Source of the DNA: a virus
Lineage: Duplodnaviria > Caudoviricetes
IMG/VR virus record: IMGVR_UViG_3300028591_000087
Location: 32,001 to 96,000 of that record
DNA length: 64,000 nt
Direction: 5' to 3' (one strand)
Made by a program: the position numbers and the translations under genes. Shown here piece after piece: positions 1 through 64,000 of this stretch; positions within the stretch are counted from its first letter, which is position 1; the number at the start of each line of letters is the position of its first letter. A model generated the notes under the pieces. The model saw only the letters and a list, made by a program, of their open reading frames with translations, made no database searches and was not told where the DNA came from.

Positions 1-40
1 CGGATCCATTCCAGCTTTGTACTTTTGATATACTCATATA

Positions 41-166
41 TTACTCGTCTTCTACACCGTCACAGATGAAATCGTGTGTATGGACCCATCTCTGACATTC
101 GTCGCAGATATCCTGCCGATCTACGAAAGGACACTCTTTGCAGTTTGTCATATCAATTTTAGCCAT
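41..166 (-). CDS. Small Cys-rich hypothetical protein (41 aa, MAKIDMTNCKECPF...)
   Basis: Translated by hand; AAGGAG RBS before ATG 166, TAA at 41; two CxxC motifs. Confidence 0.6.
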   Translation of the reverse strand: MAKIDMTNCKECPFVDRQDICDECQRWVHTHDFICDGVEDE

Positions 167-376
167 GTAGAAATCTCCTTTCTTATTTTCTATTGTTATA
201 TTATCAAAAATTTCTTAAAAAATCAAGCTGGGGAGTCAAAAATTCCGTCACAGGGAAAAATCGTTTCGTCACGAGGAAACGGAAACTTGATTTCGAAAAA
301 AAATTATGGTAGTATAGAGAAAAGATAAGAGATTATAGCTTATCTGTACAGATAATTAGAAAAAAGGAGACTAAAG

Positions 377-574
377 ATGACTAATAAGATTATTTACACA
401 CGCCGCATTGCGATGAAGCTGATCGAGATGGGGAACATTCCGAGTGGCACAACACCTAATCCAAGTAAACCTGAGTTTCTCTGTTGGATCTTTCCAGTGA
501 GTAATAAGTTTGAGAAGGATCTTCAAAGCATCCTTGATGAACGGAAGACGACTGCGCCGAAGAGCGCGGAATGA
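377..574 (+). CDS. Small putative DNA-binding protein, DUF5659-like
   Basis: AAGGAG RBS, TTGATT/TAGTAT promoter upstream; pattern IYTxxIAxxLxxxG...PNPxKPxxxxWIF. Confidence 0.55.
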   Translation: MTNKIIYTRRIAMKLIEMGNIPSGTTPNPSKPEFLCWIFPVSNKFEKDLQSILDERKTTAPKSAE

Positions 575-657
575 GATCCGAAGTGACTTTGAACCTGCGT
601 TCGCGCAGGTTTTTATTTATGTGAGTAAAATTTTTAGGTAAAAAATCTACCATACTT

Positions 658-822
658 TGTACAATTTTTGTATATAAGTGGAAATTTTAACAGCCATCGA
701 GTGTACAAAAAATGTATATAAGTTATATACAAAAATTGTATACAAAATTTTCTATGAGATGTACAAATTTTTCTATTCCGTGTACAAATTTTAGATCGGG
801 GTATAAACTATTTGTACAAAAT
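658..822. repeat. Iteron-like TGTACAAA repeats, left cluster
   Basis: TGTACA/TATACA at 658, 702, 739, 760, 781, 813; 739/760/781 are 21 bp apart. Confidence 0.75.
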
Positions 823-887
823 TGGTCAAAAAAGTATAGGGAGTCATTTCAAAAAATCAAATTAAAAGAAAGGATTGTGATTTTGAA

Positions 888-1475
888 ATGCAAATTTAGA
901 AAAATTCACGTCAAATTCCGAGATCAAATGAGATTGTTGGAAATAAAAATTATTGTGATTTAGTTTATTCGTGGTTTTAGTGTGCATCTGAAATGGATGA
1001 TAGCGGCCAACGTTATATTATGAATAATAGGATTAATATAAGTGGTATTGGTCGTGAAGTAGGAATGGATCGGCGCACCGCAGGAAAATATGTGAAACAT
1101 TTGTATGATGCTGGACTATTGGAAGATAAAGGAGATCGTACACTATTGAAACTTTTAGAGAAGAATGTAGCGACTCTTGTACCTTGTCCAACATTGCGAT
1201 AGATTATGAATTCATTGCATCGAAATAGTGTTAGTATATTTTCTTATCTTTTGGTGAGATATTTTGCGAATATGGAGAATCCTTATTTCATTACATATAA
1301 TGAGTTAAAGAAGTATATTGGTATTTCTACTGCAACGTCTTCAAATAATGTAGTTGTTAGTGATATATTAAAGACATTACAAACATTAGGATTGATAGAT
1401 TATATAATTATATAGACTGATGCAACGAGATGTAATATATAGATATAGAAAGTAACTAATGTATTGCCTGAATGA
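888..1475 (+). CDS. Putative replication initiator / tandem winged-helix DNA-binding protein (195 aa, six in-frame TAG)
   Basis: Track ORFs 993-1202 and 1206-1415 share a frame with ATG 888 and TGA 1473; two HTH-like segments (ISGIGREVGMDRRTAGKYVKHLYDAGLL; ITYNELKKYIG...LKTLQTLGLIDY); flanked by iterons. Confidence 0.6.
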
Positions 1476-1476
1476 G

Positions 1477-1561
1477 TGTACATTTTTTGTATATAGGTGT
1501 ACAATTTTTGTATATAGGATGTACAAAATTTTCCATGAGTTGTACAAAAAATAGTATTGAG
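1477..1561. repeat. Iteron-like TGTACA repeats, right cluster
   Basis: TGTACA at 1477, 1498, 1520, 1541 (21/22/21-bp period), same unit as the left cluster. Confidence 0.8.
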
Positions 1562-1820
1562 AATAATAGAATAGAGAATAGAAATAGAAGGGGAGAAATA
1601 TCTCCCTACGGTCGATATTTCTCCCCTATGGTTGACGAATGGGGAAAATTATGGTATTATATAAGCAGAATGGAAGGACTATGACCAAACAGAAAGGGAC
1701 TATTGATTAATTCTACTTAAAACTGAATAAAATTGTAGGTGAAGGAGAAGTGGGTCAGCCGATCGGTGCTAGGTACCTATATACACTTTTCTCGTCTCCG
1801 TTATCGTTATTGCGCATTGT

Positions 1821-1862
1821 ATACTGTATACAAAATACTGTATACTGGATACTGTATACAAA
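1821..1862. repeat. Tandem heptad repeat ATACNNN x6
   Basis: ATACTGT ATACAAA ATACTGT ATACTGG ATACTGT ATACAAA; shorter copies near 2612-2640 and 2819-2839. Confidence 0.7.
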
Positions 1863-1900
1863 AAAAAAGAGCCAGGCTTTACAGCCTGGCTTATTTCTTT

Positions 1901-2389
1901 TTATCTGAGTCCAAAGGACTTCAAGAAGTTGTCGATCACATCACTAGGATCGGTTTCCTTCTTCTTCTCGGTCTTCGGAGTAGCCTGAACCTTCCAGTTC
2001 TTATTGAGGGTATCAACAACCGTGCAGATATCCTGAGCGAACTTCGTGATATCCTTAGCCTGCTTCTCACCTACAATGAAGATCTCCTTCAACTGATCCC
2101 CAGTGAAGCCAGCGTTCTTGATGCCGTGTGCCTTAAACCAGGCATTCAGTACCATCGCGCAGTCATCATCGGTGAGTTCATCATCGATCATGCGGTTGGC
2201 AAGTTCCGCAACCTTGACTCCATACTGAGCGCGCTTTCTTTCAGCTTCTTCTTTTGCTTTTGCTTCGGCTGCCTTAGCTTCTGCGATGTCCTCTTGGGCA
2301 TGTTCAAGAAGGTTATAAAGGTCGTCAAATGAACCGGTTCCATCTGCGAGAGCCTTCTGAAGTGCTTCGATAATCGTCTTTTGATCCAT
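1901..2389 (-). CDS. Hypothetical protein with coiled-coil segment
   Basis: 162-aa ORF, AGGAG RBS, minus-strand terminator hairpin AGCCAGGC/GCCTGGCT plus U-tract at ~1860-1891. Confidence 0.75.
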   Translation of the reverse strand: MDQKTIIEALQKALADGTGSFDDLYNLLEHAQEDIAEAKAAEAKAKEEAERKRAQYGVKVAELANRMIDDELTDDDCAMVLNAWFKAHGIKNAGFTGDQLKEIFIVGEKQAKDITKFAQDICTVVDTLNKNWKVQATPKTEKKKETDPSDVIDNFLKSFGLR

Positions 2390-2882
2390 ACGTATGTCTC
2401 CTATTGTTTATATTTTATGGATATTCTCTTATCCTATTGTTATAATATCAAAATTTTTTTAAGAAATCAAGCTTCCGGTCGCAAAAGAAGCTTCCCCCGA
2501 GTATATTTTATCAAAAAATTGATAAAAAGTCAATAAAATGGTCATTTTTCTTGTTTTTTCTTGCAAATTGCTAGCAAAAACACGCAAAAATTGGATAAAA
2601 ATCGTATTTTGTATCCAAAATACTGTATACAGTATCCCGATCGGTGCTAGACCGCATTTTCGGGAAAATTTAGGCGCATATGATGAGTTGCCATGCACTT
2701 TCGAACATATGTTGGGCCATATAGATCGCGGAATTTCGGCCCGAGTCGCCCGCGACCGGGCCGTCGGCATTACGGGAAAATTACAGAACTGTTACAAAAC
2801 TATGAAATCGAAAATTGGATTCTGAATACTGTATACAATCGCGAAAACTGGCCGCTGCGCCCAGCAGCGGCCAGTCCAATAG

Positions 2883-2904
2883 AAAAACCCGGCTTTCGCC
2901 GGGC
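2883..2904 (-). terminator. Intrinsic terminator ending the early cassette block
   Basis: CCCGGCGAAAGCCGGG followed by U-tract on the minus strand, right after the 2910 stop. Confidence 0.75.
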
Positions 2905-2909
2905 TTTGG

Positions 2910-3320
2910 TCATGCCTTTTTGGGGCGGTGGGCGGTGAGGGTTGCGGAGTAGTGAACGCCGTTCAGCACAAAGTCAACCTGCCGTTCCGGGTTGACAACC
3001 TCAACCGCTTCACAGGGCGAGTTATCAGCTCCGAAGCAATTAGCCATTGCCTGTATAAGCAACCGCTTGTCCGGGTTCTCTTTGCGCTCCCGTTTGCGTT
3101 CCTTGCCGTAGGCATCCACCGCACGACCTTTGCGCAAGTCCTTGCTCACCTGCTCCTGCTCTGCGGTCAAGGCGTATTCGGTAGCAGTGCCGTGGTCTAC
3201 TTCCTGATCGTACCAAGCGCAATCAGCCTGTTCCCGGAGTTCGGTGTAGTCGATCCGCTCGTCCGGGTGCTCCTGCTCGTACTTGTCCAGATACTGGTCA
3301 ATGAACTGCTCTTTGGTCAT
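2910..3320 (-). CDS. Hypothetical early protein, paralog of 4990-5358
   Basis: GGAGG RBS, own promoter; shared motifs WYDxEVDH, RAVxAYGKxxKRERK, NPERxxxF, YSxTLTxHR. Confidence 0.8.
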   Translation of the reverse strand: MTKEQFIDQYLDKYEQEHPDERIDYTELREQADCAWYDQEVDHGTATEYALTAEQEQVSKDLRKGRAVDAYGKERKRERKENPDKRLLIQAMANCFGADNSPCEAVEVVNPERQVDFVLNGVHYSATLTAHRPKKA

Positions 3321-3375
3321 TTGGCTTCCCTCCTTTGATTTCCTGTAATTATTTTATCAAATTTTTTTTATTTTG

Positions 3376-3939
3376 TCAACAGGCAGTTTCTGCTTCCAGA
3401 TAAGTACGTACAACTCGGTTGAACACTATCGTTGACAGATCAACTCCGAAGAACCGATCATTTTTGCAAAAGGCGTCCGGATATTTGCGGATAAAGAACG
3501 CCCGGGCTTGACTTTCCGCACCTTCGCAAGGGATTGTTCCGCAGTCAATCACAGAGCAGATTTCCGTTGACCCAACAGGGATCCCGTGCTTTTGGTAGTA
3601 TTTAACCTCCTCTTGCAATCTCTGCTCCGGTAACCGGGTAGTCGTGCCGACTTTGGAACAAATCAGCTTGCCGTCCGAATCATAGAATTTGAACAGGTAA
3701 ACCAACTGCTTTCCACCACGCAGAACCGCCTTGACCTTTTTGGTTACATGATAGAAAAACTTTTTTGCCTTCTCAAGCAGATCAGCAAACTTTTTGATGT
3801 AACCTTTGATTGTGCTTTCTGCGTACTCAACCCATTTGCGGATTTCCGCAGGGGTAAAACCGCAGGAGTCAAGATAGACAACCTGCAACCGCTTTGTGTC
3901 CGTGTCCTTAAACTTTTGGAAAACATCAACCTTTGTCAT
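3376..3939 (-). CDS. HTH plus GIY-YIG/T5orf172-like domain protein
   Basis: N-terminal helix-turn-helix-like segment; VYLFKF...KVGTTTRLPEQRLQE motif. Confidence 0.5.
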   Translation of the reverse strand: MTKVDVFQKFKDTDTKRLQVVYLDSCGFTPAEIRKWVEYAESTIKGYIKKFADLLEKAKKFFYHVTKKVKAVLRGGKQLVYLFKFYDSDGKLICSKVGTTTRLPEQRLQEEVKYYQKHGIPVGSTEICSVIDCGTIPCEGAESQARAFFIRKYPDAFCKNDRFFGVDLSTIVFNRVVRTYLEAETAC

Positions 3940-3953
3940 TTTGTCATTCCTCC

Positions 3954-4103
3954 TTAATTCATTTCATCAAATACAAACCAGTAAATCACCAACATGATTA
4001 TAGCACTAATCAGCAAGATCGTCAACCCCAACTTGAGAAAGAAAATGCCGACCAGTAAACCGAGGATACCGAGGCCACCCAAAAGTACGAACAACCCGAA
4101 CAT
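3954..4103 (-). CDS. Small membrane protein (49 aa)
   Basis: Hand-translated MFGLFVLLGGLGILGLLVGIFFLKLGLTILLISAIIMLVIYWFVFDEMN; AAGGAG RBS and own promoter. Confidence 0.7.
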   Translation of the reverse strand: MFGLFVLLGGLGILGLLVGIFFLKLGLTILLISAIIMLVIYWFVFDEMN

Positions 4104-4294
4104 ACAGATCACTCCTTTCGCCTATTATAATACACCTTATGGGAAAATCCGTCAAGCATTTTTTCATGCGAATTTTGGTAAAATTTTTTCCCAGATCCGA
4201 CATCATGCAAAATACCGGTCTTTTTCGGCTGCGTAGCGGCCGAAAAAGACCGGCTCAGCTGTTAGCTGAGCCGGTTGCCCTGGGGCTGTGCCGA

Positions 4295-4648
4295 TTAGGC
4301 ACGGGCGAACTTGTTCACCCGTTTAACCGGCACTTTGGTAGCCCGTCCCTCGTCCACCAGAGCGTTCACCAAAGCGGACACTTTCTGATTAGACAGTACA
4401 GAGAGCCGGGGATCACGCCCCATGATCTCAGTCACAGTGGACGGTTCAGCGGTGAGAACGGACAGCACCACCTCTTTCAGCTCGGCATTTTCGAGCTGTT
4501 TGGCGGTGGGCTTGCGCTCACCGGAGTTCCGCTTGACCTGCTGGTCACGCAGGGCGGACAGCTTAGCGACTACCTCAGTCATAGCCGGATCAGCGGACAG
4601 GGCGGAGATGGCAGTGGACAGAGCGACAACGTAGGTGAGTTTTTCCAT
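4295..4648 (-). CDS. Coiled-coil plus C-terminal winged-helix protein, paralog 1
   Basis: KPTAKQ...TVTEIM...LSNQKVSALVNALVDEG motif shared with 8193-8597 and 8969-9316. Confidence 0.75.
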   Translation of the reverse strand: MEKLTYVVALSTAISALSADPAMTEVVAKLSALRDQQVKRNSGERKPTAKQLENAELKEVVLSVLTAEPSTVTEIMGRDPRLSVLSNQKVSALVNALVDEGRATKVPVKRVNKFARA

Positions 4649-4989
4649 AGGTATTACCTCTTTCTCCGTTTTTAGGAGTATCGGCTCTCCCTTATTACGG
4701 ACTCATTATACTACACTTTCAGCGATCTGTCAAGGAGAAATTTCACTTGCCGGATCGGGCTTGCCAGTGGGGTGGCGGTGGGTGAGCCCCTTCCCTTCCG
4801 CACAAGTATTATCTCATAAACTTGTTTCAAAAGTGTTACGAAAGGATCACATTTAGGACATAACTTCCTGAACAAATTGTTAGTATTTTGGATACAAAAA
4901 TGCGGAGATGCCTGCTGATGCGAAAATCTGGTCTTTCACGACTGCGTAGCGGCCGTGAAAGACCAGCCCAAAAGGAAGCCCCGAAGGGC

Positions 4990-5358
4990 TTAGCCCTTCG
5001 GGGTGCGGTGGCGGGTGAGGGTCACAGAGTAGGAACCGAACCGGATTTCCCGCTCGGGGTTGACCACTTCGGGGGCGAGGTCGGCAAGAGCCTCAACCAA
5101 CCGCCGGATCAGCTCCCGCTTCTCATCATCCGGCTTGCGCTCACGCTTGACCGCTTTTCCGTAAGCGTTGACTGCCCGGGCGCCCTTCCGCATTTCTTTG
5201 GCGATTTCTTCTGCGGTTCCGTCCAGATCATAAGGGGTGGGGCGGTCATGGTCGATTTCATTGTCCCACCAAGCCAGTTCTGCGTTCTCTCGGTCGCACT
5301 CGTGCTTGCTCTGGTATTCAGTCAACCACTTTTCGGTGGGATAGCGGATTTCAGTCAT
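4990..5358 (-). CDS. Hypothetical early protein, paralog of 2910-3320
   Basis: Shared motifs; AAGGAG RBS; own promoter. Confidence 0.8.
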   Translation of the reverse strand: MTEIRYPTEKWLTEYQSKHECDRENAELAWWDNEIDHDRPTPYDLDGTAEEIAKEMRKGARAVNAYGKAVKRERKPDDEKRELIRRLVEALADLAPEVVNPEREIRFGSYSVTLTRHRTPKG

Positions 5359-5406
5359 TGGATCATCTCCTTTCAATGGTATTGTACCACATTAGAAAAG
5401 GGGTTG

Positions 5407-6087
5407 TCAACCCCTTTTCTCATAGAGCACCCGTTCCATCTTGTAATGGGTGCGGTAAGCCTTGAAAATGATTTCCCGTTCAATGGTGGTATCTTCAAAG
5501 GCGGTGTGACTTTCCACAAAATTCATGTTGCCAGTAATGAAGCGGTACAGGATTTCGGCGGTCATGCGGGGGCGGGGCGTGGCGTGCTTTGTCATGTAGC
5601 CGTTTTCTTCGCAAAACTTGCGGTAGGTCGGGCGGTCGGCGAAGGTTTTTGCCATCTTCATTGAATCCCAGATTTCGAAGGAGTCAAGCACACGACACTT
5701 GTGACCGTACAGCCATTCAAAAGTAGTGTTGAGAGCGTCAATGTCGAAGCGGGCATTATGAGCAACAATTGCAATCACGTTTTCCTTGCGGGCGGTGGTG
5801 ATAATGTCCATCAGTACATCACAGAAAGCCTTGATTTCCCGCTTGCCTTCGGCGATGTCCTTAAAGTAGTGGGGGAGCTTTTCGGCGTAATAGCAGGACT
5901 TCATCCGATCCATTTCGCCGAAGAAGATTTCCCGCACGATGTAGGACTTTTCGCAAATCACAGAGCCGGTGGCGGGTTCAATCACAGAGTAACCAACATC
6001 ATAGGTCAGGTTATTGCCGGGCAGGACTTTTTCCAGTTTTTGGATGTTGCAGGTTTCGGTATCCAGTACAAGCAGACGATTTTTCAC
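5407..6087 (-). CDS. DEDDh 3'-5' exonuclease (DnaQ-like)
   Basis: ExoI VLDTET, ExoII AHNARFD, ExoIII HTAFED; likely GTG start at 6087 after AGAGGTG RBS. Confidence 0.85.
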   Translation of the reverse strand: MKNRLLVLDTETCNIQKLEKVLPGNNLTYDVGYSVIEPATGSVICEKSYIVREIFFGEMDRMKSCYYAEKLPHYFKDIAEGKREIKAFCDVLMDIITTARKENVIAIVAHNARFDIDALNTTFEWLYGHKCRVLDSFEIWDSMKMAKTFADRPTYRKFCEENGYMTKHATPRPRMTAEILYRFITGNMNFVESHTAFEDTTIEREIIFKAYRTHYKMERVLYEKRG

Positions 6088-6286
6088 AGGTAGCACCTCT
6101 CTCATTTCTTCTGTCCCTTGCGGGATCATGTATAGAATACCACAAAACCGCAGATCTGTACATAGCAGATTTGGGAAAATTTTTGACCAGATCCGACATG
6201 GCGTTTTGAGTGGCAAAAACTGGAATCTGTGCCTATTGCGTAAACTCCGGTTGTTTTCGGCTGCTGTGCGGCCGAAAACAACCGGC

Positions 6287-6505
6287 TCAGGTTTTGAGCC
6301 GGTCGAGATCTTCCTTGTATGGGGCACAGTCCCCAAAAGGACAGGGGAAAGAGCCGTTGTGTGTTACGGCATCAAACCCATGAACTGCGTATTTTGCGAC
6401 GCAGTACCCAGGTCCGTTCATAGTGGCATCTTGCCAAAAGGGGCAAGCGTGGCAATTTTCTTGCCATTGTTGCGGGAAACGGTTAAAGCCTTTCAGAACT
6501 ACCAT
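6287..6505 (-). CDS. Small Cys-rich hypothetical protein
   Basis: GAGGT RBS; CxxCPF, YC and CPFxxC. Confidence 0.6.
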   Translation of the reverse strand: MVVLKGFNRFPQQWQENCHACPFWQDATMNGPGYCVAKYAVHGFDAVTHNGSFPCPFGDCAPYKEDLDRLKT

Positions 6506-6510
6506 TTTTA

Positions 6511-6948
6511 TTACCTCAATCCTTTCAGAATTTCCACAATATACTGTGGATCATAAGCGCCATCACCCCAGGTATTGCGGTTCGGTTCTTCGTCATCGAA
6601 GAGGATACCGCCCCCGGTTGCGGTCAGCTTGTCCGTTCCGTACCGGACAACCCGGATTTCGTCCCACTCTACGGAAGGCAAGTGCTGAGCAAGCCATGCA
6701 CGTTTTGCCATCTCTACGGCGAGGTTGTAAACCTCAGAGCCGTTTTTGGCAGTCCACGAAATGATACCGAGCTTCCAACCATCAGCCTGCAAGCGGTTCA
6801 GCAACCGGGCGAGCAGAGAGAAATTGAGCATCGGTTTCGCCATCGCATAGGGGCGAACGTTTTCGGAGCGGATATCGGCAAGCCATCCCTCTACGGCGTA
6901 AAGGTTAGCGAGCGTCCCGTCCATGTCGAACCAGATAGCCTTAGTCAT
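6511..6948 (-). CDS. HAD-family 5'(3')-deoxyribonucleotidase-like protein, paralog 1
   Basis: FDMDGT motif I, ISW motif II, K, and GILFDD motif IV. Confidence 0.8.
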   Translation of the reverse strand: MTKAIWFDMDGTLANLYAVEGWLADIRSENVRPYAMAKPMLNFSLLARLLNRLQADGWKLGIISWTAKNGSEVYNLAVEMAKRAWLAQHLPSVEWDEIRVVRYGTDKLTATGGGILFDDEEPNRNTWGDGAYDPQYIVEILKGLR

Positions 6949-7111
6949 CAGTGAATCCCTCCTTCTGTACCATTATAATACACCTAACAGGATTTTTTGT
7001 CAAGAGGTTTTTAGCCTTATTTTCAAAAGTTTTTTTCCTGTGATCCGGTGCTAACGCAAACTCGGTTCATTTGCGGCCATGAGGACCGCAAATGAACCGC
7101 CAAAAACCGGG

Positions 7112-7354
7112 TCAGTCGACCCGGTTCATGGAATCGTAAATTGCTCTCCCGCACTCGGGGCACAGCAATCTGTAATCCATTTCGCCATGTCCCACAAGAG
7201 TATAAGCAAAATCATTGAGAGTTGCTTTGAATACACAACCGCAACCGCCGAATACTTTTCCAGTACTGCGGGAATACCCGCATTCGTAGGTGTGCGTTTC
7301 TTGTTTTGCTTTCTCTTGTTTATAAGCCTCGCCGTGACAGATTACCTTAATCAT
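7112..7354 (-). CDS. Small Zn-ribbon-like protein
   Basis: AGGAAGG RBS; C...GCGCVF...CPECG. Confidence 0.6.
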   Translation of the reverse strand: MIKVICHGEAYKQEKAKQETHTYECGYSRSTGKVFGGCGCVFKATLNDFAYTLVGHGEMDYRLLCPECGRAIYDSMNRVD

Positions 7355-7369
7355 TTTTCCTTCCTCCTT

Positions 7370-7813
7370 TTAATCCGGGATCTTATCCCAGGTTTCTTTC
7401 AGAATCCGCATGATTTTGCGATCCAGTTCACAGAACTCAACCAAATGGTCAGTAACTTCCACAATCGCCCAATTAGTTGCAATCCGTTCATTGTAGAGAT
7501 TGAAATACTCTTCCGGGTCAGTGATTTCATTTCTTTTGTCTGTGTCATCTTTAATCCACATTTCTGTTTCAAGGTGTCCAAGCTCGTGCATGAAGGAGAG
7601 CAGGAACACAGAGAAGATTTCACAGACTGGACGCTGTTTGACAATGAACTGTTTGAACTCTTCTCCGCCCTTTTCGGAAATGATTGGAGAATAGCAAATC
7701 TTGTTCTTATCAAGCAGAGCCATAAAGTCACCGGACACTTCAACAGTATATTCCGGATCATACTTTTGTGCAACCTCGTTCAGCAGGGCAGTCAGTTCAG
7801 CAAATTCCTCCAT
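7370..7813 (-). CDS. HExxH zincin-like protein, similar to 11551-11994
   Basis: MHELGH plus downstream NERIAxxWA. Confidence 0.6.
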   Translation of the reverse strand: MEEFAELTALLNEVAQKYDPEYTVEVSGDFMALLDKNKICYSPIISEKGGEEFKQFIVKQRPVCEIFSVFLLSFMHELGHLETEMWIKDDTDKRNEITDPEEYFNLYNERIATNWAIVEVTDHLVEFCELDRKIMRILKETWDKIPD

Positions 7814-7815
7814 AA

Positions 7816-8007
7816 TCAGTCCTCCTTACACTCAGTATTATACTCCTGCTTGACTCGTCTGTCAAGTTTTTTGCGCTCGCTCCGCAGGATTTTTTTCTTG
7901 AGCTTGCGGTTTGCTCTTGAATCTTGATTGATGATTCCACGACAACCGGGGTTCAAATCCCAAGCAGACAGTTCAGACCCTTTCTTGTATGTACAACTCA
8001 TTTCCAT
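7816..8007 (-). CDS. Small basic hypothetical protein
   Basis: GGAGG RBS, own promoter, K/R-rich helix. Confidence 0.6.
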   Translation of the reverse strand: MEMSCTYKKGSELSAWDLNPGCRGIINQDSRANRKLKKKILRSERKKLDRRVKQEYNTECKED

Positions 8008-8192
8008 ACCCCTCCTTTGTGTAATTATAATATCATAATTTTAGGATTTTGTCAACAGGATCACACATGTGACTTTTGGTTGCGAAAATTACCAGATCCT
8101 ACAAAGATCCTAAACACCGTTCGCTTGCGGCCAGAATGACCGCAAGCGAACGGCTCAGCTGTTTAGCTGAGCCGTTCGGGGTTGGGGTGGGA

Positions 8193-8597
8193 TCACACAG
8201 TGATCTCACCCGGCAGGGCTTCCACCCCATGATCCGCAAGGGCGAAGTAGGTCACCCGCTTGTCCTGCCACTTGGTCACCTGCTCGGTGTTCACAAGCTG
8301 GGTCAGCAGGGCGGAACACTTCTGACCGGAGATGCCGAGCTTTTCGGCGATCTCACCGCACTTCAGATCCGGAGTGTCGGCGAGAATTCGCAGGATCTCC
8401 GCTTTGGTGTTGCCGTTCGCCACCTGCTTGGCGGTCGGCTTGCCGGACTTGGAAGCGTTCCGCTTCTCAAGCGACTGCCCCAGGGCAATCAGCTTTTCAG
8501 CAACCGCAACCTTTTCGGCTTCGGTCAGGGTCTCGCCGTTGATAGCACGCAGGGCGAAGTTGATGGCGTTCACGTAAGTCAGTTTTTCCATGGTCAT
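8193..8597 (-). CDS. Coiled-coil plus winged-helix protein, paralog 2
   Basis: KPTAKQ...CGEIAEKLGISGQKCSALLTQLV. Confidence 0.75.
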   Translation of the reverse strand: MTMEKLTYVNAINFALRAINGETLTEAEKVAVAEKLIALGQSLEKRNASKSGKPTAKQVANGNTKAEILRILADTPDLKCGEIAEKLGISGQKCSALLTQLVNTEQVTKWQDKRVTYFALADHGVEALPGEITV

Positions 8598-8968
8598 TAC
8601 CTCTTTCTCTGTTTGTGGGGTTTATCAGCTCCCCTTTGATGTATTAAGTGTATCATACCTTGGGCTATTTGTCAAGGGGTTTTGAAATCTTTTTGAAAAA
8701 TTTCTCGGGCTCTTGACTGGTTCTTGTGGAGCAGGAGTGTGCCCTCTCTCCCCTTGACATCGCCCGCCCCTCCACTGAGGGGCTGTCCTTTTGACACCAT
8801 TATAATACCAAAAACGGGAAAAGAAGTCAATTACAAAATTTTGAACAATTTGTTACGAAAATGTTAAATCGTCTCTCCGATCCAAAATTCTGGTCTTTTA
8901 CGGTCACGCAGCGGCCGTAAAAGACCAGCCGAGTTCTTCGGCTGGTCTGTGCGGGGTGTCCCCCGGGC

Positions 8969-9316
8969 TTACGCCCGGGAGAACTTGTTGACCCGCTTCA
9001 CCGGGGTCTTGACTGCCCTGCCCTCATCCACAAGGGCATTGACCAGGGCACTCACCTTCTGATTGGACAGGACGGACAGCTCCGGGTCCCGACCCATCAG
9101 TTCGGTGACCGTGGCGGGTTCAGAGGTCAGGACTTCCAGAACCCGAGCCTTCAAGCCCTCATTAGCCACCTGCTTGGCGGTGGGCTTGCGGTCAGCGGAG
9201 TTCCGCTTCTCGGTCTGCGCCTTGAGAGCGGTCAGCTTTTCGGCAACATCAGCGGGCAGGTCGGTCACGTTTTCCAGAACATAGGACAGAGCAGAAACAT
9301 AAGTCATCTTGGTCAT
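8969..9316 (-). CDS. Coiled-coil plus winged-helix protein, paralog 3
   Basis: C-terminal half nearly identical to 4295-4648. Confidence 0.75.
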   Translation of the reverse strand: MTKMTYVSALSYVLENVTDLPADVAEKLTALKAQTEKRNSADRKPTAKQVANEGLKARVLEVLTSEPATVTELMGRDPELSVLSNQKVSALVNALVDEGRAVKTPVKRVNKFSRA

Positions 9317-9681
9317 GGTATCAACCCTTTCTCCGTTTGTGAGGTTCGGCTCCTCTTGATTACGTGGTTATTATACCACAGGTTGTGGGGCTTGTCAACC
9401 CCTTTTTTCGGATCCCGGGCGATTAGCCTTGGCCTTCGGCTTTTGGTGCGCTACTCCATCGCCCGGGCGCCTTCCTCAGGGGAGCGCTCCCCTTTCGGTG
9501 AGATTATAATACCATAATTATGTTACAGATCAATAACAGAAGTATCACATTTAGGACATAACTTTATGAACTTTTTGTAACAATTTTGGATCCAAAAACC
9601 TGTAGACCTACCCCTAACGCAAATCCCGATCTTTCACGACTGCATAGCGGCCGTGAAAGATCGGCTCAGAAAAAGGCTCGC

Positions 9682-9828
9682 CTAATGGCGAGCCAAAGCC
9701 TTGTCAATCTGATTGCAAATCATCGGACCGAACAGATAGGTCAGCGCTGGCACCGCCCCGCACCAAATCCAGATTTCCGCAATTTGCAGTGACCATTTAT
9801 ACAGACCATACAGCGCAGGAAACATCAT
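9682..9828 (-). CDS. Small hydrophobic protein (48 aa) ending at TAG
   Basis: Hand-translated MMFPALYGLYKWSLQIAEIWIWCGAVPALTYLFGPMICNQIDKALARH*; GGAGGG RBS; the TAG lies inside a terminator hairpin. Confidence 0.55.
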   Translation of the reverse strand: MMFPALYGLYKWSLQIAEIWIWCGAVPALTYLFGPMICNQIDKALARH

Positions 9829-9831
9829 TTT

Positions 9832-10173
9832 TTATCCCTCCATTTCTTTCAGTTGATCCCGGGCATCGTCCAGTTCCTTCACCAGTTTGTCGATCCGGTT
9901 TTTCAGATTCTTGATTTTTTCTTTCTTGCGCTTGACCAGTTCCGGGTTTACCCGTTCTTTGACCATGTCGCAAATGGTGTCATACTCAGCTTCGTTGTAG
10001 TCGGTTTCCATTTCTGAGATCATACAGGCGGACAGGACGTATTCATCGAAGCTTTCAATGATGTCGCTGTCGTTCGGCAGTTCTTCCAGATCCGTACAGT
10101 AGGAATCAAGAAAGTCCTCAATCTGCCGATCATTTACTGCATAGGTGTTCAGATACGTGACATTCAGTGCCAT
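9832..10173 (-). CDS. Acidic N-terminus plus coiled-coil hypothetical protein
   Basis: AGGAAGG RBS before MALNVTY; own promoter. Confidence 0.7.
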   Translation of the reverse strand: MALNVTYLNTYAVNDRQIEDFLDSYCTDLEELPNDSDIIESFDEYVLSACMISEMETDYNEAEYDTICDMVKERVNPELVKRKKEKIKNLKNRIDKLVKELDDARDQLKEMEG

Positions 10174-10295
10174 AGGGTTTACCTTCCTTTCTTTTGATAA
10201 CACAGGGTTGCCCTGTTTCAGCGAGGACAGGGTTTGATTGATTTACCTCGCCCCTGTGTGATTATCTTACCATACTTTCGACCGCTTGTCAAGCC

Positions 10296-10436
10296 TTATG
10301 CGAAAGATTTTGCAAAGCGGTTCAGACGCCGGCGGTCAATCCGATCCATGCGCTTGCGGAGCTTGCGGGAGTTGGTGTGCCGGGTCAGGTTGGTGGAAGC
10401 GGGCTTGCAAGCGCCCTTCGTGGTGGTGCGAGTCAT
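10296..10436 (-). CDS. Small Arg-rich protein (46 aa)
   Basis: Hand-translated MTRTTTKGACKPASTNLTRHTNSRKLRKRMDRIDRRRLNRFAKSFA; AAGGAG RBS, own promoter. Confidence 0.6.
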   Translation of the reverse strand: MTRTTTKGACKPASTNLTRHTNSRKLRKRMDRIDRRRLNRFAKSFA

Positions 10437-10607
10437 TCGGATCAGCTCCTTTCTCTCTGTGACTATACTATACCAGATACAGGATCATTTGTCAAGCCCT
10501 TTTATGCCCTATTTTCGCTGTTTTTCTGCTGAAATCTCTTAAAATCTCTAAATTCCGAGCGTTTGCGGCCACGCAGCGACCGCAAACGCTCGGCTCAGAG
10601 GTTTGGC

Positions 10608-11135
10608 TCACCGCCAAACCTCATCCTCGCCGGCATCCCAGGCGTAGTCAATCACGCATACCTTGCCATTGCGGTATCCCACATTGGAACTGTGCAGGTC
10701 ATTGACATTGTACCAGAGCCATTTCCGTTCCTCGTCGGTGCAGTAGTTATCCCAACTCCGGCTCTCATCACCAACGTGGTCTACCCGGGGCATGATAGAG
10801 AACTTGATGCCGTTATATTCACCCTGAGTCACTTTCGCCAACAGGTGAGCCATACCTTCGGCTTCGGCTCTTGCATACACACGGGCTTCAGATTCATTGT
10901 TACCCGCCTGACCGTCCGACCATGCGCCTTCGGGCATCATGTCGAACTTGATAACGTAGTCGGCACGGATCACGGCGAAGCGGGACACGCCATGGGCAGT
11001 GCGGAGTTTCAAAATGTGATAGGTGTTATAGTAGTCAACAGCATACTGGAAGTCGTCAAGAGTCACGCAACCATAGAACAGGGTTGCAAGCCGATGGGCG
11101 AACCGGAGGGCGCGAGCTTCGTAAGTGGTGGTCAT
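10608..11135 (-). CDS. Protein-kinase-like fold phosphotransferase
   Basis: GVSR, YVIKF (beta3 Lys), NxxE, DLHSSN catalytic loop, IDYA (DFG equivalent). Confidence 0.65.
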   Translation of the reverse strand: MTTTYEARALRFAHRLATLFYGCVTLDDFQYAVDYYNTYHILKLRTAHGVSRFAVIRADYVIKFDMMPEGAWSDGQAGNNESEARVYARAEAEGMAHLLAKVTQGEYNGIKFSIMPRVDHVGDESRSWDNYCTDEERKWLWYNVNDLHSSNVGYRNGKVCVIDYAWDAGEDEVWR

Positions 11136-11305
11136 TGGATCAACTCCTCTCTGTGACTATACTATACCACATACGGGCGTAGCTGTCAAGTGGTTTTTAC
11201 GCTAATTTTCAAAACTTTTTTTCTGGATCCCTGTGGTAGCGTGAAAACGGGTCATTCGCGGTCACTGGTGACCGCGAATGACCCGCCAAATGAAAAAGCG
11301 GGGCA

Positions 11306-11494
11306 TCAGCCCCGCATCAGATTGTACAGTTCCCGCTCGACAAGCCAGGTTTCCCGGTCGAGTTCCTCGGTGCGAACTCGTGAGTCAACCCGCCCTTCAG
11401 AGTCCCAAGTTCCGTGCGGGTTCATGTCGGTGCGGTAGTAGTGGGTTGTCCGGGTCTCGATTTCGGTGACGGTGGTGAAGATGATTTCAGGCAT
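11306..11494 (-). CDS. Small hypothetical protein
   Basis: GAGGAG RBS before MPEIIF; own promoter. Confidence 0.6.
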   Translation of the reverse strand: MPEIIFTTVTEIETRTTHYYRTDMNPHGTWDSEGRVDSRVRTEELDRETWLVERELYNLMRG

Positions 11495-11550
11495 TGCGTT
11501 TCGCTCCTCTCTTGATCTTGTCATTATTATACCAGACCCGGAGGGGATTG

Positions 11551-11994
11551 TCAATCCCTTCCGAAAAAATCCCTTTCAAACGCTTTTGCTTGTTTCCGGT
11601 GGTCGGGATCCATCAGCCAACAGATTGCCCAACAGGTAGCGAGCATTTCATAGGGAATCAGCTGATAGGCGTACTGGTCAGAACCGGCTTTGGCGACTTG
11701 TTCGGCGTAGACAGTGCCGTTAAAGTTGTCCCGGGTGGCGAAGTGTCCGCACTCATGCAGGATGCTGATAGTCACATCAGCGAAGCCCCGGGCGAGAGGA
11801 CAACGGGCAACGAAGTCAGCGCGGAAGATGTGGTCAGTGTCCTTTTTGGCGAACAGATCAGCAGGCACGGACAGGCGCATAGTGTCCTCTTCAGACTCAA
11901 CAGCCCAATCATCACGCTTACGCGGGATCACGGGGCGAACACCTGTCACCAGTTCCACGAAGTTACGGATTGCAGTCAGCTGAGTCATCATCAA
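11551..11994 (-). CDS. HExxH zincin-like protein
   Basis: LHECGH plus YEMLAxxWA. Confidence 0.6.
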   Translation of the reverse strand: MMMTQLTAIRNFVELVTGVRPVIPRKRDDWAVESEEDTMRLSVPADLFAKKDTDHIFRADFVARCPLARGFADVTISILHECGHFATRDNFNGTVYAEQVAKAGSDQYAYQLIPYEMLATCWAICWLMDPDHRKQAKAFERDFFGRD

Positions 11995-12039
11995 GCACCT
12001 TCCTTTCTACAAGTATTATACCAAATGACGGATCAGCCG

Positions 12040-12450
12040 TCAAGTATTTTTTGAGTAAAAGCACCATTTTTCAGAAAAGATGTATTCAAGCTGAAAGCCC
12101 AGTTTTTCAAGAGTGTGGCGCATTGCCCCATTATCAACCCACGGAGTGCAACCGACTTTTTCCCCGGGAACTTGCGCCGAAACATACTTGAGCATTTCTT
12201 GGGCGTATCCTTTGCCCTGATTCCTTTTGTTGGGAACGCAAAGCCGTTTCATTGCCCAATAATTGTTGGAATCGTCCCAAACAAGGGAAAGCATTGCAAC
12301 AATTTTACCCTTGTCATTTTCCATGATGTATTGTCTACCAAAAATTACATCCCAACGCACGTGCTCTGTAGTGATGTAACTAATGTGTTTATTTTGGATG
12401 CAACGCACGATCCGAGCGAAGTCAAAAGCATCAGCCTTACGAATTTCCAT
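12040..12450 (-). CDS. GNAT-family acetyltransferase
   Basis: MEIRKA start, RLCV..NQGKGYA acetyl-CoA motif, N..M..LEKLGF. Confidence 0.8.
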   Translation of the reverse strand: MEIRKADAFDFARIVRCIQNKHISYITTEHVRWDVIFGRQYIMENDKGKIVAMLSLVWDDSNNYWAMKRLCVPNKRNQGKGYAQEMLKYVSAQVPGEKVGCTPWVDNGAMRHTLEKLGFQLEYIFSEKWCFYSKNT

Positions 12451-12608
12451 GGTTCCCACCTCCACGGATAGTGTATCACAAACGGGATCAGCTGTCAAGC
12501 ACTTTTTTTATGCAATTCGCATGAATAATTATGCAATCCCTCAGCTGATCTAAACTCTGGGCGCTGACTGCTGCAAAGCGGCCGTCAGCGCCCAGCCAAA
12601 ATGGTCGG

Positions 12609-12845
12609 TTAAAAACACCGACCATTTATAACGCACTGATTTGCAAAGGAGCTATGCCTATGCTGAGCGCAAACTTTGATGGCTTCCCAAGTAGGCTGTA
12701 AGCGTACAACATCAACCAAGGTATCGCCATCCTTTACGCCCCATGCCACAGCTTTACCAAGGGCACGATTGCCCCATAGGTATTCGTAATGCCGGTACAG
12801 CTCAAAGCCGTCATCAGCTTCCCAAGTGATCCGATAGAGTTTCAT
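12609..12845 (-). CDS. Hypothetical protein
   Basis: AGGAGG RBS, own promoter. Confidence 0.65.
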   Translation of the reverse strand: MKLYRITWEADDGFELYRHYEYLWGNRALGKAVAWGVKDGDTLVDVVRLQPTWEAIKVCAQHRHSSFANQCVINGRCF

Positions 12846-12917
12846 CAGTCATTTCCTCCTAATCTCTTGATCTGTAAGTATTATATCAAATCATTGTCTG
12901 ATTGTCAACAACTTTTT

Positions 12918-13226
12918 TCAGCAGTAGGCAAGCGCCATATCCCGCCACCGCAGAACGCTGATCTGATTGCAAGCGCGGCCAACTTCCATCGCTTCGCGTT
13001 TGGTGTTGACGCGGTGGCTCTTGTCGATGTAGTAGATCCCGCCCGCGTACCAGATCCCGCAGTTGCCATCATAAGCCTTGACAGCTTCAATGGCTTCCCG
13101 CGCCGTATGGCACTCAACACCTTCAGTTGCGACTTGCCATCCGGTCTTATAGGTGATTTTGCGTCCAGCTTTCAGGGTGAGGCCATCGTTTTCGCTCAGC
13201 TTCGTAATGCTCCGGATGTTGATCAT
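12918..13226 (-). CDS. Hypothetical protein
   Basis: AAGGAGG RBS, own promoter. Confidence 0.7.
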   Translation of the reverse strand: MINIRSITKLSENDGLTLKAGRKITYKTGWQVATEGVECHTAREAIEAVKAYDGNCGIWYAGGIYYIDKSHRVNTKREAMEVGRACNQISVLRWRDMALAYC

Positions 13227-13305
13227 GGTAGTTACCTCCTTGCTTTCCTTGACTATACTATACCAGATCCGGACATAATTGTCAAGGGTTTTTGAAAATT
13301 ATTTT

Positions 13306-13506
13306 TCAAGCCTTGATTTCGTTTACTGCCTTGCTAAAGCTGATAAACAGGTCGGTTTCCCAAAAGACTTTGAACCCCATCAGCACATATTGACGCTTCA
13401 TGCACTCAAACATTTCAGCGGAGAACACGCAGTGCTGACCATTGCTGATGGTTTCATAACCGCCGTTGACCTTGAAGAAGCTGTAGCTTTTGATTTCGTA
13501 CTTCAT
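13306..13506 (-). CDS. Hypothetical protein
   Basis: AGGAGG RBS before MKYEIKSY. Confidence 0.65.
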   Translation of the reverse strand: MKYEIKSYSFFKVNGGYETISNGQHCVFSAEMFECMKRQYVLMGFKVFWETDLFISFSKAVNEIKA

Positions 13507-13732
13507 GGGGTTGACCTCCTGTCTCTTACTGTAGTAAGTATAGCACATTAGGGACAGCTTGTCAACCACTTTGAGCACATTTTTCTAAAACTTTTTTTTC
13601 CTGATCCCACACACAAGCCAAACACTGGCCTTTGACGACTGCGCAGCGGCCGTCAAAGGCCAGCCAAAAAGAAACCCTCCCGCCGAGAGGAGGAGGAAAA
13701 GCGGGAGGGGGCTACGTCAATTTTTGGGGGGA

Positions 13733-13906
13733 TCAGCCCTCAACCCGGAGGGCGATCCCGCCGATCTCCCGAGCCTGCGCCCGGGCTTCATCTTCGGTGT
13801 ACCAAGCACCATAGAACCACAGCTCTCCTTCATAGGGGTTGGCGGTAATCCAAGCGTAATCAGTAACGTTGGCGGGCAGGTTGTTGACGGTGGCGATCAG
13901 TTTCAT
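13733..13906 (-). CDS. Small hypothetical protein
   Basis: AGGAGG RBS before MKLIATV. Confidence 0.65.
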   Translation of the reverse strand: MKLIATVNNLPANVTDYAWITANPYEGELWFYGAWYTEDEARAQAREIGGIALRVEG

Positions 13907-13961
13907 TCTCAGTACCTCCTGTTTCTTACTGTAGTCATTATACCAGATTGGGGAGGGGTTG

Positions 13962-14402
13962 TCAACCCCTTTCCGCAATCTTTTTCAGAATTTCCACAAT
14001 TTTTTCCGGCTCGTAAGCACCGGCTCCCCAGTTGATCCGGTTTGGTTCTTCATCGTCAAAGAGGATCCCGCCACCAGTTGCAACCCGCTTATCAGTGCCG
14101 TAGGCAACAACCTTGATTTCGTTCCAAGTGACCGACCGGAAGTGTTCTCCGAGCCAAGCCTTTTTGGCTTCGGCAACCCGCTCGTTGTATTCGGCAGTTC
14201 CGGTTTTAGCCGTCCAAGAGATGATTCCGATCTCATGCCCGCAAGCCTGAACCTTATTCAGGTACCGAGCAATCAAGGACAGGTTTCCGATCCCTTTGGC
14301 TTCGGTGTAGGGGCGAGTGTCCATAGCCCGCAGGGCAGGAAGCCAATCAGCTACTCCGTAGAGGTCGGCGATTGTGCCGTCCATGTCAAACCAGATCTTC
14401 AT
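13962..14402 (-). CDS. HAD 5'(3')-deoxyribonucleotidase-like protein, paralog 2
   Basis: WFDMDGT...GGGILFDDEEPNR; highly similar to 6511-6948. Confidence 0.8.
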   Translation of the reverse strand: MKIWFDMDGTIADLYGVADWLPALRAMDTRPYTEAKGIGNLSLIARYLNKVQACGHEIGIISWTAKTGTAEYNERVAEAKKAWLGEHFRSVTWNEIKVVAYGTDKRVATGGGILFDDEEPNRINWGAGAYEPEKIVEILKKIAERG

Positions 14403-14648
14403 CAGTGGGTCACCTTCCTTTCCGTGTCTATAATATACCATAGGTCAACCCATTTTGCAAGGGGTTGTGAGCAGGTTTAAGAATTTTGTAACAATTGTTA
14501 ACAAAGTTGTAACATTTGGGATCCGATAGATTTTTACAATTTGGCGGCCTCTCAAGATGTAAAATCTGGTCAATGGCTGATAGCGCAAACTCGGTTCGTG
14601 CGCTGGCAAGGCGCCCGCGCACGAACCGCCAAAAAGAAAAGGGCGGGA

Positions 14649-14804
14649 TCACCGGGCAAACCCGTAGTGATCCCGCACCCACCAGGTCTCTCCGGTGGCG
14701 ATCATCATCGCCAAGCAGTATAGCTCGGCGTCCTCATAAGAGTCGAAGCAGATGCTTCCGGTGATGAAGCCCCGATCTACTGTGTACCAAACGCTGAAGT
14801 TCAT
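14649..14804 (-). CDS. Small hypothetical protein (51 aa)
   Basis: Hand-translated MNFSVWYTVDRGFITGSICFDSYEDAELYC...; GGAGG RBS, own promoter. Confidence 0.6.
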   Translation of the reverse strand: MNFSVWYTVDRGFITGSICFDSYEDAELYCLAMMIATGETWWVRDHYGFAR

Positions 14805-14851
14805 TGCTGTTACCTCCCTCTCTTGATGGCTTTATTATACCAGATCCCGGA

Positions 14852-15019
14852 TCATTTGTCAACACTTTTTTTCACAACATTTTTCAACAAGTTGCTTTCT
14901 AAAGTGTCGTTAAACATCATAAACTTGACCATTTTCAGATGGTCTGTCATCGGGCAATTCGGATATTTTTTCATCATAGTATCAAAATACATTTTGATTT
15001 CTTCCTCTGTATACATCAT
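14852..15019 (-). CDS. Small hypothetical protein
   Basis: GGAGG RBS before MMYTEEEIK. Confidence 0.55.
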   Translation of the reverse strand: MMYTEEEIKMYFDTMMKKYPNCPMTDHLKMVKFMMFNDTLESNLLKNVVKKSVDK

Positions 15020-15102
15020 CGTTCGTTCCTCCCTTTCTCCATTTCGATGATTATATATTAGCACATCTTTTCCGGATTGTCAACACTTTTTGCGGAACTG
15101 GA

Positions 15103-15234
15103 TCAGTGTTTGCTGATCCAGTTTTCCGCACCCGTGCGGGACTTGAAGGTTTTCACCAACACTTCCCGCCACTCCGTGCAGGCATACACGCCATAGCGTC
15201 CGCCCGCCAGTTCACGTACCTTGTAGCTCGTCAT
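15103..15234 (-). CDS. 43-aa protein, near-identical paralog of 15552-15683
   Basis: MTSYKVRELAGGRYGVYACTEWREVLVKTFKSRTGAENWISKH. Confidence 0.75.
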   Translation of the reverse strand: MTSYKVRELAGGRYGVYACTEWREVLVKTFKSRTGAENWISKH

Positions 15235-15370
15235 TGTTTCTTACCTCCCTCTCTTGATGGCTTAATTATACCAGATGTACCCGCATCCGTCAAGCACTTT
15301 TTTGTCGATTTTAGAATTTTGTAACAATTTTAACATTTTTGTAACAATTGATTTTTTTAGTAAAATTTAC

Positions 15371-15456
15371 AGTTACATCAGCTTAGTTACATGGTTACAT
15401 CAGTTTAGTTACATGCGGGATCCGGGATGTAACTGTTACATGGCGGCCATGTAACT
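15371..15456. repeat. GTTACAT/ATGTAAC inverted repeat cluster 1
   Basis: Four GTTACAT, then GCGGGAT, then inverted ATGTAAC copies. Confidence 0.8.
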
Positions 15457-15551
15457 GAAAATTTTACACGACTGCCCACTTACATAAACTCGGTGCGCTG
15501 TCGGCCGCAATGACCGACAGCGCACCGCCGATCAAAAGGAAAAGACCCGGA

Positions 15552-15683
15552 TCAGTGCTTGCTGACCCAGGTCTCAGCCCCGGTGCGGGTCTTAAAGGTC
15601 TTGATGAGGACCTCGCGCCACTCCGTGCACGCATACACTCCGAACCGTCCACCCGCGATCTCCCGAACCTTGTAGCTAGCCAT
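15552..15683 (-). CDS. 43-aa protein, paralog of 15103-15234
   Basis: MASYKVREIAGGRFGVYACTEWREVLIKTFKTRTGAETWVSKH. Confidence 0.75.
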   Translation of the reverse strand: MASYKVREIAGGRFGVYACTEWREVLIKTFKTRTGAETWVSKH

Positions 15684-15790
15684 CTTAGTTACCTCCTGTT
15701 TCTTACTGTAGTCATTATACCAGATGCCCTTTTGTTTGTCAACCCTTTTTTTGAAAACTTTTTTAATTTTTTTTCGCCGTTCGGTGCGGA

Positions 15791-16192
15791 TCAGATCCGC
15801 ACCGCTTCGCCCTTCGTGGTCAAGGTGATGGCTTCGTAACCTGCCTTGATCCATTGCCGGGTGTTGGCTGTATCATCATCAATCAGGATTCCGGCTTCGC
15901 GGATGTTGTCAACCTTGCGACCCTTGTTGATAATGATGATGTGCGCTTCGTCCATTTCCGGAACAAACTTTGCGAGCCATTCAACCTTGCCCTGCGCGCC
16001 ATCGGCGTTGGCGGCCTTCGTGAGGATGTAGCAGGTGTGACCGTCACGGATCAGCTTGCGGAGAGTGTTGACGTTGTCCACGAATGGCTCAAGGTTCGCC
16101 ATGGCTTCGCGCTTGAGAGCGACAGCGTGGTCATTCGCGTATGCCTTGTGGAAGTTCGTGAGCACTCCGTCCATGTCCCAGTAGTAAGTCAT
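15791..16192 (-). CDS. HAD 5'(3')-deoxyribonucleotidase-like protein, divergent paralog 3
   Basis: WDMDGVL, ILT, K, GILIDD. Confidence 0.75.
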   Translation of the reverse strand: MTYYWDMDGVLTNFHKAYANDHAVALKREAMANLEPFVDNVNTLRKLIRDGHTCYILTKAANADGAQGKVEWLAKFVPEMDEAHIIIINKGRKVDNIREAGILIDDDTANTRQWIKAGYEAITLTTKGEAVRI

Positions 16193-16337
16193 CGTGGCGT
16201 CCTCCTCTCTTGATCTGATAAGAGTATACCACAAAAAGGGTCACATTGCAAGCCCTTTTGCTAAAAAAATAATATTTTTTTTCTATTAAGTTTTGTTAAC
16301 AAAGCTGTAACAATTGAGCAGTTGTGCTAATTGCACA

Positions 16338-16424
16338 GTTACATCACAGCTGTAGTATAGTTACATGTGGGATCAGCTGTGTAACTGTTTAGCTGTGGTC
16401 ATGTAACTGTAAAAAGTGTGTAAC
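16338..16424. repeat. GTTACAT/TGTAAC inverted repeat cluster 2
   Basis: Same layout as 15371-15456, centred on GTGGGAT. Confidence 0.75.
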
Positions 16425-16509
16425 TACTCATTAGCGCGAATACGGCTCTCGCACTGCCAGAATGGCCGTGCGCGAGCCGCCAATAAAAAAAGGGCTTTCG
16501 CCCTTGGTG

Positions 16510-16680
16510 TCACAGGTAGATCTCTTTACCTTCGCACCGGATGATGTAGCTCTCTTCGCAGGTGGCGCGAGCTTCGAACTCTTCCACCCAAGAGGTCAGC
16601 TCCTCGATGCTCGTGGTGGTGAATTCCAGTTCGGTAGGCTTCATTCCTTCGTAGTTGGTGTAGATCTCGTAAGTCTTCAT
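16510..16680 (-). CDS. Small acidic protein (56 aa)
   Basis: Hand-translated MKTYEIYTNYEGMKPTELEF...; GAGGAGG RBS. Confidence 0.65.
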   Translation of the reverse strand: MKTYEIYTNYEGMKPTELEFTTTSIEELTSWVEEFEARATCEESYIIRCEGKEIYL

Positions 16681-16794
16681 TGGTTTGTCCTCCTCTTAGT
16701 TAGTGTCCCTCTTGACACTGTTAGTATAACACATTGGCCCCTTAATGTCAACACTTTTTGCAAATTTTTTTATATTTTTTTCGCTGGGCTGGGA

Positions 16795-17151
16795 TCACCA
16801 TTCCCAGCCCATCCAGTCAGCTACACCCGCCGGCGTCAGTTCTCCCATCAAGCGCACATCCATGACCTCATCTTCTTCTTCTCTCTCCCCGCTGAGGTCA
16901 AGCATTGTCAGCCGGGCAAGGTCACCAATGTGCCAGTACTCGCCGTTTCCATTATCTTCGAACCATGCCCACATCTCGCCATCAGCATCAACAGCTGTCA
17001 CTTCCCAACAGCCGGGGAAGGCAATCCGCATCTCAGTGACTACTGCGTCAATCTCATAGGTTTTACTCTCAGCTGATGCAGGGATGGCGCAGGCGCAAGC
17101 GATGATGATGGCGCAGGTGATGGCGGTGGCGATAACAATCAGTTTCTTCAT
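16795..17151 (-). CDS. Exported or membrane-anchored acidic protein
   Basis: MKK plus hydrophobic signal peptide with ASA cleavage-like site. Confidence 0.7.
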   Translation of the reverse strand: MKKLIVIATAITCAIIIACACAIPASAESKTYEIDAVVTEMRIAFPGCWEVTAVDADGEMWAWFEDNGNGEYWHIGDLARLTMLDLSGEREEEDEVMDVRLMGELTPAGVADWMGWEW

Positions 17152-17233
17152 GGTGGTTGTCCCCTTTCTTTTGATGGCTTATTATAGCACACTTTTTCTG
17201 ATCCTGTCAAGCTCTTTTCTGAGCTGATGAGGA

Positions 17234-17446
17234 TTAATCATCCTCATCAGCTTCGACTGCCTTGATGCCCCAGTCAGCGACGTGATAGACCATCCTGCCA
17301 TACTCTTTGGCTTTCTCAGCCCGTTCGTATTTGGTGTTGATCCGATCAGCGTAAGCCCGGGCTTTCTCTTCAGTGGTGAAGTAGTGGGGCTCAGTAGCGT
17401 CATTTTCGAAGCGGTTCATCACGTTCACGATCCAGATCTTAGTCAT
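17234..17446 (-). CDS. Small hypothetical protein
   Basis: GAGGAGG RBS before MTKIWIV. Confidence 0.65.
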   Translation of the reverse strand: MTKIWIVNVMNRFENDATEPHYFTTEEKARAYADRINTKYERAEKAKEYGRMVYHVADWGIKAVEADEDD

Positions 17447-17554
17447 TGTTTTCTTCCTCCTCTTATTTGGTGTCCCTCTTGACACTGTTAGTATACTACA
17501 TTAGGCTGTTATTGTCAAGCCTTTTTGAAACTTTTTTCAAAGTTTTTTTAAGGC

Positions 17555-17737
17555 TTAGGCATCACGATACAGTTCATCGCCCAGCCAGATTTCATAGCCT
17601 TCTTCAGCATCGGCATCGTACCAGCCAGCGCCGTCGGTTTCGGCTTCGATGTAAGCAACGGCTTCAGCTTCGGTGGCGAAGATGTCAACCAGTTCGTAAG
17701 ACCCGCAGGTGGTGAAGTAGACTTCGTAGCAATCCAT
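17555..17737 (-). CDS. Small highly acidic protein
   Basis: GAGGAGG RBS; 17 D/E versus 1 R in 60 aa. Confidence 0.7.
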   Translation of the reverse strand: MDCYEVYFTTCGSYELVDIFATEAEAVAYIEAETDGAGWYDADAEEGYEIWLGDELYRDA

Positions 17738-17896
17738 TGTTTTCGTCCTCCTCAGTGTTTCCTGTCCCTTTCGACATTGTTAGTATAGCACAGGTGGCCG
17801 CTAATGTCAACACTTTTTTGCAGAAAAAAAATATTTTTTTTCTGTTAAATGTTTGTAACATTTTTGTAACAATTGAGCAAGTAGCACAAATCAACA

Positions 17897-17981
17897 GTTA
17901 CATGGATCCAGTTACATGGTTACATGGGGCTGGTTACATGCGGGATGGGTCATGTAACCGTGTAACCGCGGTCATGTAACC
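17897..17981. repeat. GTTACAT/TGTAAC inverted repeat cluster 3
   Basis: Four GTTACAT, GCGGGAT, three TGTAACC. Confidence 0.8.
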
Positions 17982-18179
17982 GAAATTTTGCTGATTGCAA
18001 AAAATTACAAAAATACCGGGCGTGCCGTTCCTGCACGCCCGGGCGACGTTCTCTCGAACCCCAGACTACCCTGTGTATTTTTAGTCAACCTAAAAGCACC
18101 CGGGGATCTATTTCGGGAGAAAATTTTTTTAAATCTGTTATTTCCTTTTTGCCTGGACCTTTCCCACTCTAAATCTTTT

Positions 18180-18737
18180 TTAAATTTTGGAATACGGTAT
18201 AAATTTATTCCAGTCCCGCATATCGAACTGTATAAAATTTCTTACCCATAAAACAGCATCACAAATATCTTGGGCTTCCGGGTGATAGTCTGAATTCCTA
18301 AATTTTTCATATCTATTATATAAATATGCTGGCGTGTCTGCGACATGCCGTAATGCGAGCTCAACAGCTTCATTTAAATCCTTCTTTGGATCTAAATGTC
18401 CATTTATTTCGCACCAACTAGCATATTTAATTTTCCAATTCCATGGACCAAAATGATAACATGCCTTCAAATGTAATAGTGTTACATCATCCTTAACATG
18501 TTTATAGTAGAGCCATAGTCCTTTACTATAAAACATAATGCCATCAATGCCATCATAGAATATACCGCCATATTCGTCCGCATCTCCTAAATACATCAAT
18601 CTCTTAAAGTTAAATCCATAATCAATATGCGCAAGAACCTTCTTCCCAACATAAAGATTCTCCCACTGCCATTCAACATACCAAGAGACAGTCATTGCAA
18701 TGATCCCAAATACAATGCAACATAAAAAAATAATCAT
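18180..18737 (-). CDS. Membrane-anchored hypothetical protein
   Basis: N-terminal TM segment; shares a (LM/ML)YLGD motif with 18734-19402. Confidence 0.65.
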   Translation of the reverse strand: MIIFLCCIVFGIIAMTVSWYVEWQWENLYVGKKVLAHIDYGFNFKRLMYLGDADEYGGIFYDGIDGIMFYSKGLWLYYKHVKDDVTLLHLKACYHFGPWNWKIKYASWCEINGHLDPKKDLNEAVELALRHVADTPAYLYNRYEKFRNSDYHPEAQDICDAVLWVRNFIQFDMRDWNKFIPYSKI

Positions 18738-19402
18738 TGGATCTCCTCAAAATTAATAACCGGGCAATAACCCTCAATCTCTTTGCGCAACTCTTCTACC
18801 GTTTGCTTCATATCCAATAGTGTGTCCGGATGACTATCCATAAAGGCGCTCGCTGCACTTTTCTGATTAATTTGCCGATTTTCTTTTCTCGCCTTTACCT
18901 CTTGTTCTTTGATTTTCTTTTTCCGTTTATTTGCTAGCACTACCTCTTGATAGTAAGCGGGCCACTCATTGCCCATCTCTTGGAATCCATTAAGTTTTTC
19001 GCGCAACGTCGCATTTTCAATCCAAACTTTTCGCTCCCAATAGAATTCGCCATTATCAACAGCTTGCGGCACATAGTATCCACTATCATACCAATATCTT
19101 ATCGTCCCATCGGCACTATCACCCAAATACAGCATCTTGGCATGAATATACTTACGCTCAATCTCAAACCATTTAATCCACTCACCTAATAGCTTTTTCC
19201 ATTCTATTATAGTGCGCTGATCCGCAAGTTTTAGATTGTTGAACTTGCCTTGTGCTCTCCACCATTGTAGACCAAGAGTCACTCCTATTGCTCCTGTCAT
19301 AATCATAAACAGCGGTCCAAGATATAATAATGCTACTAACGTACATCCAGTCAATATACCAATGCCTAATCTAATGGCAACATCAGTTTGAAAATCGCTC
19401 AC
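18734..19402 (-). CDS. Membrane-anchored hypothetical protein
   Basis: Two N-terminal TM segments and a charged C-terminus. Confidence 0.65.
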   Translation of the reverse strand: MSDFQTDVAIRLGIGILTGCTLVALLYLGPLFMIMTGAIGVTLGLQWWRAQGKFNNLKLADQRTIIEWKKLLGEWIKWFEIERKYIHAKMLYLGDSADGTIRYWYDSGYYVPQAVDNGEFYWERKVWIENATLREKLNGFQEMGNEWPAYYQEVVLANKRKKKIKEQEVKARKENRQINQKSAASAFMDSHPDTLLDMKQTVEELRKEIEGYCPVINFEEIQ

Positions 19403-19414
19403 CTTAATAACTCC

Positions 19415-19609
19415 TTAATCATTCCATTTAGTAGAATTCTTACCAAATAAAATATGTATAGCTAATGTGCCCCAAAATGCGGTCCAGTATCCCATAGCAG
19501 GAGCCCCAAACATATTAACTGCGATAAGCGTCCATGCGTGCATTACAATCCAAGGACCAATAAAAATAAAAAGTAACAAAATAACTAATGTACTAGTTAA
19601 TGCTTTCAT
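19415..19609 (-). CDS. Small membrane protein
   Basis: Hydrophobic 64-aa ORF with GAGGAG RBS. Confidence 0.65.
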   Translation of the reverse strand: MKALTSTLVILLLFIFIGPWIVMHAWTLIAVNMFGAPAMGYWTAFWGTLAIHILFGKNSTKWND

Positions 19610-19845
19610 TCATCTGTCTCCTCTTGTTTTCCAAATAAACAATCAATATACATTAAACGTGCGCGACGCTCATTCGCAGATTTAATAATACCTTCTTTAT
19701 ACATCTGCTCGACACGTCGACGTAAAAATTTTGGATCCATATCCATTATTGATTTACTCAATGTTAAACATGCAGCATTATCTTTACTATATCCGGCTGG
19801 ACAAGAATCAAATAAGCTGTGGTAACATTCAAGACATGACTACAT
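19606..19845 (-). CDS. Hypothetical protein (79 aa) with TAG at codon 2
   Basis: ATG TAG TCA TGT... open to TGA 19606; fills the operon gap with an ATGA overlap; CxxC motif. Confidence 0.6.
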
Positions 19846-19846
19846 T

Positions 19847-20368
19847 TTAATTCAACACCTTTTCTTGCGGGCGTCGTCCTCTCTGATAAAAAAACTTATC
19901 AAATTTATTATCCCGCATTTCATCATATTTATCGGCATTCATTTCATTAATGCCCTCAATAAAATCTTCATATTTACAAATGTTTGCGGCACAGCCTTGC
20001 GTCATGAGACTAGACTCTTCAACACCAGGCATTTGAACTACAAGTATATTTACGCCTTTGGCAAAAGCATATCCAGCTTCCCACGCAGTTCCTGCAGTAG
20101 AGTGCCGACCATAGTCAGCTAGCACTAACCAATCACATTCATCAATAGCGACGACATCCATTGTAAATACACATTGTGCCCAGGTCTGTATATCTATGCC
20201 CCAAGCATTAGGAACTTTGTGCGCACCAGGTCTATACACATAAACCCAATCTCGCTCACAATCTGCATTCCAGATTCGCATACATTCGATTGCTCTTTCG
20301 AGATTTCCCATTTGTTTCTTTATTTCTTTGTCATCAGTTATTACTGGACCCGCCAAGTAAATCTTCAT
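19847..20368 (-). CDS. Nucleoside 2-deoxyribosyltransferase-like protein
   Basis: KIYLAGP, DxxAIDECD, GTAWEAGYAFAKG. Confidence 0.8.
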   Translation of the reverse strand: MKIYLAGPVITDDKEIKKQMGNLERAIECMRIWNADCERDWVYVYRPGAHKVPNAWGIDIQTWAQCVFTMDVVAIDECDWLVLADYGRHSTAGTAWEAGYAFAKGVNILVVQMPGVEESSLMTQGCAANICKYEDFIEGINEMNADKYDEMRDNKFDKFFYQRGRRPQEKVLN

Positions 20369-20540
20369 TTGCCCATTTCTCCTTTAAACCTTTCATAATC
20401 TCTTTGGAACATTTATCACAAAATACTGCGTTTGTAGCGAGCTTGAACCAATCTTCTTCCGGACTTTGCATCTCATACCATTCTTTTCCACATTGCGGGC
20501 AGGTGAATCTTACTTCTTCCATAAAGGCTTCTGCTATCAT
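20334..20540 (-). CDS. Zn-ribbon protein
   Basis: CPQC...CDKC; GGAGG RBS. Confidence 0.6.
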   Translation of the reverse strand: MIAEAFMEEVRFTCPQCGKEWYEMQSPEEDWFKLATNAVFCDKCSKEIMKGLKEKWANEDLLGGSSNN

Positions 20541-20614
20541 AGTTATACACCTCCTATTACATTATTATTATATTATAATTTTTTAATGTTTTCAAGTTTG
20601 GGCAAAAAACGTCG

Positions 20615-20643
20615 TTGACTTATACGAAAATTTTTAGTATAAT
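20615..20643 (+). promoter_or_regulatory. sigmaA-type promoter of the packaging/head operon
   Basis: TTGACT-N17-TATAAT, divergent from a minus-strand promoter. Confidence 0.65.
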
Positions 20644-20682
20644 GAGTGTAGTAAGTGGGGACAACAGATCATTTATAAGGAG

Positions 20683-21768
20683 TTGATTGGTATAATTCAA
20701 TTAGATTATACTATTGATTCTCCAGAAGAAAGACGAAAACTAGTAGAATAGATCTTGCGGGAAGTGCCCGACCCAAGCGAGCAATACCTAGAGATCCTCG
20801 GCGATTACTTGGTTCTTTGTATGGAGAAGCAAGAGAAAAAGGAGAAAAAAATACTTACTGAAAATCGTCTAGCTACAATCAATAAGCGAGAGATTTCTTA
20901 TGAAGGTCTGGTCAGTCAACTTGAAAACGGTGAAGATGGAATATATAATTTAATTACTGATAATGGAAAGAATACAATTTTTTAGCCGAAAGTTACTATT
21001 ACAAAACAAGACATAGAAGAGATACCGCAACTGGCGCAATTGCGCGAAAGCATAGAGCGCTGGGAAAAGTTACAAAAGACTGCATCCGGACGTGAAGCAT
21101 TTATAATCAAACGTACTTTGATTGAAATGCGCAAAGATCAATATATTATCAAAAATGCTTATAAACGTCCCATTGTATTCACAAAGTTGTCACGAGGTAT
21201 GAAAACGTTCCCACCATTACCTTGGAATGAATGGATAGAATATGACGATCAAGATAATGCTATAATCCGATATGATGGCATATCTTTCTGTGATTATCGA
21301 GTTATTAATGAAATACTTCAATTGTATCCTATTTTAAAGGGTCGATCTGAAGGTAATTTCGATGGTGATACTTGGTATATGATTCAGGATTTCTAGCCGC
21401 TCGTTGAAAGAGCACTTGCGGATTATCCGATGTATAAACGCATTGTTGAGTATAAACAAGATAAATTACAGAATGTAGAGATACAAGCATTGCTTGAAGA
21501 AGAGTTCCAATTTACGCACTCAATAGAATATATTAGTAGCTTATGGAGAAATAAGATTCCTAAGCTAATTGCGCAAAAGGCACAAGACGAATGGCTTATG
21601 TGGTATTTTACTTATATAGAAAAAGGTAAGTGGAAGAAGTGCTCTCGATGCGGAGAGGTTAAATTAGCACATTCTAAATTCTTCAGTATTAATAAAACGT
21701 CAAAAGATGGATTTTATAGTATTTGCAAGAAGTGCCGCAATAGCAAGAAAAAGGAGTGCTATGACTAA
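20683..21768 (+). CDS. Hypothetical protein with C-terminal Zn ribbon (3 in-frame TAG; start uncertain)
   Basis: Track ORFs 20755, 21040 and 21430 are co-frame and broken by TAG; ends TAA; CSRC...CKKC. Confidence 0.7.
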
Positions 21769-22955
21769 TGGCAGATGGAAAGACTTTGTACTGTAAGACG
21801 TGTAACCGTACAATGGACGAAAATTAGTTTTATCAAACTAAACGCTTAGACAAGTTTCCAGATGGATATTTGCCCGAATGTAAAAAATGTTTAACTCGAC
21901 ACGTTGATAATTGGGATCCAAAAACTTATTTATGGATTCTTGAAGATATAGACGTTCCTTATATTGAAGAGGAATGGACTACATTATTAAATAGATATGC
22001 GAAAGATCCTCGTAAAACTACTGGCATGACAATTCTCGGACGTTATTTGTCTAAGATGCGTATGAAGCAGTTTAGTATGTATTCTTGGGCTGATACAGAA
22101 AGATTGCGCCAAGAGGCTGACGCTAAGAAAGCGGAAGTTATGGCGCGACAAGGATACAGCGGCGAGGAAATTGAATAGGCTATTCAAACTGGCACAATGC
22201 CAGAAAAGCCTCAAGATTTTGTTGAGGCAGAATAGCAATAGGCTACAGTTGCGGCTGAGCCTATAGATTTAAATGCTCCAGATTTCTTTGATGATGATTT
22301 AACTGACGAAGATAAGAAGTATCTTACTTTAAAGTGGGGTAAAGCTTATCGTCCATATGAGTGGGTTTAGTTAGAGAAATTATATCAAGAAATGATGGCG
22401 GCATTTGATATTGTTACCCCGGCTCATGAAGATTATCTTAAATTGATTTGTAAGACTTCTTTGAAGTGTCATTAGTTGGTCGATCTTGGTGATATTGAAG
22501 GATTCCAAAAAATGTCTAAAGTTTATGATACATTAATGAAATCCGCTAAGTTTACTGCGGCACAAAATAAGGCCGAAAGTGGTGAATTTGTATCCGCGAT
22601 TGATGAATTTATAGTGTTGTGCGAAAAAGAAGATTTTATACCAAGATATTATGTGGATAAGCCACAAGACAAGGTTGATGAGACTTTGGCTGATCTTCGT
22701 GGTTATACGCATAGGTTAGTAACTGAAGAAATGAATCTTGGTAATCTTATTGAAAATGCTGTGCGCACTATGGCGCGAGAAGAAGCAAAAGAAGAAGATT
22801 CCGAAACTACTGAGATTGATGATGTTGATCTACATGAGCTTGAAGAAGAAGTTCTTAGTGATAATGATTTCTTAAAACACTATGAATTTATTGAAGAAGA
22901 ATAGGCTGATGATGAAGCCACTATTCGTGACCTCCTCGGAGAGGATGATGAATAA
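21768..22955 (+). CDS. Zn-finger protein immediately upstream of terminase (possible small terminase/packaging factor), TAG-recoded
   Basis: ATG 21768 with RBS; CKTC...CKKC; co-frame with 21870 and 22476; TAA overlaps the terminase ATG. Confidence 0.65.
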
Positions 22956-24685
22956 TGGCGCTTTAGGATTTATTAAATCTTAAAACTGATGTTGACAAAA
23001 TTGGCTTATCAGAAGAGCGAGTGCGGGCATGTATTCCAAAAGCACGACAATGGGTATCTTTTTGGAGAGAATATCCAGATTTATTTGTGGATTTTTTACT
23101 TCAAAAAAATAATCCAATGAACTTTGAATTATTCTTTTATCAGCGTGTATTTTTACGTGCGGCAATGCGTTATAAGTACACGTATGCAGTATTCCCACGT
23201 GCTTATTCAAAATCGTTTTTAGCCGCATTAATTTTAATTATACGTTGTATACTGTATCCAGGAGCAAAGCTATTTGTTACTTCTGGCGGTAAGGAACAGG
23301 CATCTAGTATTATTAAAGCTAAAGTACAAGAATTATGTCATCTAATCCCTGCGTTGCACGACGAGATTGATTGGCGTCGTGGTAAGACAATGGAGGGAAA
23401 AGATTATGTTAGATACATATTTAAGAACGGGTCAGTGCTGGACAATATAGCAGCTCGCGAAACTTCAAGAGGTCAGCGTCGACATGGCGGGCTCATGGAA
23501 GAGTGTGTTGGTATCGACGGTACAATCCTTAACGAAGTTATTATTCCGACAATGAACGTTTCTAGACGCGCGGCATGTGGTGGAAAAGATGACAATGAAG
23601 TTCTTAATAAATCACAAATTTATGTTACTACAGCTGGATGGAAGAATACATTTGCTTATGACAAACTAATTCAGATTTTGTGCTGGGAGATTGTAAAGCC
23701 TGAACGTGCAATGGTAATGGGCGGTACATGGAGAATTCCGGTTTTAATGGATTTGCTTGATAAGACCTTTATTAGAGATCTTAAAATGGACGGTACATTT
23801 AATGAATCTTCCTTTGAGCGTGAATATGAATCAGTTTGGTCTGGCACTATTGAAGATGCGTTCTTTAATGCAGAACAATTCGATCATAATAGAATTTTAA
23901 AATAGCCTGAATATGAGTATTCCGGTCGAAGCACAAAAAATGCTTATTATGTGCTTTCTGTCGATGTTGGTCGGCGTGGATGTGATACTGTTGTTTGCGT
24001 GTTTAAAGTTAATCCGCAAACTGCGGGAAATGCTTTAATTAGTTTGGTCAATATTTATACATTAAGTGATGCACATTTTGAAGATCAATGTATATTTATT
24101 AAGAAGTTATATTATAAATATAAAGCTAAGAAGGTAGTCATTGATGGTAATGGTCTCGGTATTGGTTTAGTTGACTATTTCGTTAAAGGTCAAACTGATC
24201 CAGACACTGGCGATGTAATTGCAGACTTTGGTGTAGATAATGACGAAGATGGTGAATATAAGAAATATCGTACTGAGATCTGTGAAGAAAATGCGCTTTG
24301 GGTAATTAAAGCAAATGCACCGATTAATACTGAAGTACATGGTAATGTGCAAAGTATGATGCAAGCCGGAAGAGTTAAGATGTTAATTGATGAACGTGTT
24401 GCTAAAATTAAATTGATGGCGACTAAAAGAGGTCAGGATATGAAACCTGAGGAACGGGCAGAATATCTTAAACCATTTACTTTAACTTCCATATTAAAAG
24501 AAGAAATGATGAATCTTCGTGAGGAAAACGAAGGTGTAAATATCATTTTGAAGCAAGCAAATAAAGGTATTAAAAAGGATAAATTTAGTGCATTTGAATA
24601 CGGATTATATTGGATAAAATTAGAAGAAGATAAAAAACGTAAACGTAATAAGAAAAGATTTAGCGATATGTTATTTATGAATTGA
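22955..24685 (+). CDS. terL: Terminase large subunit (2 in-frame TAG)
   Basis: Walker A-like PRAYSKS, RGQRRHGGLMEE Walker B, VTTAG, nuclease SVDVGR, VIDGNGLG, KDKFSA. Confidence 0.85.
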
Positions 24686-24686
24686 G

Positions 24687-25052
24687 GTGTCAAAATTGCG
24701 TGCTTCAAGAGGAGAAATAAAGATCGAAGAAATATTGCGCGAAGCCGGTATGAACTTCACTATGGAGCAATCATTCGAAGGACTAAATAGTCCAAATGGC
24801 AGACCATTGCGTTTCGATTTTTGTGTATTTGATGATGATGGAAATGTTGATTTTTTGATTGAGTATCAAGGTAAACAACATTTTGAACCATCGAGTAAAT
24901 ATGGCGGAAAGCAAGGATTTTATCGCCAATAGTTCAACGATAAAAATAAGCGTCGTTTTTGTGCGCTTAATGAATATAATCTAGTTGAGATCCCTTATAC
25001 GGATGAGAATTTAATCACTTATGATTATATTATGGAAAAAGCTGGATATTAA
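24687..25052 (+). CDS. PD-(D/E)XK, Vsr/DUF559-like endonuclease (1 TAG)
   Basis: GEIKIEEIL, LRFDF, LIEYQGKQHF, then *FNDKNK..FC..LVEIPY. Confidence 0.7.
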
Positions 25053-25064
25053 GGAGGGATTGAA

Positions 25065-26699
25065 TTGGGTGATCGCCAAGAGAACATCCACAGCAAGGGC
25101 TTTTCAATCGTTCAACGTCCAGAACTCCACGATATCTATGGTAATATAGTAGATTATGGTAAGGTAAAAGTAGGATTTTAGACATTAGATGATGCAGTTG
25201 TTGATCTTGGATCTTTTCAAAAGATTGACAGACGTACATATGGAAAACTGTCTATCTTGCAGGCACTTGCGCGCAAGGACTATCCTAAACTTCGTGATAT
25301 ATCAAATTACTTTTTTGAAGTAAGTGGTTTGTACGAAAGATTATGTAAATATTTTGCAGGACTGTATCGTTATGACTGGTATATCATGCCTTACGTAATT
25401 AAAGAGAATGAAAAGAATAATGAAAAAATTCTTGAGTAGTTTGCTGAAGCACTTGATTACTTTGATGAGAGTGGGATCAAAAAACTTTGTAATGACATGG
25501 CTTTAAAAGTTATTGTTGATGGTTGTTATTATGGTTATATAATTGAAACCTCTAAAGGCTTTACTTTTTAGGAATTACCTATTAATTATTGCCGTAGTCG
25601 CTTTAAAGTAGGTAACAAACCTGCGGTTGAGTTTAATCCAAAGTTTTTTGATGATATGTTCCCGGATGTAGAGTTGAGAATGAGAGTTCTCAAAATGTAT
25701 CCAGAGGAGTTTGCGAAGGCTTATATCGCTTATAAGAAAAACTCTTTGAATCAAAAGATGAACGATGGTAGCCGTGGCTGGTGGCTTTTAGACCCAGACC
25801 TTGCCTTTAAAATTAATCTTAATAATAGAGATTATCCATTATTGGTAAGCATCACTCCTAAAATATTGGAATTAGATGAAGCCCAAGATCTTGATCGCCG
25901 CAAGATGTTGTAGCAGTTATTGAAAGTTATTATTCAAAAATTGCCACTCGATAAAAATGGCGACTTAATATTTGACGTTGATGAAGCAAGAGATATTCAT
26001 AATAATACAGTGTAGATGTTGTAGCGTGCGGTTGGTGTAGATGTTATGACAACATTTGCGGAAGTAGATGTTGCCGATCTTGCCGACAAAAATACTACTA
26101 CAACAAGAGATGAACTTGAAAAGGTTGAGCGCACTGTTTATAATGAAGCTGGCGTTTCTCAAAACCTATTTAACTCTAATAGTAATCTCGCTCTTGAAAA
26201 AGCTAGCGCAGTCGATGAAGCCAGTGTGCGGGATTTGATATTTGAGTTTGATGAATTATTTACTCGGATTTTGCGGAATAAATATCCGGGAAATAAAAAA
26301 TGGTGTTTGCATTTCTTTTTATTAGAGACTACAATTAATAATTATAAAGAAGTGTCTAAAATGTACAAAGAGCATACACAGCTTGGTTTTTCCAAGATTT
26401 TACCATAGATTGCTCTTGGACATTCACAAAGTTCTATTTATGCTACTGCTCATTTTGAAAACAATGTAATGAAATTACAAGAAATAATGATTCCGCCTCT
26501 TATGAGTTCTACCTTACGCGGATAGGATGTATTACCTGGTTCTAAGGAAGGTAGTAATGCTCAGTCTGGTGCAAATAAGGCTGCACAGCAAGTACAGCAA
26601 GCCGCATCTGGAGATAAGAAAATGGGCAGACCAGAAAAAGAGAATGAATAGAAATCTGATAAAACTATAGCGAACCGTGAAGCTGCGGGAAAGGAGTGA
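25065..26699 (+). CDS. Portal protein (TAG-recoded, ~544 aa)
   Basis: Position after terL; co-frame fragments 25257, 25656, 26046; size; C-terminal GRP motif. Confidence 0.7.
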
Positions 26700-26704
26700 G
26701 TTAA

Positions 26705-28021
26705 GTGCCTAAGCACATCAGTGTTCCTATTGAAGGAACTGTTGAGTTACTTAATGTAGCTCCAATCGCTGATAATCCATTATTGAGTCATTGTGATATT
26801 AAAGTCTGTTATTTGGGTGAAAACCGTAATCATAGTGTGATTGACAAAGAATCCGCTATTAAAATGGCAAAGACTTTACACGGATGCCCAATTGCTGGAT
26901 TTTACGACGAGAAGCAGGAAGACTTTTCCGGTCATAATCGTAGTATAGAGGTTGGCGATGGCAAGTTCCGCATTATAGACAGAACTAAGGCTTATGGCTT
27001 TGTTGATTCAAGTTCTAAGATTTGGTTCCAAGATTTTATTGATGATAATCAAGTAAGACGTACTTATTTGTTGACTGAAGGTTATCTTTGGTCTACTCTT
27101 TATCCAGAAACTAAACGGATTTTGGAAAATGGAAATAACCAATCTATGGAACTTAATGAAGAAAATTTGAAAGGCTCTTGGACATTTGATGATAAAGGTC
27201 TTCCTAAATTTTTCATAATTGATGAAGCAATGATACAAAAGCTTTGTATTCTTGGAGAAGATGTTGAGCCTTGTTTTGAAGGCGCGGGTATTGCAGCACA
27301 ATTCTCATACGACGGTGACTTCAAGAATCAATTATTCTCCTTGATGGAGGATATTAAATCTGCTTTAAGCAAAGGAGGATTTACTTCTATGGAAGAGAAC
27401 AAGAATGTAAATGATCCTACTTTGGAAACCCCTGAAGTTGATTACAAGAAGAAGGAAGAAGACAATCAGGGAGAAAAGAAAGAAAATCCATTTCCTCCAA
27501 AGAAGGATGATGAGGGTGGCGACGAAAAGAAGCCAGCCGAAGGTGAAGACAAGAAAGAAGAAGACGACGAAGATAAGAAGAAGAAGGCTCCAACAAAGCA
27601 TGAGCTTACTGATGATGAAATCGCCGATTCTGAACTCTATAAAAATCTTGCAGTTCAGTTCACAGAACTTCAGAAGCAGTTTGAAGCTTTAAGAAGCGAA
27701 GTTGAACCATTACGTCAGTTCAAAGTTGACGCTGATCGTAAAGCAAAGCAGGATATGATTGATAGCTTCTATATGCTTTCCGACGCTGATAAGAAGGATT
27801 GCATTGATAATATTGATACTTATAGTCTCAATGATATTGAAGCTAAGTTATCTATTATTTGTGTTCGTAACAAGGTGTCTTTCAACCTTGATGACGATAA
27901 GAAGGAAGATAATACTTCCAAGAAAGAGCCTACCATCTATAGTTTGGATGGTACTGATGGTGAGGACAACGCACCTGCTTGGATTAAGGCTGTGCGCGAA
28001 ACCGCCAAAGAATTGAACTAA
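26705..28021 (+). CDS. Prohead protease/scaffold protein
   Basis: GENRNHS, H, QSMEL, LCILG..VEPCFEGA, then an acidic coiled-coil tail; position between portal and capsid; no TAG. Confidence 0.7.
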   Translation: MPKHISVPIEGTVELLNVAPIADNPLLSHCDIKVCYLGENRNHSVIDKESAIKMAKTLHGCPIAGFYDEKQEDFSGHNRSIEVGDGKFRIIDRTKAYGFVDSSSKIWFQDFIDDNQVRRTYLLTEGYLWSTLYPETKRILENGNNQSMELNEENLKGSWTFDDKGLPKFFIIDEAMIQKLCILGEDVEPCFEGAGIAAQFSYDGDFKNQLFSLMEDIKSALSKGGFTSMEENKNVNDPTLETPEVDYKKKEEDNQGEKKENPFPPKKDDEGGDEKKPAEGEDKKEEDDEDKKKKAPTKHELTDDEIADSELYKNLAVQFTELQKQFEALRSEVEPLRQFKVDADRKAKQDMIDSFYMLSDADKKDCIDNIDTYSLNDIEAKLSIICVRNKVSFNLDDDKKEDNTSKKEPTIYSLDGTDGEDNAPAWIKAVRETAKELN

Positions 28022-28044
28022 TTTTATAAAGGAGGAAGCTACGT

Positions 28045-28878
28045 ATGGCTTTTACAAGATTATCTCCAGAAGCTAAATTCGTTACTTACGGCTTCGGTCA
28101 GGTCGAGCCAAACCATCTCAGTGCTCAGAGAACAGCTGAAATCTATGCTCAGTTGCCTGCAGCAGCAAGCATTGATATTCTTGAGAATGGTCAGTTCGTT
28201 AAGTACGACTACGCTAATGGTGAAGTAAACTTTACTGGTCCTGGCGAATGGATGCTCGTATTCAACGAAGTTAAAGTATATCGTGATCACGAAACCGATC
28301 AGGATTTCGCTATGATCCGTCGTGACTATAATGGTCGTGTTTACAGCCCAGTTGGCGTTGGTGCCGCAGCTGGTATGTGGGGTTCCGCTCAGGGCATCAA
28401 TGGTGTTAAGATTAATGGTTATGGAAGTTCCGCTGATTGGGACATGATGAAGAAGATCCAGGAACAGGTTGAAATTTATGAGGATGCTCATAACAATCCT
28501 GCTGGACAGGCTCCAGACTATGGCCGCAACCATTATGCTATTGGTAACAGCTACGAAGTTGAAAAGCTCAACATCCCTCAGATGGCTGAATATGCACAAC
28601 CAGATCGCACTGGCAAGATTCCAGGCGCAGAAGGATACAATCCTAATAATAGAGCTGGTTTGATGGTTCCTCGTGTATTTAAGACTCACGAAGGTGACAT
28701 CTTCACTACTAATACTATTGCTGACGCAACCGTAACACTTGGGTCTGTTCTTACTCCAAATGCTAAAGGTTATCTCAGCGCAACTGGCGCTAACAACGCT
28801 GCATTCCAGTGGCAGGTCGTTAAGATCTACAACCTCGGCGATATGCAGAAGGCTGTTAAAGTTATGAGAATTAAGTAA
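28045..28878 (+). CDS. Head decoration / minor capsid protein
   Basis: Directly upstream of the MCP; strongly biased codon use; no TAG. Confidence 0.55.
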   Translation: MAFTRLSPEAKFVTYGFGQVEPNHLSAQRTAEIYAQLPAAASIDILENGQFVKYDYANGEVNFTGPGEWMLVFNEVKVYRDHETDQDFAMIRRDYNGRVYSPVGVGAAAGMWGSAQGINGVKINGYGSSADWDMMKKIQEQVEIYEDAHNNPAGQAPDYGRNHYAIGNSYEVEKLNIPQMAEYAQPDRTGKIPGAEGYNPNNRAGLMVPRVFKTHEGDIFTTNTIADATVTLGSVLTPNAKGYLSATGANNAAFQWQVVKIYNLGDMQKAVKVMRIK

Positions 28879-28900
28879 TAAGGAAAGGAGAGAAAAGTCA

Positions 28901-30019
28901 ATGTTAGAAAGAAATGAACTTTTAAAATTGATGAAGGCAACTGCTAAAGCTGACCGCTCTGCTCCTGTTGCTTATTCATTCAATGGCTAGAATCTTAGCT
29001 ACGAAGCTCTTAATGAGACTCTTCGTAAAGAATTAAATGAACTCGCTGGTACATTTGCTCTTTATCGCGAGAATAAGAATACCATCTTCTCTATTATTGA
29101 AGAGACTATGGACGACGTTCTTCCTAAGAAAGTCGAAGAAAAGTATGAACAGTTTGCAGAAGTAAAGACTATCCAGCAGGGTAACTCTACTATGTTCTGG
29201 CGCAAGCATGATCGTCAGCGTGCAAAGCAGTTCATCACCAAAGTTGGTTTGGCTGGTATTTACGAAGTATTTAAGCTTGGTAAAGATACACCAATTGAAG
29301 TTCAGACCAGCGCTATCGGTGGAGCTGCTCAGATCGGTCTTGAAGAGTTCCTCGACGGCCGTGCTGATTTTGCTGAAGTAACTCAGATCGTTATGGAAGG
29401 TATTGACGAACTCATTCATTGGGAAATCGGTGCTGCCCTTAAGGAAGGTCTTACTCAGCTTCCTGCTCTCAACACTGTTGTAACCAACGGTTTTGATGAG
29501 AAGGCATTTGATCGTTTGCTCGCTATTTCTGCAGCTTACGGCACTCCTACTATCTATTGTACAGAAGAATTTGCTCAGAAGATTCTTCCAAGCAATGGCA
29601 ATGGTACTTATGCTTCTTGGTCTGATAGCATGAAGGATACCATCTGGAACAATGGACGTTTTGCTTCTTATAAGAATCACGTCATCAACATTCTTCCACA
29701 GGGATTCACTGATGCTACTCATACCACTAAGGTTATCGATCCTGGTTTCTGCTATATCCTTCCAGGTAATGTAAAGCCTGTAAAGGTTGTTATGGAAGGT
29801 CAGACAATTGTTGACGAGTATACTAACAAGGATCGTAGCCGTGAAATCCAGGTATATAAGAAAGTCGGCGTTGGCGTCGTAATGACTCCTGACATTTGCG
29901 TATACAAGGATACCGAACTTGCTGGACAGTATGGCGTATATCAGGGTGACAAGGTTGTTCCTAACAACAATAGCAATAGCACTCCTGAGACTCCAGCTCA
30001 AAATCCAAGCAATCCTTAA
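28901..30019 (+). CDS. Major capsid protein (372 aa, single TAG at codon 30)
   Basis: AAGGAG RBS, ATG 28901 in frame with 29108-30019; highly biased codons; position; hairpin follows. Confidence 0.75.
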
Positions 30020-30092
30020 TAAAGATTAATCGCGGGCGTGCGTGATAGACACGCCGCCCGCTTATTCTACTATATGAGAAAAAGGAGAAAAA

Positions 30093-30683
30093 GTGAATAT
30101 GAAAAGTGATATGAAAATTAACGTGCGCAATAGAAGTAATTCAGTCGTTGTTTATAACGTTGATGATTTGCGTGTTCGTCGTGAATTTATGCCGGGTGCA
30201 GTAAAGAGTGTTCCGCTTGAAGAAATTTATGCGTTAACTCAGCAACCTGGTGGCGCCGAGATTGTTGCTAATTATCTGTTTATTGAAAGCCCCGCCGCGG
30301 TGGAAGAGATGTCAATGAATGTAGAACCTGAGTATTATTTGGATGACAAGGGAGTTATTGATCTTCTAACTAATGGCTCAGTAGATGCTTTACTCGATTG
30401 TCTTGATTTCGCACCTGCTGGCGTACTTGATTTAGTACAGAAGTATGCTATTGAATTACCAGTAACTGACACTCGTAAGATTAAGGCTATTAAAGATAAG
30501 ACTGGTTTTGATGTAGCTTTATCTTTAAAACATAAAGCTGAACTCGAAGCAGAAATGGCTGAAGCTGGTGAGCAAACTGAAAGTGGTATGACTGTTGAAC
30601 GTAGAATTAAAAAGACTGAATAGGCAGAAGCACCATCTGGACGCAGAACAACTCCTAAGTATAATGTCGTAAAGAAAGACTAA
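30093..30683 (+). CDS. Hypothetical head-associated protein
   Basis: ORF extends through TAG 30621 to TAA 30681, next to the next gene's RBS. Confidence 0.6.
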
Positions 30684-30695
30684 GGAGGATGTTAA

Positions 30696-31313
30696 ATGAC
30701 GTCATTTAATACTATCATTAATGCTTTCCTTAGTAAGATTACAGATGATATGTACTTGGAACTTACTATGGAAGACACGATTCGTGATTCGAAATAGTAT
30801 TTACTTGATGCCATTCCTTATTTTGAATTTCCAAGATTTGCGTTATATGATTATGATGCATCCGCGGGCGTATACAATGTTGATCTCACATAGGAAGAGA
30901 TCAACATTTTTGCTATACTTATGAAATAGGCTTGGCTTGATCGGCAAATTAATTCAGTGGAGAATACTCGTATGAAGTATTCTGGTTCTGATTTTAAATT
31001 TACTTCTCAGGCAAACCATTTACAAAAGTTATTAGCATTAAAAGCAGAAAATCATCGTGAGAACATTCATGCACAACGTTTATATAAACGTCGCAGATTT
31101 AGAAATGATGGATCTGTTATGTCCAATTGGATGATCTTAAATCAAAGCGCTCTTGATACTCAAAGCAGACCACAAAATGTTCCTGCGCAATCTTCATCTG
31201 AGAATGATAATGGAGACAATTGGACCCCAATTCAAGAAATCGTTACTCCGGTTAATACCAATAGCGATAATGATGATGATTATTACTGGGAGCAGATTGG
31301 TGGTGGCAATTAA
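30696..31313 (+). CDS. Putative head-tail adaptor (TAG-recoded)
   Basis: AAGGAGG RBS; MTSFNTIINAFLSKITDD...; co-frame with 30957; synteny. Confidence 0.55.
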
Positions 31314-31624
31314 TGAAATATTATAATGTTAATTTTTCTAATGCCACAATTACACAAGATTTGCGGAGATTAGTCAATCAGATTTGGAAGTTATTGCCAA
31401 TGCGGGAAAATAATGAGGATTGGCAAAAATAGTTAGATTCTGTTTTAGTAGAACTTAGAGGACTTCATGTGATGTTTGGCGACCAACTCGATTTTCTTAT
31501 TTTATTAAGTAAGTTAGAAGGATTGCATGAAGTTGAAGACTTTATGATATATCGAGTTACAGTTTTTAGTATGATTTCATTATTAACTGAACTCGCTAAT
31601 TCAATAGATGCTGGAAAATCTTGA
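31313..31624 (+). CDS. Hypothetical protein (1 TAG)
   Basis: Hand-translated; fills the operon gap with a TAATG overlap. Confidence 0.55.
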
Positions 31625-32552
31625 ATTAATGAAAATGCGCGCACGTGCTGCGGGTAATGATCGTCAACATAACCGCATGATAATCGATAAGCAACGTAGT
31701 TTGCATCGCGCATTATTATATTCCTATCAAGCAGCTTGGGTTAAAAAAGATAATGATTCTTCAGCTGATTGGGTTAGAGCTTTAATGAATCCGGATAAAG
31801 TTAAGTTTGACTATGATGAGAAAATTATTTCAATAGATTGGGAACATAATTTTAGACCTGGAGATACCTTTGAATGGGGCAAGGGCACAGGAAGCCATTG
31901 GATGGTATTAAAAACTGAGGATACAGAGTTGGCTTATTTAAGAGCCAATTGCCGCAGATGTTAGAAACTATCTGCTTTTGATCCGATAAATAAAGAAATG
32001 TTTAGTTAGTGGTGTGTAATACGTGGTCCAGTTGAAACTAAAATAAATACTATTCAAAAGGCTGGTATTGTTGCAGATGTGCCGAATTTGACTCTTGATA
32101 TATATATGGCTGATACTGAAAGAAATAGACGTACATTTGAGAGATATGTGAATTTTGAGTTTGATGAAAGATTTTGGAAAGTATAGGCTGTGGATTTTAT
32201 AAGTACACCTGGCGTGTATGAAATTGTAGCTGAAGAGGATTATGAATGTCATAATCATGAACAATATTTACAAGTTGAGAAACCAGAACCAGTGCCGGCA
32301 GAGGTAAATGAGATTTTAGGTGACGCTTCAATTAAACCAAGTGAGAAACATTGCTATATGATGAAGCTACCTGCCGTAGGTGAATGGACAATTACATTAC
32401 CGGCAACTAAGAATAAAGAGATAGATGATGTAATGGACTACACTATTGATGGTGATAAAATCTTTGTTACTTGGACAATGTTGCGGTCTGGATCATTTAT
32501 ACTTCATTATGGTGAATATGAAAAAACTGTAAATGTTGAATCATTATTTTAA
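31608..32552 (+). CDS. Putative head-closure/neck protein with C-terminal Ig-like region (TAG-recoded)
   Basis: 31608 and 32190 fragments are co-frame; synteny. Confidence 0.5.
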
Positions 32553-32566
32553 GGAGAAAATGGAGT

Positions 32567-33097
32567 ATGAAAGTCGGAGAGGAATTTTTCAATCCTGAAT
32601 CAAGTTTTTTAATTATTGAAAAGGATTTAGAAAAGATTGCTAATAAAATGCTGAAAAATCAACGGCTTTTAAAATTATTGCATTACCGTGAGGCGAATGC
32701 ATTAGACAAGCCTAGTTTAACACAAGCTGAAAAATTAGCATTAATAAACCATGAAATAAAAATTGTTCCAAAGATTGACATTGAAAAAGAATGTCCTATT
32801 TATGTGATTATCACTTTTGATAATTTTACGCCGAATGTGAATAATGATAAATTTAGAGATTGTACTTTAAGTTTTGATATTTTTTGTCATCCTGATCATT
32901 GGAATTTGGGTAACTTTTAGTTACGTCCTTATAAAATTGCGGGCGAATTAGATGCTATGTTTAATAATACAAAGATGACTGGTATAGGAACATTATAGTT
33001 CATGGGTGCTAATAATTTAGTACTTAATGATCAATTGATGGGTCTTACATTATTGTATAGATCTGTACAAAGCACAGAGGATACGTTACCAGTTTGA
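32567..33097 (+). CDS. Putative tail terminator/completion protein (2 TAG)
   Basis: Extends through TAG to TGA 33095; FDIFCHPDHW...RPYKIAGELD; synteny. Confidence 0.5.
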
Positions 33098-33852
33098 ATA
33101 AGTTAATGTTATTAACTGGTGTTGATGTTCCAATACCATTGTTATAGTTAACTTTGCATTAGCCAACAATTCGAGAAATTTCTTATATGGGTGAATTGAA
33201 TTATTTTTCTACATTATAGATATTGTGTTTTGAGAAAAATACTATAATAGCCTCTAACCCAGAGGGCGCTTCTAGTTTATCTAATATGACTGATTTTCAG
33301 ATATTTATGACATTGATAAACAATCCAGACGTAAAAGAAAGATCACGGATTTAGGGTAATCTTGTTGATGTTTTGACAATTTTATTTCCTGGATATGTTC
33401 CTTAGATTATGCCGAATGGATTAGGAATTATGCTGAATAATCCTGAAAAAAAACATAACTTAGTTATTAATGATACAAATTTTGATATATTTAAGAAATC
33501 ATTGATGGAAGTCACTGATATACGCAATAGCGTAGGTGGCGAGAATTCCGGTTTTAATCCACGAAGCAAGAAAGCGGCCGCAATTGCGGCTAAGATAATG
33601 CGAGGACGCGCACGAGCTGCAGCCGATAAAGGCTATAATGGTGATGGCGTACTCGGTAGATATGTTTCTATTCTCACTGTCGGGCTATCGTCCATGAGTT
33701 TAGCTGATTGTCTAAACTTAACAACGTATCAGTTGTACGATCTTATTGAACGGTATGGCTTATACATTGGGTGGGATTTAGATATACGGTCACGTCTGGC
33801 TGGCGGTAGTCCGGATAATAAACCAGACGACTGGATGAAAGATTTACATTAA
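33094..33852 (+). CDS. Hypothetical tail-region protein (TAG-recoded)
   Basis: TTG 33094 overlaps the previous stop and is co-frame with 33409-33852. Confidence 0.55.
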
Positions 33853-33870
33853 ATAAGGAGGAAATAACCT

Positions 33871-34905
33871 ATGAAATTTGGTGTACGTGAGATTTGCGAC
33901 GTCGTTCTTAAGAGAAAAGCAGCTGGTTATTTCGGCAAGTTGTATCTCGATAAGAACATGCCAGTTCTCTATTTTGATACCTTAAAGACCTCTAGCTTAG
34001 AGGGTCAGGCAGCCACCGTTTATGCACAGGGTGGTAAAGGTAATCCACGCTTGGTTGCATGGGAAGGTGACAGAACTGTTACATTCACAATGGAAGATGC
34101 CTTGATTTCTCCAGAAAGCTTCTCTATTCTTTCTGGTGCTGGCTTCATTGATGCAGAAGATGGCGCTCCAATCTATGTTCATACAACTGAACAGGTTGAA
34201 ATCAAGAATAATACTATTACTCTTTCTAAGAAGCCTGCAACCAAAGGTGAAATGTACTTGTTACTTATGACCGAAGATGGTTCTATTAATACAAGCAAGC
34301 TTCCTATGAAGTTACCTACTGCTACTGTTGCAGGTATTGGTGATGATCTTAGTTTAAGTCTCTCTACTGCATTCCAGGCTTGGGAAACTGAATACAACAC
34401 TGATACTCGTCACGTTGAACTTCGTCAGGCTGGCGTTTTGAGCGAAGTTTCTGCACCTGTTGGTGTAAGAACTGAAGCTGCTCTCCATGCTGGTGATGGT
34501 GACTATATTATCGGTGGTACCGAAGCAACTGATGACCAGGGTTCTGTTATCTATGTAGATTATTATGTAGAAGCAAAGTCTGGCGCAAAACAGATTGATA
34601 TTGAAGCTTCTAAGTTTGGTGGATCTTACTATCTTGAAGCATCTACATTGTTCCGTGATCAGGCAACTGGTGAAGATTATCCAGCAGAATTCATTATTCC
34701 TAATTGTAAGGTACAGTCTAACTTTACCTTCACAATGGCTCCTACTGGTGATCCTTCTACCTTCACCTTTACGATGGACGCTTTCCCAGATTACACTAAG
34801 TTCGACAAGACCAAGAAAGTAATTGCTGCTCTTCAGATCGTTGAAGATAAGGAATTGTTTGGTGCTGTTGCTGGTGGAAGTCAGGAAGAAGAACCAAAAT
34901 TATAA
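33871..34905 (+). CDS. Major tail (tube) protein
   Basis: AAGGAGG RBS; LKTSSLE..GGKGNPRL..W and FTFTM..GDPSTFTFTMD; biased codons; no TAG; terminator follows. Confidence 0.7.
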   Translation: MKFGVREICDVVLKRKAAGYFGKLYLDKNMPVLYFDTLKTSSLEGQAATVYAQGGKGNPRLVAWEGDRTVTFTMEDALISPESFSILSGAGFIDAEDGAPIYVHTTEQVEIKNNTITLSKKPATKGEMYLLLMTEDGSINTSKLPMKLPTATVAGIGDDLSLSLSTAFQAWETEYNTDTRHVELRQAGVLSEVSAPVGVRTEAALHAGDGDYIIGGTEATDDQGSVIYVDYYVEAKSGAKQIDIEASKFGGSYYLEASTLFRDQATGEDYPAEFIIPNCKVQSNFTFTMAPTGDPSTFTFTMDAFPDYTKFDKTKKVIAALQIVEDKELFGAVAGGSQEEEPKL

Positions 34906-34917
34906 TTGAATGACAAT

Positions 34918-34953
34918 AGGGGAGATACGAATAAGTATCTCCCCATTTTTTTT
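34918..34953 (+). terminator. Intrinsic terminator after the tail tube gene
   Basis: GGGGAGATAC..GTATCTCCCC plus T-run. Confidence 0.8.
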
Positions 34954-34976
34954 ATTACGCGGAAAAGGTGATGCTA

Positions 34977-36206
34977 ATGAGACAACATGTTACTAATTTA
35001 AGTTATTTTCATGTTGAAGCTAAATATAGAAGTTAGTATGGCAATGTACCTCCGCAACAAATTTTATAGATGGTTCATCAAGAATTATATAATAAATATA
35101 AAAACGTTGCATGGGGAAAAACGAAACAATCTGGCGAAGGTACTCCAGCTGAGGCCAAAATGTTACAAGATTATTTACAAGATTTGAAAAAGGTTGCTAA
35201 TGAAATGACTGGATCTGGGGAAAAAGCAGATAATTTAATATCTGGAATTAGTAAAGAAATATTACAATCTGTGCTTTAGACTTCTAATGCTGGTAAGTAT
35301 TTTATGCAACAATGGATATAGTATGGACCTCAACAACGAGGAGCTGTTTTTGAACAGGAATTAGGTTAGGTTTTTGCTGGAACATTTGAGGTTGCTAGCG
35401 GAGGTAAATTTAAAAGCGATGGTTCCGATTATGTTTGGGGCACTTAGCAAGTTGATATTGGTGGAGCAAAAAAAGATATATTAAAAGAGTTGGCAAGAAA
35501 AGTTGGCCAAGAAGCTATTAAAGATGCTGGCAAATATTTAGATAAACGTTTTTCAAATGCTGAAATTAATCCTCTTATAAAAGATATGATACAAGTTGAA
35601 GTTAATGGTAAAGTAGATATTGCTGGTATGAAATGTGAATATAATTTTTCTGCTGAACCAAAAAGTAAACTAGTGACAATTGCTGAATTACTTCAAAAAG
35701 CTACAATTACTGCAAAATCTTATGCATCTAAGCAAAGATCGGGTAATTGGATAGATGAAAATGGAATTCGTCATTATTTAAATGCAACAATTAAAGTTAT
35801 TCATTTAGGTTCTACATATTCTAAACGTATTATTATGGATACTTTGACAGGAAGAGTACCGATTAAAGTTGCTTTAAGTTATCAAATTGTTATTCAAAAT
35901 AGTCAAAATGTTGATGTACAAGTTGCTTTAAGTAAATTACGTTTTATGTATGAATTAACTGGTGTTGGACAAAAATATGTTGATGACATTTATAGAAAAT
36001 GGATGGCGGAAAATGGGGCATTAGGTGCTAAATATCTTATTTATAATGACCCTGCTTCATTAAATATTTATGTAAAAAGTAGTGCTGAATTAATTATGGA
36101 AGCTGAAAAAGCTATTAATGAAGTAATTGATTGGAATAATAGTAAAATGGAATGGGGCGCTAGTTTATCTAAACAACTTGTTAGTGGTGGAAATTAGTCA
36201 ATTTAA
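34977..36206 (+). CDS. Hypothetical protein, possible PD-(D/E)XK-like fold (TAG-recoded, ~409 aa)
   Basis: Co-frame fragments 35070 and 35490; motifs GAVFEQEL, GKVDI, TITAKSY. Confidence 0.5.
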
Positions 36207-36246
36207 AAATTTTTTGGTATAATAAGAGAAAAAGGAGGCCAGAAAG

Positions 36247-36771
36247 ATGGCTAAAGTTAGTTTTAATAAAATTACTCCAATTAAATCTGGAGAGATTAAA
36301 GAATTAGAAATTAATGGCGAGAAGATTATAGTAAAGCAATATCTTCCTACAGATGAATTAACCGCATTAATTGTAGATGTAATGAATTTTACATTTGACA
36401 ATGATGGATTTGTAAGTCCACTTAGATATGAAATTTATAGTAAAATGTATATTGTTAAATATTTTACTAATATAAATATTACAGATACAATGATTGATAA
36501 TATTGAAAAGACTTATGATTTATTAGTTTTGAATAATATTATTAATCAAGTATTAGATAGTATTCCAGATGACGAAATTTGTCGTATTGAAAACATTATG
36601 TGGGATACTATGAAAAAGATTCAAGAATATAATACTTCTTTTATTGGTTGGATTAAAACAACAGCGAATGATAAAGCATTGGCAGAAATGGATTTACAGA
36701 AAATTGTAAGTGAATTACAAAATACTGAAAATTTTGAAACGGTAAAAGAAGTAATGGAAAATATGACCTAA
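36247..36771 (+). CDS. Putative tail assembly chaperone
   Basis: Directly upstream of the tape measure; AAGGAGG RBS; no TAG. Confidence 0.5.
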   Translation: MAKVSFNKITPIKSGEIKELEINGEKIIVKQYLPTDELTALIVDVMNFTFDNDGFVSPLRYEIYSKMYIVKYFTNINITDTMIDNIEKTYDLLVLNNIINQVLDSIPDDEICRIENIMWDTMKKIQEYNTSFIGWIKTTANDKALAEMDLQKIVSELQNTENFETVKEVMENMT

Positions 36772-36793
36772 GAGCCGAAAGGCTCTTTTTTTT
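36770..36793 (+). terminator. Intrinsic terminator just upstream of the tape measure gene
   Basis: AAGAGCC GAAA GGCTCTT plus T-run. Confidence 0.75.
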
Positions 36794-36817
36794 ATGAGAG
36801 AAAGGAGTTGACAATAA

Positions 36818-39800
36818 GTGGCAGGAAATAACAGAGTGCAGTACACAATAGGTGTAAATGCTGATACTAAATAGGCTGACGCGCAATTGGCTAAATTAAG
36901 TTCAACTCTTGATAAGATATAGAAATAGGCTGCAAGTAAAGTTACATTAGATTTAAAAATGGATAGAGCCGCAGAGTCTGCTAGAGTTTTATAGCAATCT
37001 TTACAAAAAGCAACTAATATTGATACAGGAAAATTAAATTTATCTAAATTTAATCAAGAATTACATCAAGCTGGCGTTTCTTTAGAAGAATTAACTTCTA
37101 GTTTATTACAAGCTGGTTCTAGTGGTTCAACAGCTTTTGTTCAATTAGCTTCGTCTATTGCTGGAGCAGAAGTTCCTATTAAGCATATGAATAGTACACT
37201 TGCAAATTTTGCAACTACTTTAAAAAATACAGTTAAATGGGAAATTTCTTCTAAATTAGTCCATGGTGTAGAAAGTTTTTTATCTGGTGCAATTAATTAT
37301 GCAAAAGATTTAAATGGTACACTTAATGATATTCGTATTGTTACAGGTGCTTCTATTGCGGATATGGGTAAATTTGCTGATCAAGCAAACAGAATGGCAA
37401 AAGAATTATCTGCAACAACACAAGAAATTGCTAAAGCATCTTTGATCTACTATCAACAGGGTGATAGTGCGGAAATGGCTGCGAAAAAAGCTGCAATTAC
37501 AACAAAAGCAGCAAATGTAGCATTTACCGCGTCTGCGCAAGAAATGTCAGAAATGTTAACTGCTGTTTGGAATTCTTATCAAATGGGCGAAGATCAACTC
37601 GAACATGCTGTTGATGTTATGGCTCATTTAGGTGCAACTACTGCATCAAGCATGGAAGAAATGGCAACAGCCATGCAGAAAGTTGCTGCTACGGCGAATA
37701 ATGTTGGTGTATCTATGGAATAGATGTCTGCTATTGTTGCTACATCTGCTTCTGTTACAAGACAAGCTCCGCAGGTTATTGGTACTGCTTGGAATACAAT
37801 TTTAAGTCGTTTAGGTGGTTTAAAATTAGGGGAAACACTTGAAGATGGCGTTGATCTTAATAAGTATTCTAAAGCATTAGCATCTATTGGTGTGCAAGTA
37901 TTAGACGCGACTGGTAACTTAAAAGATATGGGTGGAGTTGTTGATGAAATTGGTGCAAAATGGGATACAATGACTCGCGCGCAATAGTCTGCATTAGCAC
38001 AAACCATTGGTGGTACTCGTCAATATACATAGATCTTAGCATTTTTTGATAATTTTGATAAATATTAGAAAAATTTATAGACTGCAAATAATTCTGAAGG
38101 TGCATTAAATAAACAGGCTGAAATTTATGCTCAATCTTGGGAAGCAGCTTCTAAGCGCTAGAAAGCTGCATTGCAAAATGTATTTACTTAGGTTATTAAT
38201 GATGAAGCTATTATTAAAGTTACAAATAGTTTAACAACTGTAATAGATCGTATTGGAGATATTGTCAAAGGATTTGGTGGAGTTCAAGGTATTTTATTAA
38301 CTTTAGGCGCCGTAGCAATGAAAGTATTTAATAGTTAGATTGCTACAGGTATAGATTCTGCTTTAACTAGAATTAAAAGTTTTGGAGCTATGCTTGGTTA
38401 GGCTAGAGTTATTAGTAAAAAACATGGAAATGAACGTACTGTAAGAGATGCTACTGGCCATCCAGTATATGATGAAAAAGGTAGAGAAAGAAAGACTATT
38501 GTAAATGCTGAAACTGGATTAGGAGTTGATGCAAAAACTAGATTAGGTCGTTTTATTGGTGCTATAAAACAATAGGGTAATTATGAAATGCGTCAACAAA
38601 GAGCGGCTATATAGGAAAGTAAAGCATAGATTAATGCTTCTATTTCAGAACCAGGAACTAATGCGGAAGGAATTGCTTAGACTTCTGCTTAGAATTTATT
38701 AACATTAAAAGAAAAATTATTAAATACTGAATATAAGTTAAGCGCAGCGTAGTAGAAAGTTGCCTAGGAGGCAATTAGTGCTTATGGAAAAGAGTCAGAA
38801 AAATTAGTTGAATTAATTTCTAAATCTGAAGAATTAGAAAAACAATAGAGAAAGCATCATAGTGAACAAGCCAGTAGTTTATATTTAAGTAAAGGTAATA
38901 AAAAGGGTGGCAAAAAAAGTAAAGCTAAAAAAATGAATGTGTCAGATATATAGCAAAATCTTGATAAATATGTTCAAAATGCAACGGTAGACCAAGTTTG
39001 GCAAGATATGTCTGTTAACGGCGAAGAAAAATTAGAAATGAAAGATTGGCAAAATGCTGATAAAAATTGGAATGCTTATTATCGTAATACTTTAGGGACT
39101 AGAGTTGGACAAATGATTGAAGCTGTTAGCGGTGATGAAGGTAATAAATTATAGGAATTATATAATAAAATTGGAAAATTGCATGATAATGGTGATGATT
39201 TATCTAGTGTAAAGTCACACGTTAAAGAACTTATTGAAGAGATGAAGCGTTTAGGTACTGAAGGAGCTAAGGGCGCTGAAGAAGCAGAGGCAGCATTAAG
39301 CAAACTAGGAGATGAAGGTACTGCAGCTTTAAATGAAGCTCAACAAGAGGTATAGGAAAGAAGAGAAAGTATTCAAGAAATAGGAAATTAGTTTGCAAAT
39401 ACAGAACGATCACGAGAAAGCGCAGAACAAAGTTTAGAAGAAAAATATCAAACTACTAAATTTGCTCAAGGAATGGCTAAAGTTGCATCTGCAGCAATGA
39501 CTGCGATGTCTTCTTTTAGCGCAATGGAAAATACTTTTTCGATAATGAGTGATAAATCAGCTAATTTTTCTTAGAAAGTAACTTCTATATTAAGTACTGT
39601 TGGTAATTTAACTAATGCTTGGTCTCAAGGTCTTATTAGTGGTCTTACTGCTACTATATCTGCTGGGCTTGGATTATTAATAGCTCGTTAGGAATAGTTA
39701 GAAAAAAATAATCAAGCATCACGTAAACAAATTTCTGATGAAATAAATGAAAATACTAATAAACTAGTTGAAGATACTGAAAAAGCTGTTGAAGCATTAA

Positions 39801-42800
39801 AAGAATATGAAAAATTAAAGTCTTAGTTTGAAGAAAATGAAATATCGAGAAATGAATATGTAGCTGGTTTAACTAATATAACTAATTCTTTAGATATTGA
39901 AGGAACACATGTTGCAGAATTAACAGGGAATTATCGTGAATTAGAAACTGCTATTAAAAATGCTACAGCAGAAAGATTAGCTTCTAATTCAAAAGAAGCG
40001 TTTATAGAATATAGTAATGCCAGAGATTCAAGTTAGACATTGTTATTATCTGCAAAAGAGCAAGATTCTAATAGCTATATTGATTTAAAGAAATTTCAAA
40101 ATTAGTCTAATACTGCTGTTGAATCAATTGATTTTTTAGAACAAATGTTAAATAGTGGTGAATATAAGGCTAATTTAAAACGATTTAGTCAAACAGATTC
40201 TGTTGAAGAAATTTTTAATTTAATGTTTGGTGGTATTACAGGAGTTTCACGTGGACAAGACGGAATTCTTGGTGGTGGATTCGCAGATGATTTATATTTT
40301 GAATCTGATATTGAAACATTAAAACAATTATCTGATCGATTTAAAGAGTTAAGAGAAAAAGCTTCTGATGTGACTGATCCAATGCGCAGTATTTATGGAG
40401 CAATTATTAGTTCTATTCCTTTTTAGAATTTAGAATCATACGTAAATAGTGCAGTAGATCCAGTAAAAAAATTATAGGCTGTATCTATGAAATCATTTGC
40501 ATCAGAATATTTGAATACTATTAATAGAAATACATTTGTATCTAATTATAAATCAAATTAGGAATAGTTTGGTAGAGATGCACTAATTCAATAGGTATTA
40601 AATGTTTGGGATAGTAAAAATATTGATATTAGTGAATATGGAGAAGAAGATGCTAAAATTTTAGCTCAACAATTTGTTGATGCATTTTTAGATGGATTTT
40701 CTGATTTATCATTTGAGACTGCAACTGAAAAAGATGCTGCCGCAATGCGAGATTAGATTTATAAAATTTTAGATAATATTTTATCTCCAGAAAAAGCATC
40801 TGAAATTAAAGACTATATAAAACAAAATTGGGATAATATTTTTAAAGATATATTTGCAAATATGAAGAACCCATATGAATTTGATTGGGGTTCTTTAGAA
40901 AATACTGAAATAGAAGATATTATTCCAAATCTTCAGGGCTTATCTGAATATAATAAAGCTACAAATAAATATGAGACATTATTAAATTATACTACTAGAA
41001 ATGATCTTACGTCTGCAGATTTACCAGATATTTTAGGTTTATTAAATGATGAAGATATTTCAAGAATATTTGATAATTAGTACAGTACTGTTAGTTCTCT
41101 TTAGTCTGCATTAGATAATGGTCTTGTAGATAAAACAAAAGTTTTAAATACTATTTTAAATGATTTAACAGCTAATATAATGCTATATTATGATGCAATT
41201 TTAGATCCTGCGACAGTTTTATAGGCTAGCATTACAAAATAGGTAGCTGATATTCGAAATAATTGGAAAACACGTATAGGAAAACCGACTATAGATGAAG
41301 AAACTTTAAGTGAATATTTAGAAAATGGGCAAAAAATTTATGATGCTGATAAAAAAGATTTAGCTAATCAAGAAGAAAAAGAAGAAGTTTCAAAAGTTTT
41401 ACGAGCTTTAATTGATAACAGCCCTTCTTTTAAAAAATTTATGTTAGAGCAACTTGCTGACATGGATACTGGACTAAATTGGGTGTCAAATGAATCTTTA
41501 ATTAATGGATATACTGATAGTGGTAGACCAACATATTTTTCCGCGTTAACTGATGAAAAACTTAAATATGTAATAGGTGTTGCTCAATAGTATTATACAG
41601 CTGATAGTATATAGAAAGGGCAACAATTAAATACAACATTAAATAATTTACCAGAAATAAGATATGGTGCATCTACATCTATTACTTCTTCTAAAACTAT
41701 CCATACTTAGGAAGAAGCTATGGCAGCTGAACAAGAAAGACAAAAAGCAAAATCTGATGCGGAAAATGCTAAACGAGAAGCTGAGGAACGAGCTAAACAA
41801 GCTCAACGAGATAAGATTAAGACTGATATTACTAGCTTAAAAGATATTAATTTAAAAAAATTAGATGTTATTACTCCTCAAATACAAGCATTATTAAATT
41901 TAGATGAACAATAGGTATTAGATTTCCATAAATTAGATACACAAAGTTAGGAAAATTTTATTACTCAAGCTTTAAAAGAAAATAAGACTAAACTTGAAAA
42001 TTCTTATGCTGAAGATGAAGAAATTAGTTTAGAAGATAAATAGATATTAGCTATATTAACTCAATTAATACAAGAACGTGAAAACGCTCCAGATAAAGCT
42101 AATTATGAAGCTGCTTATGAGGCAACCAAAACAGCATTACAAGAATAGCAAACTGAATTAACTAAAATGTAGTCCGGAGCGAATACTTTATTAAATAATT
42201 ATCAAACAGGAAAATTAGATAATGTTGCTTTAAATACATTAAGTCAAAGTGGCTTAGGAAAATTAGTTCAAGATTATCAAACTGTAACGACTGAGCAAGA
42301 ACGTTTAAATATTGCTACTCAAGCATATAGTCAATATTTACTTCAATAGCAAGAATATTTAACTGAATAGAATAAATTATACCAAGAAATTAATAGTAAT
42401 ATAAACAAAATGACAGATGAACAAAAAGAAAGTACTGATAAAATTACTGACTCAACACAATTTATTAAAGATTATTTTGGTAATGTAAGTGAGCCAACAA
42501 AAGGATTATTATTGTCTGCAATGCAAACAGTGGCTTCTAAAAAAGGAGTCGCATCTATTGCTGACATGTCAGTTAAAGAAATGCTTCCTGCATTATAGGA
42601 ATATATTGATACTGTTATTACAGAAAATAATAATGCGTTTTAGACTATTAAAGCAACTGGTATTGATACATTAACTTCAACTTGGGAAGCTGCAGCGTCT
42701 GAGGCGGCTACGGCTGCAAAGAGTTCGGTAGAAGAATGGGAAACTGCGTTCTCTAATATTGCTGTGCTAAGAGAAAAGTTATTAAAAGGTGAAAGCATTG

Positions 42801-45800
42801 CTAAAGATGTATTTGGTGATTGGACTAAATACAGAGATGCTTATCTTGCCAGTGGCGAAGAAAGTTATGAAGAATTTAATAAAAAAGTTTTATTAAATGA
42901 TGATACATTAAATTTACAGCAAAAAGACTTTAAAGATTATACAGAAAGACTTAAAAAGAATTTTGGATTAACTAGTCAAACAGTTGGACGCGATGGAATG
43001 TACATATCTGCAGAAGCATAGATGTCTGCGGAAAGAGCTAAATTTAGTCGTAAATATACTAATTTACCTGAATATGCAGTTAATTCCATGTGGGCAAGTA
43101 GTAATGAAAGAAAATTAGCAGAAACATATGTAAGACAAAATGCAAAGACATTATTACAAAGTTACTATGGAGATAGTAAAACAGAGACAGAAATTAATGA
43201 TCTAGTAGATCAATATATGCATGGCTCAGTTGAAGTTATGCAAGAAGCTGCTAATGCTATGAATAAAGTAGCTGATGGCATGGCGCAAGGTACTGAAAGA
43301 GATCAATTACTTTCTGATGTTGAAATTCAACAATAGGAAATTACTGAACAACAAAGTACAGCAAGAGAATTATTGGAGTCTATTATTACTGGTAAAGTAG
43401 ATACTCCATGGCAAAATCGTTTAGATAAAAATGAAGCAAAAAATGAACAGAAATTATAGGAATTAGCTGATGCATTAAATATGCCATTAGAAGATTTAAA
43501 GAAATTATCATATGAACAAATACAAGAAAAATATAAAGAACTTGGTATACAAATTGATAAAACTGCGGATGAATTTAATATATTAAATCAAGCAATCGCC
43601 GCCGGTGATTTTGATGGTAAAAAAGTTTCAAATTATACAAAGGATGGTCATATTTTATTTGAAACAGATTAGCCAATTACAAAATATGGTTCTGAAGCAG
43701 GATATGATACAGAAAAACTTGCTAGACAAGATTGGTTAGCAATGAAAAAATCTGGCGAAGTAAATATCGAAAACACAAAAGTTGTTAAAGGTAATGATGG
43801 AAAATATTATATACTTGATAATGTTGAAGAATCATAGGTAGAAGAAGGTAAATATACTTCTACAGCAAAATCAAATGTTGCGGGTGAATCAGAATCTGCT
43901 CTTGATCAAGCTAATAAATAGGCTCAAGAAGATTGGCTATCTAATCGTAGTAAAGAACTTGAAAAATTAGATGCTTTACAAATTGATTTAAATAATCCTG
44001 ATGTAAAACCTGCTAAACTTGTTAATGATTGGGAAGCATTAGCTAGCACTCTTGATTTAACTAACGAAAAGATTGCTTATTATTATCAATAGATGCAACA
44101 GGCTGGCGATGATAGTGACAAATTATAGGCTGCTATTGATGGAATGACTGCTTCAATTCTTCAGCAAGGCGATGTAATGCTTACTGATACTGAATCTTTA
44201 AGCTTAATGCTTTAGCAATTTGCTGAATTATATAAAGTTACTGATAAAAGTGGTAATGCTTTAAATTATAATACATTAATGGCAATTCGTTTAGCAAGAG
44301 AAACATTAAGTTTAAAGAGCATAGTACAAGATTTAAATACTAAAGTTAAAACATATACTAATAATACTGATTATGCCTCAGATTCAGTTAAAGATTTACG
44401 TAAAAAATTAAATGAAGCAAATGAATCATTTGATGATTATGTAGATAAATTAAACGATGCATCTGATGAAGAAAAAGATTTATTAAAAGCAACTAATAAC
44501 ATGATCAACGGATTTGAAGATTTAGGAAAAGAATTAGGCGTAAAACCTGAAGAATTAGATGATTATGTTGATTCATTAATAGATGCTGAAGATACTTCTG
44601 ATTTTGTTAAAAAAGCTTTAAGTAATGTTGGACAAGAAACAAAAAATGCTTTAGCTGAAGCTGCAGACTATTTTACTGGCGAAGATTTTAAAACTGATAT
44701 GGCAGCAGATGTTAATGCAGAATTAGCAAGAGATTTTAATGACATGGTAACTCAATCAGCTGCACTTTGTGATATTTCAGTTGTAGAAATGAATCAAGTT
44801 TATGATAATTTTATGGCTGAATTGAAATAGCATAGTGGAGATGTCAATGAAATCAATTGGGGCAATGTAATTCCTAATCTTGATGTAGATACATCAAAAA
44901 TACAAAGTGTATTAATTAATTTAGTAAATTTAGCAAGTTCAGTTAAAAGTGCGGTAACTGGAACTGGAGTAACTGCTTTAAGTGGATTAGTTAATAATAT
45001 TGGAAAAATAAAACAGGCTTTAGCATTAGCTAAAACCGCTAATACCAAAGGCGGCGGAGGCGGTGGCGCTTCTAATGTTAAAAATGATGTTGCTCCTACT
45101 GAATCTTCTGGTGGTGGCGGTGGTAATAAAACCAAGAAGTCGCTTGAAAAAATGCAAGAAGATGAAAAAGAACGCTATCATGAAATAACAAAGCGCATTG
45201 ATGAACAAAGCAAAGAATTAAATAAATTAGACAAAATTAAATCCGCAGCTTTTGGTGCAAATCATATTAAAGCTATTAACGATGAAATTACAGCATTAAA
45301 GAAAGAAAAAGTTTTATATGATGAATTAGCGACAGAAGCAAATAGTAATCTTGCAACTAATAGATCTGCTCTTGTCGGATTTGGTGCAACGTTTAATTCA
45401 GATGGTACAGTAAATTATGATGAGTTTATGAACAAAATTACTCGTGAGTATAATGCTGCCGTTGAGAAGTATAATGACACAGACGCAGAAGACCAGAAGA
45501 AAGCAAAAATAGATTTAGATTATGCAAAAGAAAGATATGATAAAGCAAAAGAAGCATTAGAAGATTATGAAGAAGATATGGAGAAAGTACAAGATGCTGA
45601 AGAAAATCTTCTTGATATTGTAAACCAGATTTCCGCAAAGACTCTTGAAGCTATTGAGTATAAGATTGAAGTTAAGTTTGATATCAATGACCGCGATGTT
45701 AAATATATGCAATATCTTAGAAACAAATGGGAAGACGTGTTAGATAAAGCAGATGAATCAATGGAACAAATGATCAATGAAGCAAAAGAGTATAAGGATA

Positions 45801-48109
45801 ATTTAGATGTATTACAAATTGCGAATGATGAATTGTATAAACAATATAATGAAGGTAATTTAACTGCGGCCGATTTCGCTGAAGGTCTAAAAGAAATTAA
45901 TGATAAGAGTCTTGAAATGCTTGAGAATTTAATCACAATCAAAAAGTCTATTAAAGAAGCATATGGTAATGCATTAGAAACAGCAAATGACGAACTTGAA
46001 AAGCATACTGCTGTATTAGAACATTCTTATTCTATGATGGAAAAATATATTCAGATACAGCAATTGATTGGTATGGGAACCGATTATACTGGTCTTAAAG
46101 CTATGTACGAGTTCTAGTACAAATCTAGCTTGGCTAGTGTTGAAGCTGCAAAAATTTATTTAGACACTTTAAAGGATGAAGAAGAAGTATTACAAAGACA
46201 AATTAATGCTTATGGTTGGACTGAAGTTTTAAAACAACAATGGGAAGATTTACAAGAACGTATTCGCGATGGTGAAGATGAATTAGCTGAAAAAACAAAT
46301 CAAACATTAACAACTGCACAAAATGCTTTTGCTAATGCGATCAAAGCTGCAATTGAAAAGTTTGATGAATTCGTATTTGGAGTGCGGGGCGGGCTTTCTA
46401 AGTTAGAAGCCGATTACCAGTACTATCAAGAGGAACAAGAAAGATATCTTTCTACTTCTAAAGAGTTATACGAAGTTGCTAAATTAAATAGAGAAATTAA
46501 TGGATCTTTAGATGAAGTAACTAGTCAGCTCACAAAAACTAGATTGCGCGAATTGCAAGAAGAAATTAAATCTCTTTCTGAAAAGAATCGCTTGACTGAA
46601 TATGATGTTCAAATGTTAGAGTTACAATACAAGTATGCTCTTGCTCTTGAAGATCTTGAAGATAAGAAAAATGCTAAGTCTATTGTGCGGTTAACTCGTG
46701 ATGAAAATGGTAATTATGGTTATCAGTATACCGCAGATAGCGAAGAGATTGATAAAGCCGCGCAGCAGGTCGATGATGTATTGCAATAGATCAATGAACT
46801 CGCAGCCAATCGCACTGCCGAAATTGAGCAGGCAGCTATTTCTGCGCAACGTAATTATTATGATAACTTAGAGCAAATTTCTAATGATACTAGCTTAAGT
46901 ATTGAAGAACGTCAAGCCCGCATCGAAGAGTTAACTCAACGTTATGCGGAAACGATGCAATTTAATCAAGAGCAATACAATAACGCTACTAATGCGCTCT
47001 TGACCAATCAAGAATATGTATATAAGCGTTATGGTACAAGTATTATGGAAAATACCGGAATGATTCAAGATCAGATGAATAGTGCAATTACCGCAATGAT
47101 TAATAAGACTAATGATTGGTCAGCTTATTTAAGCACTCAGTTACAGCCTGGTGGAGAAATTTATGAAGCTCTTGAAACTTATAAGCAATAGCTTGATGAA
47201 ACAAATATTTCCGCGGGACTGGGTAATCGTCAACAAGCAGTACAAAACATGACTAATAGTATTGATGATTTGACTGAAGCTAATGAAGCGGCTGATGAAG
47301 CAATTCGTAACATCGCTGATACATTAGATGATACATTAAAGAACATTAATGCGCAAACAATTGCATGGGAAGAATTAACTGGATCCATTCAAGATGCTAT
47401 TGATGCATATGAAAAATTGGCTTAGACTTCCGGCAATAAGATTGGTGAGCTTGGTTAGAATGTAGTTAATACTGGTGTAGGTGGCGAAGAAGTAAAGACT
47501 AAACCAAAGAATGTATATACTTATACCTGGGTTGATGAATATGGTATTATGCATCCTGGTGAATGGTCTTATGATAGTTATAGCTCTGCTATGGAAGGTG
47601 CTGAATAGAATATTAAATCATTCTATTCTTCTTACTTAACTGCTGGCGAGGATGATGCTGAAACAGCTGCCAATAAGGCTACATATGAATCATTAATCAA
47701 TGCAGCTTTAGGTACACGTAGTGCTCCATCTACGCAAGTTGCAACGTTCCTTCATGGCGGTATGATTGATTTTACAGGTCCTGCCTGGGTTGATGGCTCA
47801 ACTAGTTCCCCAGAATCAATCTTAAACGCTGGTGATACAGCAAATATGGTCCGCATGGCTAATTTAATTCATGATATTGATCTTGAAGCATTGAGATTAC
47901 TTTATGAATCAATTAACCAGTCTGCTCTTGGAATGATGTATCCACTTAATGGATTACTTAATAGCCAATCTATTAATCCATTTGCAACTGAATTACAACA
48001 ACATGTTACAATCACTGCTGAGTTCCCTAACGCTACTGACCATAGTGAAATCGAACAGGCATTTGAAGATATTGTTAATCTAGCCGCACAGTATGCGGGA
48101 CGTAAATAA
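36818..48109 (+). CDS. Tail tape measure protein (~3,763 aa, many in-frame TAG)
   Basis: The long + fragments from 37187 to 47762 share one frame; TP901-like TMP core at 37.2-38.2 kb; long helical composition; C-terminal GG..DFTGPAWVDG..PE motif. Confidence 0.85.
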
Positions 48110-48163
48110 GAGGGTGGCTTTGCCACCCTCTTATTTTTATTTGGGTAATATACATTAATAAAT

Positions 48164-48192
48164 TTGACAAGATTTTTAAAAATTGGTAGAAT
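48164..48192 (+). promoter_or_regulatory. sigmaA-type promoter for distal tail genes
   Basis: TTGACA-N17-TAGAAT with extended TG, after terminator 48109-48139. Confidence 0.65.
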
Positions 48193-48214
48193 ATGAGAAA
48201 AAGGAGTGAGTAGT

Positions 48215-51200
48215 TTGTCTAATAGTACCGAGAAATTATTTGATGCTGTAAGTCTTGTTGCTAATAGTATTGTATAGAAATATCAATATGATAAGACTAT
48301 TGAAGCTAAGATTGTTTCTGATGACAAAAAAGATTAGGGCATCTATAAGGTAGAATTTGAAAATGCTATAATGGACGCATATTCAAATGACAGCTACTAC
48401 AAAAATGAGATTGTCTATGTCCATATTCCAAATGGCGATTTTAGTAAATAGAAACATATCGTTGGACGTAAAGTGGATATAGAAAAAGCACCAAACCGCA
48501 CTTTTAATTTAAGGATGCCTTTTGATGATTTTGTTGGGATTGAAAAGTTAACTGAACAAACTCCTTACATATTTGGTAAGAGAGGATATTTAGCTAACTA
48601 TCCTAAACATGGTAATAACTATATATTTGATCAAGATTATTTAGATGCTGTTGCTGAAATAAGCGCTTAGATATCTACGTGTGATCGTCAATTTTATTCT
48701 AATTTAAATGGTTTAAATTATTTATATTTACAATTCTTAGATGAGTTAAATACTGATAATCTATTGAATACATATAATATAAAGTTAGTTGGCGGTTCCC
48801 GTATTAGAAATGTAATTGCGGAAAGTACAAAAACTTTCTATGATGTATTAGTAGAAAGCGTTGAAGCAAAATCTATAGAAAATTTTAGAGATTATTTACA
48901 AAATTATGCCTCATTACAAGGATCAGTAGCTAAAGATATTTCTGCGGAAATTGGTCAAACAGATTATGATGATTTAATTAAATATATTAATTTAGCTTGT
49001 GAAAAAGAAACAGTATTATTATAGACTGCTTATCAAGCAGATCGTGATATTTATGTAAAGCAAGCACAAGAAATAACTGATAATTTCGCTGAAGGCAATT
49101 ATAATTTATTATGGTCTTGGCGCAATACATCATCTACTCCTCTTGTAGAAACTATGTTAGGGATTTCCGCAGATTTCCAAACATTAATTGGATCTTATCG
49201 ACCTATTAGAGGTTTATATGGTTTAAGAATTTTAATTTCTGGTATTTTACGTTAGCCAGAAGAGAATCAGCCTTCTTATCATACAGAAGAAATTATTTGG
49301 AATAATGAAGAGATGTATGGTAATACATATGCATATGCTACACCATATACTCAACAAAAAGTTCTTGATGTATCTAATTTCTTGTCTTTAACCGGTATTG
49401 ATATTTATTTCTATCAAGATGATAGTCATTATGTAAATGACATTGCCGATCATTTCCTTTTGGATAATTTTATGGATGAATAGCATTAGCTTATTCCTTA
49501 TGATGATGATGATCATAGATTATTACCTAAAAATATTTATGTAGATAATTTACAAGTATTTTTAGGTTTAACTACTTCTCAATGTAATACTGATAGAGTT
49601 TTGTTATATACATATGATTCTACTCAATATGGCGAAGATCCATTTAATGAAAATTCAAGAGATCAAGTAGATAAAAGAACTATTCAGATTTCTTGGATTC
49701 ACAAAATGAAAGATGGATCTATGGTGTTAGTAGATCATGCGAAAAAACGAAATGAGCATGATAATGCGGCACTTGAATGCTATGATGCAGAAATTCATTG
49801 GTATCATTATGTGTTTGAAATTCCGCAAGATACTACTATCATAGAGCAACGTCAAGGTGGAGTTAACTGGGAATATCTAGCCTATGAATATGTAGATGAT
49901 GTTAAAGAAGAAACTGTTTGGGTTAATGATGAACCAGAAACAGTAGAAGTTCCATATCACGCATATACTAAGTTTGCTATTGATGTAACTCCAGATATTG
50001 CAAAAGCAAAAGAAAAATGGAAAGTTATTGTTTCTGTTGGTGGAGTTCCTTATATTTCTGAACCGCTTATATTCTACAATTATGACTAGACAGTTGAACA
50101 AGCTGAACTTGAATCTGTTAATGAAGTTGTATTTAGAATTTTACGGGAAACCATTGATGAAAAAACTGGAAAAAAGATGCTTAAAGAAGATAATTCTTTA
50201 GATCAATTTCTTGTTTATGATGAAAATGGTAATTGTTTAAAAAATGATGATAATTTAAAATGGTCTCAAATTTGGTTCTATATACAGGTTTGGATTCGTA
50301 ATAATGAAGATGGCGGATATACTCCAATTGCTTTGTCAATAGATGAAGATAATTGGGATACATATACGACTTCAATTGAGTGGTTATTGCCAGGCATAAA
50401 TAGTATGTTATATAATATACTTGAACCAACCGATCAAGATTTAGCGAACGCTGAACTTGCGCCGACTACTGAGAATATTTCAGAAGGTTTTAGAACAGCT
50501 ATTCGTTTAAGTACACGTAAGTTCTAGATTAGAGATCATTGGAATTTAAGATACACAGATAATACAATCGCGGCACGCATTGTGCGGAATGGACGTTCTT
50601 ATAATATTCAAAAGAAATTTGAATTTGGTCAGTCCGGCACAATGGGTAGTGAATATTCTGTCGCTATTGTGCAAGATCTTCCTGAACGTGATTATATGAT
50701 TCAGGGAGAAGAATTCAGGGTAAGAGCAGTTGTTTATGATAGTAGAGGGAATAGAGTGAACAACTCAAACTTTGTTTTCTCTTGGGAATTGCTCTCACCA
50801 ACTAAGATTACGCCTGGTAAAAATAATCCTTACGAAGAATCTACTGCACAAGAATTATTTGAATAGATTCAGTATGGGTCAGACACTGCGGGCAATCATA
50901 ATAATGTAATTACCGGATTTATTCGTAATGAATATCCTCCAGTATTTAGAGTTACTATTCGTAATGCGGCAGATTATCCTTTAACTCAAACTGTTGGTTT
51001 TAGCTTAGTAAATCAAGTCTATGTAGATTCTTGTGATTTCATAGTTAATTGCCCTAATAAGATTGAATTTAAGAGCGATGGTAAAGTACCAATTACAATT
51101 ACCAGTCCTTTCGAAATTATTCGTATTGCAGATGGTTATACTAAGATTGAGCATTGTGATTGGGGACTTGAACAATATGTTTTAGATGACGACGTATATG

Positions 51201-54200
51201 TTCAAGTACAAGATAGTGATATAAGATGTGTAGGATTGAAACAAACTACATATCAAGATGAATCAATAGTAACAAATAACAACCCAGTTATTTATTGTTA
51301 TGTTATGAATGATGAAATTGATTTTGATTCATCTTTTAGCTTAGAAAATGATGGCATACATACAGTTGCATATTTTTATACGAATGTAAAGAATGCTATT
51401 AACCAAGATTATGCAGATAAGATTAGTGAACTATATGATTAGGATACAGTTGATCTTGACGCAGAATCAGCATTATTAATCACTAAGAATAATCGTATTC
51501 GTGAACTGAATCGTATTGTATAGAATCTTATTCCCCAATATACTGAATATGCTCTTGATCCTTATATTGGATATACACCAGGACGTGACGTCCCTTGGCA
51601 GTGGGATGATTCGCTTGAAGACGATTATTATACAATTTTATATTTTACTAACACAGATAATTTAAATGGTTAGGCTTATTATAAACAAGCCATTCCATTT
51701 ACTCGTAATGTATATAGTTCTTCATTGGTTAATTCTTGGAATGGTTCTTTAACTCTTGATGAACAAAATGGTGCTGTCTTGGCAACAATGATTAGCGCTG
51801 GCGCAAAAGACAGTAAGAATCGTTTTACAGGTGTTATGATGGGTGATTGGGCAGAGAAAGCTGATAACTCATTAGATGTACCTGGATTATATGGATTAAA
51901 ATATGGAGAACAAGTATTTGGATTTAAGACTGATGGTACTGGATTTATAGGTGCTTCTGGTAAGGGACGTATTGAGTTTGATGGTAATAAGTCTTTAATT
52001 AGTAATAATGATAGAACTTGTTACATTAACTTAGATCCAATTATCTACACTCTTGATACAAATAATCAAGTTGCGAGATTAAATAATTATTCTGGTTTTT
52101 CTCAATATTTCTTATATGCGCAAACTAAGAAAACAAGTAATGGAAATTATTTGGGTGAAGATAAATTAGAGGCTTCTACCTCTTGGGCATATGATTTTAT
52201 GTAGGATACAACAAATGATTACTTCATTGTTGATCCTAATAATGGTATTTTAACTACTGGTGGAATAATTGCGCGATATGGTAAGATTGGCAACTGGATG
52301 ATTTCTAATCTTGGTTTATACCAAAAGAAATCAGATGGTTTGACTTATACTGATAATCGTTATATGTATTTAGGCTTTTCCGCACTTACTGATGAAGAGC
52401 AAGCAATTATTGATGCTAAATATGGAACTAAGTATGCGAACCTTGAAAATCGTTATAGTATGATGATTCGAAGCGCGCGATCCAAGTTCCGCATGGAAGA
52501 GTTTAAAGTAATTGGTTAGTATAAGAAAGATATCTTTAATGTTGACCCAATTCATTTCTTTAATTACGCATGGCCAGTATATGACATTATTCAAGCATTG
52601 TAGGATACTCTTGATTGGGTTGATGATAATCCTGAGTATACTACAAATGAACTAATTAATACTTTAAAAGAACGAGTAGGCTATTACATTTATGAGCAAA
52701 CTTATTCTGGTTATCATAGACATTATAGTCATGGTGTAATGGAAAACGGTACACCTTATACTGGTGGTACTAGTGTTTATGGATATTGTATAACTAATTT
52801 GTCTGTTACTAATGATTCATACAGTGGTCAAACATTATAGATAGTTGCTAATACAAATAGACAACCAGAAGGACATCATTTCGCAGTATTTTGGACTTCA
52901 AGCACAAATAATACAAGTTTAATGAGTAGATACAATAACTTCTTTGGTACTCCTGGTTCATAGGGTGCATCTCAAAATCCACCTTATTACACAAGTGCGG
53001 AAGTTACTGCACATCAATGGGCTAATTGCTATACAGAGTATGGCGCAAAGACTGCAACATGTTCACGCTTAAATACTAATTTAGGTGAACAATATAATAA
53101 TGTTGAAGTATATCAAGAGACTCTTGATTGGTTGACAGCTTATTATAATTATCATTTGGAAGCATACCTTGATCAATTGGATATGATGATTGCGGAAGGA
53201 TTAAAAGATCTTACCGCAGAACAACGTGCTATTTATGATGCGGCAAAAGCAGAGAATGAAAGACAATTGCAATTGTATATTAAAAATGTAGTTGATCCTA
53301 TTTATAATTCTTATAAGTCTGCTTTTGATACTGCGAAGAATAAAGATATTCAAGAGTTCTTAGATGCTTCTTATGAAAATAGATATGCAATATTTGCGGG
53401 ATATCAATATGACCATGACCCACTATTTAGTGTAAACTGGCGTGGATATATGACCGCACGTGCGGGTAAAATTGGTGATTCTGCACCTTGGTATATTACA
53501 GATCACGGTCTTACATAGACAAGTGAATATGAACAAAGAGATAATTCAAATTTGCTAATTAGAAAAATTTATAGTACAATATTCTTAGGGAATCCAGATG
53601 CTCCTGCTAATAAAGCTGATTGGACTGACCTTGCAGGTGACACAGATCAATTAACTTTATTGCCAAATCATAATGAGGATGATAGTCCGCTGGTTTGGGG
53701 TGCATCTGATTTACCAAATGCTCCAACAAGAGGACGATTTGCTATTTATGCCGGTGGTCCTGGTTATGAGCGCAATTGGAATCCAAGCACAAATACTTGG
53801 ACCAGAGAATGGGTAAATACTGGAAAAATAAAATTTGGTGTGCGTCCAGATGGTACATTATATTCTACTCAAGGCGAAATTGGTAAATGGAAAATTTCTA
53901 ATATGAGTTTGAGTAGTTATGATGATAATATTATTTTGGACTCAAATAATTCATAGATTGTGCTTGGTATGGGTCGTACCATTTTATATGGTAATGGTAA
54001 GATTAAGTTAATTAATAGTGATGATAATGGCAATACCGCACGAGCTTGTATTGAATTAGCTGATTATCAATTAAGTGCGGATACTACAACTCATAGTGCA
54101 AGTAATTTACAAGTATTATCCGCGATTTCTACTGGCAGTTCTGGTGGTGGTGGAGATGGTAATATTACTAGTTTTGATGTTAATTGGCATTATAGCGGTG

Positions 54201-55435
54201 TTCATAGTGGTTAGTCTTACACTTATACTTGGAACACAGCGACTGCGATAACTGGTGAATCATCATCCACTATTGGAACATTATCAGAGCCAAATATTTT
54301 TTCTATTTGGGAACAAGGCTTGAATAATGCTGGTGTTAATTTAGTTACTGGTAAATTAGATTCAACAATTATTGGTGCAATATTATATCCACATAATGTA
54401 ACAAATGGTTATGCAACTTTAGGTACTCCTGGATCACCATGGAATTTATATGCTAATTCTATTTAGGGTGGCAATGCAAGATTAAATTCATTATATCTAG
54501 ACCAAGATGAATTGTATCTTGGTGGTGAAAAAGCTGCAACTCAAGAATGGGTTATCAATAAGTTAAAAGATTTAGTTGATAATGTATTATCTAATGCAAA
54601 TAGTGATGCTGGTGAAACAGCAGAAAAAGCTTAGAATGGTGTGCACAATGTTTGGAATAAATTAGCAGGTGCTTTTGATGGACCTTATTTTATTCATTCT
54701 TACAGTTTTGGTACTAATATTGGCTCTGGAGAAAAATTAGTATTATGGAGAACTTATAGTACATTTAATTTTGGAGCAATAGCTGATGGTGGAAATACTG
54801 CTAGTATAAATGTAAGAAATACAACATTAGAGAAACAGTCTTTAGGCGGAGAAGTTATAATTAATGGATTTGATGGAGGCGCTTCTGGTAAAGTTGCTGA
54901 TGGTTCATCTGTTTCTTCAACAGACTCCATAAAATCTTCACTTGGTACTTTAATAACAGCGTCAAGTAAAAGTGTAACAAAAATTGATACACTTACAATG
55001 AATGGCAAAAATATAAAATTGCAATTAGGTAATGCAAATGGTACTTGTGGTGATGCTGCTGAATAGTCTCTTAATCATTCACATGATTTTAATTTTGATT
55101 TTAGTGGTGGTGTTGTATCATTAACTATAGGTGATGCAAATTTTAATTCGGCCACGTCGGGACCTAAAACGTTCAACGTGGCCGCGACTCGCTGGTATGA
55201 TGATTAGATTTAGACTGCTAAAGTTGAAGCATCAAATGCAGCATTATCTGGTGTCTATGTTGGCTTTTCTGATGGAAAAGCAATTGCATATTCTGAAGGC
55301 GGATCAGCTTTAGACAGTAAATCATATCCAACGTCAAGTGTATCTGTTTCATTGGTTAAAGGTGATAGTACAATTCCTATTACTAGTGGATACACAATTC
55401 CATCTTCAGCAGTAGGCTATACTATAACATTCTAA
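48215..55435 (+). CDS. Very large tail/baseplate or adsorption protein (~2,406 aa, TAG-recoded)
   Basis: Fragments 48473 through 54641 share one frame; AAGGAG RBS; GxIGxWxI beta-repeat motifs; TAA at 55433. Confidence 0.7.
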
Positions 55436-55460
55436 TATAGAGTAAAAGGAGAATAAAATT

Positions 55461-55847
55461 ATGGAACTTAATTTTAGTAAAATTACAGGTTTAAATGAAG
55501 CTTTAATGGCATTGAAAGATAAACAACTTCCATTTAAGCTCAGTCTTATTATTGCAAAAGATCTTGCTCTTCTTGCAAAAGAGATCGAATTTTATATCGA
55601 ACAAGAGCGTGAATTTGCAAACAAGTATCTTCAGAAAGACCCTGAGACAGGAATGTTTATTCAGGAATCTGAAGGCGTCTTCAAGATTATTGAAGGTAAA
55701 GAAGAAGAGTGCAATGAAGCTCGTAAAACTCTCGATGCATTCACAACTGAGGTAGATCTTCGTACAATTCCAGTAAGTTTGATTGAAAATCTCGAACTTA
55801 CACCAGCACAAGTGGGGGCTTTAGAAATTATTATTGAGGAGGAATAA
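55461..55847 (+). CDS. Hypothetical tail-associated protein
   Basis: AAGGAG RBS, intact ORF without TAG. Confidence 0.65.
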   Translation: MELNFSKITGLNEALMALKDKQLPFKLSLIIAKDLALLAKEIEFYIEQEREFANKYLQKDPETGMFIQESEGVFKIIEGKEEECNEARKTLDAFTTEVDLRTIPVSLIENLELTPAQVGALEIIIEEE

Positions 55848-55849
55848 TC

Positions 55850-58800
55850 GTGGCTTTATCTCCTACAAAATTGCCACCACCAAGTGTTTCTGGTACTATT
55901 CCTCCATTTTATGAAGATACAATCAAAGGGACTGTCAAATTGACAGTCCCTTTTACGATGAATCGTACCGTAAGCACATTGGAAGTTGGTGGTTTTTAGC
56001 TTCGTATAAAAGATGCTAATACAAATGCCTCATTGGGCAATATAACCACATATAATTGGAATAATGATATTAATAGTCCAGAAGTAGTATTTGATTTAGG
56101 CAATGCAAGTTCTAAGACAAGTATTGCTGGAAAATTAAATGTTGGATATTATTATAAAATATAGATTGCATATATTGATTCTTCAATGCTTCATCACGCA
56201 GGATATTTTTCAACTATTTGTATTGTTAAATTTACAAATAAACCAAAAGTATATCTCGCGCACTTGAATCGCTATATGACTAATACAGATGTAATTGATT
56301 ATACTGGAGTATATAGTAATTCAGATACAAGTGAAAAAGCATATCAATATATGTTTACATTGCGTGATTCTAATGGAACTATTCTTGAAAATTCTGGCTG
56401 GCTAACTCATAACTCTAACACTGACACTGAGCAAGGTCAATCTCAAGACTTATATACTTTAATGCACGCAATTACTCCAGATGATAAATATACTATGCAA
56501 TATAGTGTATTAACAACAAATAAACTTCGTATTGATAGTCCACGCTATCAAATAGTTGGTTCAACATCTATTCTTCCTGAATTAGATGCTTTCTTAATCG
56601 CCGATCCTGATTATGAAAATGGATGTATAAATCTTACACTACAACCCAAATCTATGGGTCGTGATAAAACAACAGGCGAAAAATTAGTTGCTAAATTAAG
56701 TGGATCATTTGTTTTAACAAGATCTTCTTCAGAAGAAAATTTTGCAATTTGGACTCGTTTATATGCGTTTACCCTTACCGGCAGATTGCCGGATGGTGCT
56801 TTATTCACTGATCATACTATTGAACAAGGTCAAACATATAAGTATGCTATTCAATAGTATAATGAACATGGAATATTCTCAAGTCGTATTTATGCTTCAT
56901 ATAGAGAATATGATGAGTTCGGTGATTTAGTACCAAGTGAGAAAACAGAAATAGTTGCTACATTTGAAGATATGTTCTTATATGATGGAGAGAAACAATT
57001 ACGTATTCGCTTTAATCCTAAAGTATCTTCTTTTAAAACAACATTATCTGAAAGTAAGAAAACAACAATAGGAAGTAAATATCCGTTCTTCTTTAGAAAT
57101 GGTATTACACAATTTAAAGAATTTCCAATCTCTGGTTTAATTTCATACATGATCGATGATAATGAATATTTCTTAGATCGAGTTAATGATCTTAATATGC
57201 CAATAGACTGGACAGATATAACTGATATAACAGATGAAAACTTAACATATGAACGTAAGTTTAAGTTAGCTGTATTAGATTGGTTAAATGATGGTTAGAT
57301 TAAACTATTTAGATCACCTGGTGAGGGCAATTATCTTGTGCGGTTAATGAATGTTTAGCTTACACCAAATGATTCACTTTCCCGCATGATCCATACCTTT
57401 CAATGCCAAGCGACAGAAGTAGATGATTGTAACGCATCTAACTTATCTAAATATGGATTCTTAAAAGCTGATCCAACAATACCAATGTAGTTACGTTTTG
57501 GTACTATTGTTTTAGATGAGTTTATTGAAGAGATAATTGAAAAGATTACTCATCAAAGACGCAATAACAGTGATGAATATTATACAGTAGCTGATGCTTT
57601 GGAAATGGTTAAAACTCAAGACCTATTGAATGGTTGGGCATGTCAATATTTAAAAATAGAAGAATGCTGGCCGCATACAGAGTTTGAACTTGATGGCAAT
57701 AATTTTTATATTGGATCTACTGGTCAATATGAAGCGTCATTTACTGATAAGCCATATGGACTTTATTTAAAGAATCCTCGTCGGCACATGCAAGGTATCA
57801 TTACCTATGGTGTACTTACTTCTGTCAATAATCAATTTGATACAGTCGTAAGTTTAACTCAGTCTGATGTATTTCAATTTTTAGATTATCAAGGTGGATC
57901 TAATTTTATTGAAGAGAATACATTCCAGAAATCACGTATTAACAAGATTTACTTTATGCACTTTTATCTTAATGATTTAATTTATGACTTTGAATCTCTT
58001 GAGCATTTTTAGAATATGTATGGCATGTATATGCAGATTTAGCATGAAGAAAACATTGGTGATGAGACAGATCAAAATGGTATATTAATTTGTCATTTAA
58101 GAGGCGTTGAACCAATTTCTGAAGAATATCATTATTTAGATGAATATTATCATAAAGTATATAATGAACAAACTAATACGTTTTATTATGAATATATTCA
58201 ACGTGGCGCGGGAGATCTTTATGTAGATAATACATTAATTCGCATGGCGAATGGTGATATTTATAGATATACTTTAAAGAGTGATTTTGATTATTATGCG
58301 CCTGACCCATTACACGGTGGCGGTTATTATACTAATGCAGAACATTTTGGTATCGCTGGTATTATGACAAAACTTGAAATTGATGAAGAAGGCGTAGCAC
58401 CAAGTCAAGTTATTATTGATAATGATGTAATTGATATTTCACTAACAAAAGATGCTTATCTTCCAATGACTGAAAAAATCCCAGAAGTTGTTCGTTGGGG
58501 TGAAGCAGTTCGTGCGGAAATCTGCTACCAGAGACTTACTATTGATTATGGTCCAGAGTTTAACGAAAAAGTCATTGTTGGTAAATCATATTCAATGAAA
58601 GATCTCTATGATTATATAGATGAATTACATAAATATTATGATGCGTCTATTTTAAGATATGATAGATGGCCTGGTAATATTAATATTATTAACTTAGTTA
58701 GAAACTTAAATAGTGATCCAAATATGACATTCTATGTTTGGAAGCCTTGGGATAGATTCTATCGCTTAGAAGATGAAGAACGTTTATCTTTTACTGGCGA

Positions 58801-59047
58801 AGAAGTATGGATTCCATGCACTGGATGGAAATTTGATGCGAACGATGAGTGGGAATATGCTGATGGAGAAATAATTTCTGGCGCGAGTTATTATGTACCT
58901 ACTAATCCAGTGGTTGATTATAACTCTGTGGAACAGCCAACAGACGGTCCTGGAAATTATTATCCACATGCAATTCGGCAATATGACCAACAATTAATTG
59001 AGAAACTTGCGGAAGAGGAGAGGGAGTTGAACTTAGATGGCAACTGA
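55850..59047 (+). CDS. Tail/baseplate protein with FN3/Ig-like domains (~1,065 aa, TAG-recoded)
   Basis: Co-frame fragments; DHTIEQGQTYKYAIQ FN3-like motif; TIGSKYPFFFRNG. Confidence 0.6.
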
Positions 59048-61835
59048 TGCTTTACTTGATAAAGATTTTTTACAGAAGCTTGACGCTAATCGGCATAAGA
59101 CTCTCTATGCAAAAATTATTTCCTTGAACTTTGATGAAGATCCAATAGCAGAAATTACTGGCAATATTACTGGTGGTAGTATCAATGTTGATGGGTCTTC
59201 ATCTGTCCGCCGGTCATGTTCTCTCACTCTTGTTACAAATAGCGTTCGTATTAATGAAGTTGATTGGACTTTGCGCACAAAGTTTAGAGCTATGATTGGC
59301 GTGTAGAACACAGTTGATCCAAATTATGATGATGTTATTTGGTTCCCACAAGGAACATTTGTAATTACTTCATTTAGTTCTACATTAAATGATAAAGGAT
59401 ATACAATTAATATATCTGGTAAAGATAAGATGTGTTTACTTAATGGCGAAGTGGGCGGTTAGTTATTTGCGGCGCATGAATTCAGTACGATATATACTGA
59501 ACAAAAGGATGGTACGATAACTAAAACAAAAATACCTATTTCTACTATTGTGCGCGAAGCTGTTCATACCTATGGACAAGAACCATACTTTAATATTATT
59601 ATTAATGATTTAGAATCTTGCGGCGTTGAATTAATTGATTATATTGGCGACGATGCTAAGATGTATATTTTTGAACTCAAAGCACAAGATACAATGGACC
59701 CATATACACAACAGATTACATTTGAAGGGTCTTATATTGCTGATCTTTGGGATGCAGAGATAGAAGCTCATAATGGTTTAAAGCAAGATATTTATATGAC
59801 TATTGGTGATAGTGAAACTGGCTATTATGAATATCATTTATTAAAATGTATTGATCCGAATGAAGATCCTGATACTACCGCAGGTTATCGGGCAACAGAT
59901 CTTATTTATCCAAATGATTTAATTGTTAACATTGGTGGTAATATAACTTAGATGTTAGATGAGATTATTAAGATGCTTGGTGAGTTTGAATATTTTTATG
60001 ATGTAAATGGTAGATTTATTTTTCAACGTAAAAAGATTTATTATAATTCATCCTGGAATAATGCAATTACTTATGAGAATCAAACATATTATGATTCTGT
60101 AGCTAATAGTTCAGCAAGTGTTTATAATTTTCAATCTGGTTATTTAGTAAACTCATTCTAGAATAAACCAAATATCGGTGCAATTCGTAATGACTATTCA
60201 GTATGGGGTAAGCGCACAAGTGCGTCCGGTGATGAACTTCCTATTCATTTGCGCGAAGCCTTTGATGTGCGACCAACAATATATTACAGCCTATTGGATA
60301 GAAAAACTTATATGGCAGATTTTTATAGCTTTAAAGCTATTTCTGGATATAAGAAAGATGATTCTGGCAATTATATATATGACTCTATTGGTTAGCCGAT
60401 TCCAGAGTATACAATTGTATCTGGTAATTATGACTGGCGTGAATTGATTTATCAAATGGCGCGAGATAATCTCGCAGCCGATACAAAGATTAAAGCATTT
60501 AATTATGCGCTTCAAGAAAAATTTTATCATTATTCTGAATATAAAATGGATAAACAATAGGATTATTTACATTATTATAAATTTAATACTGTAACCGAAA
60601 AGTTTGAAGCATTAAAAGAACAAGATAAATCAGGACTTGAAGAAGAAGAATATGAAGCTCAACCAGGTTTGGCTGCTTATGAAGAGTGTAAAGAAAATGG
60701 TGTATATTTATTTGGTCCAGATATGTCAATGGCAGAATGGTATATAACTGATTCTACTATTGAACAATTGGAAAATGATATACGTTTTGGTGTATATTAT
60801 ATTTATGATGAACAACATGATACTTACGAAAAAGTTACGAAATATGATAAAGTAATTGAAGACTATGTGTATGGTGTAAATGATTATTAGACTTAGTTCT
60901 TAAATATATATTATTCCGCAGATTACACAATAGAACAAAAGCAAGTATTACTTAATGATCTATTAGAATTAAAAGAAAGAGAACAAGATCTATTAGATTA
61001 TTATAATCGTAATAATGTTATTGATGATCTATTGCATGAAATTGATGCATGGTCAAAGACGTTCAATACTGGTTATGATGCTTATTATGCGGATATGCTT
61101 TAGTTCTGGCCTTATATGTATAGAACTACAAATGTAATTCAATTTGTATATGATGAAGATGGCAATATTTCGCTTGATGATAATGGTGATCCAATTTATT
61201 CTTCATCAAGCATTCCGTCAAAGAAATGGAAAAAATGGTGTGACAATGGATATTGGAATCCTGATTTGATTTATTGGAATCCTCAAACAAGAGAGATTAC
61301 ATTTAAAAATCCTGAATTGTTATATTTTTGGATTGAATTTATTGAACAAGATACCGATCCATCTTTATGGGAGTACTCAGTCCCTGTCATCGGAAGACGG
61401 TCAAAATCAATTAATGATGATAAGGTAAAAGCTATCTATTTTAGAGAGACGCCTAATATTTTATTCGTAAGTTCTGATTGGGATGAAGTAAAAGGGTCTG
61501 AATATTTAGGATATGAAAGCATTACAACAGATCAAACTTGTATTGCTCATATTAACTTAGTACCACCAATATCTAATTATTTTCGCATTAGTCAATAGGG
61601 CAAGAGTGCAAAGGAAGTAATAGATGGTTTGATTTATGATGGTACTTATTATAAAGAATCTATTACTTTAAGTTGTATACCTATATATTATTTTGAACCT
61701 AACACGCGCATAACTGTTTAGGATGATATGACAGGTATTAACGGTGAATATCTTATTAAATCATTTTCTATTCCACTCGCTCACGATGGGTTCATGTCCA
61801 TTCAAGCGACGCGTGTTGTTGATAGAATAGATTAA
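59037..61835 (+). CDS. Baseplate hub/tail protein, DUF5048-like (~932 aa, TAG-recoded)
   Basis: ITGGSINVDGSSSVRRSCSLTL, GKDKMCLLNG, EYFYDVNGRFIFQ, PIYYFEPNTRI. Confidence 0.65.
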
Positions 61836-61849
61836 GGAGGAAACGGAGA

Positions 61850-62182
61850 ATGGCGAAGAGAATTGGTTAGATTCGTTATTTCGGTGAGAAAGATAAACAA
61901 AATTATCCGGCAACGATTAATGCAACTCGCTTGCGCACCGGGGCAGCCTTTACTTCTGTATACCCTATTGTTCAATTAGGTATACAAACTATGCCGGGCA
62001 CAAAGTTCTATGTAAATAACCATACAACTCCTGTCGTAGTTGGAGCTACTGGTATTTACGAATTGGACGTTGATGGTTTATCTAATATTACTGATATTCA
62101 ATTTGATGATAAATCTTTATAGATGATAAATGGTAATGCGAATGCATATATTATAATCGACTATATTTATGAAACGGAGTGA
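61850..62182 (+). CDS. Small tail-region protein (2 TAG)
   Basis: QLGIQTMPGTKFYVN...GATGIYELD; RBS; TGA at 62180. Confidence 0.6.
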
Positions 62183-62187
62183 GCTAA

Positions 62188-64000
62188 ATGGGATTTTATG
62201 GTAAGATAGCTAACTCCAATAAGACAGCTTTTAGTTTTGATATAACTTATTAGACCAGACAATACATGGATGAAATGGCTCAATCCGATGGTGTCTTTAT
62301 TGGTCGTTATGTTTTGATTGAATATGATGAACCACCTATCACAGGTTATTTTAATGGTACTGATTTCTATACAACTCCTACATTTAATTCGGCAGTTGTA
62401 GAAACAAAAATCGAACCTCGTGAAGGTGTTGTTTATCAAGATTTAATGAAATATAATAGTGTTGCTTCTTTCTATCGTTGGGATGGCGAGAGATATGTAG
62501 CGCTTGATGTTTCAACTGGATACGCAGCTTGCTTTAATACAGACGTTATTCGCTATGGACGTGGTTATGATTCTACTGCTTGGATGAAAACATGGGATAC
62601 TACAAATCAGCGGTATCGCTATGTAATGGTAGCAGAATTAAATACTATTGTTCCTACTTTTAGTATTATTGCGGACTAGCCTGGTGATGCACCAACCGCG
62701 CCTTATTTTGATAGAGATTCTAGCAATGTAAATTATTTCTTACACGTACAAAGTGCTTGGCAATCAAGTATTCGTTAGGCTAATCCGCAAGGGCGTTTAG
62801 GAGATAATGACAGAATTATTCCTTCAAAAGACGCTTTTGATGTATCTGATGAAAATGTTTCATTTACAAAAATTAATTGGAGTAGTGACGTAAACTTAAA
62901 TCAGCAATTCTATGCTATTGAAGAGTACAATACTCCTGGTGATATTTTCTATAATAAAGCTGGTTTCCAAAAAGAACAACGCAACTTTTATACTTTAGCT
63001 ATTGATCCAGATCGTCCAAACGATCCTACTGATGGTAAGATGATTAATACTATCAACTATGATTTAAATCGTAGTGGTAGACGTTATGGCGCGGGCTTAA
63101 ACGCAAGTGGTACTGCGTGGACTTCTGGTAAAACTGCTGATGATATGATGTAGTGGTATATTCATTTACCGATTCTTGGTAATTCTATTTGTACTCTTTG
63201 GGATACATTATATGGATATGATACTCAAACTAATTCAAGATATACTCGTTTAGGATCTCAGCGTAGTGATCCGGATTCTAAAGTAAGTTATAATACCGCT
63301 TCAGCTATTGGTTGTATTAATAGAATCCGTGATATGCTTGGTTGGGGTATCCAACAATTAGATCAGCAAACAACTATTGGAACTACTACTTTAAATAGTG
63401 CTGATGCAGATAAACTTTATTATACTTTAACCAGTGAAGGTTTAGAAAAAGAAGAAGAAATTGTGGATAAGTATTATTACTATGCTTATTATCCTCTTTG
63501 GGTTGAAGTATTTTATGATAGTGTAAATAATGAATGGTACTATAATACAGAAGAAGAAGGTCGTGTTGTAATTGAAACATCCGATCATCATCCTGATTAT
63601 TATAGATTATATTATTTAGATCCTAAAGACCATATTTATAAGCATGTACAAGGTACATTATATCAAAGTCAATTGACTGATGGCACACCAATGCCAGCTT
63701 ATTATCAGCATTATTATACTCCACAACCTCAATGGATTTTGACTGAATTAGAAGCTCCAGATGAAGATTCATTATATGGGTTAATTTTACGTTTGCATCA
63801 ATTGATTGGAACTAATGCTGAAACTGAACGCAATCCAGAATCTTTGTGGGGAGTTATCAATATTATGAATGACACAATCAAGAATATTGGTAAACAACTC
63901 GCACCACAAAGAATTTTAGCTACTGACCAAGGTGGTCAGATTATTACAACTAATACTGAGTTCCCATTTGCGGCCACTCGCACAACAGTAACAGATAAAA
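62188..64000 (+). CDS. Tail fibre/baseplate protein, 3' truncated by the window (TAG-recoded)
   Basis: MGFYGKI start, DGVFIGRYVL, GRGYDSTAW; frame stays open apart from TAG. Confidence 0.6.

Follow-up and report, generated by a model that had tools for sequence, protein, structure and literature searches.

Evidence that TAG encodes glutamine in the late genes of a large uncultured siphovirus-type phage with two-armed CUA tRNAs

The window analysed here, a stretch of 64,000 nucleotides, belongs to a 193-kb IMG/VR record of a large uncultured siphovirus-type phage of gut or rumen; the cultured phages closest to it infect Bacillota, and its actual genome unit may be ~173 kb. Are the late genes of this phage really interrupted by TAG stop codons, or is TAG translated, and if so, as which amino acid and by which tRNA? 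Taking TAG as a sense codon gives a tight series of ORFs on the + strand from position 20683 to the window end. Specifically, 165 in-frame TAG occur in 22 + strand ORFs comprising 14,367 codons, which are free of in-frame TAA and TGA; in the other two frames of this DNA, TAA occurs 1273 times and TGA 1257 times. Coding density of 20683–64000 is 97.5% with TAG as sense as compared to 60%, spread over 61 fragments, with table 11. All 22 ORFs terminate at TAA or TGA and most of their starts are preceded by an AGGAGG-type ribosome-binding site. This bears out the sequence-only reading, which had proposed that TAG is recoded across the morphogenesis region and that genes end at TAA or TGA close to the ribosome-binding site of the next one. 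The two contexts quoted there are present, GFYRQ*FND with its TAG at 24930 and KML*QLL with its TAG at 25911. That standard annotation would miss almost all of the region is true in part: about 40% goes missing under table 11 and what remains is broken into 61 pieces, but the full 932-aa read-through product of 59037–61835 is already in a public protein collection (P0121). The recoded block extends past the window to the genome position ~124.5 kb (92.5 kb in window numbering). Frames of at least 150 codons without a stop cover 0.62 of the whole genome, 0.84 when TAG is sense, and 0.9–1.0 of genome positions 52–124 kb under the latter reading. The base 3′ of TAG shows no bias (p = 0.20).

The gene content of the block, all on the + strand, is that of phage packaging and morphogenesis. 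A host-type promoter look-alike (TTGACT, 17 nt, TATAAT; 20615..20643), read from the sequence, stands before the first ORF (20683..21768, 361 aa, TAG at codons 23, 101 and 238). PHROG calls its product a sigma factor through one match (phrog_5767, E 1.9e-48), and we treat it as a candidate. This sigma-like gene itself requires three TAG read-throughs. It is followed by a conserved ORF to which no function is assigned (21768..22955, 395 aa, 7 TAG) and by the terminase large subunit (22955..24685, 576 aa, 2 TAG), recognized by PHROG and sharing 49% identity with the protein annotated as TerL in Enterococcus phage H1. A 121-aa ORF at 24687..25052 carries one TAG, the one in GFYRQ*FND. The portal protein (25065..26699, 544 aa) is identified by a PHROG portal profile that matches residues 47–541, so that homology runs across 9 TAG. 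Two ORFs of 438 and 277 aa at 26705..28878 lack TAG and use mostly CAG for glutamine. The gene that had been labelled major capsid protein (28901..30019, 372 aa, 1 TAG versus 15 CAG) is a candidate only, on the basis of gene order and of an unnamed PHROG, phrog_4088. Nine head–tail joining and tail ORFs with 0–7 TAG each lie at 30093..36771; one of them, a virion structural protein gene at 33871–34905, has none. The tape measure protein (36818..48109, 3763 aa) has 70 TAG and matches tape-measure profiles and also PF10145 (E 2.1e-27). Tail-region ORFs of 2409 aa (48206..55435, 27 TAG, no family match) and of 1065 and 932 aa (55850..61835, 8 and 11 TAG) come next. The last of the 22, a 913-aa ORF (62188..64000), is cut by the window end and has 4 TAG inside the window; its true end is at 64929 in window numbering, 929 nt beyond. 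No match was obtained in a Pfam search of the first ten late ORFs or in an Rfam search of the window, nor did any PDB sequence match the capsid candidate, TerL or the sigma-like ORF significantly.

Which amino acid replaces the stop? At the DNA level, in 15 related IMG/VR contigs the codons opposite window TAG are CAA (126), TAG (80) and CAG (39), followed by GAG, GAT and GAA, each found 15 times. In the reverse direction, TAG of the relatives stands opposite CAA 118 times and CAG 37 times in the window. Rare partners of TAG are TTA (4), TCA, the top serine codon (2), and TAT (1), against a CAA/CAG total of 165. All 15 relatives, at 48–88% identity, carry TAG in frame, other stops being essentially absent from their frames, and TAG positions turn over among them. 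Within this group TAG is used interchangeably with CAA and CAG. Protein alignments point the same way. In 27 TAG columns of three proteins aligned with 389 homologues, Gln fits far better than any other residue: it is the most frequent one in 12 columns, its mean share being 0.365, BLOSUM62 sums are 51 for Q, 31 for E, 20 for K, 3 for S, −37 for Y and −55 for L, the sum for W being negative too, and three portal columns have Q in 120 of 120 homologues, although Q counts in these columns may be inflated by database homologues possibly translated with code 15. Such a bias does not touch the DNA-level codon count or cultured phages. The latter inform few columns, and at those that could be compared Gln again fits best; one invariant portal column has Q in four of six cultured standard-code phages, but at 22–30% identity most portal TAG columns are uninformative and the first TAG of TerL (codon 4) is unalignable. 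Our results therefore support glutamine as the meaning of TAG in the window, as had been suggested earlier. One argument given for it, that a single transition leads from CAG to TAG, carries little weight, as CAA is the main exchange partner of TAG.

Late and structural genes are rich in TAG, whereas early and replication genes avoid it. Its density is 8.6 per 1000 codons in the late block versus 1.9 in the minus-strand block, and the genes for DNA polymerase, NrdD, RecJ, DnaB and one topoisomerase subunit are free of it. TAG is the first stop in only 2 of 91 early ORFs having a ribosome-binding site. Virion genes of abundant products also avoid TAG and prefer CAG.

Regarding the decoding machinery, the sequence-only reading had seen no suppressor tRNA, which is correct for the window, where there are no tRNA genes, but not for the 193-kb genome. 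There we found 71 tRNA genes, and two of them, at c[4496,4588] and c[182267,182355], both outside the window, have the anticodon CUA. The ends of the contig are homologous, through either a real duplication or the merging of two phage variants by the assembly; the two copies may stem from such variants. At 89–93 nt, both tRNAs have a long extra arm; they carry G73, and ARAGORN labels both 'Pyl'. Their acceptor end looks Gln-like, with a weak or mismatched 1–72 pair, G2–C71 and G73. Similarity of the tRNA bodies is less telling: only the 5′ half of one (supA) is nearest to the phage tRNA-Gln(UUG) and the other (supB) is without a clear nearest relative, so that placing the CUA tRNAs with tRNA-Gln by whole-body similarity is not firm. 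The absence of a release factor noted for the window extends to the whole genome, in which a domain search detected neither RF1/RF2 nor GlnRS/GluRS domains.

It could be argued that nothing is recoded and that TAG marks true stops in decayed genes, assembly errors or low-efficiency programmed read-through, and table 11 does present the region as a run of fragments. We regard this as next to impossible. One of three stop codons alone occurs in frame, 165 times, the same pattern with shifting TAG positions is found in 15 relatives at 48–88% identity, and the genes hit are essential ones (portal, terminase, tape measure); 70 low-efficiency read-throughs in a single ORF would leave no product, and the genome itself encodes CUA tRNAs. 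A different residue at TAG (Ser, Leu, Tyr, Lys, Glu or pyrrolysine) is very improbable as well, even if the tRNAs seem to invite it: their class II size, long extra arm and G73 recall bacterial tRNA-Ser, CUA tRNAs on true Ser/Leu-type bodies exist in other IMG/VR phages, ARAGORN's name suggests pyrrolysine, and some TAG columns are mainly E, K or D. However, 'Pyl' is just the label that ARAGORN gives to the anticodon CUA, and the extra arm is not of the Ser/Leu type but a hairpin with a Gln anticodon-like loop. The codon exchange and the BLOSUM62 sums given above, together with several columns of invariant Q, speak for glutamine, and the DNA and protein alignments rule out Ser, Leu and Tyr, to which the long-armed tRNAs had pointed.

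The extra arm deserves attention of its own. In both CUA tRNAs a hairpin between the anticodon arm and the T arm has the 7-nt loop CUCUGAA, as compared to CUCUAAA in the true anticodon loop, and thus displays CUG, a Gln anticodon. Such a second arm is found in 30 of 100 distinct phage CUA tRNAs, displaying CUG in 24 and UUG in 6, and in 24 of the 30 it lies 9 nt from the T stem. Its stem is paired in 77% of cells versus 55% in shuffles, with a covariation score of 0.51 versus 0.16 (0/500 shuffles). No two-armed opal or ochre suppressors were present among the loci examined, and we found no paper describing a two-armed suppressor tRNA design. The E. coli suppressor supE (glnV44), a tRNA-Gln with the anticodon CUA, likewise inserts Gln at UAG, and the acceptor end of the phage tRNAs looks Gln-like too. 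supE is a tRNA of the usual kind, 75 nt long, and its charging suffers from the G36A change; the phage tRNAs differ in that they add a hairpin showing the lost CUG triplet.

Our tentative proposal, which we put somewhat below an even chance, is that two tandem anticodon arms permit Gln charging by the host enzyme with no phage enzyme, possibly in connection with the sigma-like first late gene. The CUA arm would read UAG on the ribosome, and the CUG or UUG arm would be shown to host GlnRS, which may still accept a tRNA that displays a copy of the Gln anticodon loop. The geometry imposes a demand on such a decoy: the variable arm is far from the anticodon grip of GlnRS, and an alternative fold or another binding mode is needed. 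An alternative cloverleaf could perhaps bring the second arm to the normal anticodon position, since the arm sits 9 nt from the T stem like a normal anticodon arm. In the minimum-energy fold of supA part of the CUG loop is paired, giving a 5-bp stem with a GAA triloop. It is equally conceivable, though again short of probable, that TAG means glutamine and the second arm has nothing to do with charging, being a duplication leftover, bait for host anticodon nucleases or a handle for a phage protein or modification enzyme. An anticodon arm duplicated in tandem would fit its geometry, and the phage phAss-1 carries a normal-sized CUA tRNA beside a two-armed one, so that the arm is not needed in every phage. 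In the present genome both CUA tRNAs are two-armed and there is no normal-sized copy. Moreover, a Gln triplet is kept in all 30 tRNAs while the stem covaries, which indicates selection on the triplet and argues against a neutral leftover.

Whatever the role of the second arm, we consider it highly likely that UAG in the late genes is read as Gln through phage tRNA(CUA), with host charging and a proposed translational timing. UAG in the genes for packaging, head, tail and tail fibres would be translated by the two CUA tRNAs in competition with host release factor 1. Early and replication genes, which avoid TAG, could be translated in the unmodified host, and the TAG-laden late genes would be completed only after suppressor tRNA has built up. 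Recoding would thus serve as a translational timer, the timing being suggested after a published model. Loading of Gln would be left to the host enzyme, because the phage is without GlnRS. A hint at the host comes from a Lachnospiraceae MAG whose bin includes one related contig, and a GlnRS-type anticodon-binding domain is found in 40 of 41 Lachnospiraceae genomes. A GlnRS match in that MAG sits on a 65.7-kb contig other than the related phage contig.

TAG-to-Gln recoding (code 15) is known from crAss-like, Lak and 'gemstone' clades of gut phages (Borges et al., bioRxiv 10.1101/2021.08.26.457843; Peters et al. 2022, PMC9523058) and from phAss-1, as the sequence-only reading had pointed out for the gut. 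The present phage resembles these clades in having TAG in structural and late genes, replication genes compatible with the standard code, its own tRNA(CUA) and a presumed standard-code host, and delayed late translation has been proposed for them as well. It belongs to a separate lineage, being a siphovirus of Bacillota type whose tape measure has 3763 aa, and it differs further by having no RF2 gene and 71 tRNA genes. Both of its CUA tRNAs are two-armed, an arm undescribed in the code-15 paper, where 'variable arm' has 0 mentions. The nearest published genome is phAss-1, of the proposed genus Phassvirus (Babkin et al. 2023, PMC10607447; GenBank OQ749652), with 44% identity in TerL, 36% in the portal and 51% in the capsid candidate. 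TAG is Gln there too, its tape measure is longer than 3000 aa, its host is predicted to be one of the Clostridia, and the same two-armed tRNA(CUA) is encoded at 62445–62532. The phAss-1 genome is smaller, 136 kb versus 173–193 kb, and its additional CUA tRNA has a normal 72 nt; in the paper the tRNAs are ordinary suppressors and the extra arm is never mentioned. At 36–51% identity the two phages belong to the same broad group but to different genera.

The recoding itself is therefore already known, and this phage adds one more, deep-branching case to an established strategy; all 15 relatives down to 48% identity have it. For annotation, reading TAG as Gln turns a 43-kb block into a normal phage morphogenesis module. 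The second arm could also serve suppressor tRNA engineering. If it does act in charging, it would offer a testable mechanism by which host enzymes charge phage suppressors, and would answer how code-15 suppressors get charged, a question left open by Borges et al.

TAG recoding in the late block is real. Read with the standard bacterial code (table 11), the + strand between 20683 and the window end contains short ORFs only, while with TAG as a sense codon it resolves into tightly packed long ORFs. Specifically, ORFs of 544, 3763 and 2409 aa are found on the + strand at 25065-26699, 36818-48109 and 48206-55435, containing 9, 70 and 27 TAG codons, respectively. The share of 20683-64000 covered is 97.5% with TAG as a sense codon and 60%, in 61 fragments, with table 11. 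There are 165 in-frame TAG and no TAA or TGA among the 14,367 codons of 22 ORFs, as compared to 1273 TAA and 1257 TGA in the two remaining frames of the same DNA. All 22 ORFs terminate at TAA or TGA, and an AGGAGG-type site precedes most of the starts. These counts bear out the sequence-only reading, which had placed the recoding from 20683 onwards; the peptide contexts it quoted exist, with TAG at 24930 and 25911. Reading TGA or TAA as the sense codon instead leaves the late block unrepaired. In the ORF 30093-30683 the sole TAG lies 20 codons upstream of TAA, and at this one late-block site real termination or two C-terminal forms could occur.

Profile matches run across the TAG positions. 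More specifically, a PHROG profile covers residues 47-541 of the 544-aa portal ORF, PHROG profiles and Pfam PF10145 match the 3763-aa tape measure, and matches to virion structural proteins also span TAG. The 576-aa ORF starting at 22955 shares 49% identity with the large terminase (TerL) annotated in Enterococcus phage H1. Thus the portal, tape measure and terminase genes proposed to be split at TAG were recovered. For the proposed major capsid gene, 28901-30019 is a candidate, by its place in the gene order and a match to a PHROG without a name. The ORF that opens the block (20683-21768, 3 TAG) is a putative sigma factor, the PHROG that it matches being annotated as such; a promoter look-alike, TTGACT-17-TATAAT, lies upstream at 20615-20643. 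Virion genes at 26705-30019 and 33871-34905, which probably encode the most abundant virion products, have 0-1 TAG each and a G+C content locally raised to 0.43. Their other Gln codons are mostly or entirely CAG, while TAG-rich genes favour CAA. Such usage looks as if highly expressed genes had been selected to avoid a codon whose suppression is slow or leaky. At window positions ~2000-18000 the G+C content is 0.46-0.52 (~0.33 elsewhere), with short ORFs only, whatever the stop-codon reading.

The window corresponds to bases 32001-96000 of a single 193,102-bp IMG/VR virus record, where the recoded block extends to ~124.5 kb (genome). TAG frequency is 8.6 per 1000 codons in the late block and 1.9 in the minus-strand block at 125-183 kb, where the replication genes for DNA polymerase, NrdD, RecJ, DnaB and one topoisomerase II subunit have no TAG. 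A GIY-YIG homing-endonuclease-like ORF (genome 145434-146429, minus) has 7 TAG amid this otherwise TAG-free replication block, and a PhoH-like gene (genome 153928-155241) has 4. Among early ORFs that have a ribosome-binding site, TAG is the first stop in only 2 of 91; it is not in use as a terminator. The same late-rich, replication-poor pattern has been described for code-15 phages, where recoding was proposed as a way of holding back late proteins until the machinery for changing the code has been made (10.1101/2021.08.26.457843; PMC9523058). Recoding of TAG to Gln in the late genes of phages is already established, and recoding alone is not novel.

Which amino acid is inserted was addressed at two levels. 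In 15 IMG/VR relatives (48-88% protein identity), the codons aligned with window TAG are CAA (126), TAG (80) and CAG (39), followed by GAG, GAT and GAA (15 each). In the reverse direction, the relatives' TAG codons face CAA 118, TAG 80 and CAG 37 times in the window. Since TAG aligns with CAA and CAG both ways, it behaves as a third glutamine codon; note that this count is independent of any translation table. All 15 relatives have in-frame TAG, with other in-frame stops essentially absent, so the recoding is old in the clade; single TAG sites turn over. At the protein level, 27 TAG columns (portal, 932-aa tail protein, 395-aa protein) were compared with 389 homologues, some of which are possibly code-15 translations themselves; the protein collection includes, as P0121, the 932-aa read-through product of the window ORF 59037-61835. 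Gln is the commonest residue in 12 of 27 columns (mean share 0.365) and has the highest BLOSUM62 sum (Q 51, E 31, K 20, S 3, Y -37, L -55). Three portal columns have Q in 120/120 homologues. Among cultured standard-code phages, 4 of 6 have Q at column 169 of the portal, and Enterococcus phage H1 has Q at column 317 of TerL. Judged from these alignments, the proposed reading of TAG as Gln is right.

No tRNA genes were found in the window, where the sequence-only reading had seen no suppressor tRNA. Across the genome there are 71, grouped in two arrays by the contig ends, and the tRNA(CUA) sought outside the window is present once per array, on the complement strand at genome 4496-4588 and 182267-182355. 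Release-factor domains (PF00472, PF03462) were not found in the whole genome, the sequence-only reading having seen no release factor in the window, nor were GlnRS/GluRS domains (PF00749, PF03950). The contig ends (genome 44-19611 and 172958-193102) are collinear homologues of 65-95% identity reaching the last base, and each has two radical SAM genes and a gene for a YcaO or repeat protein besides its tRNA array and CUA tRNA. Either the genome truly has a divergent duplication of 20 kb, or assembly fused two phage variants; in the latter case the true unit is ~173 kb.

Both tRNA(CUA) are 89-93 nt long and have G2-C71, G73 and a 1-72 pair that is weak or mismatched. The extra length is a hairpin, the second arm, between the anticodon and T arms. 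Its 7-nt loop is CUCUGAA, compared with CUCUAAA in the true anticodon loop, so that the hairpin displays CUG, a glutamine anticodon. Searching IMG/VR with the shared anticodon-arm sequence gave 100 distinct CUA tRNAs; 30 have the second arm, showing CUG (24) or UUG (6). In 24 of 30 it is 9 nt away from the T stem, the distance given by one strand of an ordinary anticodon stem together with a variable loop of 4 nt. Stem pair 4-14 occurs as C-G (10 sequences), G-C (8) and U-A (2), and 77% of stem cells are paired, as against 55% in shuffles. Covariation scores 0.51, compared with 0.16 in shuffles (0/500 as high) and 0.05-0.18 with partners slid. By this comparison of sequences, the second-arm stem covaries. 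A literature search found no description of a second arm on a suppressor tRNA.

We infer that the second arm would keep tRNA(CUA) acceptable to host GlnRS despite the anticodon change. A related contig was binned with a Lachnospiraceae MAG, and 40 of 41 Lachnospiraceae genomes have a GlnRS-type anticodon-binding domain. Against such a role, the tRNA(CUA) bodies taken whole lack a clear likeness to tRNA-Gln, and the minimum-energy fold of one of the two, supA, buries part of the second-arm loop. In some other IMG/VR phages the CUA tRNAs have bodies that are truly of class II (Ser/Leu-like) and lack the Gln-like loop (L090:7318-7407, L088:948-1035, L072:1461-1544, L026:2386-2472, L084:2834-2919), and there TAG may be read as a residue other than Gln.

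The published phage phAss-1 (PMC10607447) is distantly related, with features that match those of the present phage and identities of 36% in portal and 44% in TerL. The present phage is a new, deep-branching member of the TAG-to-Gln recoded phages. Like it, phAss-1 has a two-armed CUA tRNA, there adjoining a normal 72-nt CUA tRNA (L146:5911-6076, equal to OQ749652 62445-62610); its paper is silent on the second arm (PMC10607447). The two-armed suppressor tRNA, located outside the window, is a lead of greater interest than the recoding, and the normal and two-armed tRNAs of phAss-1 make a natural pair for asking what the second arm adds.
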